A stretch of 64,000 nucleotides of DNA from Sumerlaeia bacterium (GTDB lineage: Bacteria > Sumerlaeota > Sumerlaeia > SLMS01 > JAHLLQ01): positions 96,001 through 160,000 of the forward strand of contig JAVJSW010000060.1 in NCBI GenBank assembly GCA_040219255.1, written 5' to 3'. Positions 1 through 64,000 of this stretch are shown here, one piece after another. The position numbers were made by a program, and so were the translations under genes. Under the pieces are notes generated by a model. It was given only the letters and a program-made list of their open reading frames with translations. It was not told the origin of the DNA and searched no databases. Every line of letters begins with the position of its first letter. Position 1 is the stretch's first letter.

Positions 1-968
1 TGGGTTTCGAGGGCGTCGCGCAGCATCCCGTTGAGCAGCGGCAGCGCGTCGCGGCGGATGCCGGGGCCTTCGTCCACCTCGTTCTCCAGGTTCACGAGGT
101 ACTTCCAGGGCTTCTTGTCCGAGGAATCGTAGGACCAGGTGTAGAATTCGAGTCCCCTGGCGCGGCGGCGGTCGGCGGCGTTGCCGGCGACGGCGTTCAG
201 GTGGATCGAAAGAAACAAATCGCCGCGATTCTGCTCGGCGATGCGGGTTCGCTCGCGCAGGCCGATGTATTCGTCTTTCGTGCGCGTCAGAACCGGTTTG
301 AAGAGCGGGTCGGCGGCCAGCAGACGATGAAGTTCGAATCCGATGGGAAGCGTGATTTCCGCTTCGCTCCAGGTCCGGCCGTTCAATTCGCCCAGTCCGC
401 CGCGATGGCGGCCCCCGTGGCCCGGATCGATGATGATGGTCCGCGGACGATAGCGGCCACCGATCTCGCGGACGAGCGGGGGTGGGACTTCCGAGGCGGG
501 CGCCGGCTCCGGGGCCGCCGTTGGAGTCGCAGTCGGCGCGGCTGTGGCCGACGGGGTCTCGGCGGGGGGCGTGGCGCCCTCTGGATAGAGGTCGATGACC
601 ACGCGCCAGGGACTCTGGAGCCGCTGCGTTTCCACCCGCACCGTGCCCCGCGTCCGCAGGTGCACGTTGCAGGCGTTCAGTCGTTCGCTGTGCTCGATGC
701 TGGTGTCCTGGATTTGCTCGATGACGCCGGACAGATGGGCTGAGGAAGGCGCCGAGGTGACGCCGGCGAGCATGATCGTCACCAGGTTGGCCTGGCGGCT
801 CATGTTGCCCACGCTGTATTGCGGTTCGGCGTCCATCTCGATGACACAGCGGGTGAAGCCAGGGTGCTCGGCGAGGCGCACTTCACTGACCCGGGCCGCC
901 CCCGCCAGACCCGGCAACAGGCCCACCAGAAAAAACAAAACCAGCAAATTCAAGGGTTTCCAGCGCAT
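1..968 (-). CDS. N-acetylmuramoyl-L-alanine amidase (signal peptide + AMIN-like + Amidase_3); 3' end runs off the window
   Basis: Not in the ORF track; manual minus-strand translation from ATG 968 gives MRWKPLNLLVLFFLVGLLPGLAGAARVSEVRLAEHPGFTRCVIE, then TIIIDPGHGG and GDLFLSIHLNA amidase motifs. Confidence 0.88.
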   Translation of the reverse strand, partial: MRWKPLNLLVLFFLVGLLPGLAGAARVSEVRLAEHPGFTRCVIEMDAEPQYSVGNMSRQANLVTIMLAGVTSAPSSAHLSGVIEQIQDTSIEHSERLNACNVHLRTRGTVRVETQRLQSPWRVVIDLYPEGATPPAETPSATAAPTATPTAAPEPAPASEVPPPLVREIGGRYRPRTIIIDPGHGGRHRGGLGELNGRTWSEAEITLPIGFELHRLLAADPLFKPVLTRTKDEYIGLRERTRIAEQNRGDLFLSIHLNAVAGNAADRRRARGLEFYTWSYDSSDKKPWKYLVNLENEVDEGPGIRRDALPLLNGMLRDALET

Positions 969-1106
969 CGGTGACAACAGCCCTCTCCTCCTGCGCATCG
1001 CGCAAAATCGCCAACTCCCTCACCGCAACCAGCCTTCTGGCAAGACCGTCAAGCTGGAAAGGGTTTGAGGGGATGGAGAACCTGAAGGGAGAGGAGGGCG
1101 AATTCC

Positions 1107-1143
1107 TTGACAATGAGTCATTTGAGTTTTTGTATAGTCTCAA
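1107..1143 (+). promoter_or_regulatory. Probable promoter/operator of the Xre-RES operon
   Basis: Perfect TTGACA (1107-1112) and TATAGT (1133-1138), though the 20-nt spacing is long; TGAG...CTCA inverted motifs could be an antitoxin operator. Confidence 0.35.
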
Positions 1144-1168
1144 TTCGTTGCCGTAAGAGGTCAGTCCC

Positions 1169-1666
1169 ATGCCAACTCGCACTTCATCAAAACCGCGGAA
1201 AGCTGGCCGGGCAGGGGCCCGTGGACGTGGCAAGGCAAGTGCAGGCACTGGGAAAGTGGCAGGGATTTTGTCCCGTGGCGCCGCAGAACACAAACCCTCC
1301 GCCACGGAACTGATCGATTCGCTTCGAAAAGGGTTGGCGTATGAAGAGCTGGAGGCCTTGCAAGAAGGCCTTGAGGTGCCCTTGAACCGGGTTGCGGAAT
1401 TGCTGGACATGTCGAAGGCGACTCTTCAGAGACGCCGCAACGCTGGTGTTTTGACGGTGGCCGAATCGGACCGTGTCGTGCGGTACGCGCGGCTGCTGGC
1501 CCGGGCGGTCGAGGTCATGGAGTCGGAGGAAGCCGCCCGCGCCTGGCTCGGCGCGCCCCAGTTCGGTCTTGGCGGTGAGGAACCCCTGGAATACGCCCGC
1601 ACGGAAGTTGGCGCCCGCGAGGTCGAGGACCTGCTCGGCCGCATCGACGCCGGGGTGTACGCGTGA
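1169..1666 (+). CDS. Type II TA antitoxin, Xre/MbcA/ParS family
   Basis: HTH-like LLDMSKATLQRRR, ESDRVVRYAR, WLGAPQFGLGGEEPL...GAREVEDLLGRIDAG; overlaps the RES toxin start (GTGA). Confidence 0.93.
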   Translation: MPTRTSSKPRKAGRAGARGRGKASAGTGKVAGILSRGAAEHKPSATELIDSLRKGLAYEELEALQEGLEVPLNRVAELLDMSKATLQRRRNAGVLTVAESDRVVRYARLLARAVEVMESEEAARAWLGAPQFGLGGEEPLEYARTEVGAREVEDLLGRIDAGVYA

Positions 1667-2133
1667 CCCGCGTCGCCTGGCGCATCGTGAAAGAGAAGTA
1701 CGCCGCTGCCGCATTCGACGGCGAGGGCGCCATGAGGTATGGCGGACGCTGGAATTCCAGGGGTTCACGGGTGATTTACACGAGTGGTTCGCTGGCGCTG
1801 GCGGCGCTCGAAACCCTGGTCCACCTGAACCCGCCGGTCGCGTTCCGTTACGTCCGATTCCGGGTGGAATTTCCAGACAAACTGCTGACGGAAATCGCCA
1901 CCGGCGATTTACCCGCCGATTGGCGAATCGAACCGCCCGGCCCAGCGACGCAAACTCTCGGCGACCACTGGATCCGCGATGGCCGCTCGGCGGTGCTCGC
2001 GGTGCCGAGCACCATCGTGCCGGAGGAAGTGAACTACCTCCTCAATCCCGCGCACGGCGACTTCGGACGGATTGCGATCGGAGAGGCTCAGACCTTCGCG
2101 TTCGACCCGCGGCTCACGCGGGCGAAGACCTGA
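1663..2133 (+). CDS. RES-domain toxin (NAD+ phosphorylase family)
   Basis: AWRI..FDGEGA..YGGRWN..YTSGSLALAALE..VPSTIVPEEVNYLLNPAH: R-E-S signature. Confidence 0.93.
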   Translation: MTRVAWRIVKEKYAAAAFDGEGAMRYGGRWNSRGSRVIYTSGSLALAALETLVHLNPPVAFRYVRFRVEFPDKLLTEIATGDLPADWRIEPPGPATQTLGDHWIRDGRSAVLAVPSTIVPEEVNYLLNPAHGDFGRIAIGEAQTFAFDPRLTRAKT

Positions 2134-2215
2134 GCTTCAAACCGGCAAACTTTCCTCGCCAAAGGCCTCCCAGTCTCCTTATAAGCGACGACGCGAACGG
2201 AGACTTAGCCCCCCC

Positions 2216-2782
2216 ATGACCCAACCCGCCCACCGCCGCTGGACCCTCCTGATGCCCGCAGCCATGCTCCTGGCGAGCGCGTTTGTGGGATGGGCGGTTT
2301 ATTTCCAGGGGGATTACTCGTTGTTTCTGCGGGGCGGGCCCGTGGGCGATGGGCCGAGGGTCTTGCCGTTCGCGACGCCGGGGCCGGATTTGTCTCCGGT
2401 CGAGGTCGTGGCGATTCAACTGCGGTCGCTGCAGCGGGTCGATTATCCCGGCGAGGACGATGGCATCCGGGTCGCGCGGCGCTTTGCTTCGCCGTCGAAC
2501 CGGGCGGCGCTGGGGCCGGAGCGCAATTTCATCCGCATGCTGAAATCGCCGGATTACGCGCATTTGCTGGGAGCGAGCGAGTACAACATCGTCTCCCAAT
2601 CCGGCAGTGAAGACGAGCGCACCCTGGTCGTGACGGTGCTCGACCAGGACGGCATCGGCGTGACATACCTGTGGGCGGTGTCGCGCCAGGCAGGGGGCGA
2701 GTGCGATGGGTGCTGGATGACGGAGATGGTGATGAAAACGGCCGAGTTGCCGCAGGCCATCGGGCCGCGTATCGAGGCTTGA
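2216..2782 (+). CDS. Membrane-anchored DUF4864-like protein
   Basis: N-terminal TM helix; LSPVEVVAIQLRSLQ..DDGI..RFASPSNR..F..ML..Y..CWMT pattern. Confidence 0.6.
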   Translation: MTQPAHRRWTLLMPAAMLLASAFVGWAVYFQGDYSLFLRGGPVGDGPRVLPFATPGPDLSPVEVVAIQLRSLQRVDYPGEDDGIRVARRFASPSNRAALGPERNFIRMLKSPDYAHLLGASEYNIVSQSGSEDERTLVVTVLDQDGIGVTYLWAVSRQAGGECDGCWMTEMVMKTAELPQAIGPRIEA

Positions 2783-2857
2783 CGCGCGCCCGCCGCCGGG
2801 GCGGTCTGTCGGGCCAGACCTGAATCCGTCGCCCCAGGGAGGCCCGCCCCCACCGCC

Positions 2858-4390
2858 ATGATCACCATCGTCGATTTCGGGAGCCAATACACCCAGCTCA
2901 TCGCCCGCCGCGTGCGTGGCCTCGGCGTTTACAGCCGCATCGTTTCCTGTCGCGACGACGTCGCCGAATGGTTCGCCAACGACCCCCACGGCATCATCCT
3001 GTCCGGCGGCCCGGCCTCGCTCTACGAGGAAGACGCCCCCCGGCTCGACGACAGCTTTATCTCGCGGCTGAGCGTTCCCGTCCTCGGCGTGTGCTATGGG
3101 CATCAGGCCCTGATGATGGCCATGGGCGGCCATGTCGAGCAAGGCGGCAGCGGCGAATACGGCCGCGCCGACGTGGACCTGATCGACGAAACGGACCCGC
3201 TTCTGCACGGCGTGCCTCACCACCACAACGTCTGGATGAGCCACCGCGACCACGTGGCGGCCCTGCCGGAAGGCTTCACCCGCCTCGCTTCCTCGAAAGC
3301 CACCCCCAACTGCATCGTCGGCAACACCGAGCGCCGCGTCTGGGGCCTGCAATTCCACCCGGAAGTCCACCACACCGAGCACGGCGGGCGGTATCTGGAA
3401 AACTTCGTCTTCGACATTTGCCGTTCGCCCCGCGACTGGTCGCTGACCGATTGGGTCGAGCAGACCTGCGAGGAAATCCGCGCCCAGGCGGCGGGGCGTC
3501 CCGTGCTGGCCGCCGTCAGCGGCGGCGTCGATTCCACCGTCATGGCCGTACTGCTGGACAAGGCTCTCGGCGATCAGGCCCGCATCGTCTTCGTCGATAA
3601 CGGCCTGCTGCGCGCGGGCGAGGTCGAGGAAGTGCAGCACATCCTCGGCACCGAACTGGGCCTGAACCTGAAGGTCGCCAGCGTGGCGGAGCGCTTCCTG
3701 AGCCAGCTCTCCGGCGTCACCGACCCGGAAGAGAAACGCGCCCGCATCGGCCGCGAGTTCATCGAAGTGTTTTTTGGCAAGGAATTCGGCGATGAGGATC
3801 TCCTGGCGCAGGGCACGCTCTATCCCGACGTCATCGAGTCCGTGTCCGTGCGGGGCCCCAGCGACAAGATCAAGACCCACCACAACCGCGTGCCCGAGGT
3901 GATGGAGCTGATCGAGCAGGGGCGCGTCATCGAACCGCTGAAGGAGCTGTTCAAGGACGAAGTGCGCGAGGTCGGCCGGCTGCTCAACATCCCGCGCCCG
4001 GTGCTCGAGCGCTACCCCTTCCCTGGGCCGGGCCTGGCCATCCGCATCCTGGGCGAGGTGACCTGGGAACGGCTGGCGCTGCTGCGCGCCGCCGACCTGA
4101 TCGTGCGCGAGGAAATCGCCAAGAGCCCCGAGCAGCACGCCGTCTGGCAGATGTTCGCCGTGCTGCTTCCCGTGCGGGCCGTGGGCGTCATGGGCGACCG
4201 CCGCACCTACGCCAACGTGGCCTGTATTCGCGCCGTCTCCAGCACCGACGGCATGACCGCCGACTGGTCGCGCCTGAGTTACGAACTCCTCGACGTGATG
4301 AGCCGCCGCATCGTCAACGAAGTCGTCGGCATCAACCGCGTCGTGTACGACATCACCAGCAAACCGCCCGGAACCATCGAGTGGGAGTAG
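2858..4390 (+). CDS. guaA: GMP synthase (glutamine-hydrolysing)
   Basis: DFGSQYTQLIARR, GVCYG, QFHPEV, SGGVDS, C-terminal YDITSKPPGTIEWE. Confidence 0.98.
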   Translation: MITIVDFGSQYTQLIARRVRGLGVYSRIVSCRDDVAEWFANDPHGIILSGGPASLYEEDAPRLDDSFISRLSVPVLGVCYGHQALMMAMGGHVEQGGSGEYGRADVDLIDETDPLLHGVPHHHNVWMSHRDHVAALPEGFTRLASSKATPNCIVGNTERRVWGLQFHPEVHHTEHGGRYLENFVFDICRSPRDWSLTDWVEQTCEEIRAQAAGRPVLAAVSGGVDSTVMAVLLDKALGDQARIVFVDNGLLRAGEVEEVQHILGTELGLNLKVASVAERFLSQLSGVTDPEEKRARIGREFIEVFFGKEFGDEDLLAQGTLYPDVIESVSVRGPSDKIKTHHNRVPEVMELIEQGRVIEPLKELFKDEVREVGRLLNIPRPVLERYPFPGPGLAIRILGEVTWERLALLRAADLIVREEIAKSPEQHAVWQMFAVLLPVRAVGVMGDRRTYANVACIRAVSSTDGMTADWSRLSYELLDVMSRRIVNEVVGINRVVYDITSKPPGTIEWE

Positions 4391-4523
4391 GCGGCCGGGG
4401 AAGGCGCGCAGGGCGCGGAGGATGACGTGCGCGGGGCGAATTCCTTCTTCAAAGTCATGGGATCGGATTCCTTCCAAGGCAGGGCGGCGACTCCTGAGGG
4501 GGGCTGCCGCGATGCTCAAAGAC

Positions 4524-4574
4524 TGTTACCGATGTCCTGAACCAGAAGTGTCACCTATGTCTTGAACCTGTACC
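4524..4574. mobile_element. IS481-family-like terminal repeat remnant (no transposase)
   Basis: Two imperfect direct 20-mers 25 nt apart (tgttaccgatgtcctgaacc / tgtcacctatgtcttgaacc) followed by tgtac, resembling IS481-type ends. Confidence 0.5.
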
Positions 4575-4723
4575 GGGCCTGTACCGCCTTTTTTCTTTGC
4601 CCTTGGCTACTATGGAGTTCGGCGGACGAGGGTCGGTTTTTGGAGTTCGCTGGCGGGCGTGGGAGTTGGCGGGTGCGAAGCGCACTGTGGTACGCAGAGG
4701 CTCGCAATCGCTCTTGTTTGTTC

Positions 4724-6475
4724 TTACCCTTCGTCTTCCTCGTCCGATGCCCGGTCCATGTGATCCGGAGCCGACATGGCCAGCATCCGCAGCCCGTTCG
4801 CCATGGTGGTCCGCACGGCGTCGGAAAGCGCGAGGCGCGCGGCGGAGACTTCCGGCTGATCCGGCACGGCGGTGCGCAGGCTAGCATCCTTGTTGCCGGC
4901 GGTGTAGTATCGGTTATAGACGTCGGCCAGTTCGAGAAGATAGGTCGCGATGTGGTGCGGTTCGCGGCTGCGGGCGGTGCGGCTGACGATGTCGGGGAAC
5001 CGCGACAGCGCCATCAGCACGTCCTGCTCGAACACCGTGCGCAGATGCGCCGCCGCGGGAGCGTCCGGAGCCGAGGCGGTGAGGCCTTCGCCGGCGGCGC
5101 GTTCGGCCAGCGTGCAGATGCGGGCGTGCCCGTACTGGACCTTGAAGACCGGGTTGCGCGAAGAGTTCTCGCGCGCCAGATCGAGGTCGAATTCCACCGT
5201 CGAGTTCGCGCTGCGCTCGAGCAGGAACCAGCGCGCCGCGTCGGCGCCCACTTCCTCCACCAGGTCCATCGCCGTGACGATGTTGCCGAGTCGTTTGCCG
5301 ATTTTGGCCGGGGCTTTCTCGCCCGTCTCCGGGTCCGTCCGCATCAGGTGCACCAGCGACAGGAACGTTACTTCCAGCTTCGACGCATCGAAGCCGAGTA
5401 GCTTCACCCCGGCTTTGAGGCGGGGCGGGTAGCCCTTGTGGTCCTCGCCAAAGACGTTCACGTACACATCGTATCCGCGGCGGAATTTATCGCGATGGTA
5501 TGCCAGATCCGGCACTAGGTACGTCAACGTACCGTCGCCCTTCACCAGGACGCGGTCCTTGTCGTCGTTTTCCGCCTCGACGGTCTTAAGCCACAGGGCG
5601 CCGTCCTTCTCGTAAGTCGCGCCTTTGGCTTTCAACTCGGCCAGGGTTTCCTCCACGGCTCCGCTGTCGTAGAGGGCGCGCTCGGACTGGAAGTGATCGA
5701 AGTGGACGTCGAGCACGCCGAGGTGCTCCTTGATGAGCGCCAGGCAGCGGTTCTTGATCCAGTCGGCGCGAGCGTCGTCGTCCAGCTTGTCCAGGACGTC
5801 CGAGCCCATCTCGGCGACGCATTCGCGGGCGAAGTCGGCCATGTACTCGCCGGGATAGAGCTTCTGCTCCATCGCCTTCTCCACATCGAATGGCTCGATG
5901 CCGAGGGCCTCGCGCAGCCGCGCGTCGAAGGTCTTGCGCAGCGTTTCGATCTGGTTCCCGCCGTCGTTGATGTAGTACTCGCGGTGGACCTTATAACCCC
6001 CGGCGGCCATCGTGCGGGCCATCGCTTCGCCCAGCACGGCGTGGCGCAGGTGGCCGATGTGCATCGGGCCCGTCGGGTTGGCCGAGACGTACTCCAGCAG
6101 GACCTTCTGGCCGTTGCCATCGTTGGTGGTGCCAAAGCACTCGGCCTGCGTGCGGACCTGGCTGAGGATTGCGTCGAAGGCGGCGTCGGACAGCCGCACG
6201 TTGACAAAGCCCGGCTTGGCGGCTTCGGCGTGTTCCACGAAGGGATGAGCGGCGAGTTCCTGGGCCAGTTCCTCCGCGATTTTCAGTGGTGGCTGGCGCA
6301 GCTTCTTCGTCAGTTGCAGGGCCGCGTTCGTCGCCAGATGGCCGTGCTCGGCGCTGCGGGGCGGGGTGAAGGCGATACTGTCAACGGTGGGAGCTTCCGC
6401 TCCGGCGGCCTCGCATCGTCGCGCGACGAGTCCCGCCAGGTGATCGGTGAGCTGGTGGATCGCGGTAGCGCCCAT
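4724..6475 (-). CDS. argS: Arginine--tRNA ligase
   Basis: EYVSANPTGPMHIGH (HIGH), REYYINDGGNQI, NPVFKVQYGHARI, DALR-type C-terminus; start placed at MGATAIH (uncertain). Confidence 0.96.
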   Translation of the reverse strand: MGATAIHQLTDHLAGLVARRCEAAGAEAPTVDSIAFTPPRSAEHGHLATNAALQLTKKLRQPPLKIAEELAQELAAHPFVEHAEAAKPGFVNVRLSDAAFDAILSQVRTQAECFGTTNDGNGQKVLLEYVSANPTGPMHIGHLRHAVLGEAMARTMAAGGYKVHREYYINDGGNQIETLRKTFDARLREALGIEPFDVEKAMEQKLYPGEYMADFARECVAEMGSDVLDKLDDDARADWIKNRCLALIKEHLGVLDVHFDHFQSERALYDSGAVEETLAELKAKGATYEKDGALWLKTVEAENDDKDRVLVKGDGTLTYLVPDLAYHRDKFRRGYDVYVNVFGEDHKGYPPRLKAGVKLLGFDASKLEVTFLSLVHLMRTDPETGEKAPAKIGKRLGNIVTAMDLVEEVGADAARWFLLERSANSTVEFDLDLARENSSRNPVFKVQYGHARICTLAERAAGEGLTASAPDAPAAAHLRTVFEQDVLMALSRFPDIVSRTARSREPHHIATYLLELADVYNRYYTAGNKDASLRTAVPDQPEVSAARLALSDAVRTTMANGLRMLAMSAPDHMDRASDEEDEG

Positions 6476-6616
6476 GATGCGTGGTCGTCCTTCGAAATTC
6501 AGAATCGCTTTCCCAACGCGGTCTGCCGGAAAGCGGGGGACTGTGGCCATGGCTGGCCGGATGCGTCAAGCGCGGGGGATATCACCGGGGCATTTTCGTG
6601 TGCGGTGGGGGAGACC

Positions 6617-7720
6617 CTACACCTGCCGGGCGCCGCGTCTCTTCAGCTCTTTCACCACCCCTTTGACGTCCTGCACGTGGTCTTTGTGCGTGACCAGGAC
6701 GCTGTCGCCGCTGACGACGACGACGAGGTCTTTGACGCCCACGAGCGCGACCGCTCGTTCGGATGCCCCCGGTTCGTTGTAAACGATGCAGTTGCTGGAA
6801 TCGACGAGTACCGGATCGCCGATACAGACGTTGCCCCGCTCGTCGCATTCCCGGCATCGCGAGAGCGCATCCCAGGTGCCGATGTCGTCCCAGCTAAAGG
6901 TGGCGGGAATCATTCGCACGTCGCGGGCGCGCTCCATGAGGGAGTAATCGATGGAGATGCTCTCGAGCGACTCGAACTGCGCCACGGCCCGGGCGTGATC
7001 GCCGGAATGCAGCGTTTCCGCGATACGATGGATATTGGCCGCCATGTCCGGCTGGGCCACCTGGAATTCCTCCAGGAACTTCGTCAGGCTCCAAAAGAAC
7101 ATGCCGCTGTTCCAGTAGAAATTCCCGGCTCTCAGGTACTCCTCGGCGCGTTCGCGATTGGGTTTCTCGTGATAGGCGGCTACGCGGATGGGGCCATTGG
7201 CGCGGCCGTTGGCGGGTTCCCTGGTTTGGGCTTCGATGTATCCGTAGCCGGTTTCCGGGCGGTCGGGGGGAATGCCGATGGTGACCAGGGCGTTCTCCCG
7301 CTCGGCGCAATCCATGGCTCGCTCCACCGATTGGCGAAAGCCGTCCGGATTGCCGATCAGTTGGTCCGCCGTCAGAACCGCCATGGTGATCGGCTGGTCT
7401 TCGCCATAGCGCGCCATCAACTGCGCCGTGACCCAGATCATGGCGCCGGTGGTGTCGCGGCGGGCCGGCTCGGCCAGGATGTTCTCGGTGGCGATCCGGC
7501 GGTCTCCCCGGGCGATGACTTCGCGGAGCCGTTCGCTGGTGGAAATGAAGACGTTCTTCGCGTCGAAGAGAGGCAGCGCGCGGCTCACCGCTTCCTCGAG
7601 CATCGTCTGATCCGGGCACGACAGTTTCAGAAGCTGCTTGGGCCGGCTGTTGCGAGAGAGGGGCCAGAAGCGTTCACCGCTGCCTCCTGCCATAATGACG
7701 GCGACTCGGATCGGGTTCAT
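6617..7720 (-). CDS. manC: Mannose-1-phosphate guanylyltransferase
   Basis: IMAGGSGERFWPLSR..PKQ, PETGYGYI, EKP, WNSGMF, SIDYSLME, WDDIGTW. Confidence 0.92.
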   Translation of the reverse strand: MNPIRVAVIMAGGSGERFWPLSRNSRPKQLLKLSCPDQTMLEEAVSRALPLFDAKNVFISTSERLREVIARGDRRIATENILAEPARRDTTGAMIWVTAQLMARYGEDQPITMAVLTADQLIGNPDGFRQSVERAMDCAERENALVTIGIPPDRPETGYGYIEAQTREPANGRANGPIRVAAYHEKPNRERAEEYLRAGNFYWNSGMFFWSLTKFLEEFQVAQPDMAANIHRIAETLHSGDHARAVAQFESLESISIDYSLMERARDVRMIPATFSWDDIGTWDALSRCRECDERGNVCIGDPVLVDSSNCIVYNEPGASERAVALVGVKDLVVVVSGDSVLVTHKDHVQDVKGVVKELKRRGARQV

Positions 7721-8182
7721 GGGGCCTTGACCTTTGCGAAGTATGCCCATCAGACTAGCGCCCCTTGCACAGGCCGCAAGAGAAGTGCAGGGCCCGGGAC
7801 GCCCCGGCGCGAAAACGCTTTTCTTCGCACCATTCGGGCCGAGTCTTCCCGGCTCTCTCCACCAGCCTGAACCGAACATCCAAGCCGCGTGCTTTCCTCC
7901 TTCTCAAAACCCATCGCCAAACGGGGCGAGTACCGGGTCGATCTCCGGCAAATCCAGCCACAGGACGGGTGCTATGTCCTGCGTATTCAGTTCCCGGCGC
8001 CAGCCCTCCCACAGACAGCGCGGACGAGCGGTTGCTGGGCATCGCTATTGCCTCGTTCGCCTTCGAGTAGTCAGAGGGCGGCGCGGGCTTGACGTTTCTG
8101 GCTGCCTGACACCAAATGGGTCCAGCCACTGGCCGGGGCTTGCCTCCCGGCCCGCCGACCCCGCCAAGGGAGCCCCCCGCCC

Positions 8183-8611
8183 ATGAGCCCCGCCACCGCC
8201 ACCAAGGAAGAAGTCACCCGCCGCCTCGACGATTGGGCGCAACGTCTGCGGGCGCTCTACGCCCAGGTCGATGAGTGGCGCCGCGAACTCTTGCCCGACT
8301 CCCGGCTGCGCATCCACGACGAACCCCACAGCGAACCTTTCCTGCGCGCCCAGGGCATCAAGAGCTATCCCATCCCGCATTGCACCATCGAAGCCCCCGG
8401 CCGTAAAATCGAAATCGACCCCCGCGACCTCTGGGTCATCGGAGCCCAAAGCCGGCTCGTCCTGATGGTGGACCGGCCAGAGAACAACTACATGATCGTG
8501 GATTTGGCCCGGGAGGAGGGGATGGAGAGCGAGTGGCAGTACCTCGATGTGAGTGCGAAGGACTTTCATCGACCGTTCAATAGAGACAACTTCCGCAAGC
8601 TGCTCAAGTAG
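8183..8611 (+). CDS. Hypothetical protein (partner of the HEPN-like gene)
   Basis: 142-aa ORF preceded by an AAGGGAG RBS-like site, natural composition, 10 nt upstream of the next gene. Confidence 0.75.
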   Translation: MSPATATKEEVTRRLDDWAQRLRALYAQVDEWRRELLPDSRLRIHDEPHSEPFLRAQGIKSYPIPHCTIEAPGRKIEIDPRDLWVIGAQSRLVLMVDRPENNYMIVDLAREEGMESEWQYLDVSAKDFHRPFNRDNFRKLLK

Positions 8612-8621
8612 GGCGAGCAGA

Positions 8622-9083
8622 TTGAAAGACTTCTCCCGCATCACCCAGTCCTATACCATTGTTCGCCATGCCATGGAAGAAGAACGCGGCAGACTCCGGT
8701 CGGCGCGGGCGATCACCGCCCACGAGCGGTTGATGGATTTGAATGACCAAGCCTACTTCATCCTTCTCTTCGCGCAATTCGAAGACCGGGTCACGGAACT
8801 CTGTCTCAATCTCGTTCGGAAAAAGAAAGGCGCGAAAAGCTGGAAAACCAGGCGTCTGTGGGATCAATTTCCTACGGATCGGATCGAAAGCTTTCGAAGT
8901 GCCCTGCCCTTCCTACGCCGAGTCTCGCTCCTGATCGACAAAGGAACGCCGCACTACGCCGTAATCAAGAGTCTCTACGAAGACCGCAACCGGATCGCCC
9001 ACGGCGACACGACACTTGCGCGGCTCTATATTCCCAGCGTCGTCCTCCAAATCCAACGCCTCACCAAGGACCTCACCCCTTAG
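8622..9083 (+). CDS. HEPN-like helical protein (RxxxxH motif)
   Basis: TTG start MKDFSRIT; NDQAYFILLFAQFE helix and C-terminal RNRIAHG motif typical of HEPN RNases. Confidence 0.65.
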   Translation: MKDFSRITQSYTIVRHAMEEERGRLRSARAITAHERLMDLNDQAYFILLFAQFEDRVTELCLNLVRKKKGAKSWKTRRLWDQFPTDRIESFRSALPFLRRVSLLIDKGTPHYAVIKSLYEDRNRIAHGDTTLARLYIPSVVLQIQRLTKDLTP

Positions 9084-12060
9084 CCCGGGGCTTCGCCGCT
9101 TTCTTCGCGGCGGTTTTCTTGTCCGCCGGTTTCTTCGCGTCAGCCGTCTTCTTCGCCGCCGGCTTCAGCAACTCTTTCAGGAACCGCCCCGTTTCGCTTC
9201 GCTTGCAGGCCGCCACCGCCTCCGGCGGGCCCTCCGCCACGATTTCGCCGCCGCCTTCGCCGCCCTCCGGACCCAGGTCCAGCAGCCAATCGCAGCACTT
9301 CAGCACGTCCAGGTTGTGCTCGATCACCACCACCGTCGAGCCCGCGTCCACCAGCTTGTTCATCACCTCGACCAGCTTGCGCACGTCCTCGAAGTGCAGT
9401 CCCGTCGTGGGTTCGTCCAGAATGTAGAGCGTCTTGCCGGTGTTGCGTTTCGCCAACTCGCGCGAGAGCTTGATGCGTTGCGCCTCGCCGCCCGAAAGCG
9501 TCGTCGCCTGCTGCCCCAGCGTGATGTAGCCGAGGCCCACGTCCTGAATTGTCCGGAGTTTCGTCGCGATCGACGGCACCGGCGCGAAGAATTCCACGCC
9601 TTCGTCGATGGTCATTTCCAGCACGTCGGCGATGGTCTTGCCGCGATAGAGAATGTCGAGCGTTTCGCGGTTGTAGCGCTTGCCGCCGCAGACCTCGCAT
9701 TCGACGTACACGTCCGGCAGGAACCCCATCTCGATGCGTTTCAGGCCCGCGCCGCCGCATTCTTCGCAGCGCCCGCCCTTGGCGTTGAAGCTGAAGCGCC
9801 CCTTCGCATAGCCGCGCATGCGGGCCTCCGGCGTCTGCGCGAACAGATCGCGGACGGCGTCGAAGACCTTCGTGTAGGTCGCCGGGTTGCTGCGGGGTGT
9901 GCGGCCGATGGGGGCCTGATCCACGTTGATGACTTTGTCCAGGTGCTCCAGCCCCTCGATGGCGGCATGATCACCAATGCCTCGGCGGCTGCGATAGACG
10001 TGGTTCATCAACGCCGGAAAGAGCGTTTCGATCACCAAGCTCGATTTGCCCGAACCGCTGACCCCCGACACGCCGACCAGCACGCCCAAGGGAAAATCGG
10101 CGTCCACGCCCTTGAGATTGTGCAGCTTGGCCCCGCGAATTGTCAGGCTCCGCTTTGGGTCGATAGGGCGGCGCTCCTCGGGCACCGGGATGGATCGCTT
10201 GCCGCTCAGGTAATCGCCGGTCAGCGAGCCCGCCGCTTTCTCCAGGTCCGCCGGCGTCCCCACCGCCACCAGCTCGCCGCCGTGGGCCCCGGCCCCCGGA
10301 CCCAGATCGACCACGAAGTCGGCGGCGCGGATGGTCGCTTCGTCGTGCTCGACCACGACCACCGTGTTGCCCATCTCGCGCAGGCCCTCCAGCGTCGCGA
10401 TCAGGCGCTCGTTGTCGCGTTGGTGCAGACCAATGCTCGGTTCGTCCAGAATGTAGAGCACCCCCTTGAGGCGGCTGCCGATCTGCGTTGCCAGGCGGAT
10501 GCGCTGCGCCTCGCCGCCTGACAACGTCCCCGCATGGCGGTTCAGCGTCAGGTAGCTGAGCCCCACATTGAGCAAGAACCCCAACCGGTCGCGCACTTCC
10601 TTCAGCGGTTGCTGGGCGATGTATTCCTGCCGCTCGGTCAGTTTCAGGTCCCGGAACAGCACCGCCGCGTCGCTCACCGGCAGATTGCAGCAGTCCCCGA
10701 TGTGGCGGCCGTTGATGCGCACGGCGAGGCTCTCGGGTTTGAGCCGATGGCCGTGGCACTGGGGACAGGTCACATTGCGCAGATACTCTTCCAGGTCCTC
10801 GCGGTTTTCCTCGTCGTCTTCCTTGAGAATTTGATCGCGGATGCGCGTGATCAGCCCCCGGTACGGCACCGAGTGGTTCAGTGTACCGCTGCGCCGCGTG
10901 GGCATTTTGACCGTCACTTTCTCCTCGCCGAGGCCGCTCAGCAGCGTGTCGCGGACCTTATTCGGCAGGTCCTGCCACGGCGTTTCCAGGCTGAATTTCA
11001 GCTTCTTCTCCAACGCCCGCAGCATCTGGTATGTCCAGTTGTACATGGGATCCTTAGGGCGGTCTCTCTCGTCGAAGAACAGCTTGCGCCACGGTTCGAC
11101 GGCGCCCTCGGGGATGGAGAGTTCGGGCCGGGGCACGAGGGCGTCCATGTCCACCTCGGGCACGACGCCCAGGCCATGGCACTGCTCGCACCAGCCATAG
11201 GGCGAGTTGAAGGAAAACATCCTCGGCGCCAGTTCCACGATCTGGGGGCCGTGTTCCAGACAGGCCAGCGCCTGGCTGAACATGCGCTCGCCTTCCCAGG
11301 CCACGCCCTTCGGATAGGCGCCTTCGCCGTCCGGCACCGTTTCCAGAATCACCAGCCCGTCGGCCTTATCCAGCGCCTTCTCGATCCCCTCCAGGATTCG
11401 GGCGGGCAGCGCGTCGTCGCCCCGGCGCACAATGACACGGTCGACCATGATCGAGATGTCGTGCTTCATCGACCGCTTCAGGCGCATCGTGGGATCCAGC
11501 TCCACCACCTCGCCGTCCACCTTGGCGCGCACAAAGCCTTCCTTCAGCGCCTGCTGGAACAACGCCTGGTACTCGCCCTTCCGGCCGCGCACGATGGGGG
11601 CGAGGATGTGAAGCCGCGTCTTTTCCGGCAGCGCCAGGATCGTATCGGTCATGTCCTCGGCGCTTTGCTTGTCCAGCGGCCGGTCGCAAACCGGACAATG
11701 GGGTTGGCCGATGGTGGCGTAACACAGCCGCAGGTAATCGTAGATTTCCGTCACCGTCCCCACCGTCGAGCGCGGGTTGCGGGCCACGGTCTTTTGCTCG
11801 ATGGAAATGGCCGGAGAAAGCCCCTCGATGTGCTCGACGTGGGGCTTGGGCATCTGGTCCAGGAACTGGCGGGCGTAGCTCGACAGCGACTCGATGTAGC
11901 GGCGCTGGCCCTCGGCGTAGATCGTGTCGAACGCCAACGACGACTTGCCGCTGCCGCTCAGCCCCGTCACCACCGTCAGGCTGTTGCGGGGGATGCTGAC
12001 GTCAAAGCCTTTGAGGTTGTGCTCGGCGGCGCCGTAGATGCGCAGGTGAGAGGGGGGCAT
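9073..12060 (-). CDS. uvrA: Excinuclease ABC subunit A
   Basis: Two ABC modules ([27 protein letters not shown] x2), Zn-finger Cys motifs; K/A-rich C-terminal tail. Confidence 0.98.
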
Positions 12061-12437
12061 GGGGTGATCGGATCCGGGGGCGAAATCTCAGCGAAAGTGA
12101 AGAGCAAAATCCCCGCCAACCGCCGAGCGGTCAAGCCGAAGAAAAAACCGCGCCGGGGAGATGGATTCTAACGCGGAGCAGCAAAAAGCGGGGATGGGGC
12201 GGCGAGAGTTGGCGTGTGTGAATGCGACGAAAAGGGCCAAGGCGGTCTGCCGCCGCGGGCGTGCTGGCGGCGTGAAACGACTGCACCACCTCGCCGTGTC
12301 ATCCCCTTCTCAGTCCATGGATGTGTGGATTTCGCTATCGCGAGCGATCCTTTTGGCGGCGGGAAGCGTATTTCTTGCCGAGCCGATTTGTGCGGGCGAG
12401 AAGTTCGAAAAAACGCCGACAGGAAGGGCTCGGGAGT

Positions 12438-12977
12438 TCAGGAAAGACCCGTGCCGCCGGAACTGAGCTTGGGTTTGGCCTTGAGATTTGCCGAAGTCTG
12501 GGTCGCAGGCTTTGGTCCAAAGACCGGCTTCTCGTTGGGCGACTCATAGATCGGATATCGTTCCAGGCGGATCCGGAATTCGAGTCGCTGCAGCGGGGTC
12601 CAGTCTTCGGCTTCAGCGGCGGTCGGATAGAGGTCCTGAATGAGGGGGACGATTTCTTGGAGTTGGCGCTGTTTCAATGCTCTGTCCCTTTGATGCTTAC
12701 TTAAAAGGTAAGAAACACCAATAGTACAAGCCACCCATATCCCCCCGTAGTATAAGACAAAGTACATCGTAGAACTTGTACTGATCACTCGACTCAAGAC
12801 CGAATAGACGAAAAGCCCAACGAAGATCAGGGCAACCAGAAGAATTCCACACCGAAAAACAAATCGCGTACGCAACTCATTGATGGAATCATGGATCGAG
12901 TCCGCTAAGTCCAAGAGATGTCGCAGTTGCATGTAGAGGCTTTCAGTATTGGGCGAAATATCATTGGCATTCATCAT
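12438..12977 (-). CDS. Hypothetical 2-TM membrane protein
   Basis: Two hydrophobic segments (FVFRCGILLVALIFVGLFVYSVL; YFVLYYGGIWVACTIGVSYLL); ATGA-coupled to the upstream GTPase; lower GC. Confidence 0.7.
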   Translation of the reverse strand: MMNANDISPNTESLYMQLRHLLDLADSIHDSINELRTRFVFRCGILLVALIFVGLFVYSVLSRVISTSSTMYFVLYYGGIWVACTIGVSYLLSKHQRDRALKQRQLQEIVPLIQDLYPTAAEAEDWTPLQRLEFRIRLERYPIYESPNEKPVFGPKPATQTSANLKAKPKLSSGGTGLS

Positions 12978-13831
12978 GATTTTGCAACCTCTCCGATAAA
13001 CTTGACAAGTGTTATAAGCGAGCTATGCTGGTCATATCCGTGATCGGACTCGACAACTTCGCCTCTCCATTCGAAGGACTCATGCAGTGAGCAAACGATG
13101 CCGACGTCTATCGACAGGTTCTGCGTCCCAACTTTCCTCAGCAGGTCACCAGCCGCCACAGCAAAAGGGGAACTTCCATCGGGATGATAGGTCTCCAGCG
13201 CCTCCCGGGCGCTGCCGGAATAGAGATCGGCTTTTGTCGCAAGAATCAGCAGCCATTTGGGCTTTCGCTTCCGGCGATTGCTCATAGCAATCCTCTCACA
13301 GAGCGCCCGGAAATCGGCTACCTCCTTTTCCAAGTTGTCCCTCCGAAGAGCTTCGATGGTATCGATGCCCCGTCTGAAAAGAGCATCTTGTCCGACCAAG
13401 TCCCACGGTTTCTGAAACCCATTAGGAACAACATGAATCACCCCCTCGACCGGGTCCTTGCCATCTAGGTACTGATCGAGCGCCCGCGAGCGGCTTTCCG
13501 AGTCTTGGCCCGGAATGATAATTAGGCGTGACTTGCTCTTCTGCGCCTTATCCCGAAATGACTTCTTATCGACAATCAAGGACTTGGATGGCTTTTCGTA
13601 CCCGGCTTCCGAAGCCAAGCCCGTCAACGCATCCACCATCACAGACTTTCCCGCGCCGGAAATCCCGGTCACGGCGATCGGTGGACCAACGAAGAGTTTC
13701 GTCGCCCATCGCTGGACCGACTCCCGATTCTTAATCGCTTCTTTCGTCAGTTCAAACCACACGATTGGCTTACGTCCTCCGACAACCCCCATTTTCCTCA
13801 CGCGTCCCAGACTGGCAAGCGAAAGCGCCAT
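12974..13831 (-). CDS. TRAFAC-type P-loop GTPase-like protein
   Basis: G1 VTGISGAGKS, degenerate G3 IIIPGQ, G4 LATKAD, G5-like VCSL; real start may be GTG 13762 (MWFELTKE) after a GGAGG site; lower GC. Confidence 0.72.
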   Translation of the reverse strand: MALSLASLGRVRKMGVVGGRKPIVWFELTKEAIKNRESVQRWATKLFVGPPIAVTGISGAGKSVMVDALTGLASEAGYEKPSKSLIVDKKSFRDKAQKSKSRLIIIPGQDSESRSRALDQYLDGKDPVEGVIHVVPNGFQKPWDLVGQDALFRRGIDTIEALRRDNLEKEVADFRALCERIAMSNRRKRKPKWLLILATKADLYSGSAREALETYHPDGSSPFAVAAGDLLRKVGTQNLSIDVGIVCSLHESFEWRGEVVESDHGYDQHSSLITLVKFIGEVAKS

Positions 13832-13880
13832 CCCGCGCCAGTCACCCCCTTTGCGTTAGTATCAAACACGAGGAATCAGG

Positions 13881-15389
13881 TCAGGCGTCCTGTACCTTGC
13901 CGTCCGCCCCCCGGCCGAACGCCCACCGGAACGCCTTCTCGACCATCGGCGTCAGCTTCGTTCTCCGGTACTCGTCGCCCAGTTTCCGCACCATTTCGGC
14001 CAGCGTCGGGTAGGGCAGGACCAGCCCCGCCATGGCATCCAGGCCGAGGCCGTTTTTCTTGGCTAAGGCAAACGGTGCCAGCAGTTCGCCCGCGCCGGGA
14101 GCGACGATGGTGACGCCGAGGATTTCGCCCGAACCCCGGCGCGTCAGGACCTTCGCGAAGCCCTCGGTGGCGCCTTCCGTGACAGCCCGGTCCAGATGGG
14201 CCAATTCAACCCGGTAGGTGTCGTAATCGAGCCCCCGGCTCTGGGCCATCTGCTCCGTCAGGGCGAGCGTCGCGACCTCTGGATCGGTGTAGGTACACCA
14301 GGGCACGTTGTCGTGGTCGGCGCTGGCCAGCAGCAAATTGCCGAGGCCGGTGGGGAAACTGCGTTTCAGGATGTTTTCCACCACGACGCGGGCCTGATGA
14401 TCGGCCATGTGGGTAAAGCGGAACGGCCCCGCCGCGTCGCCCGCCGCGAAGATATGGGGCACGGTGGTTTGCAGATGGGAATTGAGTTTCAAATGCCCCC
14501 CTTCATCCGTCTCGACCCCCGCCTTCTCCAGAACCAGCGGAGAGAAATCGCTTCGCCGCCCCGCCGCCACCAGAACCGTGTCCACGTCGTATTGCTTTTC
14601 ATGCCCGTCCTCGTCGTAAATCAGCGTGATGGCCTCGCCGCGCCGTTCCGCCCGCCGCACTTCGCAGCCGGTCTTGAGCGTGACCCCTTCGCGCTCGAGA
14701 ACCCGCTCGAGCAAGGCGGACGTTTCCTCATCCTCTTTCGAGAGCAGACGCGGCCCGTGCTCGAAAATCGTGACGACGGCCTTGAGGCGCGCGAAGGCCT
14801 GGCCCAGTTCGCAGCCGATGGGGCCGCCGCCCAAAACCGCCAGCCGGCGCGGGTGTTCCTGCATATCGTCGAAGATGGTTTCGTTGGTGAAGTAACCCGC
14901 CTCGGCGAGGCCCTCGATTGGCGGCGCGGCCGGTGCCGAACCGGCGGAGATGACGATGTGCTCGGCCTTCAGGGTTTCCAGCAACTCGCCGTCCAGGCCA
15001 ACAACCTCCACCTCGTGCGGCGATGTGAAGCGAGCGGCGCCCCGGAAGACGTCGACTCCCAGCGACTCGAATCGTTCCTGGCTGTCGTTGGGTGCGATAC
15101 GGGCGCGGCGGGCGCGCATGCTGTCCATCACCTCGTGAAAGTTCCAGTCGGGCTCGTGGTCCCGCAGGCCAACCCGGTGGGCGTCGCGCTGGGCCTGCAT
15201 CAGGCGGGCCGAGGCGATGAGGGATTTGCTGGGAACGCAGCCGGTATTCAGGCAGTCGCCGCCCATGGGGCCTTTCTCGATCAGCGCGACGCGCCCGCCG
15301 AGACCGGCCGTTCCCGCCGCGGTCACCAGACCGGCGGATCCGGCTCCGATCACCACCACATTGTAGGTTCCTTGACCTTTGCTCGTCAT
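13881..15389 (-). CDS. Pyridine nucleotide-disulfide oxidoreductase (mercuric reductase/LpdA-like family)
   Basis: GAGSAG, GGDCLNTGCVPSK redox motif, GGGPIGCE, AAGD, YPTLAE; lacks the MerA C-terminal CC. Confidence 0.9.
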   Translation of the reverse strand: MTSKGQGTYNVVVIGAGSAGLVTAAGTAGLGGRVALIEKGPMGGDCLNTGCVPSKSLIASARLMQAQRDAHRVGLRDHEPDWNFHEVMDSMRARRARIAPNDSQERFESLGVDVFRGAARFTSPHEVEVVGLDGELLETLKAEHIVISAGSAPAAPPIEGLAEAGYFTNETIFDDMQEHPRRLAVLGGGPIGCELGQAFARLKAVVTIFEHGPRLLSKEDEETSALLERVLEREGVTLKTGCEVRRAERRGEAITLIYDEDGHEKQYDVDTVLVAAGRRSDFSPLVLEKAGVETDEGGHLKLNSHLQTTVPHIFAAGDAAGPFRFTHMADHQARVVVENILKRSFPTGLGNLLLASADHDNVPWCTYTDPEVATLALTEQMAQSRGLDYDTYRVELAHLDRAVTEGATEGFAKVLTRRGSGEILGVTIVAPGAGELLAPFALAKKNGLGLDAMAGLVLPYPTLAEMVRKLGDEYRRTKLTPMVEKAFRWAFGRGADGKVQDA

Positions 15390-15620
15390 GGACGCGATTC
15401 TCCTGGGAAAAATGGGATCGGGGGCCGTGGGGGACGACCCAAAGAGGTAGCGAATTCCGCGGCAAAACGCTCGGAAAATCCACGTCCTAATGCTCCAAAA
15501 GCGAAAACCGGTTGCTTCGCATGGCTTTTCGGCCCATGACTGGCTTGGCATTCTCATGAGTCCCCGGTAGCGGGACGCCATGTGCCATAGACGTTTTTTT
15601 GACCTGGGAGCCATAGAACG

Positions 15621-15968
15621 ATGGAAGTCGAACGCATGAACCGAGACGAGTGCGACATTCTGCGCCTCAAGGGCCGCCTCGATCTGGCCGGAGCGGAAGC
15701 CATCGAGGGCTTCTTCAAGGAGTACCGCATGGAGCCCATGCAGGGGCGCCGCGTGATCGTCAACTTCGCCGAGGTTCCCTACATCAGCTCGAGCGGCCTG
15801 CGGGTCCTCGTCTCCGCCCTCAACGACGTCAAGGAACAGGGCGGCGAAATGGTTCTGTGCGAAATGAACGTGGGGGTCGAGGAAGTGTTCGAGTTCTCAG
15901 GCTTGAACGACGTCTTCAAGATCTACCGGGAAGAGGACGACGCCCTCCAGGCGGTCAGCGCCCCTTGA
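15621..15968 (+). CDS. Anti-sigma-factor antagonist (STAS domain)
   Basis: LKGRLD..VPYISSSGLRVL..VFEFSGL. Confidence 0.92.
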   Translation: MEVERMNRDECDILRLKGRLDLAGAEAIEGFFKEYRMEPMQGRRVIVNFAEVPYISSSGLRVLVSALNDVKEQGGEMVLCEMNVGVEEVFEFSGLNDVFKIYREEDDALQAVSAP

Positions 15969-16032
15969 GCGGCGAGCGCGACCTTCCCGGCTCTTCACCC
16001 CCACCTCAGCACTCCCAGGAGACGACCCCGAG

Positions 16033-16506
16033 ATGACGAATTTGATGCCGAACTCGCAAGCCGATCTCTGTCTCTCCCTGCGCGCCGACCCCAAGTTGGT
16101 CGTCATCGCCTGCAAAGCGGTGCGCAATCTGGCGGAAATCCATGGCATGAACGAACGCGATTGCTATCGGCTGGAACTCGCCACAGACGAGGTCTGCTCC
16201 AACGCCATCACCCACGCCTGCGAACGCGACGAACATCGCAACTACCGTCTGGAAGCCGCCTACGATGAAGTGGACGACTCCATCGTCGTTTGGGTTTACG
16301 ACCGGGGTGAAGGCTTCGACATCGAGCGCGTCAAGGAAGTCAAGGAACTGCCCAAACCCCCCAACTGCCCCGTCGGCGGCCTGGGGCTCCATCTCGTCCG
16401 CAAAGTCACCGACGACATCGATTACCTCTGTGGCAAGAACGGCGAGAACTGCCTGATCTTCCGCAAACGCGTCATCCCCGAGCCGAAATTGGCGGCGGAA
16501 GCGTAG
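16033..16506 (+). CDS. Anti-sigma factor / Ser kinase (RsbW-like HATPase_c)
   Basis: LELATDEVCSNAITHA, DRGEGFD, GGLGLHLV. Confidence 0.9.
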   Translation: MTNLMPNSQADLCLSLRADPKLVVIACKAVRNLAEIHGMNERDCYRLELATDEVCSNAITHACERDEHRNYRLEAAYDEVDDSIVVWVYDRGEGFDIERVKEVKELPKPPNCPVGGLGLHLVRKVTDDIDYLCGKNGENCLIFRKRVIPEPKLAAEA

Positions 16507-16616
16507 GTGGGGCCCACAGGCAAGAGTGCCCGTGCTGCATCGGGTGGTTCCCGATTCGCCGGGTCTCGGCGGATGGCGCGGAGAAAAGGGTTTTGTCTTC
16601 GCCGGAAAGCGGCGCC

Positions 16617-16642
16617 GGTCACGGGCGGGACGCCCGTGCTAC
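16617..16642. repeat. GTAG-type REP palindrome
   Basis: ggtcacgggcgggacgcccgtgctac, exact reverse complement of 46470-46495; degenerate copy at 16514-16538; supplies the radC stop codon. Confidence 0.8.
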
Positions 16643-18129
16643 CTTAAGACCCCCTCGTCCGCGAAGCTGAAAAAACGCCCGTTCGTTCCGATAATCACGT
16701 GGTCCAGGACCTTGACGCCCATCAGGTCGCCCACTTCCACAAGGCGCTTGGTCACCGTGTGATCGTCGCGGCTGGGGGCGGGGTCGCCGCTGGGGTGGTT
16801 GTGCACGAAGATGACCGCGTAGGCGGCGTCGCGGATGGCTTCGGTAAAGGCCTCGCGCGGGTGGACGAGGCTCTGGTTCAGCGTCCCCCGCGTCACCAGC
16901 ACGGTGCGCAGAACCTCGTTCTTCGTGTTCAGCAGAACCGCGTGGAATTCCTCCTGGCGCGCGCCGACGAAGCGGGGCCCCAGCAGATCCGCCACCATGC
17001 GCGCCCCCCGCACCGAACCCGGTTGCTCCTTGCCGGGGGCCTCCTTGAACCGCCGGGCAAGTTCGAAGGCGGCTTTCAAGGTTACGGCCTTGACGCGCCC
17101 CATGCCCGGCAGGCGCGTCAGCTCCGCCACCGACATCGCCGCCAGCCGGTCCAGCGTCCCCGCCTTGGCCAGAAGCCGCCGCGCCAGTTGCAGCGCGTTC
17201 TCCTGGCCCGAGCCGGTCCGCAGCAGAATCGCCACCAGTTCATCTTCGCCGAGGCGGTCTGCCCCTTCGCGCTCCAGCTTCTCGCGGGGCCGGTCCGCTT
17301 CCCGCATCGAAGCGGCCAGGGTTTGGCTCCCCGGTTGGCTGCGGGCGCCGCTGGCTCCGTTGAGGCGATAGTAAAGGCATTGAGCCGTCACGGGGCACTT
17401 GCCGCAGACCGGTTGCGCCAGGCACCGCGCCGCGTCGCGCGTGTCCTTGCCGTTCCCGCCCGTGAAGGTCCCGAGCACCACGTTGATTTCGCCCAGGGGA
17501 GCCTGGGCGTCGCGGGCCAGCTTCTCCATCGCCGCCAGCGCCGCCGCCCGGGCCTGGCGGGTGCCGCTGGCGCTGTCGATCCATCCCATCCGCATCAGGA
17601 ATCGTTGCCGCCCGGCGTCCGGCACTGCCACCGGATAGCCCACCGCCGCCAGCCACCGGTGCGCCCGCAGGCCATCGAGCGCCGGGGCCTGCCGCGCGAC
17701 AAGAGCCACGGCGGCCTGGGGTCCGGAGATGTTGCCGAGGAGGTCTTGGAGGCTGCCGCTTTCGAGCCACCGGAGCGTCTTGAGGAGTTGCTGGCGCTGG
17801 CGGTCGCGCAGGATCACGGGGCCTTCATCGGCTCCCGATTCCCGCACCAGGCCCGGGTCCAGCTCGGCCAGTAGCTCCATCAGCACGCCCCGAGTCCGGC
17901 GCCGCAGCGCCGCGTTTTCCAGCGGCTGATCCAGTGCCACCATCACCGCCAGCAACTCCGCCAGCCGCGCCGGCACCTCGCGCCAGGCCTCGCGCCGCGC
18001 GTCTTGAACGTGGGTCGTCAACAGCGGGGCCGCCTCGACCGTCGCGGCCTTGAGCGTTTCCCACAAATCGAGGCGCGAGTATGGATCCCCCACGTCGGTT
18101 ATGCGACTCCATTGGCAATTGGATTCCAA
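16639..18129 (-). CDS. radC: RadC (JAB/MPN) protein with a long N-terminal HhH-GPD/4-Cys-like extension
   Basis: RPREKL..ELVAILLRTG, GTLNQSLVHPRE, HNHPSGDPAPSRDD, DHVIIG; upstream CLAQPVCGKCPVTAQC; start uncertain. Confidence 0.88.
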   Translation of the reverse strand: MESNCQWSRITDVGDPYSRLDLWETLKAATVEAAPLLTTHVQDARREAWREVPARLAELLAVMVALDQPLENAALRRRTRGVLMELLAELDPGLVRESGADEGPVILRDRQRQQLLKTLRWLESGSLQDLLGNISGPQAAVALVARQAPALDGLRAHRWLAAVGYPVAVPDAGRQRFLMRMGWIDSASGTRQARAAALAAMEKLARDAQAPLGEINVVLGTFTGGNGKDTRDAARCLAQPVCGKCPVTAQCLYYRLNGASGARSQPGSQTLAASMREADRPREKLEREGADRLGEDELVAILLRTGSGQENALQLARRLLAKAGTLDRLAAMSVAELTRLPGMGRVKAVTLKAAFELARRFKEAPGKEQPGSVRGARMVADLLGPRFVGARQEEFHAVLLNTKNEVLRTVLVTRGTLNQSLVHPREAFTEAIRDAAYAVIFVHNHPSGDPAPSRDDHTVTKRLVEVGDLMGVKVLDHVIIGTNGRFFSFADEGVLR

Positions 18130-18370
18130 AGGCCCATCGGAACAGGCCGAAGACGACCTCCCGTTTACGAAAGACGAACGTCAGGGGGAAGGAAAAATCA
18201 TGGAAAAATCGCGGGTTTCCCGCTTCCTCATCACACCGGACATTGTGCCCTTGAAGCCCTTTTCCCCAAGGGCCGCGAAACCTGCCGCCCTTCCCGGCAT
18301 TGGGTGAAATCCCAGGGCCCAGGGGGTCAGGCCCGATTCCGGAAAGGAATTCGCGCCGGACGGCTTCGCC

Positions 18371-19660
18371 TCAAGAATCGCGAAAGGCTTGCGCCAATTC
18401 ACCCATCGTCCCGGCATAGGCTCCTGACTCCAGGGCATGATCCAGGCATCGCCAGGGCAGCTCGCGCCACTCCGGCGGCCAGAACCAGCCGTTGAAATTG
18501 TGCGGGTGCCACAGGAGCGACATGACGCCCCCAGCGCGGCGGACTTCGCCCATCAGCGCCACGAGGCGGTCGAAGGCTTCCTCGGCGCTCAGGCCACGAT
18601 GGGAGCGCAGCGTCACGTCCATGGCGATCAGCGGCAGGCAAACCATCACCTTGCCCGTTTCCGGGCCGCGCACCGCGATCGGCTGGCAGGTCCCGCGGCG
18701 AAAGCCTTCGCGCGTGGCGAAACCGAGCGACCCCTCCACCGCGAAACCCTGATCCGCCAGAGCTTCCAGGTGCTCGCGGCTCGTCACCCGGAGGTAATGC
18801 CCGCGGTGGGCGGTGGGCGCCGGGCCGAGCATGCGCTCGAAGGCAAGGCGCTGGTGCGCGAGATGGCTGCGGGGCGCGTCGGGTGTGGCGTAGCTGCCAT
18901 GTAGGCCCACCTCGTGCCCTTGGCGCTGGGCCCGGCGGAGGAAACGGCTCAGCTCCGTGGCCCGCGCCAGGTCGTAGTTGTCCAGTTTGTGGAGCTTCCG
19001 CGTTTGTGTCAGGAACGTGGCGCGGACGCCGCGCCGCGCCAATTCTTCGAAAATCGTCTCGAACGGCAGGTCCGGGTCTGGGCCACCGAGTAGACGCGCG
19101 GACCATTGCCAGAGGTGCTTCGGCAACTGGCGTGCGCGGCCGGTCAGGGCGATGCGGCGGAGGTTTCGAAGCCGGTCGAGCCCATGGCGGACGCCAGCGC
19201 TGTCCACGTCGAAGGAGAGGGAGAAGGCCCAGGCCTTGCCGTTCCAGCGGTTCCCCACAGGCTCCCCGGACCTGTGCGAGTCCCGGATTTTCACCGCCGC
19301 TGCTTGCCGGATGCGGTCGCACACGGCGAGATCCAGCAGCCCCGCGCGGCCAATCAGGCACTCCGCCGGGTCGAACCGGCCATGGGCGTCGCGGGCGGGG
19401 GAGAGGTCCTCGTCCCAGCCGTGCAGAAGCCCGTACACCACCCCCGCGAGATCGAAGCGGGCCTTCTCGCCATCGAAAAATTCGCGGGCGAGAATGGCGG
19501 GATCGGCGCCGGCCTTGATAAGCGCGAGCACGCGCCGCGTCTCGTCGGCCCAGGCTTGCCGGTTGCCTGCGATTTGGCGGTCGGAGGGAAGGTCGTGAAG
19601 GAAGGGCTTTCCGCCTGAAGGCGGGACTGCGAACGGGGCGGGAAAGTCCAGGAGGTCCAT
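18371..19660 (-). CDS. Polysaccharide deacetylase family protein
   Basis: LSFDVD, RATF, HEVGLHGSY, RGHYLR, LGF..GFRRGTC, PLIAMD, LLWHP. Confidence 0.82.
   Translation of the reverse strand: MDLLDFPAPFAVPPSGGKPFLHDLPSDRQIAGNRQAWADETRRVLALIKAGADPAILAREFFDGEKARFDLAGVVYGLLHGWDEDLSPARDAHGRFDPAECLIGRAGLLDLAVCDRIRQAAAVKIRDSHRSGEPVGNRWNGKAWAFSLSFDVDSAGVRHGLDRLRNLRRIALTGRARQLPKHLWQWSARLLGGPDPDLPFETIFEELARRGVRATFLTQTRKLHKLDNYDLARATELSRFLRRAQRQGHEVGLHGSYATPDAPRSHLAHQRLAFERMLGPAPTAHRGHYLRVTSREHLEALADQGFAVEGSLGFATREGFRRGTCQPIAVRGPETGKVMVCLPLIAMDVTLRSHRGLSAEEAFDRLVALMGEVRRAGGVMSLLWHPHNFNGWFWPPEWRELPWRCLDHALESGAYAGTMGELAQAFRDS
19609..19634. repeat. REP-like palindrome inside the 5' end of the deacetylase ORF
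   Basis: ttccgcctgaaggcgggactgcgaac is nearly identical to 43265-43290. Confidence 0.7.
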
Positions 19661-19673
19661 GGCGCGGGGCGGC

Positions 19674-20444
19674 TCAATCGTCCTCGGACCGCGTGGCGTA
19701 GCCCTGGGCCGTGTGGAGCGGCGCGCGGCGGGCCCGTTCCCGTTCGGCGGCCTGGACGGAAGCCAGCAGTAGGCTTTGGTAGTCGCCGACGTCGGTCCAC
19801 CAGCCGGGCAGGACGGCATGGCGCAATTGCCCCTCCTCGGCATAGAGGTTGTTCACGGCGGTCAGATCGCTGGATTCGCTCAGGCAGTGGCGGGCCTGCG
19901 TCAGCTTGGACCAGAAGGTGGCGTCGTAGAAGTAGGCGCCGGCCACAGCGTACTGGCTGAGGGGGCGGCTGGGTTTTTCTTCGATGCGGACAATGTGGCC
20001 GTTCTCGATTTTCGCGACGCCAAAGCGGGTCAGGTCGGGCGATTGCTCGAGCAGCACCAGGGCGCCGCCGCCCGCCTCGTCGAATTGCGCCCGCGCCGCC
20101 GCCAGGCTGCTTTCGAACAGATTGTCCGCCAGCAGCACGACGCACGGTTCACTCTCGGCGTGCGGCCGGGCGGCGTCGAGGGCCAGTTGGCCGCCTTCCC
20201 GCACCACGATCTGAATCGGAACGGGCGATTCGAAGGCCGCCGCGGCCGTTTCGAAATCCTGGTGAAACGCCGGATCCACGACGAGAAGGATTTCCGTCGC
20301 GCCCGCCTCGGCCACGGCCGCCAGCGCCCAGAACACCATGGGCCGGTCGAACACCGGCAGCAAATAGCGGCTCGTGATGGTGCTCAGGGGGGCGAAGGCG
20401 CACTTCGCCGCCCGCGACTGGGTGGCGAGGACGATGCCCTTCAT
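19674..20444 (-). CDS. Sugar-phosphate nucleotidyltransferase-like protein (RmlA-like, degenerate GGxGTR loop)
   Basis: MKGIVLA.., LLPVFDRPM, LADNLF, RFGVA, IEEKP, WTDVG. Confidence 0.8.
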   Translation of the reverse strand: MKGIVLATQSRAAKCAFAPLSTITSRYLLPVFDRPMVFWALAAVAEAGATEILLVVDPAFHQDFETAAAAFESPVPIQIVVREGGQLALDAARPHAESEPCVVLLADNLFESSLAAARAQFDEAGGGALVLLEQSPDLTRFGVAKIENGHIVRIEEKPSRPLSQYAVAGAYFYDATFWSKLTQARHCLSESSDLTAVNNLYAEEGQLRHAVLPGWWTDVGDYQSLLLASVQAAERERARRAPLHTAQGYATRSEDD

Positions 20445-21439
20445 TGCGGTGCCTTGCGGATGCTTTGGCCGTCGCTGGCCTCGCCGTCGAACCCGATGCG
20501 CTCGCGGACGAAGTAGAGTGGCCGGGCCTTCACTTCTTCAAAAATGCGGCCCACGTACTCGCCCAGGATGCCGGTGCAGATCAACTGCACCCCGCCAAAG
20601 AACAGAATCAGCATAATCGTCGAGGACCAGCCGGGAACAGTGCTGCCATCCATCCAGTTCACCAGGACCTTGATCCCATAGAGAAAGCCCAGTGCCGCCG
20701 CGCCAAAACCCGCCAGGATGGCGAACTGGAGCGGAACGGTGCTGAAGGATGTCATGCCGTCGACGGCGAAGCGCAGCATCTTGCGCAGCGGGTACTTCGT
20801 TTCGCCGGCGAAGCGGGCGGGGCGCTTGTAGGGCACGCCGGTCTGGCGGAAACCCACCCAGGTGAACAGCCCGCGAAGGAAGCGGTTGCGTTCGCGGATG
20901 GAAAGTACGCTGTCCAGAGCCCGCCGGTTGATGAGGCGGAAATCGCCCGTATCGAGCGGGATGTTGATCGCCGTGCAGAAGCGCAGGAGACGATAGAACA
21001 AGGCGGCGGTGGCGCGCTTGAATGCCGACTCGCCCGCGCGTTCGGTGCGCACCGCATAGACCACGTCGAAGCCTTCGTTCATCTTGGCGATCATGCGGGG
21101 CAATAGTTCCGGCGGGTCCTGCAGGTCCGCGTCCATCATCGCCACCATCTCGCCGCGGGCGTGGTCCAGCCCGGCGGTCAGGGCCGTCTGATGGCCGAAG
21201 TTGCGCGACAGGCTGATGGCGCGAAGGTGCGGATCACGCGCCACCAGCTCCTTGATGATCTCCAGCGTGCGGTCGGCGCTGCCGTCGTTGACGAAGACGA
21301 GTTCGTAACTCAGGCCGAGTTTCGAGAAGACCTTGGTGAGGCGCGCGTGGAGTTGGGGGAGCGATTGCTCCTCGTTGTAGATGGGGACAACGGCGGAGAT
21401 CTGGGGCGGCGGCGAGTTGAGCGGGTCCACGGGGGTCAT
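20441..21439 (-). CDS. GT2 polyprenyl-phosphate glycosyltransferase (GtrB/ArnC-like)
   Basis: VVPIYNEE, VNDGSADRT, LSRNFGHQ, MDADLQDPP, two C-terminal TM helices. Confidence 0.92.
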   Translation of the reverse strand: MTPVDPLNSPPPQISAVVPIYNEEQSLPQLHARLTKVFSKLGLSYELVFVNDGSADRTLEIIKELVARDPHLRAISLSRNFGHQTALTAGLDHARGEMVAMMDADLQDPPELLPRMIAKMNEGFDVVYAVRTERAGESAFKRATAALFYRLLRFCTAINIPLDTGDFRLINRRALDSVLSIRERNRFLRGLFTWVGFRQTGVPYKRPARFAGETKYPLRKMLRFAVDGMTSFSTVPLQFAILAGFGAAALGFLYGIKVLVNWMDGSTVPGWSSTIMLILFFGGVQLICTGILGEYVGRIFEEVKARPLYFVRERIGFDGEASDGQSIRKAPQ

Positions 21440-21777
21440 TCTGGGGCGGTGAGTTTCTTGAGCAAAGCGGCCATTTCGCGGCCTGCCTGGAGGTCCCCCG
21501 TCCGCTCCGCCGTCGCAACGCCTTTTTCATAGATGGCGCGGGCGCTGGCGGGGTCCTGGGCCTTGCGGTAGGCATCGCCCAGGAAGCGGTACGCGGCGGT
21601 GTATTCGGGGTCGAGTTCGACGCAGCGGGCGAGGGCCTCGGCGGCCTGGACGAAGCGCCCGCCCCGCAACCGTTCCTGGCCCAGGAGGAAGTGAGTCAAT
21701 GCGTCGTCAGGCTCCATTTCCGCCAGCGCTTCCAGCTTGGCGATGCGATCGGCGGTTTCTTCGGGGGTGTATTCCAT
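21436..21777 (-). CDS. Small tetratricopeptide-repeat protein
   Basis: From MEYTPEE: PDDALTHFLLG..AAEAL..DPEYTAAYRFLGDAY TPR pattern. Confidence 0.8.
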   Translation of the reverse strand: MEYTPEETADRIAKLEALAEMEPDDALTHFLLGQERLRGGRFVQAAEALARCVELDPEYTAAYRFLGDAYRKAQDPASARAIYEKGVATAERTGDLQAGREMAALLKKLTAPE

Positions 21778-21978
21778 CGCGCGGTCGCGTCCTCGGGAAG
21801 GCGGGAATTGCAGGCGCGAGGGTGCGCGGGCGAGGCGGGCGAGGTCAAGGAAACCCCGCCCTTTTTCATGGCCCGAAATCTGCTCTCCCGGGCAAATTGC
21901 GTTTGTACCGCACCATCGTTCCGGATTGAATGCTCGCGGAACAATGGACATCAAGGATGAGGACGATTGGAACGAGCT

Positions 21979-22614
21979 ATGACCGCAGCGGAAGTGTTTG
22001 ACAATTCGGGTACGGGCCCCATCGATCAGTTCGATTCGCCGGGCTTGAAAGGCATCGGCATCGAAGACATCGTCCGCCAGATGCTCGATCATCTCGGCGA
22101 AGATCCCGATCGCGAGGGCCTTGTCAAAACGCCCGCCCGCGTCGACCGCTCGATGGCCTTCCTCACCGCCGGCTATCGTATGCGAATCGACGATGTGGTC
22201 GGCGACGCCATTTTCCACGAACAGATCGACGACATGGTGATCGTCAAAGACATCGAGTTCTACTCGATGTGCGAGCACCATATGCTGCCCTTCTTCGGCC
22301 AGGTGCATGTCGCCTACATCCCCAACGGCAAGGTGATCGGCCTGTCCAAGCTGCCCCGCATCGTGGAAATGTTCTCGCGCCGCCTCCAACTCCAGGAACG
22401 CATGACCCGCCAGATCGCCAAGTGCATCGAGGAAGTGCTCGAACCCAAAGCGGTCTGCGTGATCAGCGAAGCCCGCCACCTCTGCATGATGATGCGCGGC
22501 ATTCAGAAACAGCAGTCCTCCACCATTTCCTCCGCCATGCTGGGCGAATTCCGCACCAAACCCAAGATGCGCATCGAACTGATGGGCATGCTGGAGAACA
22601 GCTTCCGGCGGTAG
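21979..22614 (+). CDS. folE: GTP cyclohydrolase I
   Basis: [49 protein letters not shown]. Confidence 0.96.
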
Positions 22615-22635
22615 GGCGGCTGGGGTCTTTGGGAT

Positions 22636-22872
22636 TTCACCGCAGAGACGCGGAGGACGCAGAGAGGGTTCGGTTCATTTATTTTGAGTGGTGCTTTAGT
22701 GGGGGGATTGTTGAAGTTCCGGTGTCATTTGCGAGGTTTTGATCGAATCGGATCTCGGCATCGGTCCCAGAGATTTTTTATTTAGCCGAACTTAACGATT
22801 CTTGCGAGCGAACCGCCCTCGCCTGTAACCCCCTCAGTGAAACCACTGTCCTCTGAGACACTCTGTGGTTAA
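22636..22872. repeat. Empty inverted pair of 8-9-nt-periodic repeats (cgcagag/cacagag family)
   Basis: ttcaccgcagagacgcggaggacgcagag (22636-22664) faces cctctgagacactctgtggttaa (to 22872) across an AT-richer spacer. Confidence 0.65.
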
Positions 22873-22996
22873 CAACCCCCCCAGCGGCGCTTCGCGAGAT
22901 TGACGCTTGCGCGGCGCGGCGGACGTGGCCAACTGGGGCGATGTCGTGGCCTGGCAGGCGATGCCGGGCCGATTCTTCCGCTTCCCCAGAGAGATC

Positions 22997-24880
22997 ATGT
23001 CCGTCCGCCCCTCCCGAGCCCGCCAGCCCCAGACCGCTTCCTCCTCCCTAATAGCCGATTCAAACGATGGGAAAGGGTCCGGCGAGAAGCCCCGGCCGCG
23101 TTGGCGGACGAGGCTTGGCATGCTGCTGCCTCCCATCGGCGAACTGCGCGAACGCAAGGCGGCCTTTCTCTGGGCGCTCCTATCGGTGGTTCTGCTCCGG
23201 CTTTGCTGGGCGCCGGTCGAGTGGGGCGTGCTGGCGCTGGTGGCGCTGGTTCCGTTCCTGTGGGGCCTGCGAGGCATGTCGCCCCGGGCGGCCTTCTGGT
23301 ACGGCTGGGTATTCGGAGGCATCCACTTCTACACGATTCTGACGTGGCTCAATTCCGTGGCTCGGTTCGGCATTCTGGCGCCGGGCGGGTTTCCCCTGAT
23401 CTATGTGGGCGTGGTGCTGATGGCCTTCATTATGGGGCTGTACGTGGCGGTGTCGTCGGCGGGGATGGTCTGGTTCGGGCGCCGGCTCAATCCGTGGGGG
23501 GCGTTGGGGATGTCGGCGCTGCTGTGGGCGGGTCTGGAATGGCTCCGGTCCGCCGGCAGCCTCGGTTTCCCCTGGGGCTTGCTGGGCTATTCCGTGTACA
23601 CGGTGGAGCCATTGGCGGCGCTGGCGAGTCTGGGCGGTGTACCGCTGATTTCCTCGTTCCTGCTCCTCATCAACATCGAAGTCATGGAGGCCGTCGCAGC
23701 CACGCGGCGGCGCCAGTGGAGCCTGGATGTGGCCCTGCGGGTCGCCGCCGCGGCGGGGCTCTTGGTGGCCGCGCTGGCCTGGGGCTTTGGCGAGCCCCCC
23801 CAGCCCGCCAGCACGATGCGCGTCGCGGTGGTGCAGCCCAACATCCCGCAGGACGAAAAATTCGCCTCCTACTCGCCGGAGGAAGGCGTGGAGCGCCAAA
23901 TGGCCCTGCAGGAAGAGGTGACGCTGACCATTCTGGACATGCTGCGGGACCTCGAGCCCGGCGCCTACGATCTCGTCGTTCTGCCAGAGAGCGCCTTTCC
24001 CCAGCCCTGGTTCGATATCGAAATCCGCGAGTCCGCCCTCCAGCGCGAACTCCGCGCCATCGCCACCGAACTCGACGCCACGCTTCTCGTGGGGTCGGCG
24101 GACAACGTCTTCTACGACGTGGACAATCAGGAAGTGGAGGACTACCGCCAGGCTGTTCAGACGGGCCAGGAGTTGGCCCATGGCTACTACAACGCGGCGT
24201 ACTTCATCCGCCCCGGCGACTCCGAATTCCAGGGGTCGGCGGAATACCGCAAGATCCACCTGGTGCCCTTCGGCGAAACGATCCCCTTCGCCGATTCGTT
24301 CGACGCTCTCAGCAATCTGCTGCCCATCGGGGGCTTCCAGGCCGGGGCGCCGCGCCAGGCGGCGGTGTACATCGACGCGCGCGGAGGGGCCGGCGAGAGC
24401 GGGGAAGCGGAGGCTCTGCCGGAGCCGCCGAAGGTGCCGGTTCACGTCGCGCCGACGATCTGTTTCGAGGACTTTTTCCCGTACCTGCACTATCGGATGT
24501 CCAGGCGCGGAGCCGAGGTCTTCGTCAACATCACGAACGACGCGTGGTACGATCCGACGCTGGGGAGCCGGCTGCACTTCGCCCACGCCCGGATGCGGAG
24601 CGTGGAGGTGGCGCGGCCCATGATTCGCTGTGCCAACACGGGCGTTACCGCCATTGTGGGTGCGGACGGCGAAGTGCTTTCGGAATTGCCGCTTCGCGAG
24701 CGCGGCGTGCTCTCGGCGGAGGTGCCGCTGATGGGGCCCGAAGTGCAAACAGTTGCAACGCGATTCGGTTCCAACTGGGGGATTCTCGGATTCCTGCTCG
24801 GATTGGGCGGATGGATCGGACTGGCGCTGGCCGGGAAAAGTCGGAGTAAAAGGCTTGATCCTGGCCCCGGGACGCTCTAA
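22997..24880 (+). CDS. lnt: Apolipoprotein N-acyltransferase
   Basis: Multiple TMs, [51 protein letters not shown]. Confidence 0.95.
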
Positions 24881-24929
24881 GGCGGTTGGCTATGACAGGA
24901 TTACTTTTCTAACCAAAGGGGCATATGCC

Positions 24930-26891
24930 ATGACCGAAGCAGTGGTTTTCGACGATCTTCTCCACGAGAATCGAGAATTTCCTCCCTCCGACGAATTCCG
25001 GAAGAACGCCATCGTCAGTGATAAGTCCTTGTACGAGAAGGGCAAAGCGGACTTTGAAGGATATTGGGAAAGCGAAGCCCATGAGCTGGAATGGTTCGAG
25101 CCCTGGAATAAGGTCCTCAATTGGAACCCGCCCCACTGTGAATGGTTCACCGGCGGCAAAATCAACATCACCCACAACTGCATCGACCGCCACCTCAAGG
25201 GCCCGCGCCGCAACAAGGCCGCCCTCATCTGGGAAGGCGAGGATTTCGAAGTCAAAACCCTGACGTATCTGCAACTGCACCGCGAGGTCTGCAAGTTCGG
25301 AAACGCCATGAAAAATCATGGCGTCAGGAAAGGCGATCGTGTCGCTATCTACATGCCGATGATTCCGGAAGCCGCCATCGCCATGCTCGCCTGCGCCCGC
25401 ATCGGCGCCATCCACAGCGTGGTCTTCGGCGGGTTCTCCGCCGAATCCCTGTGCGACCGCATCCAGGACGCCCAGTGCAAGATGCTCATCACCGCCGATG
25501 GCGGTTGGCGCCGCGGCGGCATCGTCCAACTCAAATCCATGGCCGACAAGGCGCTGGACAAATGCCCCAGCATCGAAACCGTCGTCGTCGTCAAACGCCC
25601 CCATGGCGACCCCTTCCCCTGTCACATCCAGGAAGGCCGCGACGTCTGGTACCATCGCATCATGCAGGACGCCACCGCCGACTGCCCCGCCGAGCCGATG
25701 GACGCGGAAGATCCCCTCTTCATCCTCTACACCTCCGGCACCACCGGCAAACCCAAGGGCATCGTCCACACCTGCGGCGGCTACAGTGTCGGCACCTACT
25801 CGACGACCAAGTACGTCTTCGACCTGAAGGAAGATGACATTTACTGGTGCACGGCCGACGTGGGCTGGATCACCGGCCACAGCTACATCGTCTACGGCCC
25901 GCTGCAGTGCGGCGCCACCTGCCTGCTCTACGAAGGCGCCCCGAACTGGCCCGAAAACGACCGCTTCTGGGACATCTGCGAACGCCACGGCGTGACGGTG
26001 TTTTACACGGCGCCGACGGCGATTCGCGCCTTCATGAAATGGGGCCACCAACTGACCGAGAAATACGACCTCGGCGCCCTGCGCCTGCTCGGCTCCGTCG
26101 GCGAGCCCATCAATCCGGAAGCCTGGATGTGGTACCACAAGTGGATCGGCCGCGAGAAATGCCCCATCGTGGATACATGGTGGCAGACGGAAACGGGCAG
26201 CATCATGATTTCCACACTGCCCGGCGCCGACATCGCCCGGCCCGGCTCGGCGGGCTTCGCCATGCCCGGCATTCACGCGAAAATCCTCGCCGAGAGCGGC
26301 AAGGAAGTGGAAGCCGGCAGCGGCCTGCTGGCCATCACCAAACCCTGGCCGTCGATGCTCCGCACCATCTGGGGTGATGACGAGCGGTACGTGAACACCT
26401 ACTTCAGCAAGTGGGACAATTCGAACTACTTCCCCGGCGACGGCGCCAAGGTCGACGCCAAGGGCTACTTCACGGTCCTGGGCCGCGTCGACGACGTGCT
26501 CAACGTGTCCGGCCACCGCATCGGAACCGCGGAAATCGAGAGCGCCCTGGTGGAGCACGAAGCGACCGCCGAAGCCGCCGTCGTCGGCCGCAAGGACGAC
26601 CTGAAGGGCCAAGCCATCGTGGCCTTCGTGACCCTCAAGCAGCGCTTCCAACAGAGCGACGAATTGCGCAAGGAACTGCGCGAATTCGTGAAGGAAAAAA
26701 TCGGCGCCATCGCCCGGCCCGACGACCTCATCTTCAGCGCCGACCTGCCCAAAACGCGCTCGGGTAAGATCATGCGCCGTCTGCTCCGCGACATCGCCGA
26801 AGGCCGCGCCCTGGGCGACACCACCACCCTGGCCGATCCCTCCATCGTCCAGCAGCTCCGCGAAAGCTACGAAGAAAAATACGGCGACTGA
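24930..26891 (+). CDS. acs: Acetate--CoA ligase
   Basis: [43 protein letters not shown]. Confidence 0.97.
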
Positions 26892-26929
26892 GACACCCTT
26901 CCACCCAAACCGAACGACAGGAGTGCCTC

Positions 26930-27448
26930 GTGGCCTCGTCTTCCACTCAAGAGCATCGGCGAAGCGCCGAAAAGTTGGCCGCGATTCGCGTTGCCGTGCT
27001 GACCATCAGCGACACCCGCACCCCGGAGACGGACAAGAGCGGTGCGCTGATCCAGGAGCTTTTGAGGGACGAAGGTCACGAGGTCGTTTATTACGAAGTA
27101 CTGAGGGATGAACCCTTAGATATCAAAGAACGGGTTTTTTTCCTCTGCCAGCGGCCCGATGTGCAGGCCGTCTTGCTGAACGGGGGCACGGGAATTTCGC
27201 CGCGGGACGGGACATTTGAAGCGCTGGAAAGCATCTTGCTGAAATCCCTGCGAGGTTTTGGTGAGTTGTTCCGGATGCTGTCTTGGGCGGAAGTTGGATC
27301 GGCGGCGATGTTGTCGAGAGCCACCGCTGGCATCTGCGGAACTGCGATCGTTTTCTCCATGCCCGGCTCCACGAACGCCGTCGGTCTGGCCATGCGTTCA
27401 CTGATTCTGCCGGAGTTGCGGCATCTGGTCTTCGAACTCACCAAGTAA
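26930..27448 (+). CDS. moaB: Molybdenum cofactor biosynthesis protein MoaB/MogA family
   Basis: VLTISDTR..DKSG, NGGTGISPRD, GFGELFR, AMLSRA, MPGS. Confidence 0.92.
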   Translation: MASSSTQEHRRSAEKLAAIRVAVLTISDTRTPETDKSGALIQELLRDEGHEVVYYEVLRDEPLDIKERVFFLCQRPDVQAVLLNGGTGISPRDGTFEALESILLKSLRGFGELFRMLSWAEVGSAAMLSRATAGICGTAIVFSMPGSTNAVGLAMRSLILPELRHLVFELTK

Positions 27449-27513
27449 CTCGAATGGCGCGCCCCCGCTCCGGGGCCACGCGCTCGCGAAAAATTCGAAG
27501 GCGGCTTGGTGAA

Positions 27514-28314
27514 ATGGCTACGCTCCTCAAATCCGGCGGGGTTTTTCTGCATATCCCGAAAACCGGCGGATCCTGGGTCCAGGAAGTTCTCAAGGAACTC
27601 GGCCTGGTGCGGTACAACATCGGTCGTGAGCATGAAGATATGCCATCGATCATGCACTTCCCCCTCGCCAACCCTTACGAGTACCGCCGCAAGTTGATCA
27701 GCCGCGGCCTTGGCTGGCACGGCGACGTGGTCAAGGGCTTCAAGTTCTGTTTCACCAGGAACCCCCTCACCTGGTACGAATCCTACTGGAAGTGGCGCGC
27801 CGGTCAGTGGCCCGAGGGTCCCGACTACTACACCGATTTTCCCGTGGGAACGATCGCCGAGACGGGCGACGACAATTTCAACACGTTCGTCCGCAACGTG
27901 ATCGAAAGGTTTCCCGGCTACGTCACGGCCCTCTATGGGCGCTATGCCGTCCCGGGCCTGATCGACTTCATCGGCAAGCAGGAGACGCTGACCGACGACC
28001 TCATCGCGGTCCTCACTCATCTCAACGAGAACTTCGACGAGGACCGAATCCGCAATTGGCCGAGGGTCAACGCGTCGCAATCCAAGTTCGGCAAACCGGT
28101 CTGGAATCCTTCCGTCCGGGACTTGGCCTGCAAGGCGGAATACGCGGGAATCCTGCGCTACGGATATGAGGTCGATCATCTCGTGCCCACGGCCGTCATG
28201 GCCGAGGTCTTCGAACCCGTCGCCAGCCCCCGCCACGCCAAACTGCCCCAGAGCCGCGTGATCCGCAAACCGCTCCTGGGTGGAAATGGATATCAGGTTC
28301 CCGTCGGTTCCTGA
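27514..28314 (+). CDS. Sulfotransferase family 2-like protein, copy 1
   Basis: FLHIPKTGGSW (5'-PSB-like), FCFTRNPLTWYESYW (3'-PB-like), DFIGKQE. Confidence 0.72.
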   Translation: MATLLKSGGVFLHIPKTGGSWVQEVLKELGLVRYNIGREHEDMPSIMHFPLANPYEYRRKLISRGLGWHGDVVKGFKFCFTRNPLTWYESYWKWRAGQWPEGPDYYTDFPVGTIAETGDDNFNTFVRNVIERFPGYVTALYGRYAVPGLIDFIGKQETLTDDLIAVLTHLNENFDEDRIRNWPRVNASQSKFGKPVWNPSVRDLACKAEYAGILRYGYEVDHLVPTAVMAEVFEPVASPRHAKLPQSRVIRKPLLGGNGYQVPVGS

Positions 28315-28422
28315 AGCCGTCACTCTGCAGAGGATCGCCGCCTGCGGCACCTTCCGGAACCGAACGATGGTATTAAAGTTGAGACGTTGCATGCCTGCGA
28401 CGCGGGATCGATCCCGGCGACC

Positions 28423-28697
28423 GTGCTGAACGATGGAATGGGGACTTCCCGCCCCGTCCCGCCGTGCGAGGTATTGGAAAGCATCTTGCGATAGCGGGGA
28501 CAGGGTTTCGGTGAGTTCTGTCGAAGACTGTCCTGGGCTGGCATGGGTACCGCGGAAATGCTCTCAGCGGCAGCCGCCGGTGCTTGAGCGGAGGGCCTTC
28601 GGTTCGACGCTTGACTCTACCTTTGCAGCCGGTTCGGTGCTCCGTTCGCCGATCTTGCACGAGAGCGCGACACCTCGATTTCGAACTCACCGAGGAG
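28423..28697 (+). pseudogene. Decayed duplicate of the moaB 3' half
   Basis: Shares tggaaagcatcttgc (27225/28475) and ttcgaactcacc (27431/28680) with moaB at a ~1250-nt offset; in-frame TAG at 28492-28494. Confidence 0.8.
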
Positions 28698-28756
28698 CCC
28701 AATGGTTCGGGGCGATTTCGACTCCGCGCAAATTCCCTCAAAGGCGCCTTGGTGCT

Positions 28757-29542
28757 ATGGCATTCCTTCTCAAATCCGGTGGAGTCTTTCTTCACATCCC
28801 CAAGACCGGCGGGATGTGGGTCCAGAAAGTCCTGAAAGAACTTGGACTTGTGCGATACGCCTTCGGTCGCGAGCACGAAGACATGCCAGGAATCGTCAAC
28901 TTCCCCTCGGCCAATCCCTTCGAACACCGTCGCAAAATGGTGCGCCGGGGGATCGCCTGGCACGCCGACGTGCTCAATGGGTACAAATTTTGTTTCGTTC
29001 GCCACCCGCTGACTTGGTACGAGTCGTACTGGAAATGGCGCTCGGGCCAGTGGCACAAGGCCTCCAACTATTACACCGACTTTCCCGTCGGCATGATTCG
29101 CGACACCGGTCACGACGACTTCAATCAATTCGTCCGCGTTGTGAACGAGAAATACCCCGGCTACGTCACAGCCCTCTACGGCCGCTATGCGGTTCCGGGC
29201 CGCATCGATTTCATCGGCAAACAGGAATCGCTAACGGACGATCTGATCACCGTTCTCAACCATCTCAACGAAAACTTCGACGAGGACCGAATCCGGAACT
29301 GGCCGCGCGTCAACGCTTCGAAGTCCAAAGCGGGGAAGCCGGTCTGGGAATCGGAAGTCCGGGAATTGGCCAGCAAGACCGAGTACGCCGGAATCCTGCG
29401 ATACGGCTACGCGGTCGATGACTTGGTGCCCAACGCCACCATGGACGAGGTTCACGAACCGGCGGCGCCAAGCGGCGACCGCGTCGAAGCGCATGAGGAA
29501 GAGGCGTGCCGGCAACCCGCCTTCACGGCCAACGGTCACTGA
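28757..29542 (+). CDS. Sulfotransferase family 2-like protein, copy 2
   Basis: Close paralog of 27514-28314 (LLKSGGVFLHIPKTGG, PLTWYESYWKWR, PGYVTALYGRYAVPG, HLNENFDEDRIRNWPRVNAS). Confidence 0.72.
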   Translation: MAFLLKSGGVFLHIPKTGGMWVQKVLKELGLVRYAFGREHEDMPGIVNFPSANPFEHRRKMVRRGIAWHADVLNGYKFCFVRHPLTWYESYWKWRSGQWHKASNYYTDFPVGMIRDTGHDDFNQFVRVVNEKYPGYVTALYGRYAVPGRIDFIGKQESLTDDLITVLNHLNENFDEDRIRNWPRVNASKSKAGKPVWESEVRELASKTEYAGILRYGYAVDDLVPNATMDEVHEPAAPSGDRVEAHEEEACRQPAFTANGH

Positions 29543-29548
29543 TCGGGG

Positions 29549-31300
29549 TTACTGAACCCGCGTCAGTTCCTGAAGCGCCGTCGCGAGGCGGACTTTGTTG
29601 GTGTCGTCGCTGTAGAAGGTGCCCCGGGGCGTGATGTACACCTCCGTGCCGGCGGCGTCTTCCGCGACATGCAGGAACGCGATTCGATCACCGTTTTCAT
29701 CGAAGAAATCGAACCGGATGTTGGGGGTCAACTCCTCGCCCGATTGAAGTTGGCTGGTCCATTCCAGGTCCTCCGCCGCGCCGATGAAGGCCGCCACCCG
29801 CGCGTCCGGCAGCGACGCGACCAGTTGGCCCTGGGCCGCAAGCTTCCAGACGCCGCCTTCCCGCGCCACGGAGATTTCGCGGTCGGCGTTGGCGATTTCG
29901 ATGTGGGCGACACGGCCGCCGAATCCCGGGTTGATGCGCCGGTCCTGCAAGTCCGCGCGGAAGCGGTACAGGCGGCTGGGATCGGTGAAATCCAGGGCCA
30001 GAATCGCCCCATCCTGAATACGCTGGGCGTAGGCGATGCCTTCCGCCGGGTCCGAGCGCCCCAGCAGCAGGCCCTGATCCGGCAGGTTGTCGCGGGTTTC
30101 GATCCGCAGTTCCAGGCTCGGCCGGGTCAAGCCGTAGCGGGCTTTCTCCTCCGCCGTCGTGGCGTTCGCCGCCACCACCCGCCGCGCGCGCACCGTGGCC
30201 AAGGCGTTGAGAAACTCGGCCAGCTTGACGTTTCGCACAGGCACGTCTTCCATGCCTTCGAAGGACCAGTTGCCTTCCTCATCCTGCAGCAGCGCCATCT
30301 CGGCGGTGCCGGACTGGGTCGTGACGCGGCGCACATCGGCGATGTCGGACCAGAGAAATCCCTTGGACGTCCAGTCGGCGGCGGGGCGAAGGAAATCCCC
30401 GAGAGCCGCCGCGCGAACAATGGCGAGGCCCGGCTGGTCCGTGGAGCGCACCGTCAGCTCGGCTTCCCCACCGATCTTCTTGCCGATGGTGACTTCCTGC
30501 TGGGCGTCTCCGTCGTGAACGCTGATTTGGGCCAGGGGCGATTCGAAGCCCAGTTCCGCCGCCGTGCTCGTCGGCGCGTCGTCGATGCGCAGGGCCCGGG
30601 TGCTGGCGAGGGCTTGAAGCGCCGCTTCGGCCAGGTCCTGGTCGGCGGGGACGGCGGAGCCTTCGATCAGCCAGCGGCCGCCATCCTCCGCGCGCGACAG
30701 GCGCACCGTTTCGCCGCCGCTTTGCACCGCGACTTCGTTCACTTCCCAAGGATCGAAGCTGGCGATGCCCTTGTAGCGCAGGATCGCCAGGTCCTTCTCC
30801 GCCTGATTGCGGATCCAGTCGTTGACCGTGAAGATGCCGTCCTCGCTGGCAAGCTTGGCGTAATAGCGCCCGATCTGCGGCGTCGCATCGCCCAGCAGCA
30901 CGGTCACTTCGCGAGGTTCGCCGGCGCTTGTGCCTTCGATCGTGATGGTGGGCAGGGGTTCGGCGAGGCCGTACTCGGCGAGGTCGCTAACCTCGAAGGG
31001 CGAGAGCTTTTTGGCGCCGCGGATGTTGTCGATCAGGGCGCGAACCTGGGCCGTCTCGGCGCGCTGCTCGCGTGGTTCGGTCAGCCACCAGTTGTCCTCG
31101 CCCCGCTTCTCCAGGACGTAGGTGCCGGAAGTGTTGGTCAACTCGACGCGGGTGGCGGTCGACTCGTCGAAATCCATCAGACGCACGGCCAGGGCCGCGT
31201 CCTGGGCGGCGCGGCGCGTCACGGTGCGGTCGGCCAGAAAAAGTCCAAACAGCAGCGCCGCGACGAGTGCGGCGATGACGGGGCGGCGGGCGGTCATCAT
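29549..31300 (-). CDS. DUF4340-repeat membrane-anchored protein
   Basis: N-terminal TM; repeated W...P A D...L..L / YGL.EP / lG units; typical partner of Gld-like ABC systems. Confidence 0.75.
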   Translation of the reverse strand: MMTARRPVIAALVAALLFGLFLADRTVTRRAAQDAALAVRLMDFDESTATRVELTNTSGTYVLEKRGEDNWWLTEPREQRAETAQVRALIDNIRGAKKLSPFEVSDLAEYGLAEPLPTITIEGTSAGEPREVTVLLGDATPQIGRYYAKLASEDGIFTVNDWIRNQAEKDLAILRYKGIASFDPWEVNEVAVQSGGETVRLSRAEDGGRWLIEGSAVPADQDLAEAALQALASTRALRIDDAPTSTAAELGFESPLAQISVHDGDAQQEVTIGKKIGGEAELTVRSTDQPGLAIVRAAALGDFLRPAADWTSKGFLWSDIADVRRVTTQSGTAEMALLQDEEGNWSFEGMEDVPVRNVKLAEFLNALATVRARRVVAANATTAEEKARYGLTRPSLELRIETRDNLPDQGLLLGRSDPAEGIAYAQRIQDGAILALDFTDPSRLYRFRADLQDRRINPGFGGRVAHIEIANADREISVAREGGVWKLAAQGQLVASLPDARVAAFIGAAEDLEWTSQLQSGEELTPNIRFDFFDENGDRIAFLHVAEDAAGTEVYITPRGTFYSDDTNKVRLATALQELTRVQ

Positions 31301-32877
31301 TTCAGCCGCCTCCGGGCCACGGAGTACGCGACGCCTCCGCCCAGGAGTCCCAAACCGATCACCAGCAGCGTGCCGCACATCAGGTAAAACCGCGTCTGGG
31401 TCAGCAACAGGCCGCTCGGCGGGACAAGCTTCGGCGGGATGGCGAGCTGATCGTCGCGCTGCACCAGCCAGTTCACGGTCTGATAGGTGAGCGTCGCCCC
31501 GGCGGAGAATTCCTGCGCGTTGTTCGCCACGAAATCCGCGTCGCCAAAGAGCGCCACGCGGGCGCGGTCGCTCCGCAGACCATCGGGCGTCGGGTAGCTG
31601 GAGAGCGCGGCCAAGGCCTGGACGCCGATCTTCTCGTCGTCCAGGGGCTTGATCTTGCGCTGGATGCGGCGCAACTCCTGCGCGTCCTGGGCCCAGACCT
31701 GATCGTTGCTGACGAGCAGAACGGTTTTGTTGGCGTCGGTGCGCGTGTCTTCCGTGGCGCGGATGGGGCGGGCGCTGTTCATCAGGATCGGAATGCGGCC
31801 CATGGCGCGGGCGATGGGATGGTCGCCGGTCAGGTAGGCGGACGTCAGCAACTCCGACGCCGGGGCGTAGGGATCGATGATGACCTGATTGGGGCTTTCG
31901 AGCCCGGCGTAGCGAATCAGCGCGTCCAGGTTCGGCAACTGACGGTCGGCGATATAGGCCGGTTCAAGCGCCACCAGCAGCGCGCCGCCTTCGTCCAGGT
32001 ATTCGGTCAGTACTTCCCGCTCCAGCTCGCTCAGGTCCGACAGCGGCGACGCGATCAGCACTGCGGCGGCGTCTTCGGGAACGCGGTTCATGCCCCCCAG
32101 GTTCACCGTTTTCACGGGCATGATGCGCTCGTTCAAGATGCCCAGAAACGCCGACCAGCTCGTATCCGGCTCGCCCTGGGCCCGATCCATGTCGGGCTCG
32201 GGAGCGCGCTCGCCGTGGCCCTGAGTCATGTAAATCACCTGATCGCGGCCATAGAGAACGGTCAGCAGGGCGTTCGAGAGGAAGTACTCGCGCCGCGGAT
32301 TGGCGGGATCGAGCACGAAGCGGTGGCGGCGCTGCTGATTGCCGTCGGCGTCGTATGTCGTGACAAAGGCCTCGCGGGGCTGGATGTTCTCGCCAAAGGC
32401 CTGGGCGTCGAGGCGATCGCGGGATGGGTCGAAAATCTCGAACTGGACATGCTCCGACTGATCGGCGTACTGTTCCAGAAACTCGCGCAGGAAACGCTGG
32501 TTCGCAATGTCGGCGAAGGCCGCGATCCGCACCGGCGACTCGATACGCGCCAGCAGCGCCCCCGTCTGGGGCGAAAGGCTGTGGAGCTGGTGCTCGGTGA
32601 TGTCGAAGGTCCGATTGTGGTTCGCCGCGATCAGGTACACGAAGATCGCCGACAGCGCCACAAAGAGGCTGTAGGCGAAGCTGAGCACCGATTCCTTCAC
32701 CGCGCCCCGGCCGGGCTGCAGCAGTCCCACCACGACAATCCCCACGGCGGAAACCCCCATGCCCAGCAGCCACGGCGGAAACCCGCCCATGGCCGCGCCC
32801 CAGATCAGCACACCCAGCAGCAGCAGCACACCCACCGCAGGCAGCAACAACGCCCGGATCATCCCGCCACCCCTCAT
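31297..32877 (-). CDS. GldG-like ABC transporter auxiliary protein
   Basis: FDITEHQLHSLSPQT, YMTQGHGE, IASPLSDL..YLDEGG, FGDADF, VNWL, C-terminal TM. Confidence 0.85.
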   Translation of the reverse strand: MRGGGMIRALLLPAVGVLLLLGVLIWGAAMGGFPPWLLGMGVSAVGIVVVGLLQPGRGAVKESVLSFAYSLFVALSAIFVYLIAANHNRTFDITEHQLHSLSPQTGALLARIESPVRIAAFADIANQRFLREFLEQYADQSEHVQFEIFDPSRDRLDAQAFGENIQPREAFVTTYDADGNQQRRHRFVLDPANPRREYFLSNALLTVLYGRDQVIYMTQGHGERAPEPDMDRAQGEPDTSWSAFLGILNERIMPVKTVNLGGMNRVPEDAAAVLIASPLSDLSELEREVLTEYLDEGGALLVALEPAYIADRQLPNLDALIRYAGLESPNQVIIDPYAPASELLTSAYLTGDHPIARAMGRIPILMNSARPIRATEDTRTDANKTVLLVSNDQVWAQDAQELRRIQRKIKPLDDEKIGVQALAALSSYPTPDGLRSDRARVALFGDADFVANNAQEFSAGATLTYQTVNWLVQRDDQLAIPPKLVPPSGLLLTQTRFYLMCGTLLVIGLGLLGGGVAYSVARRRLK

Positions 32878-33650
32878 GACCGCCACCTCAGCGATTCCAC
32901 CTGGCGCACCGCCAGAAACAGGCAGAGCCCGGAAAACAGCAGGAACCACGCGACGCTGGCGGATTGAATCTGGCCCTCGATGAAGCCCTCGACGTGGTGC
33001 AGCAGGGTCAGGTGCTCGGCCAGGCGGACCAGTTCCGCCGTCGGCAGCGAGCGCGCCAACTGAGACAAAATCAACAACCCGAAGAGCGTCGTGTAAGTCA
33101 GCACGGCGGCGATGACCTGCGATTCCGTCAGCGCCGAATAGAACAGTCCCAACGCCACATACGCGCACGCCGCCAGCACCAGTGCCGTGTAGCAGCTGAT
33201 CACCACCGGCCATTCCGGGTCGCTGAGGTACGACGCGAACAGCGGCATCGCCAGCGTCGCCAGCAGGTACGTTCCGAGCACCGTCAGGTACGCGATGAAT
33301 TTGCCCAGAACAATGCTCCATTCGCCCACCGGCGTCGTGGTCAGCAGCGAGAGCGTGCCCTGGCGGCGCTCTTCGGCGAAGGACCGCATCGTCAACAGCG
33401 GGATCTGCACGAGGAGGAAAAAGTGAATGACGGCGAAGAGCTGCTCGATGACTTCAATGGTGATGTTGCCGCTCAGATCCTCGGCGGTACGCATCGGCCC
33501 CATGCGGGCGAAATCGAACAGCAGCGCCACGAAAATCGTCGAGGCGGCCAGGAAAAACACGCCGGTGCTGACCCAATACAGGGGCGTCGTGAAGAGCGAG
33601 CGCAATTCACGCCCGGCGATCAGGCCCGTTTGACGAAGCGAGAGACTCAT
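32874..33650 (-). CDS. ABC-2 permease (GldF-like)
   Basis: RELRSLF, PLLTMRSFAEERRQGT..LLTTTP..LGKF, six TMs. Confidence 0.9.
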   Translation of the reverse strand: MSLSLRQTGLIAGRELRSLFTTPLYWVSTGVFFLAASTIFVALLFDFARMGPMRTAEDLSGNITIEVIEQLFAVIHFFLLVQIPLLTMRSFAEERRQGTLSLLTTTPVGEWSIVLGKFIAYLTVLGTYLLATLAMPLFASYLSDPEWPVVISCYTALVLAACAYVALGLFYSALTESQVIAAVLTYTTLFGLLILSQLARSLPTAELVRLAEHLTLLHHVEGFIEGQIQSASVAWFLLFSGLCLFLAVRQVESLRWRS

Positions 33651-34600
33651 GATCCGAGCGACGCCTCCCTTGACGTCAGCTTGAGGAACACGTCCTCCAG
33701 GCTCGGAGTCGTCTCCGACAGCTCCAGCAAATCGACTCCGCCCTCGACGAAGGCTCGCGCGATGGCGGGCCGCATTTCTTCGGCGTCCTCCACCGGCGCG
33801 AGGCGCAGATGGCTTATTCCATCGGTGGTGGTGGAATCCTTGATCTTCAGCAACTCGTTTTGAATCAGCGGCTCGAGGACGTCCTTCCCTCGCTTCCCGG
33901 AGCCCCGGAAGGCCACCGTGATCGTGCGGCCTCCGGCGGACCCGGCGACTTCGTCAAAGGTGCCCTGCGCCGCGATTCGCCCGCGATCGAGCACCGCCAC
34001 CCGTGTGCAGGTCATGGCCACCTCGGGCAGAATATGGGTCGAGAGAATAACCGTTCGCTGGCCCTTCATGGCGGCGATCAGTTGGCGGATTTCGCTGATC
34101 TGGCTCGGGTCCAGGCCGACTGTCGGTTCGTCGAGAATCAGCACCTTGGGATCGCCCAGGAGCGCCTGAGCGAGACCGACCCGCTGGCGCTGGCCCTTCG
34201 AGAGGTTCTGGATCAGGCGGTTGGCTTTTTTGTCGAGGTTCACCTCGCGAAGCGCCTTGTCCACCTCGCGCTTCACGGACTTGGCGGGAATATGCTTCAT
34301 GCCGGCCATGAAGCGCAGGTAGCTCTGCACCGTCATTTCCGGGTACAGAGGCGCTTCCTCGGGCAGGTAGCCGAGCAGTTCGCGAACCGCCAGGGAATCG
34401 CGCACCACGTCGTGGCCGCCGATGGCCGCGGTGCCTTGGGTGGGGCGGCACTGACCCGTCAGGATGCGCATCGTGGTCGTCTTCCCGGCGCCGTTGGGGC
34501 CGAGGAATCCGAGGATTTCGCCTTCCGGGACATCGAACGTGACGCCCTCGAGGCAGCGCGTTTGACCATAGATTTTCGTGAGCGCGTGGGCCTGGATCAT
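33647..34600 (-). CDS. ABC transporter ATP-binding protein (GldA-like)
   Basis: GPNGAGKTT, LSKGQRQRVGLAQA, ILDEPTVGLDP, SLEDVFL. Confidence 0.93.
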   Translation of the reverse strand: MIQAHALTKIYGQTRCLEGVTFDVPEGEILGFLGPNGAGKTTTMRILTGQCRPTQGTAAIGGHDVVRDSLAVRELLGYLPEEAPLYPEMTVQSYLRFMAGMKHIPAKSVKREVDKALREVNLDKKANRLIQNLSKGQRQRVGLAQALLGDPKVLILDEPTVGLDPSQISEIRQLIAAMKGQRTVILSTHILPEVAMTCTRVAVLDRGRIAAQGTFDEVAGSAGGRTITVAFRGSGKRGKDVLEPLIQNELLKIKDSTTTDGISHLRLAPVEDAEEMRPAIARAFVEGGVDLLELSETTPSLEDVFLKLTSREASLGS

Positions 34601-35472
34601 CGGTCCTCGGGCAAACGTTGAATCACGGCGGCCACCAGGCGGCAGAACGTCTCGCCCACGGCACGGCCTGTTTCCATCACCTCGTCGTGCGTCGTCACCG
34701 CGTCCGTGCGCAGTACCAGAGTGTTGGTGATGACGGAAATGCCCAGCACCTTCGCCCCGGCATGGGTCGCGACCAATTGCTCGGGCACGGTGGACATGCC
34801 GACGGCGTCGGCGAACTGGCGCAGCATCCCCACTTCGGCCTGGGTCTCATAAGTCGGACCCATGTTGGCGACGTAGGTGCCCTGGCGCAGGGCGATGCCC
34901 AACTCAACCGCGATTTCGCGGGTCAGAGCCATGAGATCACGGTCGTAGGGGGCGCTCATGTCGGGAAAGCGCGGCCCCAGAAAATCCAGATTCGCCCCCA
35001 TTAGCGGGTTGCGATACTGGTTGTTGATGTGATCGTCGATCAGCATCAGGTCGCCGGGGCGGAACTGGCGGTTGAGCGCCCCCGCCGCGTTGCTCAGGAT
35101 GACCGTCTTGACGCCCGCCAGCAGCAGCGCCCGCAGGGGCAGCGTCGCCTCGCGCACGTCCACCCCTTCATAGAGGTGCTTGCGGCCGCTCATCACCAGG
35201 ACGGGTTTGCCGCCCACCGTGCCCCAAACCAGCTTGCCGGCGTGGCCGACGACGGTGCTGACGGGAAAGTGCTTGAACTGGTCGTAGGAGGCGCTCTGTG
35301 CGTCGAGAACCGATTCGGCAAACGCGCCGAGGCCGCTGCCAGCGACAACGAGGACCTTGGGAATGTCGCGCCCCAGGCGGGCTTTCACGCTCGCGGCGGC
35401 TTCCTCCAGGAGGCGCTTGTACTCCGCCGGATCGTCGAGCAATTCGGTCGTGGTGGCCGGTTGGGTTGTCAT
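34597..35472 (-). CDS. punA: Purine nucleoside phosphorylase (trimeric PunA/XapA type)
   Basis: GSGLG, STVVGHAG, GRKHLYEG, NAAG, GPTYET, DAVGMSTVPE. Confidence 0.92.
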   Translation of the reverse strand: MTTQPATTTELLDDPAEYKRLLEEAAASVKARLGRDIPKVLVVAGSGLGAFAESVLDAQSASYDQFKHFPVSTVVGHAGKLVWGTVGGKPVLVMSGRKHLYEGVDVREATLPLRALLLAGVKTVILSNAAGALNRQFRPGDLMLIDDHINNQYRNPLMGANLDFLGPRFPDMSAPYDRDLMALTREIAVELGIALRQGTYVANMGPTYETQAEVGMLRQFADAVGMSTVPEQLVATHAGAKVLGISVITNTLVLRTDAVTTHDEVMETGRAVGETFCRLVAAVIQRLPEDR

Positions 35473-36224
35473 GATTGACTGTTCTCTTTCAGCCGGCGCC
35501 GGACGCGCCAGAGCGTCGCGAACCCCTTGAAGATTTCTTTGTGCGAGATTTTCGACTGCCCGGCCCGGCGGTCAAGGAAGACAATGGGAATTTCCCGGAT
35601 TTTGGCGCCCCGCCGCTGGCAGACTGTCAGCAATTCCATCAGGCACGAATACCCATCGCTGCGGATCGCGTCGAGGTCGATGCTTTCCAGTAACTCCCGC
35701 CGGTAACAGCGATAGCCGCTGGTGCAGTCGCGGGCGCGAAGCCCCGCAAGGCTCCTCGCCAGAAAGTTCGCGCCGGAGCTGAGCACGTGCCGGTGCGGGC
35801 CCCAGTTCTCGATGCCGCCCCCGGCTACATAGCGCGATCCAATCACCACATCCGCGACCATCGCCATGTGGAGAATCTCCGGCAAATGGGCGGGGTCGTG
35901 GGAGAGGTCCGCGTCCATCGTCAGAATCGCGTCGTACGCGTCCCCGCCCTCGCGCGCCAGGGCCCAACGAAAGGCGTCGATGTAGGCCGTGCCGAGGCCC
36001 AGCTTGCCCGGGCGCTCGATCAGGTGAACGCGGCCCGGGTGCTTTTCCGCCTGGGCGCGGACGCGGTCCGCGGTGCCGTCGCGGGAATTGTCGTCCACCA
36101 CGAGAACGTGCAACGCGTCGCCCTGGGCCAGGATGCCCTCGATCAGGGGATCGACGTTGTCCGCTTCGTTGTAGGTGGGGGCGATGGCGAGAGCGCGCAG
36201 CGTGGGCGCGGGGGCGGCGGGCAT
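35469..36224 (-). CDS. Polyprenol monophosphomannose synthase (DPM1/Ppm1-like GT2)
   Basis: PTYNEADN, VDDNSRDGT, KLGLGTAY, MDADLSHDP, GSRYV, DCTSGYR. Confidence 0.9.
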   Translation of the reverse strand: MPAAPAPTLRALAIAPTYNEADNVDPLIEGILAQGDALHVLVVDDNSRDGTADRVRAQAEKHPGRVHLIERPGKLGLGTAYIDAFRWALAREGGDAYDAILTMDADLSHDPAHLPEILHMAMVADVVIGSRYVAGGGIENWGPHRHVLSSGANFLARSLAGLRARDCTSGYRCYRRELLESIDLDAIRSDGYSCLMELLTVCQRRGAKIREIPIVFLDRRAGQSKISHKEIFKGFATLWRVRRRLKENSQS

Positions 36225-36258
36225 GGGCGTTGGGAAAGGTGGAGGCTCGGAGCGAGCC

Positions 36259-36693
36259 TTACTTCTCCTTGGTCCAGCTGGTCACGTCGTCTTCGGTGCC
36301 TTCCTGGCCGTCGGGACCGCTGCTCCAGATGTCGTAGTCTTTGCTGTGCTCGCCCGGCGAGCGGTAGTTGTAGACCGCGCCCCAGGGATCCTTGGGCGTC
36401 ACATCGGTGTCGAGGTAGGGGCCGTCCCATTGGTCATCCGGCAAGCCGCTGGGTTCTTCGATCAGGGCCTCGATGCCTTCGCTGGTGTTGGGAAAGCGGC
36501 CGACGTGCATTTCAAACTGGGCCAGGCCGACCTTGATATTGCGGATGTCGGCTTTGGCGGTGCCTTTGCGGGCCTCGGTGGATTTACCGGCGAGGCGCGG
36601 GCCCACGATGGCCAGCAGCACCCCGATGATCACGACGACGAACATGATCTCCAGGAAGGTGAAGCCTCGTTGGCGGTTGCGGCGAATAGTCAT
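36259..36693 (-). CDS. gspG: Type II secretion major pseudopilin GspG
   Basis: RGFTFLEIMFVVVIIG prepilin site, GRFP..GIEAL, WDGPYL..PKDPWG..Y, SSGPDG. Confidence 0.9.
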   Translation of the reverse strand: MTIRRNRQRGFTFLEIMFVVVIIGVLLAIVGPRLAGKSTEARKGTAKADIRNIKVGLAQFEMHVGRFPNTSEGIEALIEEPSGLPDDQWDGPYLDTDVTPKDPWGAVYNYRSPGEHSKDYDIWSSGPDGQEGTEDDVTSWTKEK

Positions 36694-36922
36694 GGCGAAA
36701 GGAAGCCTCCTCGAATACTTGGGCGCACAGTAGATGGGACGCGAGAGCGGGCGCAATCGTTTGGCCGCCGGCTCGGTTTTTTCCGTGGCCTGAGAAATCA
36801 GTAAGGGCAAAACCCAGGCCAACCGCGCGCATGCGAGTTGGCGCCCGCCAAGCCCCGGGCGCAACGCGTTTCGGGCGGGAGGCTCCGGAGAGCGGGAATC
36901 CCCTCTTCGTGCCTCCCCCTCA

Positions 36923-37657
36923 CTACCCCCGGATGACCATGGTGTTGGCGAACACGTCGCCCATGCGCTGGGGTTGCTGCATTTGAAAGGCCAATATCAA
37001 GGGCATGAAGGGGATCAGCAGCACCAGGTTTCGCTTGATGGATTGCTGAAATCCGATCGGCTGCCAGGACGTCGCATCCACCGTTTGCAGACTCATCATC
37101 GCTTTGCCGGGGCTGCGGCCGCTGAACAATCCGTCCTTGCCGAGAAAGACGAGCGTCCCCACGAGGCTGATCAGTCCGGCCAGCAGGAGGATGAGCGACC
37201 CGCCGAGAGTCTCCGCCGCCCCCTGCTCCATCCCCGCCTCGATCATCACGTTGATGAGGAGGCCGAGGGTGCAGAAAACGGCGACGAACAGGATCGCGAG
37301 GGCGATCTGGAGAAGGAACTGATCGACGATGTAGGCCACCGCGCGGGGCACGAGCAGATCGGTGTTGTCGGGCCGGATCCAGCCCTGCGGCTGGGTCGCC
37401 TGGGGCGCCGCGCCATAGCCGCCGAAACCCGCCGCGACAGGCGCAGCCGCCGGGGGAGTGGGGGAGCCGTGAATGGCGGACACTTCGGGGAAATGCACCC
37501 CGAGCAGGTCCCACTGGGGCTGGCCCTCGCGCCAGACGAGCATGTCGCTCGTGGCCTGGCGCGCCGCGATCATCTCGCGCACACGCGCCGAATCATAGGG
37601 GCCATACTTGTCCTGGGACCCGGGACGGGCAAGAAACCAACCGGATTCGGAAGTCAT
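36923..37657 (-). CDS. GYF_2 + RDD domain membrane protein
   Basis: W..YGPY..LVWREG (GYF_2); RAVAYIVD, SPGK, QRMGDVFANTMV (RDD). Confidence 0.85.
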   Translation of the reverse strand: MTSESGWFLARPGSQDKYGPYDSARVREMIAARQATSDMLVWREGQPQWDLLGVHFPEVSAIHGSPTPPAAAPVAAGFGGYGAAPQATQPQGWIRPDNTDLLVPRAVAYIVDQFLLQIALAILFVAVFCTLGLLINVMIEAGMEQGAAETLGGSLILLLAGLISLVGTLVFLGKDGLFSGRSPGKAMMSLQTVDATSWQPIGFQQSIKRNLVLLIPFMPLILAFQMQQPQRMGDVFANTMVIRG

Positions 37658-37687
37658 GGAAAGGGACGCTTTCTTATTGGGGAAAAA

Positions 37688-37715
37688 TCACCACAGAGTC
37701 ACAGAGGACACCGAG
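37688..37715. repeat. Left member of the inverted periodic repeat pair flanking the nuclease gene
   Basis: tcaccacagagtcacagaggacaccgag; contains the stop codon of ORF 37699-39093. Confidence 0.7.
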
Positions 37716-39093
37716 ATGTATTCTCAAGAACTATAGCTGCTCTGATGGCGTCAAAGTCTTTCGGTGAGAGGGTGCGCCTGTCCCATACAGGGTGCGCTTG
37801 ACCCGCTCCTACAATCCCTTCGCTGTCGAAAATCGAAATGCCGTTTCGATCCACAACCAGACAAATACACGCATCTTTCAATGAAAACTTGTTTCTGTCC
37901 GTCTGCGTTTCGTTGTAGGTGAAGGCGTCCGAAAGAGTATACTTAGCCACTTGGCCGGGGAGGTCGCCTTCGAGAGCCACATCCAGCTTGGCCTCGACGG
38001 GAAACCACGTCCCACCGATCATGACAGCATAATCCGATCGACCCTGCGATATGTCATCTTTCCAACAGGTAACCTCCCGATAGGTTTTGCTTCCTGGATC
38101 TTTGATTTCGTTGAGAAGATGGTCAATAAAAATGTCCCGGACCTGGCTTTCGAAGAGGCAACGGCGCGTGACGTTGCGGCCTTTATCGAGCCAGTTTTCC
38201 ACAGTGATGTCGCGAATCCCTTCTGTGTGCCCCACCGCGTTGGCCAAGTAATCTGGAGCTTCCGGGTTATGCAGTAGGATCAAATCGCGGAGGGTATTGA
38301 AGGTTGGACCGTCAACTAATTCGGGCTGACGCGCATCCGTTCGAAGGCGATGTTTGATGGCGTCGTGGGGTATTGGCTTCTCGAAAAGATAAAAATCCGT
38401 GAATTCGGAGTAGTATGGGCTATGCCAATGGTTCTCGGAGCCTTCCCTGGAAATGTACTCAATGCTTCCCTCAAGACGCGCACAGGCAAAAATGCAACCA
38501 CCGACTTGTTCAAGGCAATGAAGCTCGTTGTCGATGACAATAGCGAAATCGGTAGCGAAACACCCGTAGTCTTCACCCACTGATTTGACGAGCCGCTTTG
38601 CCTTCTGCTTGTTCTTCATGGCGAGCCGAAAAAAGAATATGTCTCCTGCCAAGGCCCAACGTGGTGCTGTCCAGTTCCCCGTCTTGGAACCCTGAAGCTG
38701 GCGCCGCACGGTGGTTCCATCGTCTTCCAATTCAACCATCGCCCCACGAAGCAACCATTGCGTGTTTGTTTCCCAGTATCCGTCTTCCCGCACCTTTGAT
38801 TCAACCATCTCATAAAACGTATCGGCGGTTGATGGAAAACCGGATTGGACCATGATTCCCCGCGTGGGGATGGGGGTCTTGGTCCATGCTTCAGGAATCT
38901 CCCCACTGCCCATGGGAGGATGGGAGGGCGCTGGCCCCAAACTCAGACTTCGATATTCCGCTCTCGATTCATAAAGGACGCGGAAATCCTCGAGGACTTG
39001 TCTCTTTGCTTCCGGACTCAAATCATCCGGCAAACTCGCCAAAAAGGCATCCGCCTCCTCAGTGGGAAGCTTGGGAATTTCCTGCTTGTCCAT
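37699..39093 (-). CDS. Putative restriction-like nuclease: EVE/PUA-like domain + C-terminal PD-(D/E)xK domain
   Basis: WTAPRWALAGDIFFF..GCIFACARL..W..PIP (PUA-like pattern); FESQVRD..YRE..GRSDYAV..PVEAKL..QVAKY (nuclease pattern); visibly lower GC. Confidence 0.6.
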   Translation of the reverse strand: MDKQEIPKLPTEEADAFLASLPDDLSPEAKRQVLEDFRVLYESRAEYRSLSLGPAPSHPPMGSGEIPEAWTKTPIPTRGIMVQSGFPSTADTFYEMVESKVREDGYWETNTQWLLRGAMVELEDDGTTVRRQLQGSKTGNWTAPRWALAGDIFFFRLAMKNKQKAKRLVKSVGEDYGCFATDFAIVIDNELHCLEQVGGCIFACARLEGSIEYISREGSENHWHSPYYSEFTDFYLFEKPIPHDAIKHRLRTDARQPELVDGPTFNTLRDLILLHNPEAPDYLANAVGHTEGIRDITVENWLDKGRNVTRRCLFESQVRDIFIDHLLNEIKDPGSKTYREVTCWKDDISQGRSDYAVMIGGTWFPVEAKLDVALEGDLPGQVAKYTLSDAFTYNETQTDRNKFSLKDACICLVVDRNGISIFDSEGIVGAGQAHPVWDRRTLSPKDFDAIRAAIVLENTSRCPL

Positions 39094-39119
39094 AGTACAA
39101 GCTCATCCGAAATAAATTC

Positions 39120-39148
39120 CTCAGCGCTCTCCGCGCCTCAGCGGTGAA
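39120..39148. repeat. Right member of the inverted periodic repeat pair
   Basis: Reverse complement ttcaccgctgaggcgcggagagcgctgag closely matches 22636-22664 and 43116-43144. Confidence 0.8.
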
Positions 39149-39154
39149 TTCCCA

Positions 39155-40453
39155 CTAAACCGTCAGACCGCATCGTGCGAAGATTGCCGGGATTTCTATC
39201 AGGTATTCGTCGATCGTAAACCAATCGGAAAGTTGAGTGCGCGAGAACCGGCCCGACACCGCCTCTTCCTTCAGCAACTCGTCCAGGAACGGGTCGCCGT
39301 CGTGCCAGGTGCGCATGGCGGCGGCTTGCACGGCGGCGTAGGCGTCTTCGCGGGAAACGCCGGATTCGACGAGGCGCAGGAGGACTTTCTGGCTGAAGAT
39401 CAAGCCCCGCGTGACGTTCAGGTTCGCCGCCATGCGGGCCTTGTTGACGAGAAGGCCCTCGAGGACGAAGGACAGCTTGCGCAGCCCGTAGTCCGCCGCG
39501 AGGCAGCTATCGGGCAGGATGACGCGCTCGACGCTGCTGTGGCTGATGTCGCGCTCGCCCCAGAGCGCCACGTTTTCCATGCCCGCCAGCGCGTTCGCCC
39601 GCAGGATGCGCGCGAGGCCGGTGAGGCGCTCGCAGACGATCGGGTTGCGTTTGTGCGGCATGGCGCTGCTGCCCTTCTGGCCTTTGGCAAAGGGCTCTTC
39701 CAGCTCGCGCATTTCCGGCCGTTGCAGGTGGCGGATTTCCGTGGCGATGCGCTCCATGGCGGCGCCCACCAACGCCAGCGCGTTCAGGAACGCGGCGTGG
39801 CGGTCGCGGCCGACGACCTGGGTGGAAGCCTTGTCCACGTTGATGCCGAGGCGTTCGCAGACGGCGCGTTCGTACTCGACGCCATAGTGGGCGCAGGTGC
39901 CCACCGCGCCGCTGATTTTCCCGACGGCCGCTTCGGCGATGGCGCTCTCGACGCGGACGCGGGCCCGCAGCAGCTCCTGATGCCAGGTCAGGGCCTTCAA
40001 CCCAAACGTCGTGGGCTCGGCGTGCATGCCGTGGGTGCGGCCCATCATGGGGGTCATGGCGTGCTCGGTGGCGAGATTCTCCGCCGCCGCGATGGCCCGG
40101 TCCAGATCTTCGAGGATGATCGCCCCGGCGCGCTTGATGCGCAGTCCCTGGGCCGTATCGACGACGTCGCTGCTGGTCAGGCCCATGTGGACGAAGCGGC
40201 TTGCGGGGCCGATCTTCTCGGCGAGCTGCGTGGTGAACGCGATGACGTCGTGGTGGACGGTGGCTTCGATTTCTTCGATGCGGGCCACATCGATCACGGC
40301 GCGTTCGCGGATGGTTTCCACGTCCTCGGCGGGCATGCGTCCGGCGGCGGCGTGGGCTTCGCAGGCGGCGATTTCCACTTCGAGCCAGACCTGGAACTTG
40401 GCCTCTTCGCTCCAAAGGTCGCTCATCGGGGGCACGGAATAACGATCGATCAT
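39155..40453 (-). CDS. purB: Adenylosuccinate lyase
   Basis: MIDRY, HDVIAF, HMGLTSSD, GRTHGMHAEPTTFG, GSSAMPHKRNP. Confidence 0.97.
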   Translation of the reverse strand: MIDRYSVPPMSDLWSEEAKFQVWLEVEIAACEAHAAAGRMPAEDVETIRERAVIDVARIEEIEATVHHDVIAFTTQLAEKIGPASRFVHMGLTSSDVVDTAQGLRIKRAGAIILEDLDRAIAAAENLATEHAMTPMMGRTHGMHAEPTTFGLKALTWHQELLRARVRVESAIAEAAVGKISGAVGTCAHYGVEYERAVCERLGINVDKASTQVVGRDRHAAFLNALALVGAAMERIATEIRHLQRPEMRELEEPFAKGQKGSSAMPHKRNPIVCERLTGLARILRANALAGMENVALWGERDISHSSVERVILPDSCLAADYGLRKLSFVLEGLLVNKARMAANLNVTRGLIFSQKVLLRLVESGVSREDAYAAVQAAAMRTWHDGDPFLDELLKEEAVSGRFSRTQLSDWFTIDEYLIEIPAIFARCGLTV

Positions 40454-40673
40454 GGCAGTCGGGGGCACTTTCTCGGGCGGGGGTTGCAAAGTCGCCAAGA
40501 GGGAGGCGCAAGGAAGCGCCGGGCGCAAGGAGGGTTTGCTGCGGAGGCGCGATGGCGGTTCTTAGGTCAAAGCTCGGGATTGCGCGCGGGCGGGGGGATG
40601 GTTTAGGCCTTTTCGTATCAGGCGCGCGCCCCTGTGCCCGCGCCCATTTCGCCCAGAGGTTGAGCACCCGCTT

Positions 40674-41378
40674 ATGTCCACCGCACCCGTCGTCGCGATC
40701 GACGGCCCCGTCGGAGTCGGAAAATCGAGCGTGGCCCGAACCGTGGCCGACCATCTCGGATTCCGCCATCTCGACACCGGGGCGATGTACCGCTGTGTGG
40801 CGCTGGCGCGGATGCGGCTCGTCGAGGCGGAGGGCGCCGACGTGGCCCCCGAACGCGTGGCCCGGATGGCTCGCGACCTCGACATCGACCTGCGCGAGGA
40901 CGGCTCCGTCTACCTCGGCGGCGAGGACGTCGGCGAAGCGATCCGCGCGGAAGAGGTGAGTCGCGAAGTGGCCCGCGTGGCCGACAATCGCGCCGTGCGT
41001 GAGGCCCTGGTCGAGCAGCAGCGCCGCATCGGCCTGCAACGGCCGTCGGTCCTCGAAGGCCGCGACATCGGCACCGTCGTGTTCCCCGACGCCCACTGGA
41101 AGTACTACCTCGACGCGTCGCCCCAGGTGCGGGCGGACCGGCGGGCCTCGCAACTCGAGGAGATGGGCCTCTCGCGCCCGTCGGAGGAAATTCTGCACAA
41201 CCTGCTGGAGCGCGACCGCCGCGACCGGGCCCGCCCCTGGGGCGCTCTGCGCGTGGCCGAGGACGCGACGCTCGTCGATACCACGGGCCTGAGCTTCGAC
41301 CGCGTGGTGGACCTGATCTGTTGTCTCGTGCGGGAAGATCCCTGTCCGGCCCTGGCGAGCCACGCCGCCGTTTCCTAA
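40674..41378 (+). CDS. cmk: Cytidylate kinase
   Basis: AIDGPVGVGKSS, LDTGAMYR, EGRDIGTVVFPDA. Confidence 0.95.
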   Translation: MSTAPVVAIDGPVGVGKSSVARTVADHLGFRHLDTGAMYRCVALARMRLVEAEGADVAPERVARMARDLDIDLREDGSVYLGGEDVGEAIRAEEVSREVARVADNRAVREALVEQQRRIGLQRPSVLEGRDIGTVVFPDAHWKYYLDASPQVRADRRASQLEEMGLSRPSEEILHNLLERDRRDRARPWGALRVAEDATLVDTTGLSFDRVVDLICCLVREDPCPALASHAAVS

Positions 41379-41450
41379 GCCCACACTTTCCAAAGCCTCA
41401 CAAACCAAGCTGTCCCTCCGTGACGTCTCAACAGTCAGAAAGAACGCCCC

Positions 41451-42899
41451 ATGCCCCTGCGCCTTTACAACACCCTCAACCGCCAGAAGGAAGACTTCAC
41501 GCCCCTCGATCCGGAAGGCAAGAAGGTCAGCTTCTATAACTGTGGCCCCACGGTTTACGGGCCGTTCCACATCGGCAACGGGCGCAATTTCGTCGTGGTG
41601 GATACGATGCGGCGGTGGCTGGAAGCGTCGGGCTATCAGGTCCGATTCGTCCAGAACATCACCGACGTGGACGACAAGATCATCAACCGGGCGAAGGTAG
41701 AAGGAGTCGGCAGCGCCGAGGTCGCTGAGAAATACACCAAGCTCTTCTTCGAACACCTCGCCCTCCTGGGCGTGCGCCGCGCCGACGAGCACCCGAAGGC
41801 CACCGAACACATCGGCGGCATGATCGAACTGGTGCAGACGCTGATTGACCGCGGCCACGCCTACGCCAGCGAGGACGGCTCGGTGTGGTACAGCGTGTCG
41901 AGCTTCCAGGGCTACGGTAAGCTGTCGCGCAAGAACCTGGACGACATGCGCCAGGGCGAGCGCGTCGCCGCCGAGCAGCAGCGGCTCAAACGCGCGCCGG
42001 AGGACTTTTCGCTCTGGAAAGCCGCCAAACCCGGCGAACCGGCCTGGGACTCGCCCTGGGGCAAGGGCCGGCCGGGGTGGCATCTGGAGTGCTCCTGCAT
42101 GTCGATGAAGTGCCACAACGCGCCCACCATCGACATCCACAGCGGCGGCACGGACCTGACCTTTCCACACCACGAAAACGAAATCGCCCAGAGCGAAGGC
42201 GCCACCGGTAAACCCTTCGTCCGCTATTGGTTGCACAACGGCTTCGTGAATATCGACGGCGAGAAGATGAGCAAGTCGCTCGGTAACTTCAAGACCATCG
42301 ACGGGCTGCTGGAGCATTACGATTCGCTGACGCTGCGGCACTTCCTGCTGTCGGCGCATTACCGCTCGGAACTGGATTTCACGGTCGAGAACCTCGATTC
42401 GGCCAAGAAGGCGTGCGGGCGCTACGCCCTGGCCTGCGCCGAGGCGCGGCGGGTGCTGGGCGACGCGGCGGTGGAGGCGGATGCCTGGAAGTCGCACACG
42501 GACCTGATGGCGGCGTGGGAGAAATTCGCCTGCGCCATGGACGACGATTTCAACACGCCGGGCGCGTTCGGGGCGTTGTTCGAGGCCCTGCCGCTGCTGA
42601 ACGCCGAGCGCACAGCGGTGGAGAAGGGCTCGGGCGACCGGGCGCGGCTCGCGGCGGCGCTGTCGCTGATCGAGGCCATGCGCGCCGTCCTCGGCGTCAC
42701 GGCGGACCTGGAAGCCACGGACACGGGCGGCGGCGACGACCTCTCGGCGGCCCTCCTCGACCTGCTGGTGGAAACGCGCACGGAAGCCCGCCGCGCCAAG
42801 CAGTTCGCCATCGCGGATACGATTCGCCAGCGCCTCGGCGGCCTGGGGATTGTGCTGGAGGACAAACCCGGCGGCGAAACGATCTGGCGCAAGGGTTGA
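41451..42899 (+). CDS. cysS: Cysteine--tRNA ligase
   Basis: CGPTVY..HIGN, GRPGWHLECS, FPHHENE, KMSKS. Confidence 0.97.
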   Translation: MPLRLYNTLNRQKEDFTPLDPEGKKVSFYNCGPTVYGPFHIGNGRNFVVVDTMRRWLEASGYQVRFVQNITDVDDKIINRAKVEGVGSAEVAEKYTKLFFEHLALLGVRRADEHPKATEHIGGMIELVQTLIDRGHAYASEDGSVWYSVSSFQGYGKLSRKNLDDMRQGERVAAEQQRLKRAPEDFSLWKAAKPGEPAWDSPWGKGRPGWHLECSCMSMKCHNAPTIDIHSGGTDLTFPHHENEIAQSEGATGKPFVRYWLHNGFVNIDGEKMSKSLGNFKTIDGLLEHYDSLTLRHFLLSAHYRSELDFTVENLDSAKKACGRYALACAEARRVLGDAAVEADAWKSHTDLMAAWEKFACAMDDDFNTPGAFGALFEALPLLNAERTAVEKGSGDRARLAAALSLIEAMRAVLGVTADLEATDTGGGDDLSAALLDLLVETRTEARRAKQFAIADTIRQRLGGLGIVLEDKPGGETIWRKG

Positions 42900-43115
42900 T
42901 GCCGCTGCCGCTGGCGTGGCGGCGGGCGGCCGGGGGCATTTGGGGGCGTGGGTGAGATTCGGCATGGTGGCGGGGCTCCTGCGGCTTGGGGTCTGACAGG
43001 AGGGAGCCTCTCACAGGCCCGGTCGTTTGTCCCCTCATGTGGAGCTTGTGGGACAAGAAAGACAAAATACACTTGTGGGCCTTAGCGGAGGAAGGCGGTG
43101 TGCGGGGGATGGAAA

Positions 43116-43144
43116 TTCACCGCAGAGGCGCGGAGGGCGCAGAG
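43116..43144. repeat. Periodic cgcagag-family repeat unit
   Basis: ttcaccgcagaggcgcggagggcgcagag. Confidence 0.75.
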
Positions 43145-43165
43145 GGGGTGGCGCCCCCCCCGCAT

Positions 43166-43290
43166 GTAGTTCCGCCTTCAGGCGGAAAGCCGGCCCGCGC
43201 CGTGGTTGGATTATAGAGAGAAACGCCACGGGGCAAGGACCCCGCGGCGTTTTTCTCGGACCAGTTCCGCCTAAAGGCGGGACTACGAAC
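43166..43290. repeat. REPIN-like inverted pair of GTAG REPs
   Basis: gtagttccgccttcaggcgg (43166-43185) ... ccgcctaaaggcgggactac (43267-43286). Confidence 0.75.
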
Positions 43291-43318
43291 ACATAGAAGG
43301 GGGCGCGTTGCAGGCCCC

Positions 43319-44515
43319 TCAATCCTCGGCCTTGCCGCCGCGGGCCATCAGGACCATGCGGGGCCAGAAGATTGCCAGCGTTTCCACCAAGTCCTTCTGG
43401 GCCTCCATCACTTCCTCGATGCGCTTATAGGCCTGCGGGGCTTCGTCCACGCCGGCGGCGAGGAGTTCGATGCCACGCTCGGCCAGGTAGGCGCGCATCG
43501 CCGAACCGGTGATGGTCTGGCGGGCGGCTTTACGGCTGTGGGCCCGGCCGGCGCCGTGGGCCGCCGAGCACAGCGACGCCGCGTTGCCACGGCCCCGCAC
43601 CACAAAGCCCGGGTCGCCCATGGAGCCGGGGATGACGCCCAGCACGCCCTCGCCCGCGGGGGTGGCGCCCTTGCGGTGAACGATCACTTCCTCGCCGTTG
43701 TGGATTTCCTTCCAGGCGAAGTTGTGATGGTTCTCGATCTGCAAGAGCGGCTTCAACCCCGCCGACTTCAGCACCTCGCGGTGGATGCAGTCGTGGTTGG
43801 CGGAGGCGTACTCGCCGGCCAGGTTCATGGACGCCCAATACTCCTGGCCCGCCGGGCTGTGCATCGACAGCCACGCTAGGTTGCGCGCCTGCGGAGGCAG
43901 CTCGGTCAGGTCCTTGGCCAGCCGCGAGTAGGTCTGGGCGATGTTCGCGCCCAGACCCCGCGAGCCCGAATGGCTCATCAGGGCGACGTACTCGCCGGGT
44001 TCGACGCCCAGGTCCGGGCTTTTGACCTCGAGCAGACCCCACTCGGCGAAGTGGTTCCCCGAGCCGGAGGTCCCGAGCTGGGCCCAGGCCTTGTCCTTCA
44101 GGTAGCCGATATGCGGCGGCACGGCGTCCCACGCCGGCGAGTCCATCACCGGGTGGCTGCGCTTCTCGTTCTTGCGGAACTCGCCGCCGACGCCAAAGCA
44201 GGTCTCGCGCGAAAGGGCGTTCTTCAGCTTGCCCTTGAAGCCCTCGTAGCGATCCGATGGCATGTCGGTGATCGAGAGCTTCATTCGGCAGGCGATATCG
44301 ACGCCCACGGCGTAGGGAATCACCGCGTCGCGCACGGCCAGCACGCCGCCGATGGGCAAGCCATAGCCCACGTGGCCGTCGGGCATCTGGGCCGCCGCCA
44401 CGGAAATCGGCAGGCGGCGCGCCACCTCGATCTGGTCCAGGGCACCCTGGTCAATCTGGTCCTGCCCCCACACCGCCAGCGGCACCGGGGCATCCATCAA
44501 TTTGAAAGCAGACAT
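43319..44515 (-). CDS. rtcB: RNA ligase RtcB family
   Basis: MPDGHVGYGLPIGG, GVDIAC, GTSGSGNHF, HSGSRG, NHHN, HRKGAT, HGAGR, DEAPQAYK. Confidence 0.95.
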   Translation of the reverse strand: MSAFKLMDAPVPLAVWGQDQIDQGALDQIEVARRLPISVAAAQMPDGHVGYGLPIGGVLAVRDAVIPYAVGVDIACRMKLSITDMPSDRYEGFKGKLKNALSRETCFGVGGEFRKNEKRSHPVMDSPAWDAVPPHIGYLKDKAWAQLGTSGSGNHFAEWGLLEVKSPDLGVEPGEYVALMSHSGSRGLGANIAQTYSRLAKDLTELPPQARNLAWLSMHSPAGQEYWASMNLAGEYASANHDCIHREVLKSAGLKPLLQIENHHNFAWKEIHNGEEVIVHRKGATPAGEGVLGVIPGSMGDPGFVVRGRGNAASLCSAAHGAGRAHSRKAARQTITGSAMRAYLAERGIELLAAGVDEAPQAYKRIEEVMEAQKDLVETLAIFWPRMVLMARGGKAED

Positions 44516-44550
44516 GATCGTCCTTCCTCATTTCGAAAACGGGAGAAAGT

Positions 44551-44650
44551 TCACGATGAACCGCACGCAAGAACCGGGCGCCTTGAGCGATCTCGCTCAG
44601 GCATCGGCGCATGCGGAATGATCGGCTGACGGGCGTTCAGGCCCAAGCCA
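44551..44650 (-). promoter_or_regulatory. Structured leader RNA between the uORF and rtcB
   Basis: Minus strand hairpins tgatggc-ttgggcctgaacgccc-gtca and ccgca..gcctgagcga-ga-tcgctcaaggc..tgcgg. Confidence 0.5.
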
Positions 44651-44686
44651 TCAGTTGTCGAAGTGTCTGGAAAAAAGAGCGGACAT
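44651..44686 (-). CDS. Putative leader peptide MSALFSRHFDN upstream of rtcB
   Basis: GAGGAGG Shine-Dalgarno (44694-44700) 7 nt before ATG 44686; 11 codons then TGA. Confidence 0.6.
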   Translation of the reverse strand: MSALFSRHFDN

Positions 44687-44875
44687 GTTGGGTCCTCCTC
44701 ATGCCGGGCAGCAGAGGGGCGCGAGCATGCACAGCGGGCGGCGGCGGGCAAGCTGAATCTTTGCGTCATTTTGGCGATTACGGCGAAACGCCATCGAACT
44801 CATTGACGGAGGCGCCCCCTTGCCTCACAAATGCCCACTCCCTACGACCGAATTCCGAGCGCGAGTCCCCCGACC

Positions 44876-46444
44876 ATGAGCCTCCTGGAAGATCAGCCCG
44901 CCACTAACGTTCGCTTCGTGTCCGACGAGGTGCTGGTGCGGGACAATCCGACGCATATCTGGATCGAGCCCACGAACCGCTGCAACACGCGCTGCAAGCA
45001 CTGCGGCCACTTCTACGATGTCTTTGGCAGAGACATGGACATCGAGCTGTACGAGAAGATCAAGGCGGCGGTGCTCGACGATGTGGAGCGTATCGAGCTG
45101 ATCGGCTATGGCGAACCGCTGATGGCGAAGAACTTCGAGCGTATGTTCGACGATTGCCTGGAGCGCGGCATCCGCATCTATACCACCAGCAACGGCATTC
45201 TGCTGCGCAAGGACGACCTGGTGGCCAAGCTGGTGCGCAGCGATGTGTACCTGTGCCTTTCCATCGACGGCGCGCGTCAGGAAACGTTCGAGCATATCCG
45301 GCCCTATGTGCGGTGGCACAAGATGCTGGAAACGCTCGAGTGCATCAAACGCAACGCCGACGCCGCCGGGCCTGAGACCAAGTTCCGCTTTCGCTTCAAC
45401 TATGTCGCCATGCGCCACAGCATCGGCGATTTGCCGGATCTGGTGCGCCTCGCGCATAAATACGGCGCTGGCGAGGTTTTCGTCCTGCCCCTGGGCGGCG
45501 AGGAGCAATTCGCGGAGGTCAATGGCGAGTCCCTGCGAGATGCGCCGGAGTTGGTCTCGCCGGCGTTCCTGGAAGCGCTGGAACTGGCCGCCGAATACGA
45601 CATCCACCTGACTGTGCCGGAGTCCTTCCGGCCGCTGATCCTGGAAGGCGCCGAGCGCGGCCAGGGCCTGCGCGGGAAAGCCGCCAAAGCGGCCCGCAGA
45701 GCCCGGCTGGCCAGTCTCTATGTGAAGCGCAACGGCTTCTCCGCCGCCTGGCAGCGCATCGTCAAGAAGCCCACCGCCGGCGTCCGCGCCAAGGCCGGCG
45801 TCACCTACTGCAACATGCCATGGAAGGACAGCTACTTCGCCTCCGACGGCAAGATCTATCCTTGCTGCATCATGAACGAAACGCTCGGCGACATGAAGAC
45901 CCAGTCGTGGGAAGAGATCTGGAACGGCGCGGCTTACCGGAACCTGCGGCGCACCGTGCACAGTTGGAACCCGACGGCGGTGTGCCGCTTCTGTCCCCTG
46001 CCGACGGGCATTAACGGCGGCGACGACAAGCAATACGCCCGCTATTTCTCACGGTTCCGCGCCGAGCCGGTGGAGCTCGACGCGGATGGCGTGGCCTTTG
46101 GCGGCGGTTTTCACGGTTTGGAACGCCACGAGGACGGTTCGGCCAGCCATGTCTGGATGGGGAAAACGGGGACGATGACGGTGCCCGCGCGGCGCGGCGC
46201 CAAGTTCCTCCGCCTGACCATCATTACGCGCTCGCCCGGACCGGACCTGAATGCGGGGATCGCCAATGTCAACGGCGGCGAGGACGAGCCCTTCGACAAC
46301 TCCTGCGAGCACCTGCACTTCCCCGTCGAGGGCATCGCGGGCGGGAAAATCGAACTGGCCCTGGAAATGGAGCGGACCCACCACGTCGAGGGCGATTGCC
46401 GGGAGTTGGCGCTGGTGATTCGCGGGGTGGATTATTTGTTTTGA
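44876..46444 (+). CDS. Radical SAM / SPASM-domain protein with an extra C-terminal domain
   Basis: CNTRCKHC, GYGEP, TSNG, SIDG; CNMPW..IYPCC..IWNG..CRFC. Confidence 0.88.
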   Translation: MSLLEDQPATNVRFVSDEVLVRDNPTHIWIEPTNRCNTRCKHCGHFYDVFGRDMDIELYEKIKAAVLDDVERIELIGYGEPLMAKNFERMFDDCLERGIRIYTTSNGILLRKDDLVAKLVRSDVYLCLSIDGARQETFEHIRPYVRWHKMLETLECIKRNADAAGPETKFRFRFNYVAMRHSIGDLPDLVRLAHKYGAGEVFVLPLGGEEQFAEVNGESLRDAPELVSPAFLEALELAAEYDIHLTVPESFRPLILEGAERGQGLRGKAAKAARRARLASLYVKRNGFSAAWQRIVKKPTAGVRAKAGVTYCNMPWKDSYFASDGKIYPCCIMNETLGDMKTQSWEEIWNGAAYRNLRRTVHSWNPTAVCRFCPLPTGINGGDDKQYARYFSRFRAEPVELDADGVAFGGGFHGLERHEDGSASHVWMGKTGTMTVPARRGAKFLRLTIITRSPGPDLNAGIANVNGGEDEPFDNSCEHLHFPVEGIAGGKIELALEMERTHHVEGDCRELALVIRGVDYLF

Positions 46445-46469
46445 GAGATAAAGTGAAATACTTTTCTGT

Positions 46470-46615
46470 GTAGCACGGGCGTCCCGCCCGTGACCAGCGG
46501 CGATTTTTATAGACCTGAAACCCCTTGGGGTCCGGTCGATATGAGTCCGCTCTTGGAGATTGGTTGTTGACGTGGGAGAAGACTGGCTGGTCACAGGCTC
46601 AGACGCCCGTGTTAC
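46470..46615. repeat. REPIN-like inverted pair of GTAG REPs
   Basis: gtagcacgggcgtcccgcccgtgacc (46470-46495) and degenerate inverted ggtcacaggctcagacgcccgtgttac (46589-46615). Confidence 0.75.
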
Positions 46616-46619
46616 CTTT

Positions 46620-48905
46620 TTAGCGATCCCGTTCTTTCTTGGTTATCTCTATGGGAATGAACTTCGAAACCGGCGTCCGGCTCCCCTTGGCGAAGCTCCC
46701 CGCCGGGACCAGCACGTTCGTTTCCGGGAAGTAGGCCGCCGCGCAGCCCTTCGGGATGTCGTATACCACGACGCGAAAACCCCCGGCCTCGCGCGTTTTG
46801 CCGTCCTTGGCGAAGCTGCGCAGGGTCACCACGTCGCCATCCGGGAGCCCCCGCTCGGCCGCGTCCTCGGCGTTCACGAACACCACCATCCGCGTGCCGT
46901 AGATGCCGCGATAGCGGTCATCGTTGCCGTAGATCGTCGTGTTGTACTGATCGTGCGAGCGAATCGTCATCAGCCGCAATTGCCCGTCCGGCATCGTCAG
47001 GTCCGGGATGGGCTCGAAGACGAAACGCGCCCGGCCGCCTGAAACGCGCCATTCGCGTTCGCGGGCGGAGTTGCGCAGATGAAACCCGCCAGGGGCGTCG
47101 ATCTTTTCATTGTAGTCAGCGAAGGCCGGAAGGACTTCGGCGATTTTGTCGCGGATCAGGCCATAGTTGCGCCGCATCGCGTCCCACGGCATCGCCGGGT
47201 TGGGGTCGAGGGTGGCCTCCGCCATGCCCGCAACGATGGCCGGTTCGGAGAGCAGGTGTTCCGACGCCGGGCGGTTTTTTCCGACCGAGGCGTGTACCAT
47301 GCTCATCGAGTCCTCGACCGTGACGCGCTGCGGTTCGCCGTTCTGCAGGTCGATTTCCGTGCGGCCTAAGCACGGCAGAATCAACGCCTCGCGTCCATGG
47401 ACCAGATGGCCGCGGTTGAGTTTGGTGCTGACCTGAACGGTCAGCTCGCATCGCCGCAGCGCCGCCCAGGTATGATCGCGGTCGGGCGTGGCGGCGGCGA
47501 AATTGCCGCCCATGGCGATGAAGACCTTCGCGCGGCCCTCGGCCATGGCTTCGATGGCCGCCAACGTGTCCAGGCCGTGGTGCTGCGGGGGCGCGAAGTG
47601 GAAGACTTCACCGAGGCGCTTCAGGAACTCGGGCTTCGGGCGCTCGACGATGCCCACCGTGCGGTCGCCCTGGACGTTGCTGTGGCCGCGCACGGGGCAC
47701 GCGCCCGCCCCCGGGCGGCCGATGTTGCCGCGCATCAGTAGCACATTCATCACGGCCTGAATCGTGGCCACGGCGTGCTCGTGCTGGGTCAGGCCCATGG
47801 CCCAGCAGATGATCGAGCGCTCGGCCCGGGCGTAAATCTCAGCCGTTTCGACAATCGCCGCGCGCGAGAGCCCGGACTGCGCCTCGATCTCGGCCCAGTC
47901 CAGGGCGTGGATGGCGGCGGCGAAGGCCTCGAAATCCTGGGTGTGATCGGCGATAAATTCCGCGTCCAAGACCCCACCTTCGCCCTCGTCCTCCATTTCC
48001 AGAAGTGCCTTGGCCAAGCCATGAAACAGCGCCAAGTCCCCGCCGATCAGGGGCTGGAGGTAGTGGTTGGCGATGGCGGTGCCCTTGCCGGCCAGGACCT
48101 CGAACGGCTGCTTGGGATGGGCGAAGGAAATCAGCCCGCGCTCCTTCAGCGGATTGATCGCCACGATACGCGCGCCTCGGCGCGCGGCCTTCTGCAACTC
48201 CGTCAGCATCCGCGGGTGGTTCGTGCCGGGGTTCTGGCCGACCACAAAGATCGCGTCGGCCAGTTCGAAATCGTCCAGAGTCACCGTGCCCTTGCCGATG
48301 CCGATGCTCGCGGTCAGGGCGGTGCCGCTCGATTCGTGGCACATGTTGCTGCAATCGGGGAAGTTATTGGTGCCAAAGGCCCGGCCAAGGAGCTGATAGA
48401 GAAAGGCCGCTTCGTTGCTGGTGCGGCCCGATGTGTAGAAAATCGCATCGTCGGGCGTGTCCAGCCCCCGCAGTGTCTTGCCGATCAGGGCGAAGGCCGC
48501 CTCCCAAGTCACCGGTTGATAGCGATCCGTTTCGGCGTCGTAGCGCATCGGGTGGGTCAGGCGGCCTTGGTCCTCGAGCCAGTGGTCCGTCCGCGCCATC
48601 AGTTCCGCCACCGAATGGCGGGCGAAGAAATCCGGGTCGGCGCGGCGGCCGGTGGTTTCGGCGGCGATGGCTTTGGCGCCGTTCTCGCAGAATTCGAACG
48701 CGCCGCGGTCCGCCGGGTCCGGCCAGGCGCACCCGGGGCAGTCGAAGCCCCCATCCTGATTCACATCCCACAGCGACTTCCACGTGCGCGCCATCGCGCC
48801 CTGGTGCCAGGTGTGGCGCATCGTGTTGCGAATCGCGCCCAGTCCCCCCGCGGGGCCGGTGTAGGGCTCGACCTTGCCGCTGCTTATCTTCTGATCGTCC
48901 GCCAT
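46620..48905 (-). CDS. FdhF/YdeP-family molybdopterin oxidoreductase
   Basis: GFDCPGCAWPD, EFCENGAKA, YTSGRTSNEAAF, NNFPDCSNMCHE, RSHDQYNTTIYG. Confidence 0.93.
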   Translation of the reverse strand: MADDQKISSGKVEPYTGPAGGLGAIRNTMRHTWHQGAMARTWKSLWDVNQDGGFDCPGCAWPDPADRGAFEFCENGAKAIAAETTGRRADPDFFARHSVAELMARTDHWLEDQGRLTHPMRYDAETDRYQPVTWEAAFALIGKTLRGLDTPDDAIFYTSGRTSNEAAFLYQLLGRAFGTNNFPDCSNMCHESSGTALTASIGIGKGTVTLDDFELADAIFVVGQNPGTNHPRMLTELQKAARRGARIVAINPLKERGLISFAHPKQPFEVLAGKGTAIANHYLQPLIGGDLALFHGLAKALLEMEDEGEGGVLDAEFIADHTQDFEAFAAAIHALDWAEIEAQSGLSRAAIVETAEIYARAERSIICWAMGLTQHEHAVATIQAVMNVLLMRGNIGRPGAGACPVRGHSNVQGDRTVGIVERPKPEFLKRLGEVFHFAPPQHHGLDTLAAIEAMAEGRAKVFIAMGGNFAAATPDRDHTWAALRRCELTVQVSTKLNRGHLVHGREALILPCLGRTEIDLQNGEPQRVTVEDSMSMVHASVGKNRPASEHLLSEPAIVAGMAEATLDPNPAMPWDAMRRNYGLIRDKIAEVLPAFADYNEKIDAPGGFHLRNSAREREWRVSGGRARFVFEPIPDLTMPDGQLRLMTIRSHDQYNTTIYGNDDRYRGIYGTRMVVFVNAEDAAERGLPDGDVVTLRSFAKDGKTREAGGFRVVVYDIPKGCAAAYFPETNVLVPAGSFAKGSRTPVSKFIPIEITKKERDR

Positions 48906-48944
48906 CGCGCCGCTCCCGAGAGTCTTCGATGGACAGCTAAACCA

Positions 48945-49125
48945 GACAGGAGCAGAGAGGACAGAGGAATTCGCCACGGATGGGCACGGATAGGGGTTGG
49001 ATGTGTTTTTTTGCTTAAGACCTTCTTCGAGCGCCATTTCGTCGCTTGTTCATCGCTGCATCCGACTTCACTATCCGTGCCAATCCGTGGCGATTCTTCC
49101 CTCTGCGCAGCCTCCAACCTCCCTT
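48945..49125. repeat. Nested inverted repeats between divergent ydeP-like and fdhD genes
   Basis: tcgccacggatgggcacggata (48971-48992) vs tatccgtgccaatccgtggcga (49072-49093), one mismatch; outer gagagg/cctc-rich arms. Confidence 0.75.
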
Positions 49126-49142
49126 TTCTCAGTGGTTGACCC

Positions 49143-49967
49143 ATGCTAGAAAAAGCCCCCGCGACCCGCTTTCGCCTCGGTCGGCCCGAGGCGGTGATCG
49201 ACCGCCTGACGATGGAAGCGGCGCTGGAACTCGCGGTCAATGGCGAGCCTTTCACCGTGACGATGCGCACGCCGGGGGACGAGCGGTTGCTGGCCCGGGG
49301 GCTGCTGCATACCGAGGGCGTGGTGAGCGATCCTCGCGCCACGATCGCCTGGCGCGAGGAGCTTTACGACGGCACGCGCATCGTTCGCCGCATCGACGCC
49401 ACCGTCCCGCCGGGGGCGCTGGTCCTCGATTTCGCGGGCAAGCGTGCGCTGCTTTCCACCTCGTCCTGCGGGATTTGCGGCAAGCTCGACATCGCCGCCA
49501 CGGGCCTGGAGGGCTGTCCGGTGAAGCTGACCCATGGCGACCGCCTGGATGTGGCGCGGGTGCCGGAGATGATGCGGCGGCTGCGGGCCGAGCAGGAAGC
49601 GTTCGAGTTCACCGGCGGCAGCCACGCGGCGGCGCTCTTCACGCCGGGCGGAGAATTTCTGGCGCTTTTCGAGGACATCGGCCGCCACAACGCCGTGGAC
49701 AAAGCCGTCGGGTGGATGATCGAGCGCCGCGTCGCCCCCCGCGCCCGTGTCCTGGCGGTCAGCGGACGTGTCTCCTATGAAATCGTCGCCAAGGCCTACC
49801 GCGCCCAGATCCCTTTCCTCCTTGCGGTTTCGGCCCCTTCCGGCCTAGCTGTGCAGATGGCAAAGCAGTTCGGGATCACGCTGCTGGCTTTCTGTCGCGA
49901 CGACCGCGCGACGGCCTACAGCCACCCCGAGCATCTGATTTCAGAGGGATTGTCGGTGACGCCATGA
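49143..49967 (+). CDS. fdhD: Formate dehydrogenase accessory sulfurtransferase
   Basis: TMRTPG, SSCGICG, TGGSHAA, EDIGRHNAVDK, SGRVSYE, VSAPS. Confidence 0.94.
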   Translation: MLEKAPATRFRLGRPEAVIDRLTMEAALELAVNGEPFTVTMRTPGDERLLARGLLHTEGVVSDPRATIAWREELYDGTRIVRRIDATVPPGALVLDFAGKRALLSTSSCGICGKLDIAATGLEGCPVKLTHGDRLDVARVPEMMRRLRAEQEAFEFTGGSHAAALFTPGGEFLALFEDIGRHNAVDKAVGWMIERRVAPRARVLAVSGRVSYEIVAKAYRAQIPFLLAVSAPSGLAVQMAKQFGITLLAFCRDDRATAYSHPEHLISEGLSVTP

Positions 49968-50341
49968 AGCTTCGAATCCGGGGCAACAGCCTGCGCATGC
50001 GGCTGAGCCAGAGCGAGACGCAAGACTTGCTGACCCATGGGATGGTCGAGGAAAGCGTGCGATTCCCCGGCGGCATGGCCCTCGCCTACGCCATCGTGCT
50101 CGTCCGCCAGGGATCGCACGTCACGGCCGCCATGTCCGGCAGCCGCATCGAGGTTCGCCTGCCGGAATTCCTGGCCCGCGAATGGATCGAATCGGATCAG
50201 ACCGGCATCGAACGCGAGCTGGCGCTGGCCGATGGCGAATCCCTCAAACTGCTGATGGAAAAGGACTTCCGCTGCCTCCACCGCCGCAACGGCGAGGACG
50301 AGTCGAACAGCTTCCCGAACCCCGCCGACGAAAGCCAGTGA
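49964..50341 (+). CDS. Conserved hypothetical protein
   Basis: MKLRIRGNSLRMRL..LLMEKDFRCL..FPNP; ATGA-coupled to fdhD. Confidence 0.75.
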   Translation: MKLRIRGNSLRMRLSQSETQDLLTHGMVEESVRFPGGMALAYAIVLVRQGSHVTAAMSGSRIEVRLPEFLAREWIESDQTGIERELALADGESLKLLMEKDFRCLHRRNGEDESNSFPNPADESQ

Positions 50342-50946
50342 GCTTGGTCTGTGGGATTCTGGCCGGGGGGCAGTCTTCCCGCATGGGCCAGCCGAAAGAG
50401 GGACTGATCCTCCCCGATGGGCGCCCCCTCATGGCGTTCCTCTTCGATTTGCTCAAGCCCATCGTTTCCGAAGTCTACGTCGTCGGGGCCAGCCGAGGCT
50501 TCGAACCCGCCCAAGTCCCCGGCCTGCGCCACCTGCCCGACCGCGAACCGGGGCTCGGACCCATGGGCGGATTGCGGACGCTGCTGGAAAGCGGCACCGC
50601 CACCCGCTATCTGCTCGTCACCTGCGATCAACCGCGCCTGACGCGGGGGCTTCTGGATGTCCTGATCCAGGAAAGCCCGCCGGATCGCCCGGCCTTCCTG
50701 CAAACCCAAAGCGGCCAAAGCCTCGCGCCCTTCCCCTCGCTGTGGCCCGAGGCAACCCTCGCCGCAGTGCGCGACGCCATGGAGCGGGGCGAGCGCTCGC
50801 CGCGGCGGCTGCTGCGGGAGCTCAACGCCGTGGCCTGCGTGGCGCCTGTTGGCGCGGAGTTGCTGGTGCAAAGCGTGAACACGCCGGGGGAATGGGAGGT
50901 GTATTTAACGCAAAGGGGCAAAGAGGCCAAGGCGCAAAGGGTGTGA
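50338..50946 (+). CDS. mobA: Molybdenum cofactor guanylyltransferase
   Basis: GILAGGQSSRMGQPK, GPMGG, TCDQP, SVNTP; GTG start overlapping the previous stop. Confidence 0.88.
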   Translation: MSLVCGILAGGQSSRMGQPKEGLILPDGRPLMAFLFDLLKPIVSEVYVVGASRGFEPAQVPGLRHLPDREPGLGPMGGLRTLLESGTATRYLLVTCDQPRLTRGLLDVLIQESPPDRPAFLQTQSGQSLAPFPSLWPEATLAAVRDAMERGERSPRRLLRELNAVACVAPVGAELLVQSVNTPGEWEVYLTQRGKEAKAQRV

Positions 50947-51085
50947 AATCAGGGATGCAGGTTGGGTTCTGGAGCGATGAGCAACCTGAGGATTTCCAGA
51001 AAAATAAATTACAAAAATCTCTACGAATCCACTCCAATTCCCCGCCAACCACCCCCTTTGCCCCTTATGCACCTTTGCGTTAAAT
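50903..51085. repeat. Empty inverted pair of periodic repeats (cgcaaag variant)
   Basis: atttaacgcaaaggggcaaagaggccaagg vs cctttgccccttatgcacctttgcgttaaat; 14 terminal nt perfectly complementary; arms overlap the mobA C-terminus and the mqnC stop. Confidence 0.75.
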
Positions 51086-52186
51086 TCTCTCGTAAAAGAA
51101 ATTCCGTCGTTGCGGGTCGAAGCCCGCTTCGCTGACCAGACCCCGAAGTTCCTCTTCGGTCATGGTGAACTCGGCGCCGGCGGCTTTGACTACGTTCTCC
51201 TCGATCATGATCGAGCCCATGTCGTCGCAGCCGTAGTGCAGGCTGATCTGGCCGATGCGGCCGCCCTGCGTGACCCAGGACGATTGCAGGTGCTGGATGT
51301 TGTCGAGGTAAAGCCGCGCGATGGCGGTGGTGCGCAGGTAGTCCCAGGAGCCGACCTCGCGCAGGTCGGGGCGCAGCTCCGCCAGCTTGGTGTTCGTCGG
51401 TTGGAAGGTCCAGTCGATGAATGCGGTAAAGCCCCCCGTTTCGTCCTGCAATTCGCGTAGGACGCGGAAGTGCTCGACGCGCTCGGCCAGCGTTTCCACG
51501 TGGCCGAACATCATCGTCGCCGTGGATCGCCCACCTAGGCCGTGCCAGGTGCGGTGGACATCGAGCCATTCCTGGGTCGAGCACTTGCCCCGGGTTAGAA
51601 CTTCACGCACCCGGTCTGTCAGAATTTCCGCCCCGCCGCCCGGGATCGAGTCCAGCCCGGCCTCTTTCAGCCGGCCCAGCACCTCTTCGTAACTCATGCG
51701 GTTGATGCGCGAGAAGGCGTGGATTTCCGGCGCGCTGAAGGCATGCAGGTGAATGCCGTACTCGCGCTTGAGGAACCGCAGCATGTCTTCGTACCACTCG
51801 AGCTTGAGCTTCGGGTGCATGCCGCCTTGCAGGAGGACCTGATTTCCGCCCAGGGCTTGGGTTTCCTCGACTTTTTGGCCCAGTTCCTCGTGCGACAGCA
51901 GGTAGCCATCCGGGCTTTTGATGTTGCGATAGAACGCGCAAAAATCGCACACCGCCAGGCAGATGTTCGTGTAGTTCACGTTGCGGTCGATGATGTAGGT
52001 CACCGCCGGATCGGGGTTCAGGCGCCAGCGCATGCGGCTCGCGGCGACGGACAGCTCGGGCAGTTGGGCGTGTTCGAAGAGGTGGAGGGCGTTGGACTCC
52101 GAAAGCCGCTCACCGTCCTCGCAAACGCGCTCCAGGATCTCGCGGACTCTGCTGGTTTCCGTGCTGACAGGCGCAATGGTGGTCAT
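51080..52186 (-). CDS. mqnC: Cyclic dehypoxanthinyl futalosine synthase (radical SAM, futalosine pathway)
   Basis: TYIIDRNVNYTNICLAVCDFCAF, LLQGG, SIPGGGAEIL, TATMMFGH, QSSWVTQG, GSIMIEENVV. Confidence 0.9.
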   Translation of the reverse strand: MTTIAPVSTETSRVREILERVCEDGERLSESNALHLFEHAQLPELSVAASRMRWRLNPDPAVTYIIDRNVNYTNICLAVCDFCAFYRNIKSPDGYLLSHEELGQKVEETQALGGNQVLLQGGMHPKLKLEWYEDMLRFLKREYGIHLHAFSAPEIHAFSRINRMSYEEVLGRLKEAGLDSIPGGGAEILTDRVREVLTRGKCSTQEWLDVHRTWHGLGGRSTATMMFGHVETLAERVEHFRVLRELQDETGGFTAFIDWTFQPTNTKLAELRPDLREVGSWDYLRTTAIARLYLDNIQHLQSSWVTQGGRIGQISLHYGCDDMGSIMIEENVVKAAGAEFTMTEEELRGLVSEAGFDPQRRNFFYERI

Positions 52187-52305
52187 TCCCGAACGTCTTT
52201 CCCTGTGATCGATTGGTGCGCACCGGCCCATCCAGTCCGCTGGCCAGATACTAAGCACAGACAGGACCAAGGGGCCAAGGGGGAAGAGCGGGGCGTGGTG
52301 CGGAG

Positions 52306-55300
52306 TCAGTAGAACATCCAGGCGCTGCCGGAGCTTTCGACCTGGCGCAGGAACAGCGGCGATTCCTGATTCGCGACTCCCGATTCGTTGGTCACCGTCC
52401 CGGCCGGCAGACGCGCTTCGATGGATGCGCTGGGTGACGAAGGAACCAAGTGGAACGTCCACGTGGTGGGGGATTGCTGGCGGAAATCCACGATGGAGGC
52501 GTTCGCCGTTTCCACGTCCGAATCGACGAAGGAACCGGCCTCTGGCGTGGCACTGAAGCGCACGGTCACGGGGATGGAATCGCCGAAGTGGGGGCTCGGC
52601 GCATTGGAAGTCAACGCCGCGTAAAACCCAGCGTTGGTGGGCGTACCGTCCTCGATAAAGTGACTGGCGTACCCGATCCCCAGGGCGCCGAAGTCGAACG
52701 TGACAGACTCCAGATTACCCTGTGGATTGGCCAGCGGAGGCAGAATCTGATTCGAGAAGTAGTCGAGAACCTGATTTCCGAGCAGGGCAACGACTCGAAC
52801 TTCGTCGCCGGGCTTGTAATCTCCGAGGCGTTCGAGCGGGACGGCGAATTCGACGCCCGTCGCCACGAGTCCTGGGTCCGTGCCTCGGAACGGGAAGCCT
52901 TCCGAAAAACCATCGGTCACGCCCGCGCGATTGCCATTGTCGAAGCCAAAGGCAACCCCCCGGTCGGCGCTCGTCAGGGGAGCGAACTGCGCGTCGCCCG
53001 TGATGGTGTTGACGTAGAGTTCCTGCAGACGCCGGTAATTGGCCTCGTGATAGGTCCAATCCTAGGCCCCATCGCTGTTGGCGTCGAAGATCTTGAACCC
53101 CGCGAAATAATCGGGATCAAAGCCTTCCTGGAGCGCGTTGCCTTGAAAGCGGTCCGCCCGAAGCCAGGAATCGCGGGCCCACACGACTTCGGGCAGAACG
53201 GTGAATTCATTGTCGTTGGCAACCAGGTCGAACAAGGCGGCGGCAATGTTGCCGTTGTTCTCGAGATTGCCCGCCAGAAAGACATAGAGGAACTCCTCGT
53301 CGTTGGCCAGGTAGATGGCGTCCAACTCGCTGCCACTCGCTCTGAACGCGCCCGACGTATTGTTGCCAAAGGCGGTGTTGACCGTCTGGACGGCTCGCGG
53401 CGGGCCGTAGCCGCCGTCCAGCCGGCCATCGACGACGATGCTTCGGGCGGGGCCTCGCAGCGCGAAATAGGAAGGCAGCCGGGCGATCGTCCCGGTGATC
53501 TGGTTTCTGCCGGGATGGCGGGCGGTGATCGTCAAGTCCGTCCAGGGACCCTGTGGCGAAGGCGCGGCCGCGATAGACAGGGACTCTTCGTCGATGTTCA
53601 AGACTTCATCTTGCACGTAGCGAAGGGTGATCTCGGCTTGCGAGACATCGGTGCGGTCCGACTCCACGAACCAGAGCACGTCCCCCGCCATTCCCTCCAG
53701 GTTGGTGATTGTTTCGTTCGATCGAGTCAAAGTGGCGGTTGTGATTGAGGCCCCGCCATCGGCCCCCGTGGCCGTCACCGTTCCCGCAAAGGAAATCGCC
53801 GCGCGCAGAGTCGGCCCAAAGTCCGTCTGGAAGGAACGTGTCAATCCGTCGGTTATGCGGTTGAACCGGGAAGCCGATGCCGAATCGTAGGTTGGGTGTC
53901 CTGAAACGATGGTGAAACTGGCGTATGAGAAGGGCTGTCCAAAACCGGGGCTGGTGATGACAAGATCCGTCAACCCATCGCCGTTTACATCGCCCGATGC
54001 CATGCCGTTGTATCCTGGGGTTTGATTCGGAAAGTGGGCCTGATACCGTGTGACCGTTCCTTCGATGAATTGGCTGTCGGGAAGAGACAGATTCGCGGTC
54101 GCCATCGCTCCGGGGGCCGCTGTTCCATCCTGATAGAGCAGCATGTGGGTCATCGAGTCCGGCTTCGGGATGCTCAGTGCGAGGTTTTCCTGGCCGTTGT
54201 TGTCGAGGTCGGCTCCCGCGAGCGTGTGGGCGAATTCCGCTTCCGCGCCCGCGGAGAGGGCGCGGAACTCGCCAAAGGCCGTCGCCGGAGCGCCATCGGC
54301 GAGGTCGATGAGATCGCCGGGCCCAAAGCTTCCGCCAAAGACCACATAGGCTTTCCCTTCGCGGCCCGAGGCGGGTTCCGGCGCGGACGTCAGCAGCAGG
54401 TCCGCGTAGCCGTCTTCTCCCAGGTAGGCGGTGGAGATGCGCCTGCCCAAAGCGTCGCCGTTGTCTTCGCCAACAATCACAGCCGATTCGGCGGGCATCG
54501 CGGCCGTGTCGATGTCCGCCAGAGGCAGGGAGCGGTTTCCGAAGAAAACCAGCACCCGGCCGGGTGTCTGTGGGTAACCAGTCGTAAAGGAGCCGGGGAC
54601 GCCTACGATAAGGTCGTCGACGCCATCGCCGTCGAGGTCGGCGCAGTCAATGGCGGAGCCGAGCCGGTCGCCAGCCTGCGACCCGATGATAACGATGGAG
54701 GATGCGGGCATGGTCTCGACAGTTTGGTCGCCGGCCGCGGGTGGGAGCGGCCAATCGATGGAGCCGAAGAAAAGGGTGAGGCGGCCGGCGCGAAAGCGGC
54801 TGTCTGGAATGGCATCCGGCTCGCCGACCGCCACGTCGTAGAAACCATCGCCGTTGAAGTCGCCCGCTGCGACAGCCGCGCCAAACCAGGTGTCGGAGTC
54901 CGTTCCCTCCAACACGAGAGCCTGCGGATCGGTTGGCGGATTGGACAGGAATCGGCCTCGCAGAGCACGGGTGCCGAAGATGATGTAGGCCTTGCCAGGA
55001 ACCTGATCCACGATGTCGGTCCGGGGTTCGCCGACGATCAAATCGCCAAGACCATCGCCGTTGAGATCGGCTGTGGCGAGTGACGAACCGAAGCCCCGGC
55101 GCGAAGCGCCCCCGGAAATCCGTGTTTCTCCCTCCGTTCCATCGCTGGATACAAGGTCCAGGAAGCCGTATCCCCTCAGGAAATATGGCGTGCCGTAAGC
55201 GATCGCGACTGCCCCCGCATCGAAGGTGGAGGGCGTATCTCTCCGGGGCAGAGCGGTCACGACATCGCCAAAGCCGTCGCCATCGAAGTCGGTGATCACG

Positions 55301-55485
55301 ACTCCCCGATGGCCGAGACCATCCATATCGTGATTGGTGGCGAAGGACCCGACGAAGGTGGCAGGCATGTTTGTTTGGCTGAATTCCGTAAAGGACGGGG
55401 CGAACGGCTGGGCGTGGCCAAGTTGCGTCCCTGCCATCAGGATCAATGCGAGAAGAAGAACGACCGGAATAGAAGAGGGACGCAT
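52306..55485 (-). CDS. Large secreted FG-GAP (integrin-like) repeat protein, interrupted by a single in-frame TAG at 53062-53064
   Basis: Signal peptide, ~7 DxNGDGxxDL repeats; ORFs 53062-55485 and 52306-52920 are in the same frame and the sequence between them is open (..NSDGA*DWTYHEAN..); ends SSGSAWMFY. Confidence 0.8.
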
Positions 55486-55806
55486 GGTGGATGTTCCAGG
55501 ATGATTGCCAAATGAGGTGGCCTAAGGTCTCCGGAGCGGCGAGCCGTGCAAGCAATCAAAATCCCGGCGGTTTGGCTGATGTGCCGCTAAACTCTGGAGA
55601 GCGCACGAAATCGCGCGCGCATTTCCCCTTGGCGCGGAGCTTGACCTTCCTCCAGAGTGGAATGTCTGGTTGGCGTCACGCTCTGGACAGGGCCGTCCCG
55701 GGATGAGGAATCGTGCCTTGATCCGGGGCCCGTTCTCTGGCGCACTGACCGGGCGACTTTTCCAATCCGCGTTTTTCCCTCGGCGCGAAAGAGATCGTTC
55801 TCCCTT

Positions 55807-56763
55807 ATGGCCCATCGCAGTCTTTCCACATTGGTCTTTGCCGGAATGACACCGACCACGGCGGCGACGGTGATTTCGCTGCTGGGCGACGAAGGGTTGC
55901 CCAACGACATCCGCGTTCTCGAGCAACTGCACTACCACCCCTGGCAGGGCAACCGCTCCGGCCTGCTGGTCATCGGCATGGACCCGATGACCGACCTGGG
56001 CAAGGTCTCCAGCCTCATCCAGGAACGCACCACCTGGTGGGAAGTGGCCGTCTGCCTCGCCGAGAGTATCCGCGCCTACGAGCCGGCCCTCCTCGCCCAG
56101 GGCTGCGTCAAGGTCCTCAACCACCCGGAGGATGATCTGACCGGTTGCCGCGACGAAATCCGCGAGCTGCTGCGGACGCTGACGCGCAACGCGGCCGATA
56201 TCCTGGGGCTCGAACTTAGCGACCTTGTCCAGCTTTACGGCGAAAAGCGCGTCCCCAAGACCATTCGCGTCAGCGGCGGCGGCGTCATCGGATCGATCTA
56301 CATGCGCAACGGCAATGTCGTCCACGCCGAAACCATGGACGGCGACGAGGGCATGCCGGCCTTCCAGCATATGTTTGGCATCCGCTCGCCCGATATTCGA
56401 ATCCACAGCAGCTGCCTCACCTCGGCCAACTCGATGAACCTGCCGGCGATGTCGGCGCTCCTCGAAGGCGCCCGCGTCCACGACGAAGTGGGCCGCGACA
56501 CCGGCATGGTCAACACGAACGCGTTCTCGTCGGAAATGCCCTCCGGCGGTTTGCTCAGCGGGCTCTTCGACGAGGAATCGAGTGGCGGTGGCGGCCACGG
56601 TGGAGGTTTCGACGACGTGCTCGACGAAATCGATTTCTCGACGCCCCAGCCACAGTCGTCCCGCCCGAAGACGCACAGCGGCGACAGCCGCCGGCCGGCG
56701 GCCCCATCGCGCCACGAGGACGACCACGACAGTTTCGACTCCCTCGAACTCGACCTGGATTGA
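55807..56763 (+). CDS. DUF4388 (PATAN-like) domain protein with an acidic tail
   Basis: LELSDLVQL..GSIYMRNGNVVHAE..G..AF..ALLEGARVHDE. Confidence 0.75.
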   Translation: MAHRSLSTLVFAGMTPTTAATVISLLGDEGLPNDIRVLEQLHYHPWQGNRSGLLVIGMDPMTDLGKVSSLIQERTTWWEVAVCLAESIRAYEPALLAQGCVKVLNHPEDDLTGCRDEIRELLRTLTRNAADILGLELSDLVQLYGEKRVPKTIRVSGGGVIGSIYMRNGNVVHAETMDGDEGMPAFQHMFGIRSPDIRIHSSCLTSANSMNLPAMSALLEGARVHDEVGRDTGMVNTNAFSSEMPSGGLLSGLFDEESSGGGGHGGGFDDVLDEIDFSTPQPQSSRPKTHSGDSRRPAAPSRHEDDHDSFDSLELDLD

Positions 56764-56798
56764 TTCCCGCTTCCCTCCCGACCCCAACTGCCACCCGT

Positions 56799-57299
56799 AT
56801 GCCCAGGAGACGATCGATTGTGACTTGGAAGACCTGTTTGCCCCGTTTGGCCCTTGTGCTCTGCATCGCCTCTTTGCTCAGCGGATGCGCGGCGATGAAG
56901 ACCACAGGCCGCGTTGTCGCCACACCCGTCACCGGCGTTCGCGACGTCGTCGACGCGCCCCTTGTGTCCGTGACCAACGTCTTCGCCTTCTGGGCCGAGC
57001 GGGCCAACCCCACGCCCCAGCCCGGCGCCGGCGCCGGCTGGTCCTGGAAGGGCGGCTTCAACTTCGGTGTCGGCGTCGATTTCAGCTACTATGTCTTCTG
57101 GGCCGCTTCCGGCCTCTTCGGCGGCGTGGATTATCTCGTCTGCCGCAGCATCTGGCCCAACTTCCCCGCCGGCATCAGTCCCTGGAAGGAACGGGCGGAA
57201 CCCTGGGGCAACCTCTACTTTCCAAACACCCGGGCGCTCTGGGGCAAGGACCTCGACGCCTGGAAGACCGAGGACGAAACGCCGCCCGCCGGCGCCTGA
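56799..57299 (+). CDS. Putative lipoprotein
   Basis: Hydrophobic signal ending LLSG|C lipobox. Confidence 0.6.
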   Translation: MPRRRSIVTWKTCLPRLALVLCIASLLSGCAAMKTTGRVVATPVTGVRDVVDAPLVSVTNVFAFWAERANPTPQPGAGAGWSWKGGFNFGVGVDFSYYVFWAASGLFGGVDYLVCRSIWPNFPAGISPWKERAEPWGNLYFPNTRALWGKDLDAWKTEDETPPAGA

Positions 57300-57413
57300 G
57301 GCTCCTTACGGCACCGCCAGCGCGAATTCCCCACTTTCGAAAAAGACAGCCCTTGAGACATTGCCGCCTGCACGGCTAGAGAAAGCTCCCATTTCTCAGG
57401 AGCTTGCCTTGCC

Positions 57414-58541
57414 ATGCAGTTTGCCCAGCGCCGCCACCAGATCGACTCCAGCGGTATCCGGCGCATCTTCGATCTCGCCGCCAATCTCAAGGACCCCTGC
57501 AATCTGTCCATCGGCTTGCCCGATTACGACGTCCCCGACGTCGTCAAGGAAGCCGCCATCGATGCCATCCTCCATGGCAAGAACCGCTACACCTTGACCG
57601 CCGGCATCCCTGCCCTGCGCCAGAAAATCAAGGCCATGTACGACGCCCGCGGCCAGGCCGCCGTGGCCCAGGACGTCATCGTCACCTCCGGCACCAGCGG
57701 CGCCCTCTTTCTCGTTCTCCTCGCCCTTCTCGATCCCGGCGACGAAGTCATGATGGCCGATCCTTTCTTCGTCATGTACAAACACCTCAGCAACTTCATC
57801 GGCGCCGTCCCCCGGATGGTGGACACCTATCCGGACTTCCGCCTCACGCGCGAGCGCCTCGAAGCCGCCTGGACCCCCCGCTGCAAAATGCTCATCCTCA
57901 ACTCGCCGAACAATCCGACGGGACGCCTCTACACGCGCGAGGAACTCGAGGAAGCGGGCCGCTTCGCGGACGAAAAGGGCCTTGTCGTCCTCAGCGACGA
58001 AATCTACGAGCACCTCGTTTACGAGGACGGCGGCTGCGTTTCCGGCGCCGCCTTCAGCGACCCCGCCCGCACAGTCATCGTCTCCGGCCTCTCCAAGAGC
58101 GTCGCCATGACCGGTTGGCGCCTGGGCTGGTGCGCCGGGCCCAAAGACCTCATCAAAGCGATGTCGGAAATCCAGCAGTACAGCTTCGTCTGCGCCCCCG
58201 CCCCGGCCCAGGAAGCGGCCCTGGCGGCCGGCATGGACTTCGACATGGCCGAAATCCGCCAGTTATACGCCCGCCGGCGCGACCTGATCTATCGCGGATT
58301 GACGGAGCTTGGTTACGACGTGGAGCGCCCCGGCGGCGCCTTCTACATCTTCCCGAAAGCCCCCGGAGGGGACGGCGACGCCTTTGTCGAGCGGGCCATC
58401 GAGAACAACCTGCTGATCGTTCCCGGCAGTGTGTTTAGCGAACGGCGCAGTCACTTCCGCATCTCCTTTGCGGCGAGCGAACGGCAACTGGAACGCGGGT
58501 TGGAAATTCTCTCTGGACTTCTAGCAAAGACCCCCGCTTGA
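57414..58541 (+). CDS. Class I/II PLP-dependent aminotransferase
   Basis: NSPNNPTG, SDEIY, GLSKSVAMTGWRLG, GAFY. Confidence 0.93.
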   Translation: MQFAQRRHQIDSSGIRRIFDLAANLKDPCNLSIGLPDYDVPDVVKEAAIDAILHGKNRYTLTAGIPALRQKIKAMYDARGQAAVAQDVIVTSGTSGALFLVLLALLDPGDEVMMADPFFVMYKHLSNFIGAVPRMVDTYPDFRLTRERLEAAWTPRCKMLILNSPNNPTGRLYTREELEEAGRFADEKGLVVLSDEIYEHLVYEDGGCVSGAAFSDPARTVIVSGLSKSVAMTGWRLGWCAGPKDLIKAMSEIQQYSFVCAPAPAQEAALAAGMDFDMAEIRQLYARRRDLIYRGLTELGYDVERPGGAFYIFPKAPGGDGDAFVERAIENNLLIVPGSVFSERRSHFRISFAASERQLERGLEILSGLLAKTPA

Positions 58542-59113
58542 CCATCGAATCGCGGAAGGTTTTGTTGTGTTTCGGCAAAACGAACGAAAAAATTCGGCCT
58601 TCGCCCTCGACTTTCATCGTCCGCGTCTCCGTCCCTTCTCCCGCCCCAGTCCTAAAATCTCTCTCAGAACAATGCGATGACCTGGAATCATTGAGGTTGA
58701 AGGCGGGAGGAGGCGCCCGCCGGGGGAGATGTGAAAGCCGATTTCGGAGCGTCCCGGTCGGGGATCCCGGAAGAGGGGGGCGGAGACAAAAGTTTGATTA
58801 AGCGCTTGATCCGATGCCCTGGGGAGAGCAACTATTTGCAAGGGGTGATGAGAAGGCGCTTTGTAAGGCTGCAAGTGCGGGTTGTTATCAGATTTTTGCT
58901 TGTGGGACAGAACAATCTCTTGACGAAATCCGCACCGTTCCAACTAATAACCCCGATCACCTGGAGGGTCAGTCCGCCGCACTCACGCTTACGCCCAAAC
59001 CGCAGCTTCACCGAGCGCCAACAGGGCCTGAGCGAGACGAGTCACGGCAGACGCCACCCTCTCCCAAGGGAAAGCAGGCGATCAACATCAAGAGCGACGA
59101 GGTGTCACCATCC

Positions 59114-59818
59114 ATGAAGAACCTTTTATCGAAACCGGGCGCTGAGGCTAAGAAAGCCTTCACGCTGATTGAACTCCTGATCGTGGTCGCCATTATTGCG
59201 ATCCTGGCCGCGATCGCCGTGCCCAACTTCCTTGAGGCGCAGGTGCGCGCCAAGGTCAGCCGCATCCTCTCCGATATGCGCACCATCCGTACAGGCCTTG
59301 AGTCCTACGCGGTGGACACGAACAAGTATCCGGAAACCGATCCGACGATCGCGGAAGTCGAACCCGTTGGAGACCTTCGCGGTCTCTACTGGCTGACCAC
59401 ACCGATTTCCTATCTGACCAGCATCCCCCGGTCTCCCTTCACCGAGGATTTCGCGACCCCCGGTCTCGAACCGAATGCTAAAGAGGCGGAAGCCCAGAAC
59501 TTCCCGCTCTACGTCCGCGCCCGTCCCGGCGGCACCGCCTTCGACTCGACGGTGGCTCCGTTGAGCAGCGATTTCGCCCTGAGCTACGTTCAGGACCGTC
59601 AGCGCTATCTCGGCATGGGCGGCGGTCTCGTCGACCCGCTGAGCTTCTACAAGGGTGCTTGGCTGATGAAGAGCGTCGGACCTGACAACACGGACAACCG
59701 TAACTTCACCACGGCTCCCGAAGGCCCCGCCCAGCTCTACGATGCCACCAACGGCACGGTTTCCTTTGGCGACATCGTGATCTTCAGCGACATCGCCGGC
59801 ACCGGCAAGAACCAGTAA
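59114..59818 (+). CDS. Prepilin-type N-terminal cleavage/methylation protein (type IV pilin-like)
   Basis: KAFTLIELLIVVAIIAILAAIAVPNF; LTTPISY, SVGPD, YDATNGTVSFGDI. Confidence 0.88.
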   Translation: MKNLLSKPGAEAKKAFTLIELLIVVAIIAILAAIAVPNFLEAQVRAKVSRILSDMRTIRTGLESYAVDTNKYPETDPTIAEVEPVGDLRGLYWLTTPISYLTSIPRSPFTEDFATPGLEPNAKEAEAQNFPLYVRARPGGTAFDSTVAPLSSDFALSYVQDRQRYLGMGGGLVDPLSFYKGAWLMKSVGPDNTDNRNFTTAPEGPAQLYDATNGTVSFGDIVIFSDIAGTGKNQ

Positions 59819-59922
59819 TTGACGTTTTCTCCCCAAGGCCCCAATCTTCTCCGACCGGTCCCTCCCTCCCCCCGAGGGCCGGCGGTTTGACTCTCATCAC
59901 AGTAAGGAAAGAGATAGGACTT

Positions 59923-61557
59923 ATGCTCAAACGCTATTCTCCCCACCTTCTCGCCGCTGCTTCCGCCTGCTTCCTCGCGACAGGCGCTTTGGCGCAGACC
60001 CAGATCCAGGGCGTTGACGCCTTCGTGACGGGCGACTTCTTCGACGGCGCCGACGATTTCGGTCCCGGATCGGCCGAGGGCCCCGGCGCCACCGTCGCTG
60101 AAACCCAGGTCGTGGACGACGGATCGGGTAACGACGCCGTTGCCGGTGACGACATCTTCACCGCCACGATGGCGGTCGAGGACTTCACCGAAGCCAATGT
60201 TGACGACGTGTTCTCTTGGAAGATCGCCAGCAACGGCTTCTCCCCTGTCAACACCCCCGATGCCGGTTTCGACAACCTTGCCTTCATCGTTGTCCCCGGG
60301 GCCATCGACTTCTTCGTTCGCATTTCCCCCTTCAACGACGGCTTCTCGCCCGACGTGGAAGGTAACTTCAGCGACGGTTACCCCTGGACCAGCGCCTATG
60401 CGACGATGTTCACCAGCGGCAGCCTTCAGTTCACCGGTGACTTCCAGTCCGAGGCTGGCTTTGGGGCCGACTTCGACGCCACCGCCGCTCCGACTCTGAC
60501 GGACTCCGGCGACGGAATCATCTACACCACGGAACTGACCGGTTTGCCCAATGGCACCTACAACGGCTTGTTCGTGACCGACAACAGCTTCGGTCCGGTC
60601 GACGTCAAGGCGCTTGGTCCGGTAACCGGTGGCTCCGGCGACATTTCTTTCTCTTCCGGTGGCACCTCGGACACGATCACGGTCGAGTTCAATGTTGAGA
60701 CGGCCCGCTTCCGCTTCACCAGCACCTCCCCGGCTCTGCCTGGTCCTCCGTTCTGGGTCGTGATCGACGACAACGTCACCACCGACACCGCTCCGTTCGA
60801 ACTTGCTGACGGCAATGGCGACGGCATCTACCAGGGAACCTTCACGATCGATACCGCCGGCACCCACACGGTTTCCGTGCGCCAGGCCACCGGCGTGAAG
60901 TACCCCGGCGGCAATGGCACTGCGGCCTACCCGTTCGAGACCACCGCTGCCAGCCAGGAAGTGACTGTCTTCTTTGACACGAACACCTACAGCGACGGCG
61001 CGAATCCGGACGGCGCCCCGCCCTCCGGCCTTGTTGAAGCCGACGGCTTCGTGGTCGTCCTCGTTGGCGCTTCCGGCGCCGCTCCCCAAACCTGGGATCG
61101 TATCCAGATCGTCGGCAACGGCATGGGCACCGTGTTCGGTTCCTCCGGCGGCGACTTCGACACCGATATCGCGGCTCTTGAACTGGTTGACGATGGCACG
61201 AATGGGGACTTGGTTTCTGGCGACGGCGTCTTTACGGCCGTCTTCACCGCCTTCTCCGGCGGCACCTTCGATCAGGTCAAGGCTGTGGGCACCCCCAGCC
61301 ACCGCACCAATCCCGCGAACCCCGGCTTCAAGTACCAACTCGGCGGCATCTCGCCGGATGGTGGCCTCTCCGTCGACGGTAACAACAACGGCTTCACCAG
61401 CCCGGTCTACGTCACTGGCCCGAACTGGTTCCAGGTCGACACGCTGACCGGCCGCCTGAGCCACGGCTCCGGCTCTGCTCCTTCCGCCGTTCCTTCCCGC
61501 GGCGACTACCAGCTCACCGAGCCCGCCTCCGCCACCAACTTCGAGCTTTACCAGTAA
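59923..61557 (+). CDS. Secreted acidic Gly/Thr-rich surface protein with choice-of-anchor-X-like DDG..D..GD.IFT motifs
   Basis: Signal peptide (ALA|Q); VVDDGSGNDAVAGDDIFTA and LVDDGTNGDLVSGDGVFTA; ends ASATNFELYQ. Confidence 0.8.
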   Translation: MLKRYSPHLLAAASACFLATGALAQTQIQGVDAFVTGDFFDGADDFGPGSAEGPGATVAETQVVDDGSGNDAVAGDDIFTATMAVEDFTEANVDDVFSWKIASNGFSPVNTPDAGFDNLAFIVVPGAIDFFVRISPFNDGFSPDVEGNFSDGYPWTSAYATMFTSGSLQFTGDFQSEAGFGADFDATAAPTLTDSGDGIIYTTELTGLPNGTYNGLFVTDNSFGPVDVKALGPVTGGSGDISFSSGGTSDTITVEFNVETARFRFTSTSPALPGPPFWVVIDDNVTTDTAPFELADGNGDGIYQGTFTIDTAGTHTVSVRQATGVKYPGGNGTAAYPFETTAASQEVTVFFDTNTYSDGANPDGAPPSGLVEADGFVVVLVGASGAAPQTWDRIQIVGNGMGTVFGSSGGDFDTDIAALELVDDGTNGDLVSGDGVFTAVFTAFSGGTFDQVKAVGTPSHRTNPANPGFKYQLGGISPDGGLSVDGNNNGFTSPVYVTGPNWFQVDTLTGRLSHGSGSAPSAVPSRGDYQLTEPASATNFELYQ

Positions 61558-61621
61558 GACTCGAAGCCCCCTGGCGCCGGAATCCCCTCGGGGAGACCGG
61601 AGGTCCTCTTAGCTAACCACC

Positions 61622-61660
61622 CGCGCCTCCATCGTCACGATGGAGGCGCGATGGTTTTTT
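61622..61660 (+). terminator. Rho-independent terminator
   Basis: cgcgcctccatcg-tca-cgatggaggcgcg 13-bp stem followed by a T6 run. Confidence 0.85.
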
Positions 61661-61778
61661 ACACGCTGGCGGACAAACGCGAGAATTGATTTGCCGCAAG
61701 CGAACCATCTCCCGTTTCATGACCTACGCTTCCCCGGCTCCAATGCGGCGTGGCAGGCTGCCATCGAGGTTTCGACGC

Positions 61779-62762
61779 ATGTCTTCTCAGTCCTCCAATC
61801 CTTCCAGCCAAATGGTCAGCCTGCGCGTGGCGCGCCTGATCGTGGTGGAACCGGACGAGAACGACTACATTCTGTTCAACACCGTGGCGAAGGAGGTGGC
61901 GGGCCTGCGGGTGCAGGTGTCCTGGGCGGATCATTCGGGGGTGGGGATGAAGGCCATCGGACGGGGAAACCACGATGTGTGCCTCATCGCCGACGCGCAG
62001 GAGGGCGGGCTGACGGGAACCGGCATGATCCGCAGCCTGGTCGCCGAGCGGGTGCGTGGTCCCTACATTCTGCTGTCGCGCGGCGCCCTGCCGGAGGACG
62101 ACGTGGCGGCGTTCAAGGCGGGGGCGGCGGCGATTCTCGACAAAGACGAAATCACGCCCCGCATGCTCGAGCGCACGCTGCGCGCGGTGGCTTATCATCA
62201 GCGCGCCCTAGACCGCCTCGAAATGTCTTCGCAGCGCGACGATCTGACGGGGCTTCTGAACCGCCGCGGCTTCTTTCTGGCGACGCGTCTACTGAGCGAG
62301 GAGGCCGGCCGTCTCGACAAATTCCTGGGGGTGCTGGCGATTCACCTCCACGGCATGGTGGCCGTTGAGGACGAATTCGGCCGCGAGGGCACGAAAAAGA
62401 TCTACAAGGGGATGGCGCGCACATTGAGTTCGACGTTGCGGACCGATGACGCGATCGCGCGGCTGGATTCCGGCAGCCGATTCGCGATCACGGCCCAGGT
62501 GGCCGACGAGGAGCAATTCCAGCGGCTCGTGGGGCGCCTGCGTATTCGGCTCCAGGAGTGGCTCTCGCGCACGGCGGAGGGCGAAGGTGTGTCGTTTTCG
62601 ATGGGCTCCGCCTGCTACGATCCAGATGTGCCCCGGCACCTGATGGAGGTGCTGTCGGAGGCGGAGGGCGATATGACCGACGATCCCGCCAAACGCCGTT
62701 TCAGCGCTCTGGGCGGCTTTGAGGAGCGCCGTGGCGACGGCCGCGAGCCCACCAGCCGCTGA
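61779..62762 (+). CDS. Receiver-like + degenerate GGDEF domain protein
   Basis: REC-like N-terminus; RDDLTGLLNRRGF; active-site position reads RLDSGSRF. Confidence 0.8.
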   Translation: MSSQSSNPSSQMVSLRVARLIVVEPDENDYILFNTVAKEVAGLRVQVSWADHSGVGMKAIGRGNHDVCLIADAQEGGLTGTGMIRSLVAERVRGPYILLSRGALPEDDVAAFKAGAAAILDKDEITPRMLERTLRAVAYHQRALDRLEMSSQRDDLTGLLNRRGFFLATRLLSEEAGRLDKFLGVLAIHLHGMVAVEDEFGREGTKKIYKGMARTLSSTLRTDDAIARLDSGSRFAITAQVADEEQFQRLVGRLRIRLQEWLSRTAEGEGVSFSMGSACYDPDVPRHLMEVLSEAEGDMTDDPAKRRFSALGGFEERRGDGREPTSR

Positions 62763-62774
62763 GGCCCCGCCGCC

Positions 62775-63413
62775 TCATTCTTCCGCCACTTCGCCGATCA
62801 CTTCCCAGACCACTTCCGGTTCGAAACCGCGGCGCATCAGGTAACTGGCGGCGGCGGCTTTTCGTTTCACCGGGTCGTCGGGCTTGCTGCGGCGATTCCA
62901 TTTCTCAAGAAGCGCGCGGGCGGATTGGACCTGATGCGGCCGGTCCTCGGCGGGCGAGAGAGCTTCCTCGATAATGGCGGGGGCGATGCCGCGCTGCTGC
63001 AGCTCCTGGCGCACGAGACGGGGGCCCTTGTCGCGGCGGGCGACGCGCTGGTCGACAAAGAGGCGGGCGTAGGCTTCGTCGTCCAGGTGCCCGAGTTCAT
63101 CGAGGCGGGCCAGGGTGGCTTCGATGGTGGCGGGCGAGAAGCGGCGCTGGCGCAGGGCCTGCTCCAATTCGCGGACGCTGCGGGGGCGCAGGGCGAGGAG
63201 GTCCCAGGCTTTGCTGCGGCATCGCAGGCTTTCGTCTTCGCGCCGAAGCTCGGAAACCTTTTCGGCGCTCAGCGTGTCTCCTTTGCGCAGAGCGGCGGCG
63301 GCGATGACTTCGGCGCCCAGTTCCAGGGCCTCGGCGAGTTCGGGTTCGAGTTCGAGGACAAAGCGTGTCTTGGCGCGACCCTTGGGCTTGATCTGGACAA
63401 TCTGGTAAGACAC
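62775..63413 (-). CDS. recX: Regulatory protein RecX
   Basis: LLALRPRSVREL, LDDEAYA, GPRLVRQELQQRGI, YLMRRGF; GTG start assumed. Confidence 0.9.
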   Translation of the reverse strand: MSYQIVQIKPKGRAKTRFVLELEPELAEALELGAEVIAAAALRKGDTLSAEKVSELRREDESLRCRSKAWDLLALRPRSVRELEQALRQRRFSPATIEATLARLDELGHLDDEAYARLFVDQRVARRDKGPRLVRQELQQRGIAPAIIEEALSPAEDRPHQVQSARALLEKWNRRSKPDDPVKRKAAAASYLMRRGFEPEVVWEVIGEVAEE

Positions 63414-63494
63414 GGTTGGGGTTCGCTTCCTGGGTTGGCGTTTCGAGAGATTTTCGCTCAACCCGGGCTCTTCGCGCAAGTCCAAGGCGGGCTC

Positions 63495-64000
63495 ATGTCC
63501 CAGAATCGGCACCTCAAGAAACTTCCTCCGCCGCCCACAAGGCGGTCTTCCTCCACGCGCCGCATGGCGCGGCGGGTTTTCCGTCGCCTGCGGGTGTATG
63601 TCCCGGTGGCGCTGTTGCTCGTGTTGGGGATGTTGGTGCTGCTGCCGCTGTCACCGCCATGGCTGGCGCGCAAGGTCGAGTCGGAACTCCGCCGCCAGAC
63701 CGGATTGCCGATCGAGGTGGGGGCAGTGGGAGTCCACGTCGCAGAGAGCAACGCGGGCGTTTCGGGGTTGCGTCTGGCAGCCGATGACCCGGCGGGCGAA
63801 CCTTTCGAAATCGGCGAAGTCCGCGCGGAGCTTTCCTATCGCCGTTTGATCGCGGGAGAGACGCCGTGGCTGGCCGAGGTCCGGGTGGCCGACGTGTCGG
63901 AGTTGCGGCTGGAGCAGCAGGCGGACGGCCGGATCGTGGCGCGCGGACCGCTGAGCGCCCTGATCGACGCAGTTCGCCGCCTCTCGCCCGAGCCGTCCTC
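63495..64000 (+). CDS. N-terminus of a membrane-anchored AsmA/TamB-like protein (partial)
   Basis: Not in the ORF track; manual translation MSQNRHLKK..RVYVPVALLLVLGMLVLLPL..ELRRQTGLPIEVG.. stays open to the window end. Confidence 0.55.
   Translation, partial: MSQNRHLKKLPPPPTRRSSSTRRMARRVFRRLRVYVPVALLLVLGMLVLLPLSPPWLARKVESELRRQTGLPIEVGAVGVHVAESNAGVSGLRLAADDPAGEPFEIGEVRAELSYRRLIAGETPWLAEVRVADVSELRLEQQADGRIVARGPLSALIDAVRRLSPEPS

Follow-up and report, generated by a model that had tools for sequence, protein, structure and literature searches.

Phased word repeats as probable ends of small, hairpin-forming mobile elements associated with GxxExxY nuclease genes in a Sumerlaeia bacterium

Results

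Repeat arms at gene boundaries of the window

The window analysed here is a stretch of 64,000 nucleotides from contig JAVJSW010000060.1 of a Sumerlaeia bacterium (assembly GCA_040219255.1), in which an earlier note had described units of phased short repeats, mostly arranged as facing pairs at gene boundaries. These units, hereafter called arms, exist at the places indicated there and share a common build, with a short head (TTCACC, ATCACC, TTAACG, TTAGCC or TTAACC) followed by three to four copies of a 6-7-nt word (GCNGAG, CACAGAG, CACGGAG, GCAAAG or CACAGAT) in a phase of 8-10 nt; six word types (A-F) occur among the arms. In the following list, E values derive from profile models of the arms and gene positions from rough gene calls made in this analysis.

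12165..12185, +, marginal D-like match (E 0.81), rejected as an arm
21967-22614, folE (PF01227)
22613..22891, +, gene-less element of the asymmetric X..F class, given as 1 nt past the folE stop
22613-22625 / 22879-22891, outer inverted termini of the folE-side element, 13 nt, 85% complementary
22633-22670, +, A-type arm of the folE-side element (E 1e-8)
22832-22872, -, F-type arm of the folE-side element (E 4.8e-10)
Beside the next arm, RDD gene (PF06271)
37685..37719, +, B-type arm with CACAGAG words (E 9.5e-8)
37699..39093, -, 464-aa ORF (P0001), PD-(D/E)XK-type nuclease-like, low GC, single copy
39114..39151, -, A-type arm facing the one at 37685 (E 1.3e-8)
Beside the preceding arm, purB (PF00206 and PF10397)
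42998..43076, +, copy of a 78-nt dispersed repeat, H, distinct from the arms
43113..43145, +, solo A-type arm between cysS and rtcB (E 9.3e-8), part of a composite of H and arm
48938..48967, +, outer left arm of a nested element, AACC head and CAGAG-like words, recognised by eye only
48971..48993, +, inner left arm of the nested element, CACGGAT words, E-like (model E 0.093)
49071..49093, -, inner right arm of the nested element, after a 77-nt spacer
49097..49139, -, outer right arm of the nested element, recognised by eye only, ending 3 nt before the fdhD start
49143-49967, fdhD (PF02634)
50901..50943, +, D-type arm with GCAAAG words (E 4.5e-10)
51053..51085, -, D-type arm facing the one at 50901 (E 1.2e-5)
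At the preceding arm, mqnC (PF19288 and PF04055)

Arms were said to supply stop codons and C-terminal codons to neighbouring genes, and this is borne out. The 464-aa ORF ends, with its last 6 codons and its stop codon, inside the arm at 37685..37719, located 27 nt from the RDD start; the mobA ORF has its final 14 codons in the arm at 50901..50943, and the mqnC stop codon falls inside the head of the arm at 51053..51085. A distance of 3 nt separates the arm at 39114..39151 from the stop codon of purB. Facing arms are complementary over 28 nt (82%) in the D-type pair (50903-50930 / 51058-51085) and over 23 nt (96%) in the inner pair of the nested element (48971-48993 / 49071-49093). The latter element fills most of a divergent intergenic gap, because the neighbouring oxidoreductase gene likely starts near 48905; its outer left arm (48938..48967) is not detected by the arm models at E ≤ 1. 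The folE-side element (22613..22891) has an AT-richer interior of 161 nt without another copy in the genome, and no target duplication is visible there. The H repeat is present in 55 genome copies, 21 of which have a same-strand arm within 120 nt downstream, and it often precedes a solo arm.

A weaker pair, proposed at 12168/13859 around a GTPase-TM island, proved to be at chance level: its left side matches at E 0.81 and its right side (13847-13859) at E 250, which is noise, and the two sides align in inverted orientation with a score of 11, whereas random alignments average 9.3 and reach 13 at the 95th percentile.

Arms are numerous, paired and foldable across the genome

Genome-wide, the profile models recovered 388 arms at E ≤ 0.1, compared with 0-4 matches per model at E ≤ 1 in the reversed genome. 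Among adjacent arms in +/- order, 129 of 134 pairs lie within 500 bp of each other, compared with 4 of 106 in -/+ order, and 258 of the 388 arms belong to facing pairs within 500 bp. The arms are thus far more frequent than expected by chance. Facing ends enclose an AT-richer interior, as previously described, with a spacer GC of 0.485 versus 0.595 in arm-free intergenic regions (n = 1172). In most copies, this interior is unique and repetition is limited to the arms, which singly appear to be one-stranded, purine-rich word arrays. Two clear nested quartets are found genome-wide, with the type orders C-E-E-C and F-E-E-F. No match to Rfam 15 was obtained at gathering score anywhere in the window, and we found no published description of such arm-bounded elements.

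Elements are inserted between genes, near gene 3' ends, and also within the loops of other elements, and they occupy a median of 63% of their own intergenic gap. The median distance to a gene 3' end is 21 nt versus 86 nt to a 5' end. The orientation of the flanking genes shows no preference (39, 32, 28 and 28 pairs). Where the flanking genes are co-directional, the X-to-F direction agrees with that of transcription in 30 of 37 cases (two-sided binomial, ~2e-4). The possibility that the arms are simple terminator-like repeats finds little room here: the stretch 48850-51200 holds no terminator-like site, that is, no GC stem followed by a T run, nor any sigma-70 match, and, unlike intrinsic terminators, the elements are not restricted to gene 3' ends, with 28 of 127 pairs located between divergent genes. 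Of 127 elements, 113 have a predicted fold in which the two arms pair with each other over 15 bp or more; when one arm is flipped, 4 of 127 do. Arms within a pair are no more similar than same-type arms across pairs (299 of 500 permutations reach the observed value), and there is therefore no compensatory evidence of selection on the stem.

Target duplications demonstrate transposition of one family

The A..F family comprises 12 copies of 330 bp, most of which are 81-90% identical to each other, with one far more diverged member (~70% over part of its length). In 7 of the 12 copies, a direct repeat of at least 8 out of 9 nt abuts the termini, exactly so in 3, compared with 2 of 132 mismatched controls. 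These 9-bp target duplications show real transposition. Across X..F pairs, exact 9-mers were found in 7 of 62, five of them at one offset (controls, 8 of 614). Symmetric pairs display no clear target duplication (exact 9-mers in 2 of 51 versus 4 of 493 controls), and none is clear at 16 gene-bearing cassettes of related genomes.

The same observations bear on the view that the arms are not currently mobile and instead serve the host as structural or regulatory sites, such as RNase III stems, mRNA stabilisers, insulators or binding sites for host proteins. The strong predicted arm-arm stems, the bias in transcription direction, the large share of the intergenic gap that is filled and the presence of one element in a divergent promoter region would all suit such a role. 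Nevertheless, the target duplications and the multi-copy family show transposition, no Rfam family, intrinsic terminator or sigma-70 site was matched in the stretches searched, and the element positions at the folE and purB loci are not common to related genomes, the nearest of which belong to other genera and have lost synteny. Hence, we regard host service as an improbable primary explanation; as a secondary effect, it is compatible with mobile elements.

GxxExxY nuclease genes are located between arms

It had been suggested that a GxxExxY or HUH-family enzyme might accompany the repeats. The former suggestion was fruitful: 4 of the 5 GxxExxY genes (PF13366/TIGR04256) in the genome lie exactly between arms, each flanked by arms of a single type (C-C, E-E, A-A and D-D). 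In the full-length element, the gene encodes 124-137 aa and the 5' arm provides its ribosome-binding GGAG and its ATG, the latter positioned in or just after the third word. The gene is present in 60 of 73 genomes of the class. Among 31 loci of the class, a phased triple word is found on at least one side in 25, on both sides in 16 and as the same word on both sides in 14, compared with 53, 0 and 0, respectively, of 620 shuffled-flank controls. GxxExxY proteins have the PD-(D/E)XK nuclease fold, and the predicted structure (mean pLDDT 94.7) carries invariant D68, E78 and K80. The family is large, with at least 7997 clusters at 90% identity (E ≤ 1e-10), and its function is listed as unknown in the relevant part of a survey (PMC3424549). 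This genome has no resident nuclease gene for the B and F arms, and no gene remnants were found in the interiors of empty elements. Co-inheritance alone could account for the correspondence of word type and nuclease.

As regards other enzymes, the earlier note correctly reported no recombinase in the window, but the rest of the genome encodes, besides GxxExxY, a tyrosine recombinase, two Y1 transposase matches and DDE transposases. The two Y1 matches (PF01797) have no arms within 1.5 kb. The Xer-like tyrosine recombinase is multicopy, with six gene copies at least 70% identical, and could be imagined to use the arms as recombination sites, given that at least five truncated copies, with at least three different breakpoints, begin directly behind an arm or an H repeat plus arm. 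However, these arm-adjacent copies are 5'-truncated and the single full-length copy is without arms, a pattern that looks more like arms disrupting the recombinase gene; moreover, only a handful of the ~400 arms are involved and every curated recombinase cut-off is missed. We consider this scenario far-fetched.

A more serious, albeit still unlikely, possibility is that the elements are ordinary MITEs of a conventional DDE insertion sequence family, in which an unseen transposase reads the word-repeat ends and GxxExxY, rather than being the mobilising enzyme, is carried along, for instance as a homing or addiction module. A 9-bp duplication is a typical trace of some DDE transposase families, and the X..F class combines such duplications with terminal inverted sequence. 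Furthermore, the genome has a DDE_Tnp_1 transposase at a contig end, an IS481-type transposase adjoins A and D arms, and repeats are often absent from draft assemblies, of which the present one (83 contigs, 92% complete) is an example. On the other hand, facing arms enclose no transposase gene in this genome, nor do arms at five metagenome loci with F arms; the stretch read beside the DDE_Tnp_1 gene contains no arms; the one facing pair with its arms 0.5-3 kb apart contains the 464-aa ORF; and it is the nuclease gene, not a transposase gene, that is repeatedly met between arms (25 of 31 loci).

A single, probably foreign gene between two arms

The pair at 37688/39148 indeed brackets a lower-GC, nuclease-like gene, with a GC of 0.51-0.55 precisely within the interval delimited by the arms (37685/39151) and of 0.63-0.70 outside it. 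The encoded 464-aa protein has invariant D354, E367 and K369 and could be assigned to no family of Pfam, NCBIfam or PADLOC. GxxExxY genes aside, no other gene of known size class is bracketed by arms in the genome. Six facing pairs have a spacer of 300-2000 nt: four hold their own nuclease, one the 464-aa ORF and one, with a 456-nt spacer, a 137-aa ORF of no known family.

The precise GC boundaries, this second family-less ORF and the insertion of elements into the loops of other elements (e.g., 48938-49139) are what a repeat-guided, integron-like system for capture and exchange of conflict genes in fixed intergenic slots, as the earlier note envisaged, might produce. Yet the regular cargo is only the elements' own nuclease, alone in four of the six longer pairs; flanking inverted arms are absent from all 9 loci in other phyla that are homologous to the 464-aa gene; the two arms around this gene differ in word type; solo arms 0.5-3 kb apart (10 cases in any orientation) face each other in just one case, no more than chance; and the other proposed loaded pair is at noise level. 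Nor did we find an integron integrase (the multicopy recombinase scores 66.4 bits against the TIGR02249 cut-off of 265), an attC core site or a cassette array. A capture system of this kind is thus very unlikely, and the 464-aa gene most likely represents a single event in which a foreign gene entered an element or its immediate surroundings, rather than the product of dedicated capture.

Discussion

Collectively, our results suggest that the arms are probably the ends of a large population of small, hairpin-forming mobile elements, the full-length form of which carries a GxxExxY gene and the pairs in the window being gene-less derivatives. The arms thereby hold up as borders of cassette-like mobile units that, as the earlier note had stated, differ from REPs, ordinary insertion sequence ends and attC sites. 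The empty pairs of the window are gene-less, MITE-like copies of mobile elements, and the elements look like an undescribed selfish element rather than a system for capturing host defence genes.

Several known systems resemble these elements in part. REPINs are REP doublets associated with the REP-associated Y1 transposase RAYT (PMC3116915, PMC3337134, bioRxiv 10.1101/2021.07.10.451892). Both systems feature short, intergenic inverted repeat pairs with a spacer, in hundreds of gene-less copies alongside few small enzyme genes flanked by the same repeats. Unlike in REPINs, the arms described here appear to be purine-rich word arrays and not palindromes, the gene encodes a PD-(D/E)XK GxxExxY nuclease instead of a Y1 (HUH) transposase, 9-bp target duplications are present, and the arms come in several word types, all of which except B and F have a nuclease of their own. 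With MITEs, the elements share a multi-copy, non-coding family with inverted termini and target duplications, an intergenic location and nested insertion, but their ends are built of phased words, most interiors are unique, the gene-bearing form encodes a small nuclease and no cognate transposase with the same ends lies between facing arms in this incomplete assembly. Intervening sequences of 23S rRNA with an S23p ORF, for instance in Coxiella burnetii (PMC4990558), are likewise selfish long-stem inserts with an optional small ORF that are tolerable within a transcript; the present elements, however, insert between protein-coding genes, their ORF is a nuclease, and PF05635 is absent from the genome. 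Finally, similar to integron cassettes, imperfect inverted repeats with structure-forming potential border variable DNA, but the elements are dispersed outside any co-oriented, attC-ending array, and arms bracket the unit on both sides.

The full-length form consists of one GxxExxY gene placed exactly between arms, drawing its ribosome-binding site and ATG from the 5' arm. In the mechanism we favour, resident nucleases, one per word type, may recognise the phased words and would then mobilise their own cassette as well as the empty copies, with the stems presumably making insertions within transcripts tolerable. To our knowledge, no strand-transfer activity is known for a 125-aa PD-(D/E)XK nuclease. 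A bolder version, which we deem doubtful, holds that GxxExxY proteins constitute a new class of mobile-element enzyme whose DNA specificity is spelled by the phased words, each nuclease serving its own word type, and which drives its own cassette and hundreds of empty ones through a 9-bp staggered cut, with hairpin loops as landing pads that permit low-frequency gene capture; the low-GC 464-aa nuclease-like gene would then be one case of foreign uptake.

For the GxxExxY family, these findings provide a tie to a defined DNA partner, the word-repeat arms, and hence a directly testable role, this partner being represented by several hundred gene-less copies and accompanied by target duplications. 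For the organism, the elements affect genome annotation, because they lie against gene ends or run into them, provide stop codons and occupy promoter regions, and they would put long stems into transcripts.

Arms as the ends of hairpin-forming elements

The genome holding the window is a 5.35-Mb draft of 83 contigs (GC 0.636). The short repeats that the earlier note had placed at gene boundaries have the sequences it described. Each repeat, or arm, consists of a head (TTCACC, ATCACC, TTAACG, TTAGCC or TTAACC) followed by three to four copies of a 6-7-nt word with a period of 8-10 nt. The genome was searched with six profile models, one for each word type.

Word types of the arms
Type A: word GCNGAG
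Type B: word CACAGAG
Type C: word CACGGAG
Type D: word GCAAAG
Type E: word CACAGAT/CGCGGAT
Type F: four-word form

At E<=1, each model found 25-224 matches in the genome versus 0-4 in the reversed genome. Merging the models yielded 388 arms at E<=0.1, including 8 in the window, and 422 at E<=1. These arms form the two ends of elements that fold into hairpins. Among adjacent arms in +/- order, 129/134 pairs lie within 500 bp of each other, mostly 30-300 bp apart, compared with 4/106 in -/+ order, and facing pairs take up 258 of the 388 arms. Predicted folds contain arm-arm pairing of at least 15 bp in 113/127 elements versus 4/127 when one arm is flipped. We looked for co-variation specific to arm pairs and found none, and the window has no match to Rfam at gathering scores. 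Pairing of types is non-random (A-F 26, E-E 22, B-F 18, C-F 13, A-A 9, C-C 8 and B-B 7). Spacers have a median length of 119 nt and a GC content of 0.485, versus 0.595 in 1172 intergenic regions without arms. Repetition is confined to the arms, the interiors of the window elements having no second copy in the genome.

Gene positions around the pairs were taken from a rough gene caller of our own, which called genes on both sides of 127 pairs. The flanking genes are oriented -- in 39 cases, ++ in 32, +- in 28 and -+ in 28. The median distance from the pair to the nearest gene ends is 21 nt for 3' ends and 86 nt for 5' ends, and the element occupies a median of 63% of the intergenic gap. Two elements were scanned for sigma-70 promoters and for terminators; neither kind of signal was found.

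A GxxExxY nuclease gene between the arms

The full-length element carries a GxxExxY nuclease gene that uses an arm for translation initiation. The genome has five matches to PF13366, the family of these small PD-(D/E)XK proteins. Four score 122-153 bits against TIGR04256, and each of these lies exactly within a facing pair whose two arms share one type (C-C, E-E, A-A and D-D); the earlier note had named GxxExxY as an example of a partner that might be co-distributed with the repeats. The fifth, a diverged gene, lacks arms. The nuclease ATG falls inside word three of the 5' arm or directly behind it, and a GGAG-containing word of this arm stands at ribosome-site distance from the ATG.

The arrangement extends beyond this genome. 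In the same taxonomic class, 60/73 genomes carry a GxxExxY gene, and among 31 loci of the class, phased triple words flank the gene on one or both sides in 25, on both sides in 16 and with the same word on both sides in 14, compared with 53/620, 0/620 and 0/620, respectively, for shuffled-flank controls. The words vary among loci (CACGAAG, CACCAAG, GACAGGAT and others). The nearest relatives of the E-type nuclease mostly have ...GAT words, an association for which co-inheritance alone could be sufficient.

The family is very large, comprising 7997 or more clusters at E<=1e-10, with G25, E28 and Y31 invariant and a nuclease triad of D68, E78 and K80. The structure was predicted with a mean pLDDT of 94.7. 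A fold search with this model returned no solved structure at E<=0.001; weak matches fall in the PD-(D/E)XK superfamily (Cas4, E 0.013; archaeal Hjc, TM ~0.46; lambda exonuclease). Searching the PDB by sequence and by profile, for both the nuclease and the 464-aa family considered below, gave no match at E<=0.001. Where it names PF13366, a survey gives the function as 'Unknown' (PMC3424549), and literature searches with GxxExxY, PDDEXK_3 and TIGR04256/PF13366 found no published role. We propose that each nuclease would recognise its own phased words and would mobilise both its own cassette and the empty copies. Nuclease-gene remnants were sought in the interiors of empty elements and none was found.

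Transposition of the asymmetric gene-less form

Asymmetric elements, which have an F arm at one end and another type at the opposite end (X..F), have transposed and left 9-bp duplications. The A..F family has 12 copies of 330 bp, measured from the A-type to the F-type end; most are 81-90% identical, with one outlier at ~70% over part of its length. Direct repeats matching at 8 or more of 9 nt abut the conserved termini of 7/12 copies, 3 of them exactly, versus 2/132 mismatched controls. Across X..F pairs in general, exact 9-mers flank 7/62 (5 at one offset), with 8/614 in controls. Symmetric pairs show no such excess (2/51 versus 4/493), and target duplications at 16 gene-bearing cassettes in related genomes do not exceed the control.

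Preferred insertion sites are intergenic regions close to 3' ends and the loops of existing copies. Two clear quartets in the genome have one element nested within the loop of another, and the window element at 48938-49139 is likewise nested, as judged by eye. Low-depth contigs from three public DNA runs of one study yielded no usable joints across elements; one of these contigs spans 48852-49139, nested element included. Back-to-back arms, 7-22 nt apart, are frequent in other organisms (metagenome loci L085, L086, L088 and L089), which suggests insertion adjoining existing copies. X..F direction agrees with that of the flanking genes in 30/37 co-directional settings (two-sided binomial, ~2e-4); stems might make insertion into transcripts tolerable. 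In the nearest genomes, which belong to other genera, arms are absent from 10 of 11 folE loci, the remaining locus giving a marginal match (E 0.47), and purB synteny is lost.

The nested element fills nearly all of the gap (48906-49142) that separates fdhD from a divergent molybdopterin oxidoreductase gene, whose start is probably near 48905, and both promoters therefore lie inside the element or elsewhere. A consensus scan of the gap found no sigma-70-like site.

Candidate transposases and neighbouring repeats

The main rival explanation is that a conventional transposase, still unseen, moves the elements and the nuclease is a passenger. No transposase lies between facing arms of the genome. 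A metagenome scan with an F-arm pattern yielded 5 loci; in no case did a transposase lie between the arms, and a 580-nt spacer among them contains no ORF of at least 60 aa. Two Y1 transposase matches in the genome have no arms nearby. An IS481-family transposase and six copies of an Xer-like tyrosine recombinase were also considered.

Recombinase and transposase genes
C47:3050-4345, Xer-like recombinase, full length, without arms
C40:36779-37346, Xer-like recombinase, truncated
C10:18342-18924, Xer-like recombinase, truncated
C68:309661-310469, Xer-like recombinase, truncated
C68:337195-337799, Xer-like recombinase, truncated
C61:26203-26523, Xer-like recombinase, truncated
C34 near 4878-5426, Xer-like recombinase, truncated
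C5:4997-6262, IS481-family transposase on a contig of 6.4 kb (223.9 bits; cut-off 224)

Tandem A and D arms stand immediately upstream of the IS481-family gene. Most Xer-like copies are 5'-truncated at differing breakpoints, and at least five truncated copies begin immediately after an arm or after a 78-nt repeat combined with an arm. The full-length copy scores below all curated cut-offs, including that for integron integrase.

Other dispersed repeats
42998-43076 of the window and 54 other genome sites, 78-nt repeat, GTCCCC...GGGAC hairpin, 80-92% identity
43160-43190 and 43285-43312, GTAG-headed REP-like palindromes (TTCCGCC..GGCGGAA), recurring elsewhere in the genome

The 78-nt repeat has a same-strand arm within 120 nt downstream in 21/55 copies and no Rfam match at gathering score. 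Because the REP-like palindromes recur and the genome has two Y1_Tnp matches, a separate REP/RAYT-type system may exist alongside the arms.

Gene capture and the larger facing pairs

The earlier note had proposed that the repeats guide the capture and exchange of conflict genes, with two pairs enclosing cargo. One such pair, 37688/39148, does surround a lower-GC gene, GC falling to 0.51-0.55 exactly between the arms; the other, 12168/13859, is at noise level.

Genes at the claimed pairs and a further facing pair
37699-39093 (-), 464-aa nuclease-like ORF flanked by arms of types B and A, stop codon within an arm
12974-13831 (-), 285-aa ORF with weak P-loop and defence-ATPase matches and a low coding score
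C54:21943-22476 (L084:222-635), (-), F/C facing arm pair with a 456-nt spacer and a 137-aa ORF

The 464-aa ORF, present once in the genome, belongs to no family in Pfam, NCBIfam or PADLOC. Its 55 homologues, at ~30% identity, are all unnamed or hypothetical, and the family has a conserved D...E-A-K nuclease motif. Inverted arms are found at 0/9 homologous loci inspected (Mycobacterium, Tepidisphaeraceae, Chloroflexota, Pyrinomonadales and others), where the best inverted flank-to-flank match is 9 nt or less. Solo arms stand 0.5-3 kb apart in 10 cases and face each other once, around this ORF. Spacers of 300-2000 nt occur in six facing pairs, which contain GxxExxY genes in four cases, the 464-aa ORF in one and the 137-aa ORF in one. 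The 137-aa ORF has no Pfam match or known family and may be either spurious or cargo of a second type. Given the armless homologous loci, the spacer contents, the single facing case and the noise-level second pair, we interpret the 464-aa gene as an isolated foreign gene within or beside an element; that it is true cargo is possible. The test for capture of conflict genes was negative.

The 285-aa ORF, not bounded by repeats, matches PADLOC mad8/mad3 at E ~8e-4 and PtuA at E 5e-3 and adjoins a 179-aa ORF without a family.

Relation to known elements

Like REPIN/RAYT systems, the arm elements combine many empty doublets with few enzyme-bearing ones; on the defining tests, however, they came out as neither REPIN/RAYT systems, integrons, terminators nor members of an Rfam family. 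One class behaves like a MITE. We found no published description of the arms in the literature on GxxExxY, PDDEXK_3, TIGR04256/PF13366 and 'miniature inverted-repeat' plus Planctomycetes. What this genome contributes is the census, four nuclease-word pairs together and the 9-bp duplication, along with the transcription-direction bias and the negative gene-capture test.

Follow-up and report, generated by a model that had tools for sequence, protein, structure and literature searches.

The window analysed in this study is a stretch of 64,000 nucleotides from a Sumerlaeia bacterium. On its minus strand it carries an rtcB gene and, upstream of it, a leader with a short open reading frame (uORF) and several predicted hairpins (Table 1). 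As the radical-SAM gene upstream of rtcB is divergent and cysS downstream is convergent, rtcB stands without a co-oriented neighbour. The rtcB of the window is the sole RtcB match in the genome (G000), which is 92% complete. Alignment to solved RtcB structures revealed DxH, DxxC, NH, HxGSRG, HN and HGAGR in the window protein; these motifs, which we take to be the active-site motifs of RtcB, are invariant across 17 sequences. By name, the nearest proteins are from Candidatus Sumerlaeota; none of the proteins exceeds 67-68% identity, and no genome of the same genus is present among the 74 other genomes of the phylum. The protein falls short of the curated cut-offs of the RtcB2 models (143 bits for TIGR03073, where 272 are required) and shows 28% identity to an RtcB2; judged by its sequence, it belongs to a different RtcB clade from RtcB2/ArmZ. 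An earlier reading of the same DNA from its letters (hereafter the sequence-only reading) had found no rtcR or rtcA adjacent to rtcB. Our analysis agrees and extends this to the whole 92%-complete genome, in which neither RtcR (PF06956) nor RtcA (PF01137) was found, both being detected in the E. coli positive control. PrfH was not found over the cut-off in this genome or in the 75 genomes of the phylum. In Deinococcus, rtcB is listed as radiation-induced in the accessible part of one paper (PMC4007540).

Table 1. Features of the rtcB gene and its leader; positions are those of the window.
Feature	Position	Strand	Remarks
Candidate sigma70-type promoter	44724..44751	minus	-35 TTGCCC 44751-44746, 16-nt spacer, -10 CATGCT 44729-44724; putative
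Hairpin H0	44694..44719	minus	predicted; pairs the uORF SD; z -1.4
25-nt direct repeat, copy 1	44678..44702	minus	uORF start region
uORF SD, GAGGAGG	44700-44694	minus	7-nt spacer to the ATG at 44686
uORF	44651..44686	minus	MSALFSRHFDN, 11 sense codons and UGA (44653-44651); predicted from sequence
Pyrimidine tract and CAGACA within uORF	44664..44679	minus	predicted pairing with the rtcB SD or start-codon region
Hairpin H1	44619..44653	minus	predicted; uORF UGA in the 5' arm; z -1.7
Hairpin H2	44561..44616	minus	predicted; long stable stem; z = -3.6
Hairpin H3	44517..44557	minus	predicted; anti-SD 44549-44543 pairs with rtcB SD 44529-44523
25-nt direct repeat, copy 2	44507..44531	minus	rtcB start region
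rtcB	43319..44515	minus	398 aa, PF01139; short form without the ~70-aa N-terminal extension

Analysis of the leader bore out two points of the sequence-only reading, namely that a GAGGAGG SD lies 7 nt before a short uORF (11 codons and a UGA) and that the uORF and RtcB begin alike, both frames opening with M-S-A. A spacer of 135 nt separates the uORF stop from the rtcB ATG (44515). The uORF is in frame with rtcB, and three in-frame UGA stops lie between the two, on account of which UGA read-through from the uORF into rtcB was rejected. The pattern GAGGAGG-N5-10-ATG is expected 0.86 times per 64-kb window on both strands and was seen twice; simple arithmetic therefore gives a probability of about 0.002 for its occurrence by chance on this strand of the ~315-nt intergenic stretch. 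The looser GGAGG version occurs at chance level window-wide (14 seen against 15.3 expected) and gives about 0.03 for the leader. The candidate promoter is weak and falls below the threshold of the promoter scanner, which found none; 25 of 38 ungapped columns are identical between it and the TTGACA-type sequence before rtcB of a relative, G007. Two further small frames were observed on the same strand: one of 21 codons (44702-44637) opens immediately ahead of the uORF SD and closes within the loop of H1, and an inner ATG overlapping the uORF stop (TGATG) opens a frame of four codons and is a possible re-initiation site.

Comparison of the start regions of the uORF and rtcB revealed that the two copies of the 25-nt repeat are identical at 19 of 25 positions (76%), with a spacing of 171. 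The pattern GAGGA-N6-10-ATGTCNGC, which was drawn post hoc, has nine matches in the genome, two of them here and 171 nt apart. A local duplication of the rtcB start region is the probable origin of the leader. An N-terminal extension of ~70 aa, presumably resembling the tail of CCA-adding enzymes, is present in many RtcB relatives and absent from many others, whose starts differ; its consensus in the long forms (P0002-P0053) begins MxIxGKDLxxxGWxPGP. The uORF sits where the long-form rtcB of G007 starts after the similar promoter and, when read through, has W at position 13, as have 14 of 18 aligned long forms. The simplest history would be that the start region was duplicated as the extension was lost, and that the leftover uORF was then recruited. 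Descent of the read-through frame from a decayed extension is not supported by hhalign, which gave its likeness to the extension a probability of 0.2%, the best match lying elsewhere.

The same observations bear on a reading in which the leader has no sensing role. In this reading, a dead upstream start was left behind when the start region was duplicated or the ancestral ~70-aa extension decayed, and the hairpins set a constant low level of expression. Start-region duplication alone could account for the SD, the ATG and M-S-A. The repeat, the two pattern matches out of nine, the in-frame uORF at the place of the G007 start, the W at position 13 and the lack of leader conservation described below all favour such a relic; the hhalign result, the perfect SD and strain changes that mostly retain pairing (below) speak against it, and an origin by duplication is compatible with a present function. 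We consider it unlikely that the leader is a relic of this kind.

Irregular starts were also observed at other rtcB loci. In L009 (G049, ~1225-1500) a change of frame at six consecutive A separates the extension from the RtcB core, which may be decay, a frameshift signal or an assembly error. L013 (G016, ~1380-1500) has an SD-like site and an out-of-frame ATG before a short-form rtcB, and the first eight codons from this ATG resemble the start of the extension. In L005 and L007, rtcB directly follows a short gene that may encode a Uma2-type nuclease.

Concerning the structure of the leader, two hairpins had been claimed to fill the 135 nt before rtcB, with the UGA stop as part of the first. 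The spacer length and the place of the stop, in H1 (44653-44619), are as claimed; the hairpins are three (H1, H2 and H3), and it is H3, concealing the rtcB SD, that had been overlooked. Folding z-scores, all for stretches picked after inspection, were -3.0 for the 135-nt spacer, -1.7 to -1.9 for the whole 241-nt leader and -0.02 for H3 folded alone, which is no stabler than its shuffles. The lower stem of H3 consists of AUCGU/ACGAU, and the 3' arm of H1 carries CGAUCAU, a sequence that recurs at the rtcB start. This sharing suggests, as far as the models go, the layout of a switch between 1:2 with 3:4 pairing and 2:3 pairing. In the whole-leader fold, CAGAC of the uORF is paired with 44513-44509 (the AUG region) in both the MFE and the centroid structure, and in the MFE of another fold uORF codons 1-6 pair with the rtcB SD and AUG. 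The rtcB SD was paired in every fold computed. Neither this pairing of the uORF with the rtcB start nor the duplicated start region had been noticed in the sequence-only reading.

A ribosome on the uORF was mimicked in silico by 5' truncations of the leader. Truncations at 44646, 44643, 44640 and 44634, which remove the 5' arm of H1, resulted in formation of CGAU/AUCG and opening of the lower stem of H3. All truncations retain the SD stem of seven pairs in their MFE structures, and three of them re-form a helix of four pairs beside it; for these two reasons no clean ON state was computed. Overall, the models suggest that the leader may act as a structural switch.

The pairing of the rtcB SD and AUG in all folds points to control at the level of translation. 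Alternatively, the same ribosome sensor could have transcription termination as its output, Rho-dependent or at a weak terminator, which would bring it nearer to the PA5471.1 model. The available descriptions of PA5471.1 present it as a transcription attenuator, the SD hairpin stays unreleased in our folds, and six U follow a weak hairpin that covers the start of the uORF (z +0.4); against this, no terminator-like site was found on the minus strand between 42800 and 45000, and the paired SD and AUG argue for translational control. Termination is in our judgement quite unlikely to be the output. A further alternative is a structured leader regulated through a protein, ribonuclease cleavage or feedback from RtcB, with the uORF incidental. 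H2, the most stable element and one kept through nine strain changes, fits this alternative, but two folds show direct pairing between the uORF and the rtcB start, none of the five Rfam matches at E up to 5 falls in the leader, and no second copy of the leader was found in the genome. Regulation independent of the uORF appears improbable. A repeat or mobile hairpin was likewise rejected, as no significant second copy was found in the genome or in phages. Elsewhere in the window (48945-49114, plus strand), an imperfect long hairpin lies between divergent fdhF-like and fdhD genes and has a weak, probably spurious Rfam microRNA match.

Variation in the leader was assessed with a near-identical strain, represented by contigs X1 and X2 from two samples (runs) of one study, which agree in their overlap. 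X1 spans 44022-44684 with 16 differences and X2 spans 44429-44752 with 17 differences; the evidence comprises one allele from one study in low-depth contigs (depths 3-5), and pairs and registers were assigned by hand. A total of 13 changes were found in the spacer against three in 494 nt of rtcB. The spacer changes are confined to 44581-44604 and 44627-44636, and the 22 nt separating these clusters, with partners outside, are unchanged. The uORF (36 nt), both SDs and 44516-44580 (the H3 region) are without change; for the uORF this is uninformative because rtcB itself varies at only 0.6%. By hand assignment, three spacer changes lie in loops or bulges (44636, 44628 and 44591), two interconvert wobble and standard pairs (44630 and 44597), 44599 with 44584 form a double change from U-A to C-G, four shift the register (44604, 44603, 44583 and 44581) and two break a pair (44627 and 44596). 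The four changes in H1 are thus a loop, a bulge, a G.U to A-U conversion and one broken pair, and the nine in the distal part of H2 leave nine pairs against ten (by hand). In H0, the change at 44705 converts G.U to A-U (by hand) and that at 44689 falls in the SD spacer. The variant disrupts the 4-pair helix that had re-formed beside the SD in the truncations. Strain changes that mostly preserve the hairpins point to selection on structure, as seen in one allele with hand-chosen registers. X2 ceases to match at 44752, directly upstream of the candidate -35 box; since the strain contigs stop matching either side of 44753-44821, strains may differ in the DNA that separates the divergent promoters.

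The conservation that the sequence-only reading had proposed to test for was not found in the loci and genomes searched. Of 110 loci, two contain GACAACTGA, that of the window and another in which it is far from the rtcB start, and GAYAAYTGA occurs in 12 of the 110, none at the leader position except the window's own. A covariance model of the leader, built from a single sequence, matched the window alone and found no homologue in the 74 other phylum genomes; at 185 of 190 rtcB loci (leaving out the window's own, three lacking upstream DNA and one likely duplicate) its best match had E 0.26 or worse. When the leader was compared with the 75 phylum genomes by BLAST, the search gave, beyond the window, only two short chance matches of 22-23 nt in unrelated context (G071 and G012). 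A 13/14 match to upstream DNA of G001 was rejected, as it falls in the apparent promoter of G001. Reading by eye of 24 phylum loci and L119, with only 100-150 nt of upstream DNA for some long-form loci, found no SD, uORF and spacer like those of the window, and nothing comparable was found in 12 Bacteroidota and 10 other loci; L010 has an upstream frame of 34 codons and L006 one of seven codons, neither with a clear SD. A nucleotide motif placed after SD and ATG had 16 matches in this genome and was too loose, with matches in 74 of 75 genomes; those of L219 and L244 are due to chance. Because a fast-changing leader could be missed at 67-68% protein identity, the leader is best called lineage-specific so far.

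Leaders of a similar kind were found before rtcB2 genes of proteobacteria, whose upstream regions were read by eye and whose uORFs were translated by hand. An SD and a uORF of 11-16 codons, unannotated, precede rtcB2 at 9/9 loci read (L205, L206, L207, L208, L249 and L251-L254). In E. coli K-12 the uORF ahead of ykfJ (rtcB2)-prfH is 15 codons long and its SD is perfect (L205:1227-1287). The uORFs of the others have 15 codons in Proteus, 14 in Ralstonia sp., 13 in a Klebsiella plasmid, 13 in the viral contig L249, 16 in Tritonibacter, 14 in Methylosinus, 14 in Rhizobium and 11 in Microbulbifer. All nine contain a pyrimidine tract in the second half of the uORF. Their peptides are mutually unrelated, lack a common ending and are also unrelated to that of the window. 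A hand count over the stop-anchored last 25 nt gave 16 for the window against E. coli, 15 for the window against Proteus and 17 for E. coli against Proteus. The motif underlying these counts, TTTSCRGR, was widened to admit the window; it is present in 5/9 rtcB2 leaders and in none of the four most distant, held-out ones, and genomes commonly contain it. A peptide motif taken from the E. coli leader, R-x-F-x-[DN]-stop, was rejected; it occurs at 31 of 205 loci, in leaders only in the window's own copies and E. coli, the match of L050 lies inside its coding extension, and the other eight rtcB2 leaders are without it. In four rtcB2 leaders a U-rich run comes after a helix that begins within the uORF, and the window has no such run. 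The actinobacterial rtcB2 of Nonomuraea (L209, ~390-400) has a frame of three codons without an SD, possibly a leaderless uORF. No uORF leader was visible at five loci of other RtcB types, and two samples, of 71 and 51 genomes, yielded no further rtcB2 leaders from other phyla at a threshold of E 1e-75. The leaders of the window and of rtcB2 are read, on the layout of their sequences, as sharing a design, homology not being implied. No published description of the rtcB2 uORF leader (ykfJ-type) was found in the literature searched, and the main text of PMC9223846 on rtcB2-prfH contains neither 'leader' nor 'upstream'. The uORF of E. coli rtcB2 offers a testable counterpart of PA5471.1.

Taken together, the leader is proposed to be a lineage-specific sensor of ribosome stalling, a leader-peptide switch acting on rtcB translation; this is the best of the readings considered, and we give it about even odds. 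In the absence of a ribosome, the first half of the uORF or H3 is predicted to cover the rtcB SD and AUG, the OFF state. A ribosome lingering on the last uORF codons or the UGA would cover the 5' arm of H1, the freed CGAU would pair with AUCG of the H3 lower stem, and the SD hairpin would be shortened from ~12 to 7 pairs, so that rtcB could initiate, the ON state. As to the cue, damage to ribosomes or tRNAs in general is more likely than a specific arrest peptide; the arrest signal at FDN-UGA favoured by the sequence-only reading is unsupported, because the rtcB2 leader peptides share no ending. The sensor draws its support from the SD and ATG that are unlikely by chance, the structured spacer, the CGAU/AUCG pairing on removal of the 5' arm of H1, the strain changes, the 9/9 rtcB2 leaders, the precedent of PA5471.1-armZ and the failure to find RtcR, RtcA or PrfH in the genome; the missing leader homologues, the SD stem that persists in the truncations, the weak z-scores of H3 and the whole leader, the single strain allele and the start-region duplication count against it. 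The broader idea of an RtcR-independent, ribosome-coupled control of rtcB thus survives as plausible on the anatomy of the leader, the strain variant and the rtcB2 leaders; the conservation test set by the sequence-only reading itself fails.

A more specific version, that the leader senses anticodon-nuclease attack directly, appears improbable. Four of the last five uORF codons are Arg AGA, His CAC, Asp GAC and Asn AAC, and according to the accessible part of one paper the tRNAs reading these codons are cut by colicin D and colicin E5 to leave cyclic-phosphate ends of a type that RtcB joins (PMC6277466). A ribosome stalled at codons 8-11 would unzip H1. If this were true, a ligase that repairs tRNAs would be induced when those tRNAs are lost, and the switch responsible would derive from a duplicated copy of the ligase gene's own start. 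The codon pattern was noticed post hoc and has a chance of ~0.01 by rough arithmetic, no homologue of the leader was found on which to check it, and the nine rtcB2 leaders have no such ending, all of which count against this version. If the stall sensor in its general form is real, armZ-type control would have been reached separately by another RtcB clade, distant from the first and belonging to a phylum that has been little studied. This would suggest that RNA repair genes have repeatedly come under leader-peptide stall sensing in place of RtcR, a reach that is limited by the one locus and one strain variant.

Comparison with known systems places the leader among attenuators of several kinds. 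In translational attenuators of the ermC/cat type, a leader peptide is followed by segments that pair either 1:2 and 3:4 or 2:3, the last hairpin hiding the SD of the regulated gene. The rtcB SD of the window is likewise predicted to be hidden in a hairpin (weak alone); unlike in the ermC/cat type, the regulated gene is a repair ligase and no clean ON fold was computed. In E. coli, rtcBA is under the control of RtcR. The stress control of an RtcB ligase proposed here resembles this, and differs from it in that the genome gave no match to RtcR or RtcA. The rtcR-rtcBA operon is named in the accessible part of PMC6277466. The nearest counterpart is that of P. aeruginosa, where the leader peptide PA5471.1 controls the RtcB-like armZ (PA5471), which lies next to prfH (PA5470); in the available parts of two papers, transcription attenuation is proposed, with induction by drugs that target the ribosome, by a premature stop and by loss of the CCA-adding enzyme (PMC12057347, PMC13041342). 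Hence the mode of control that the sequence-only reading had put forward is of a kind already known, as far as these parts go. Beyond PA5471.1, no description of an rtcB or rtcB2 leader was found in the literature searched, subscription papers lying outside the search. Compared by description only, the two systems have in common that a gene of the RtcB family is preceded by alternative hairpins and a short uORF, and in sequence the window has a short uORF with its own SD and an RtcB-family gene as in the PA5471.1/armZ type. The differences are that the window rtcB is of another RtcB clade, is not an RtcB2/ArmZ orthologue followed by prfH, and has no terminator-like site on its strand, where the PA5471.1/armZ type has a transcription terminator that forms once the uORF has been fully translated. 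Most likely, the leader of the window works like the armZ leader, yet differs from it in prfH and the terminator.
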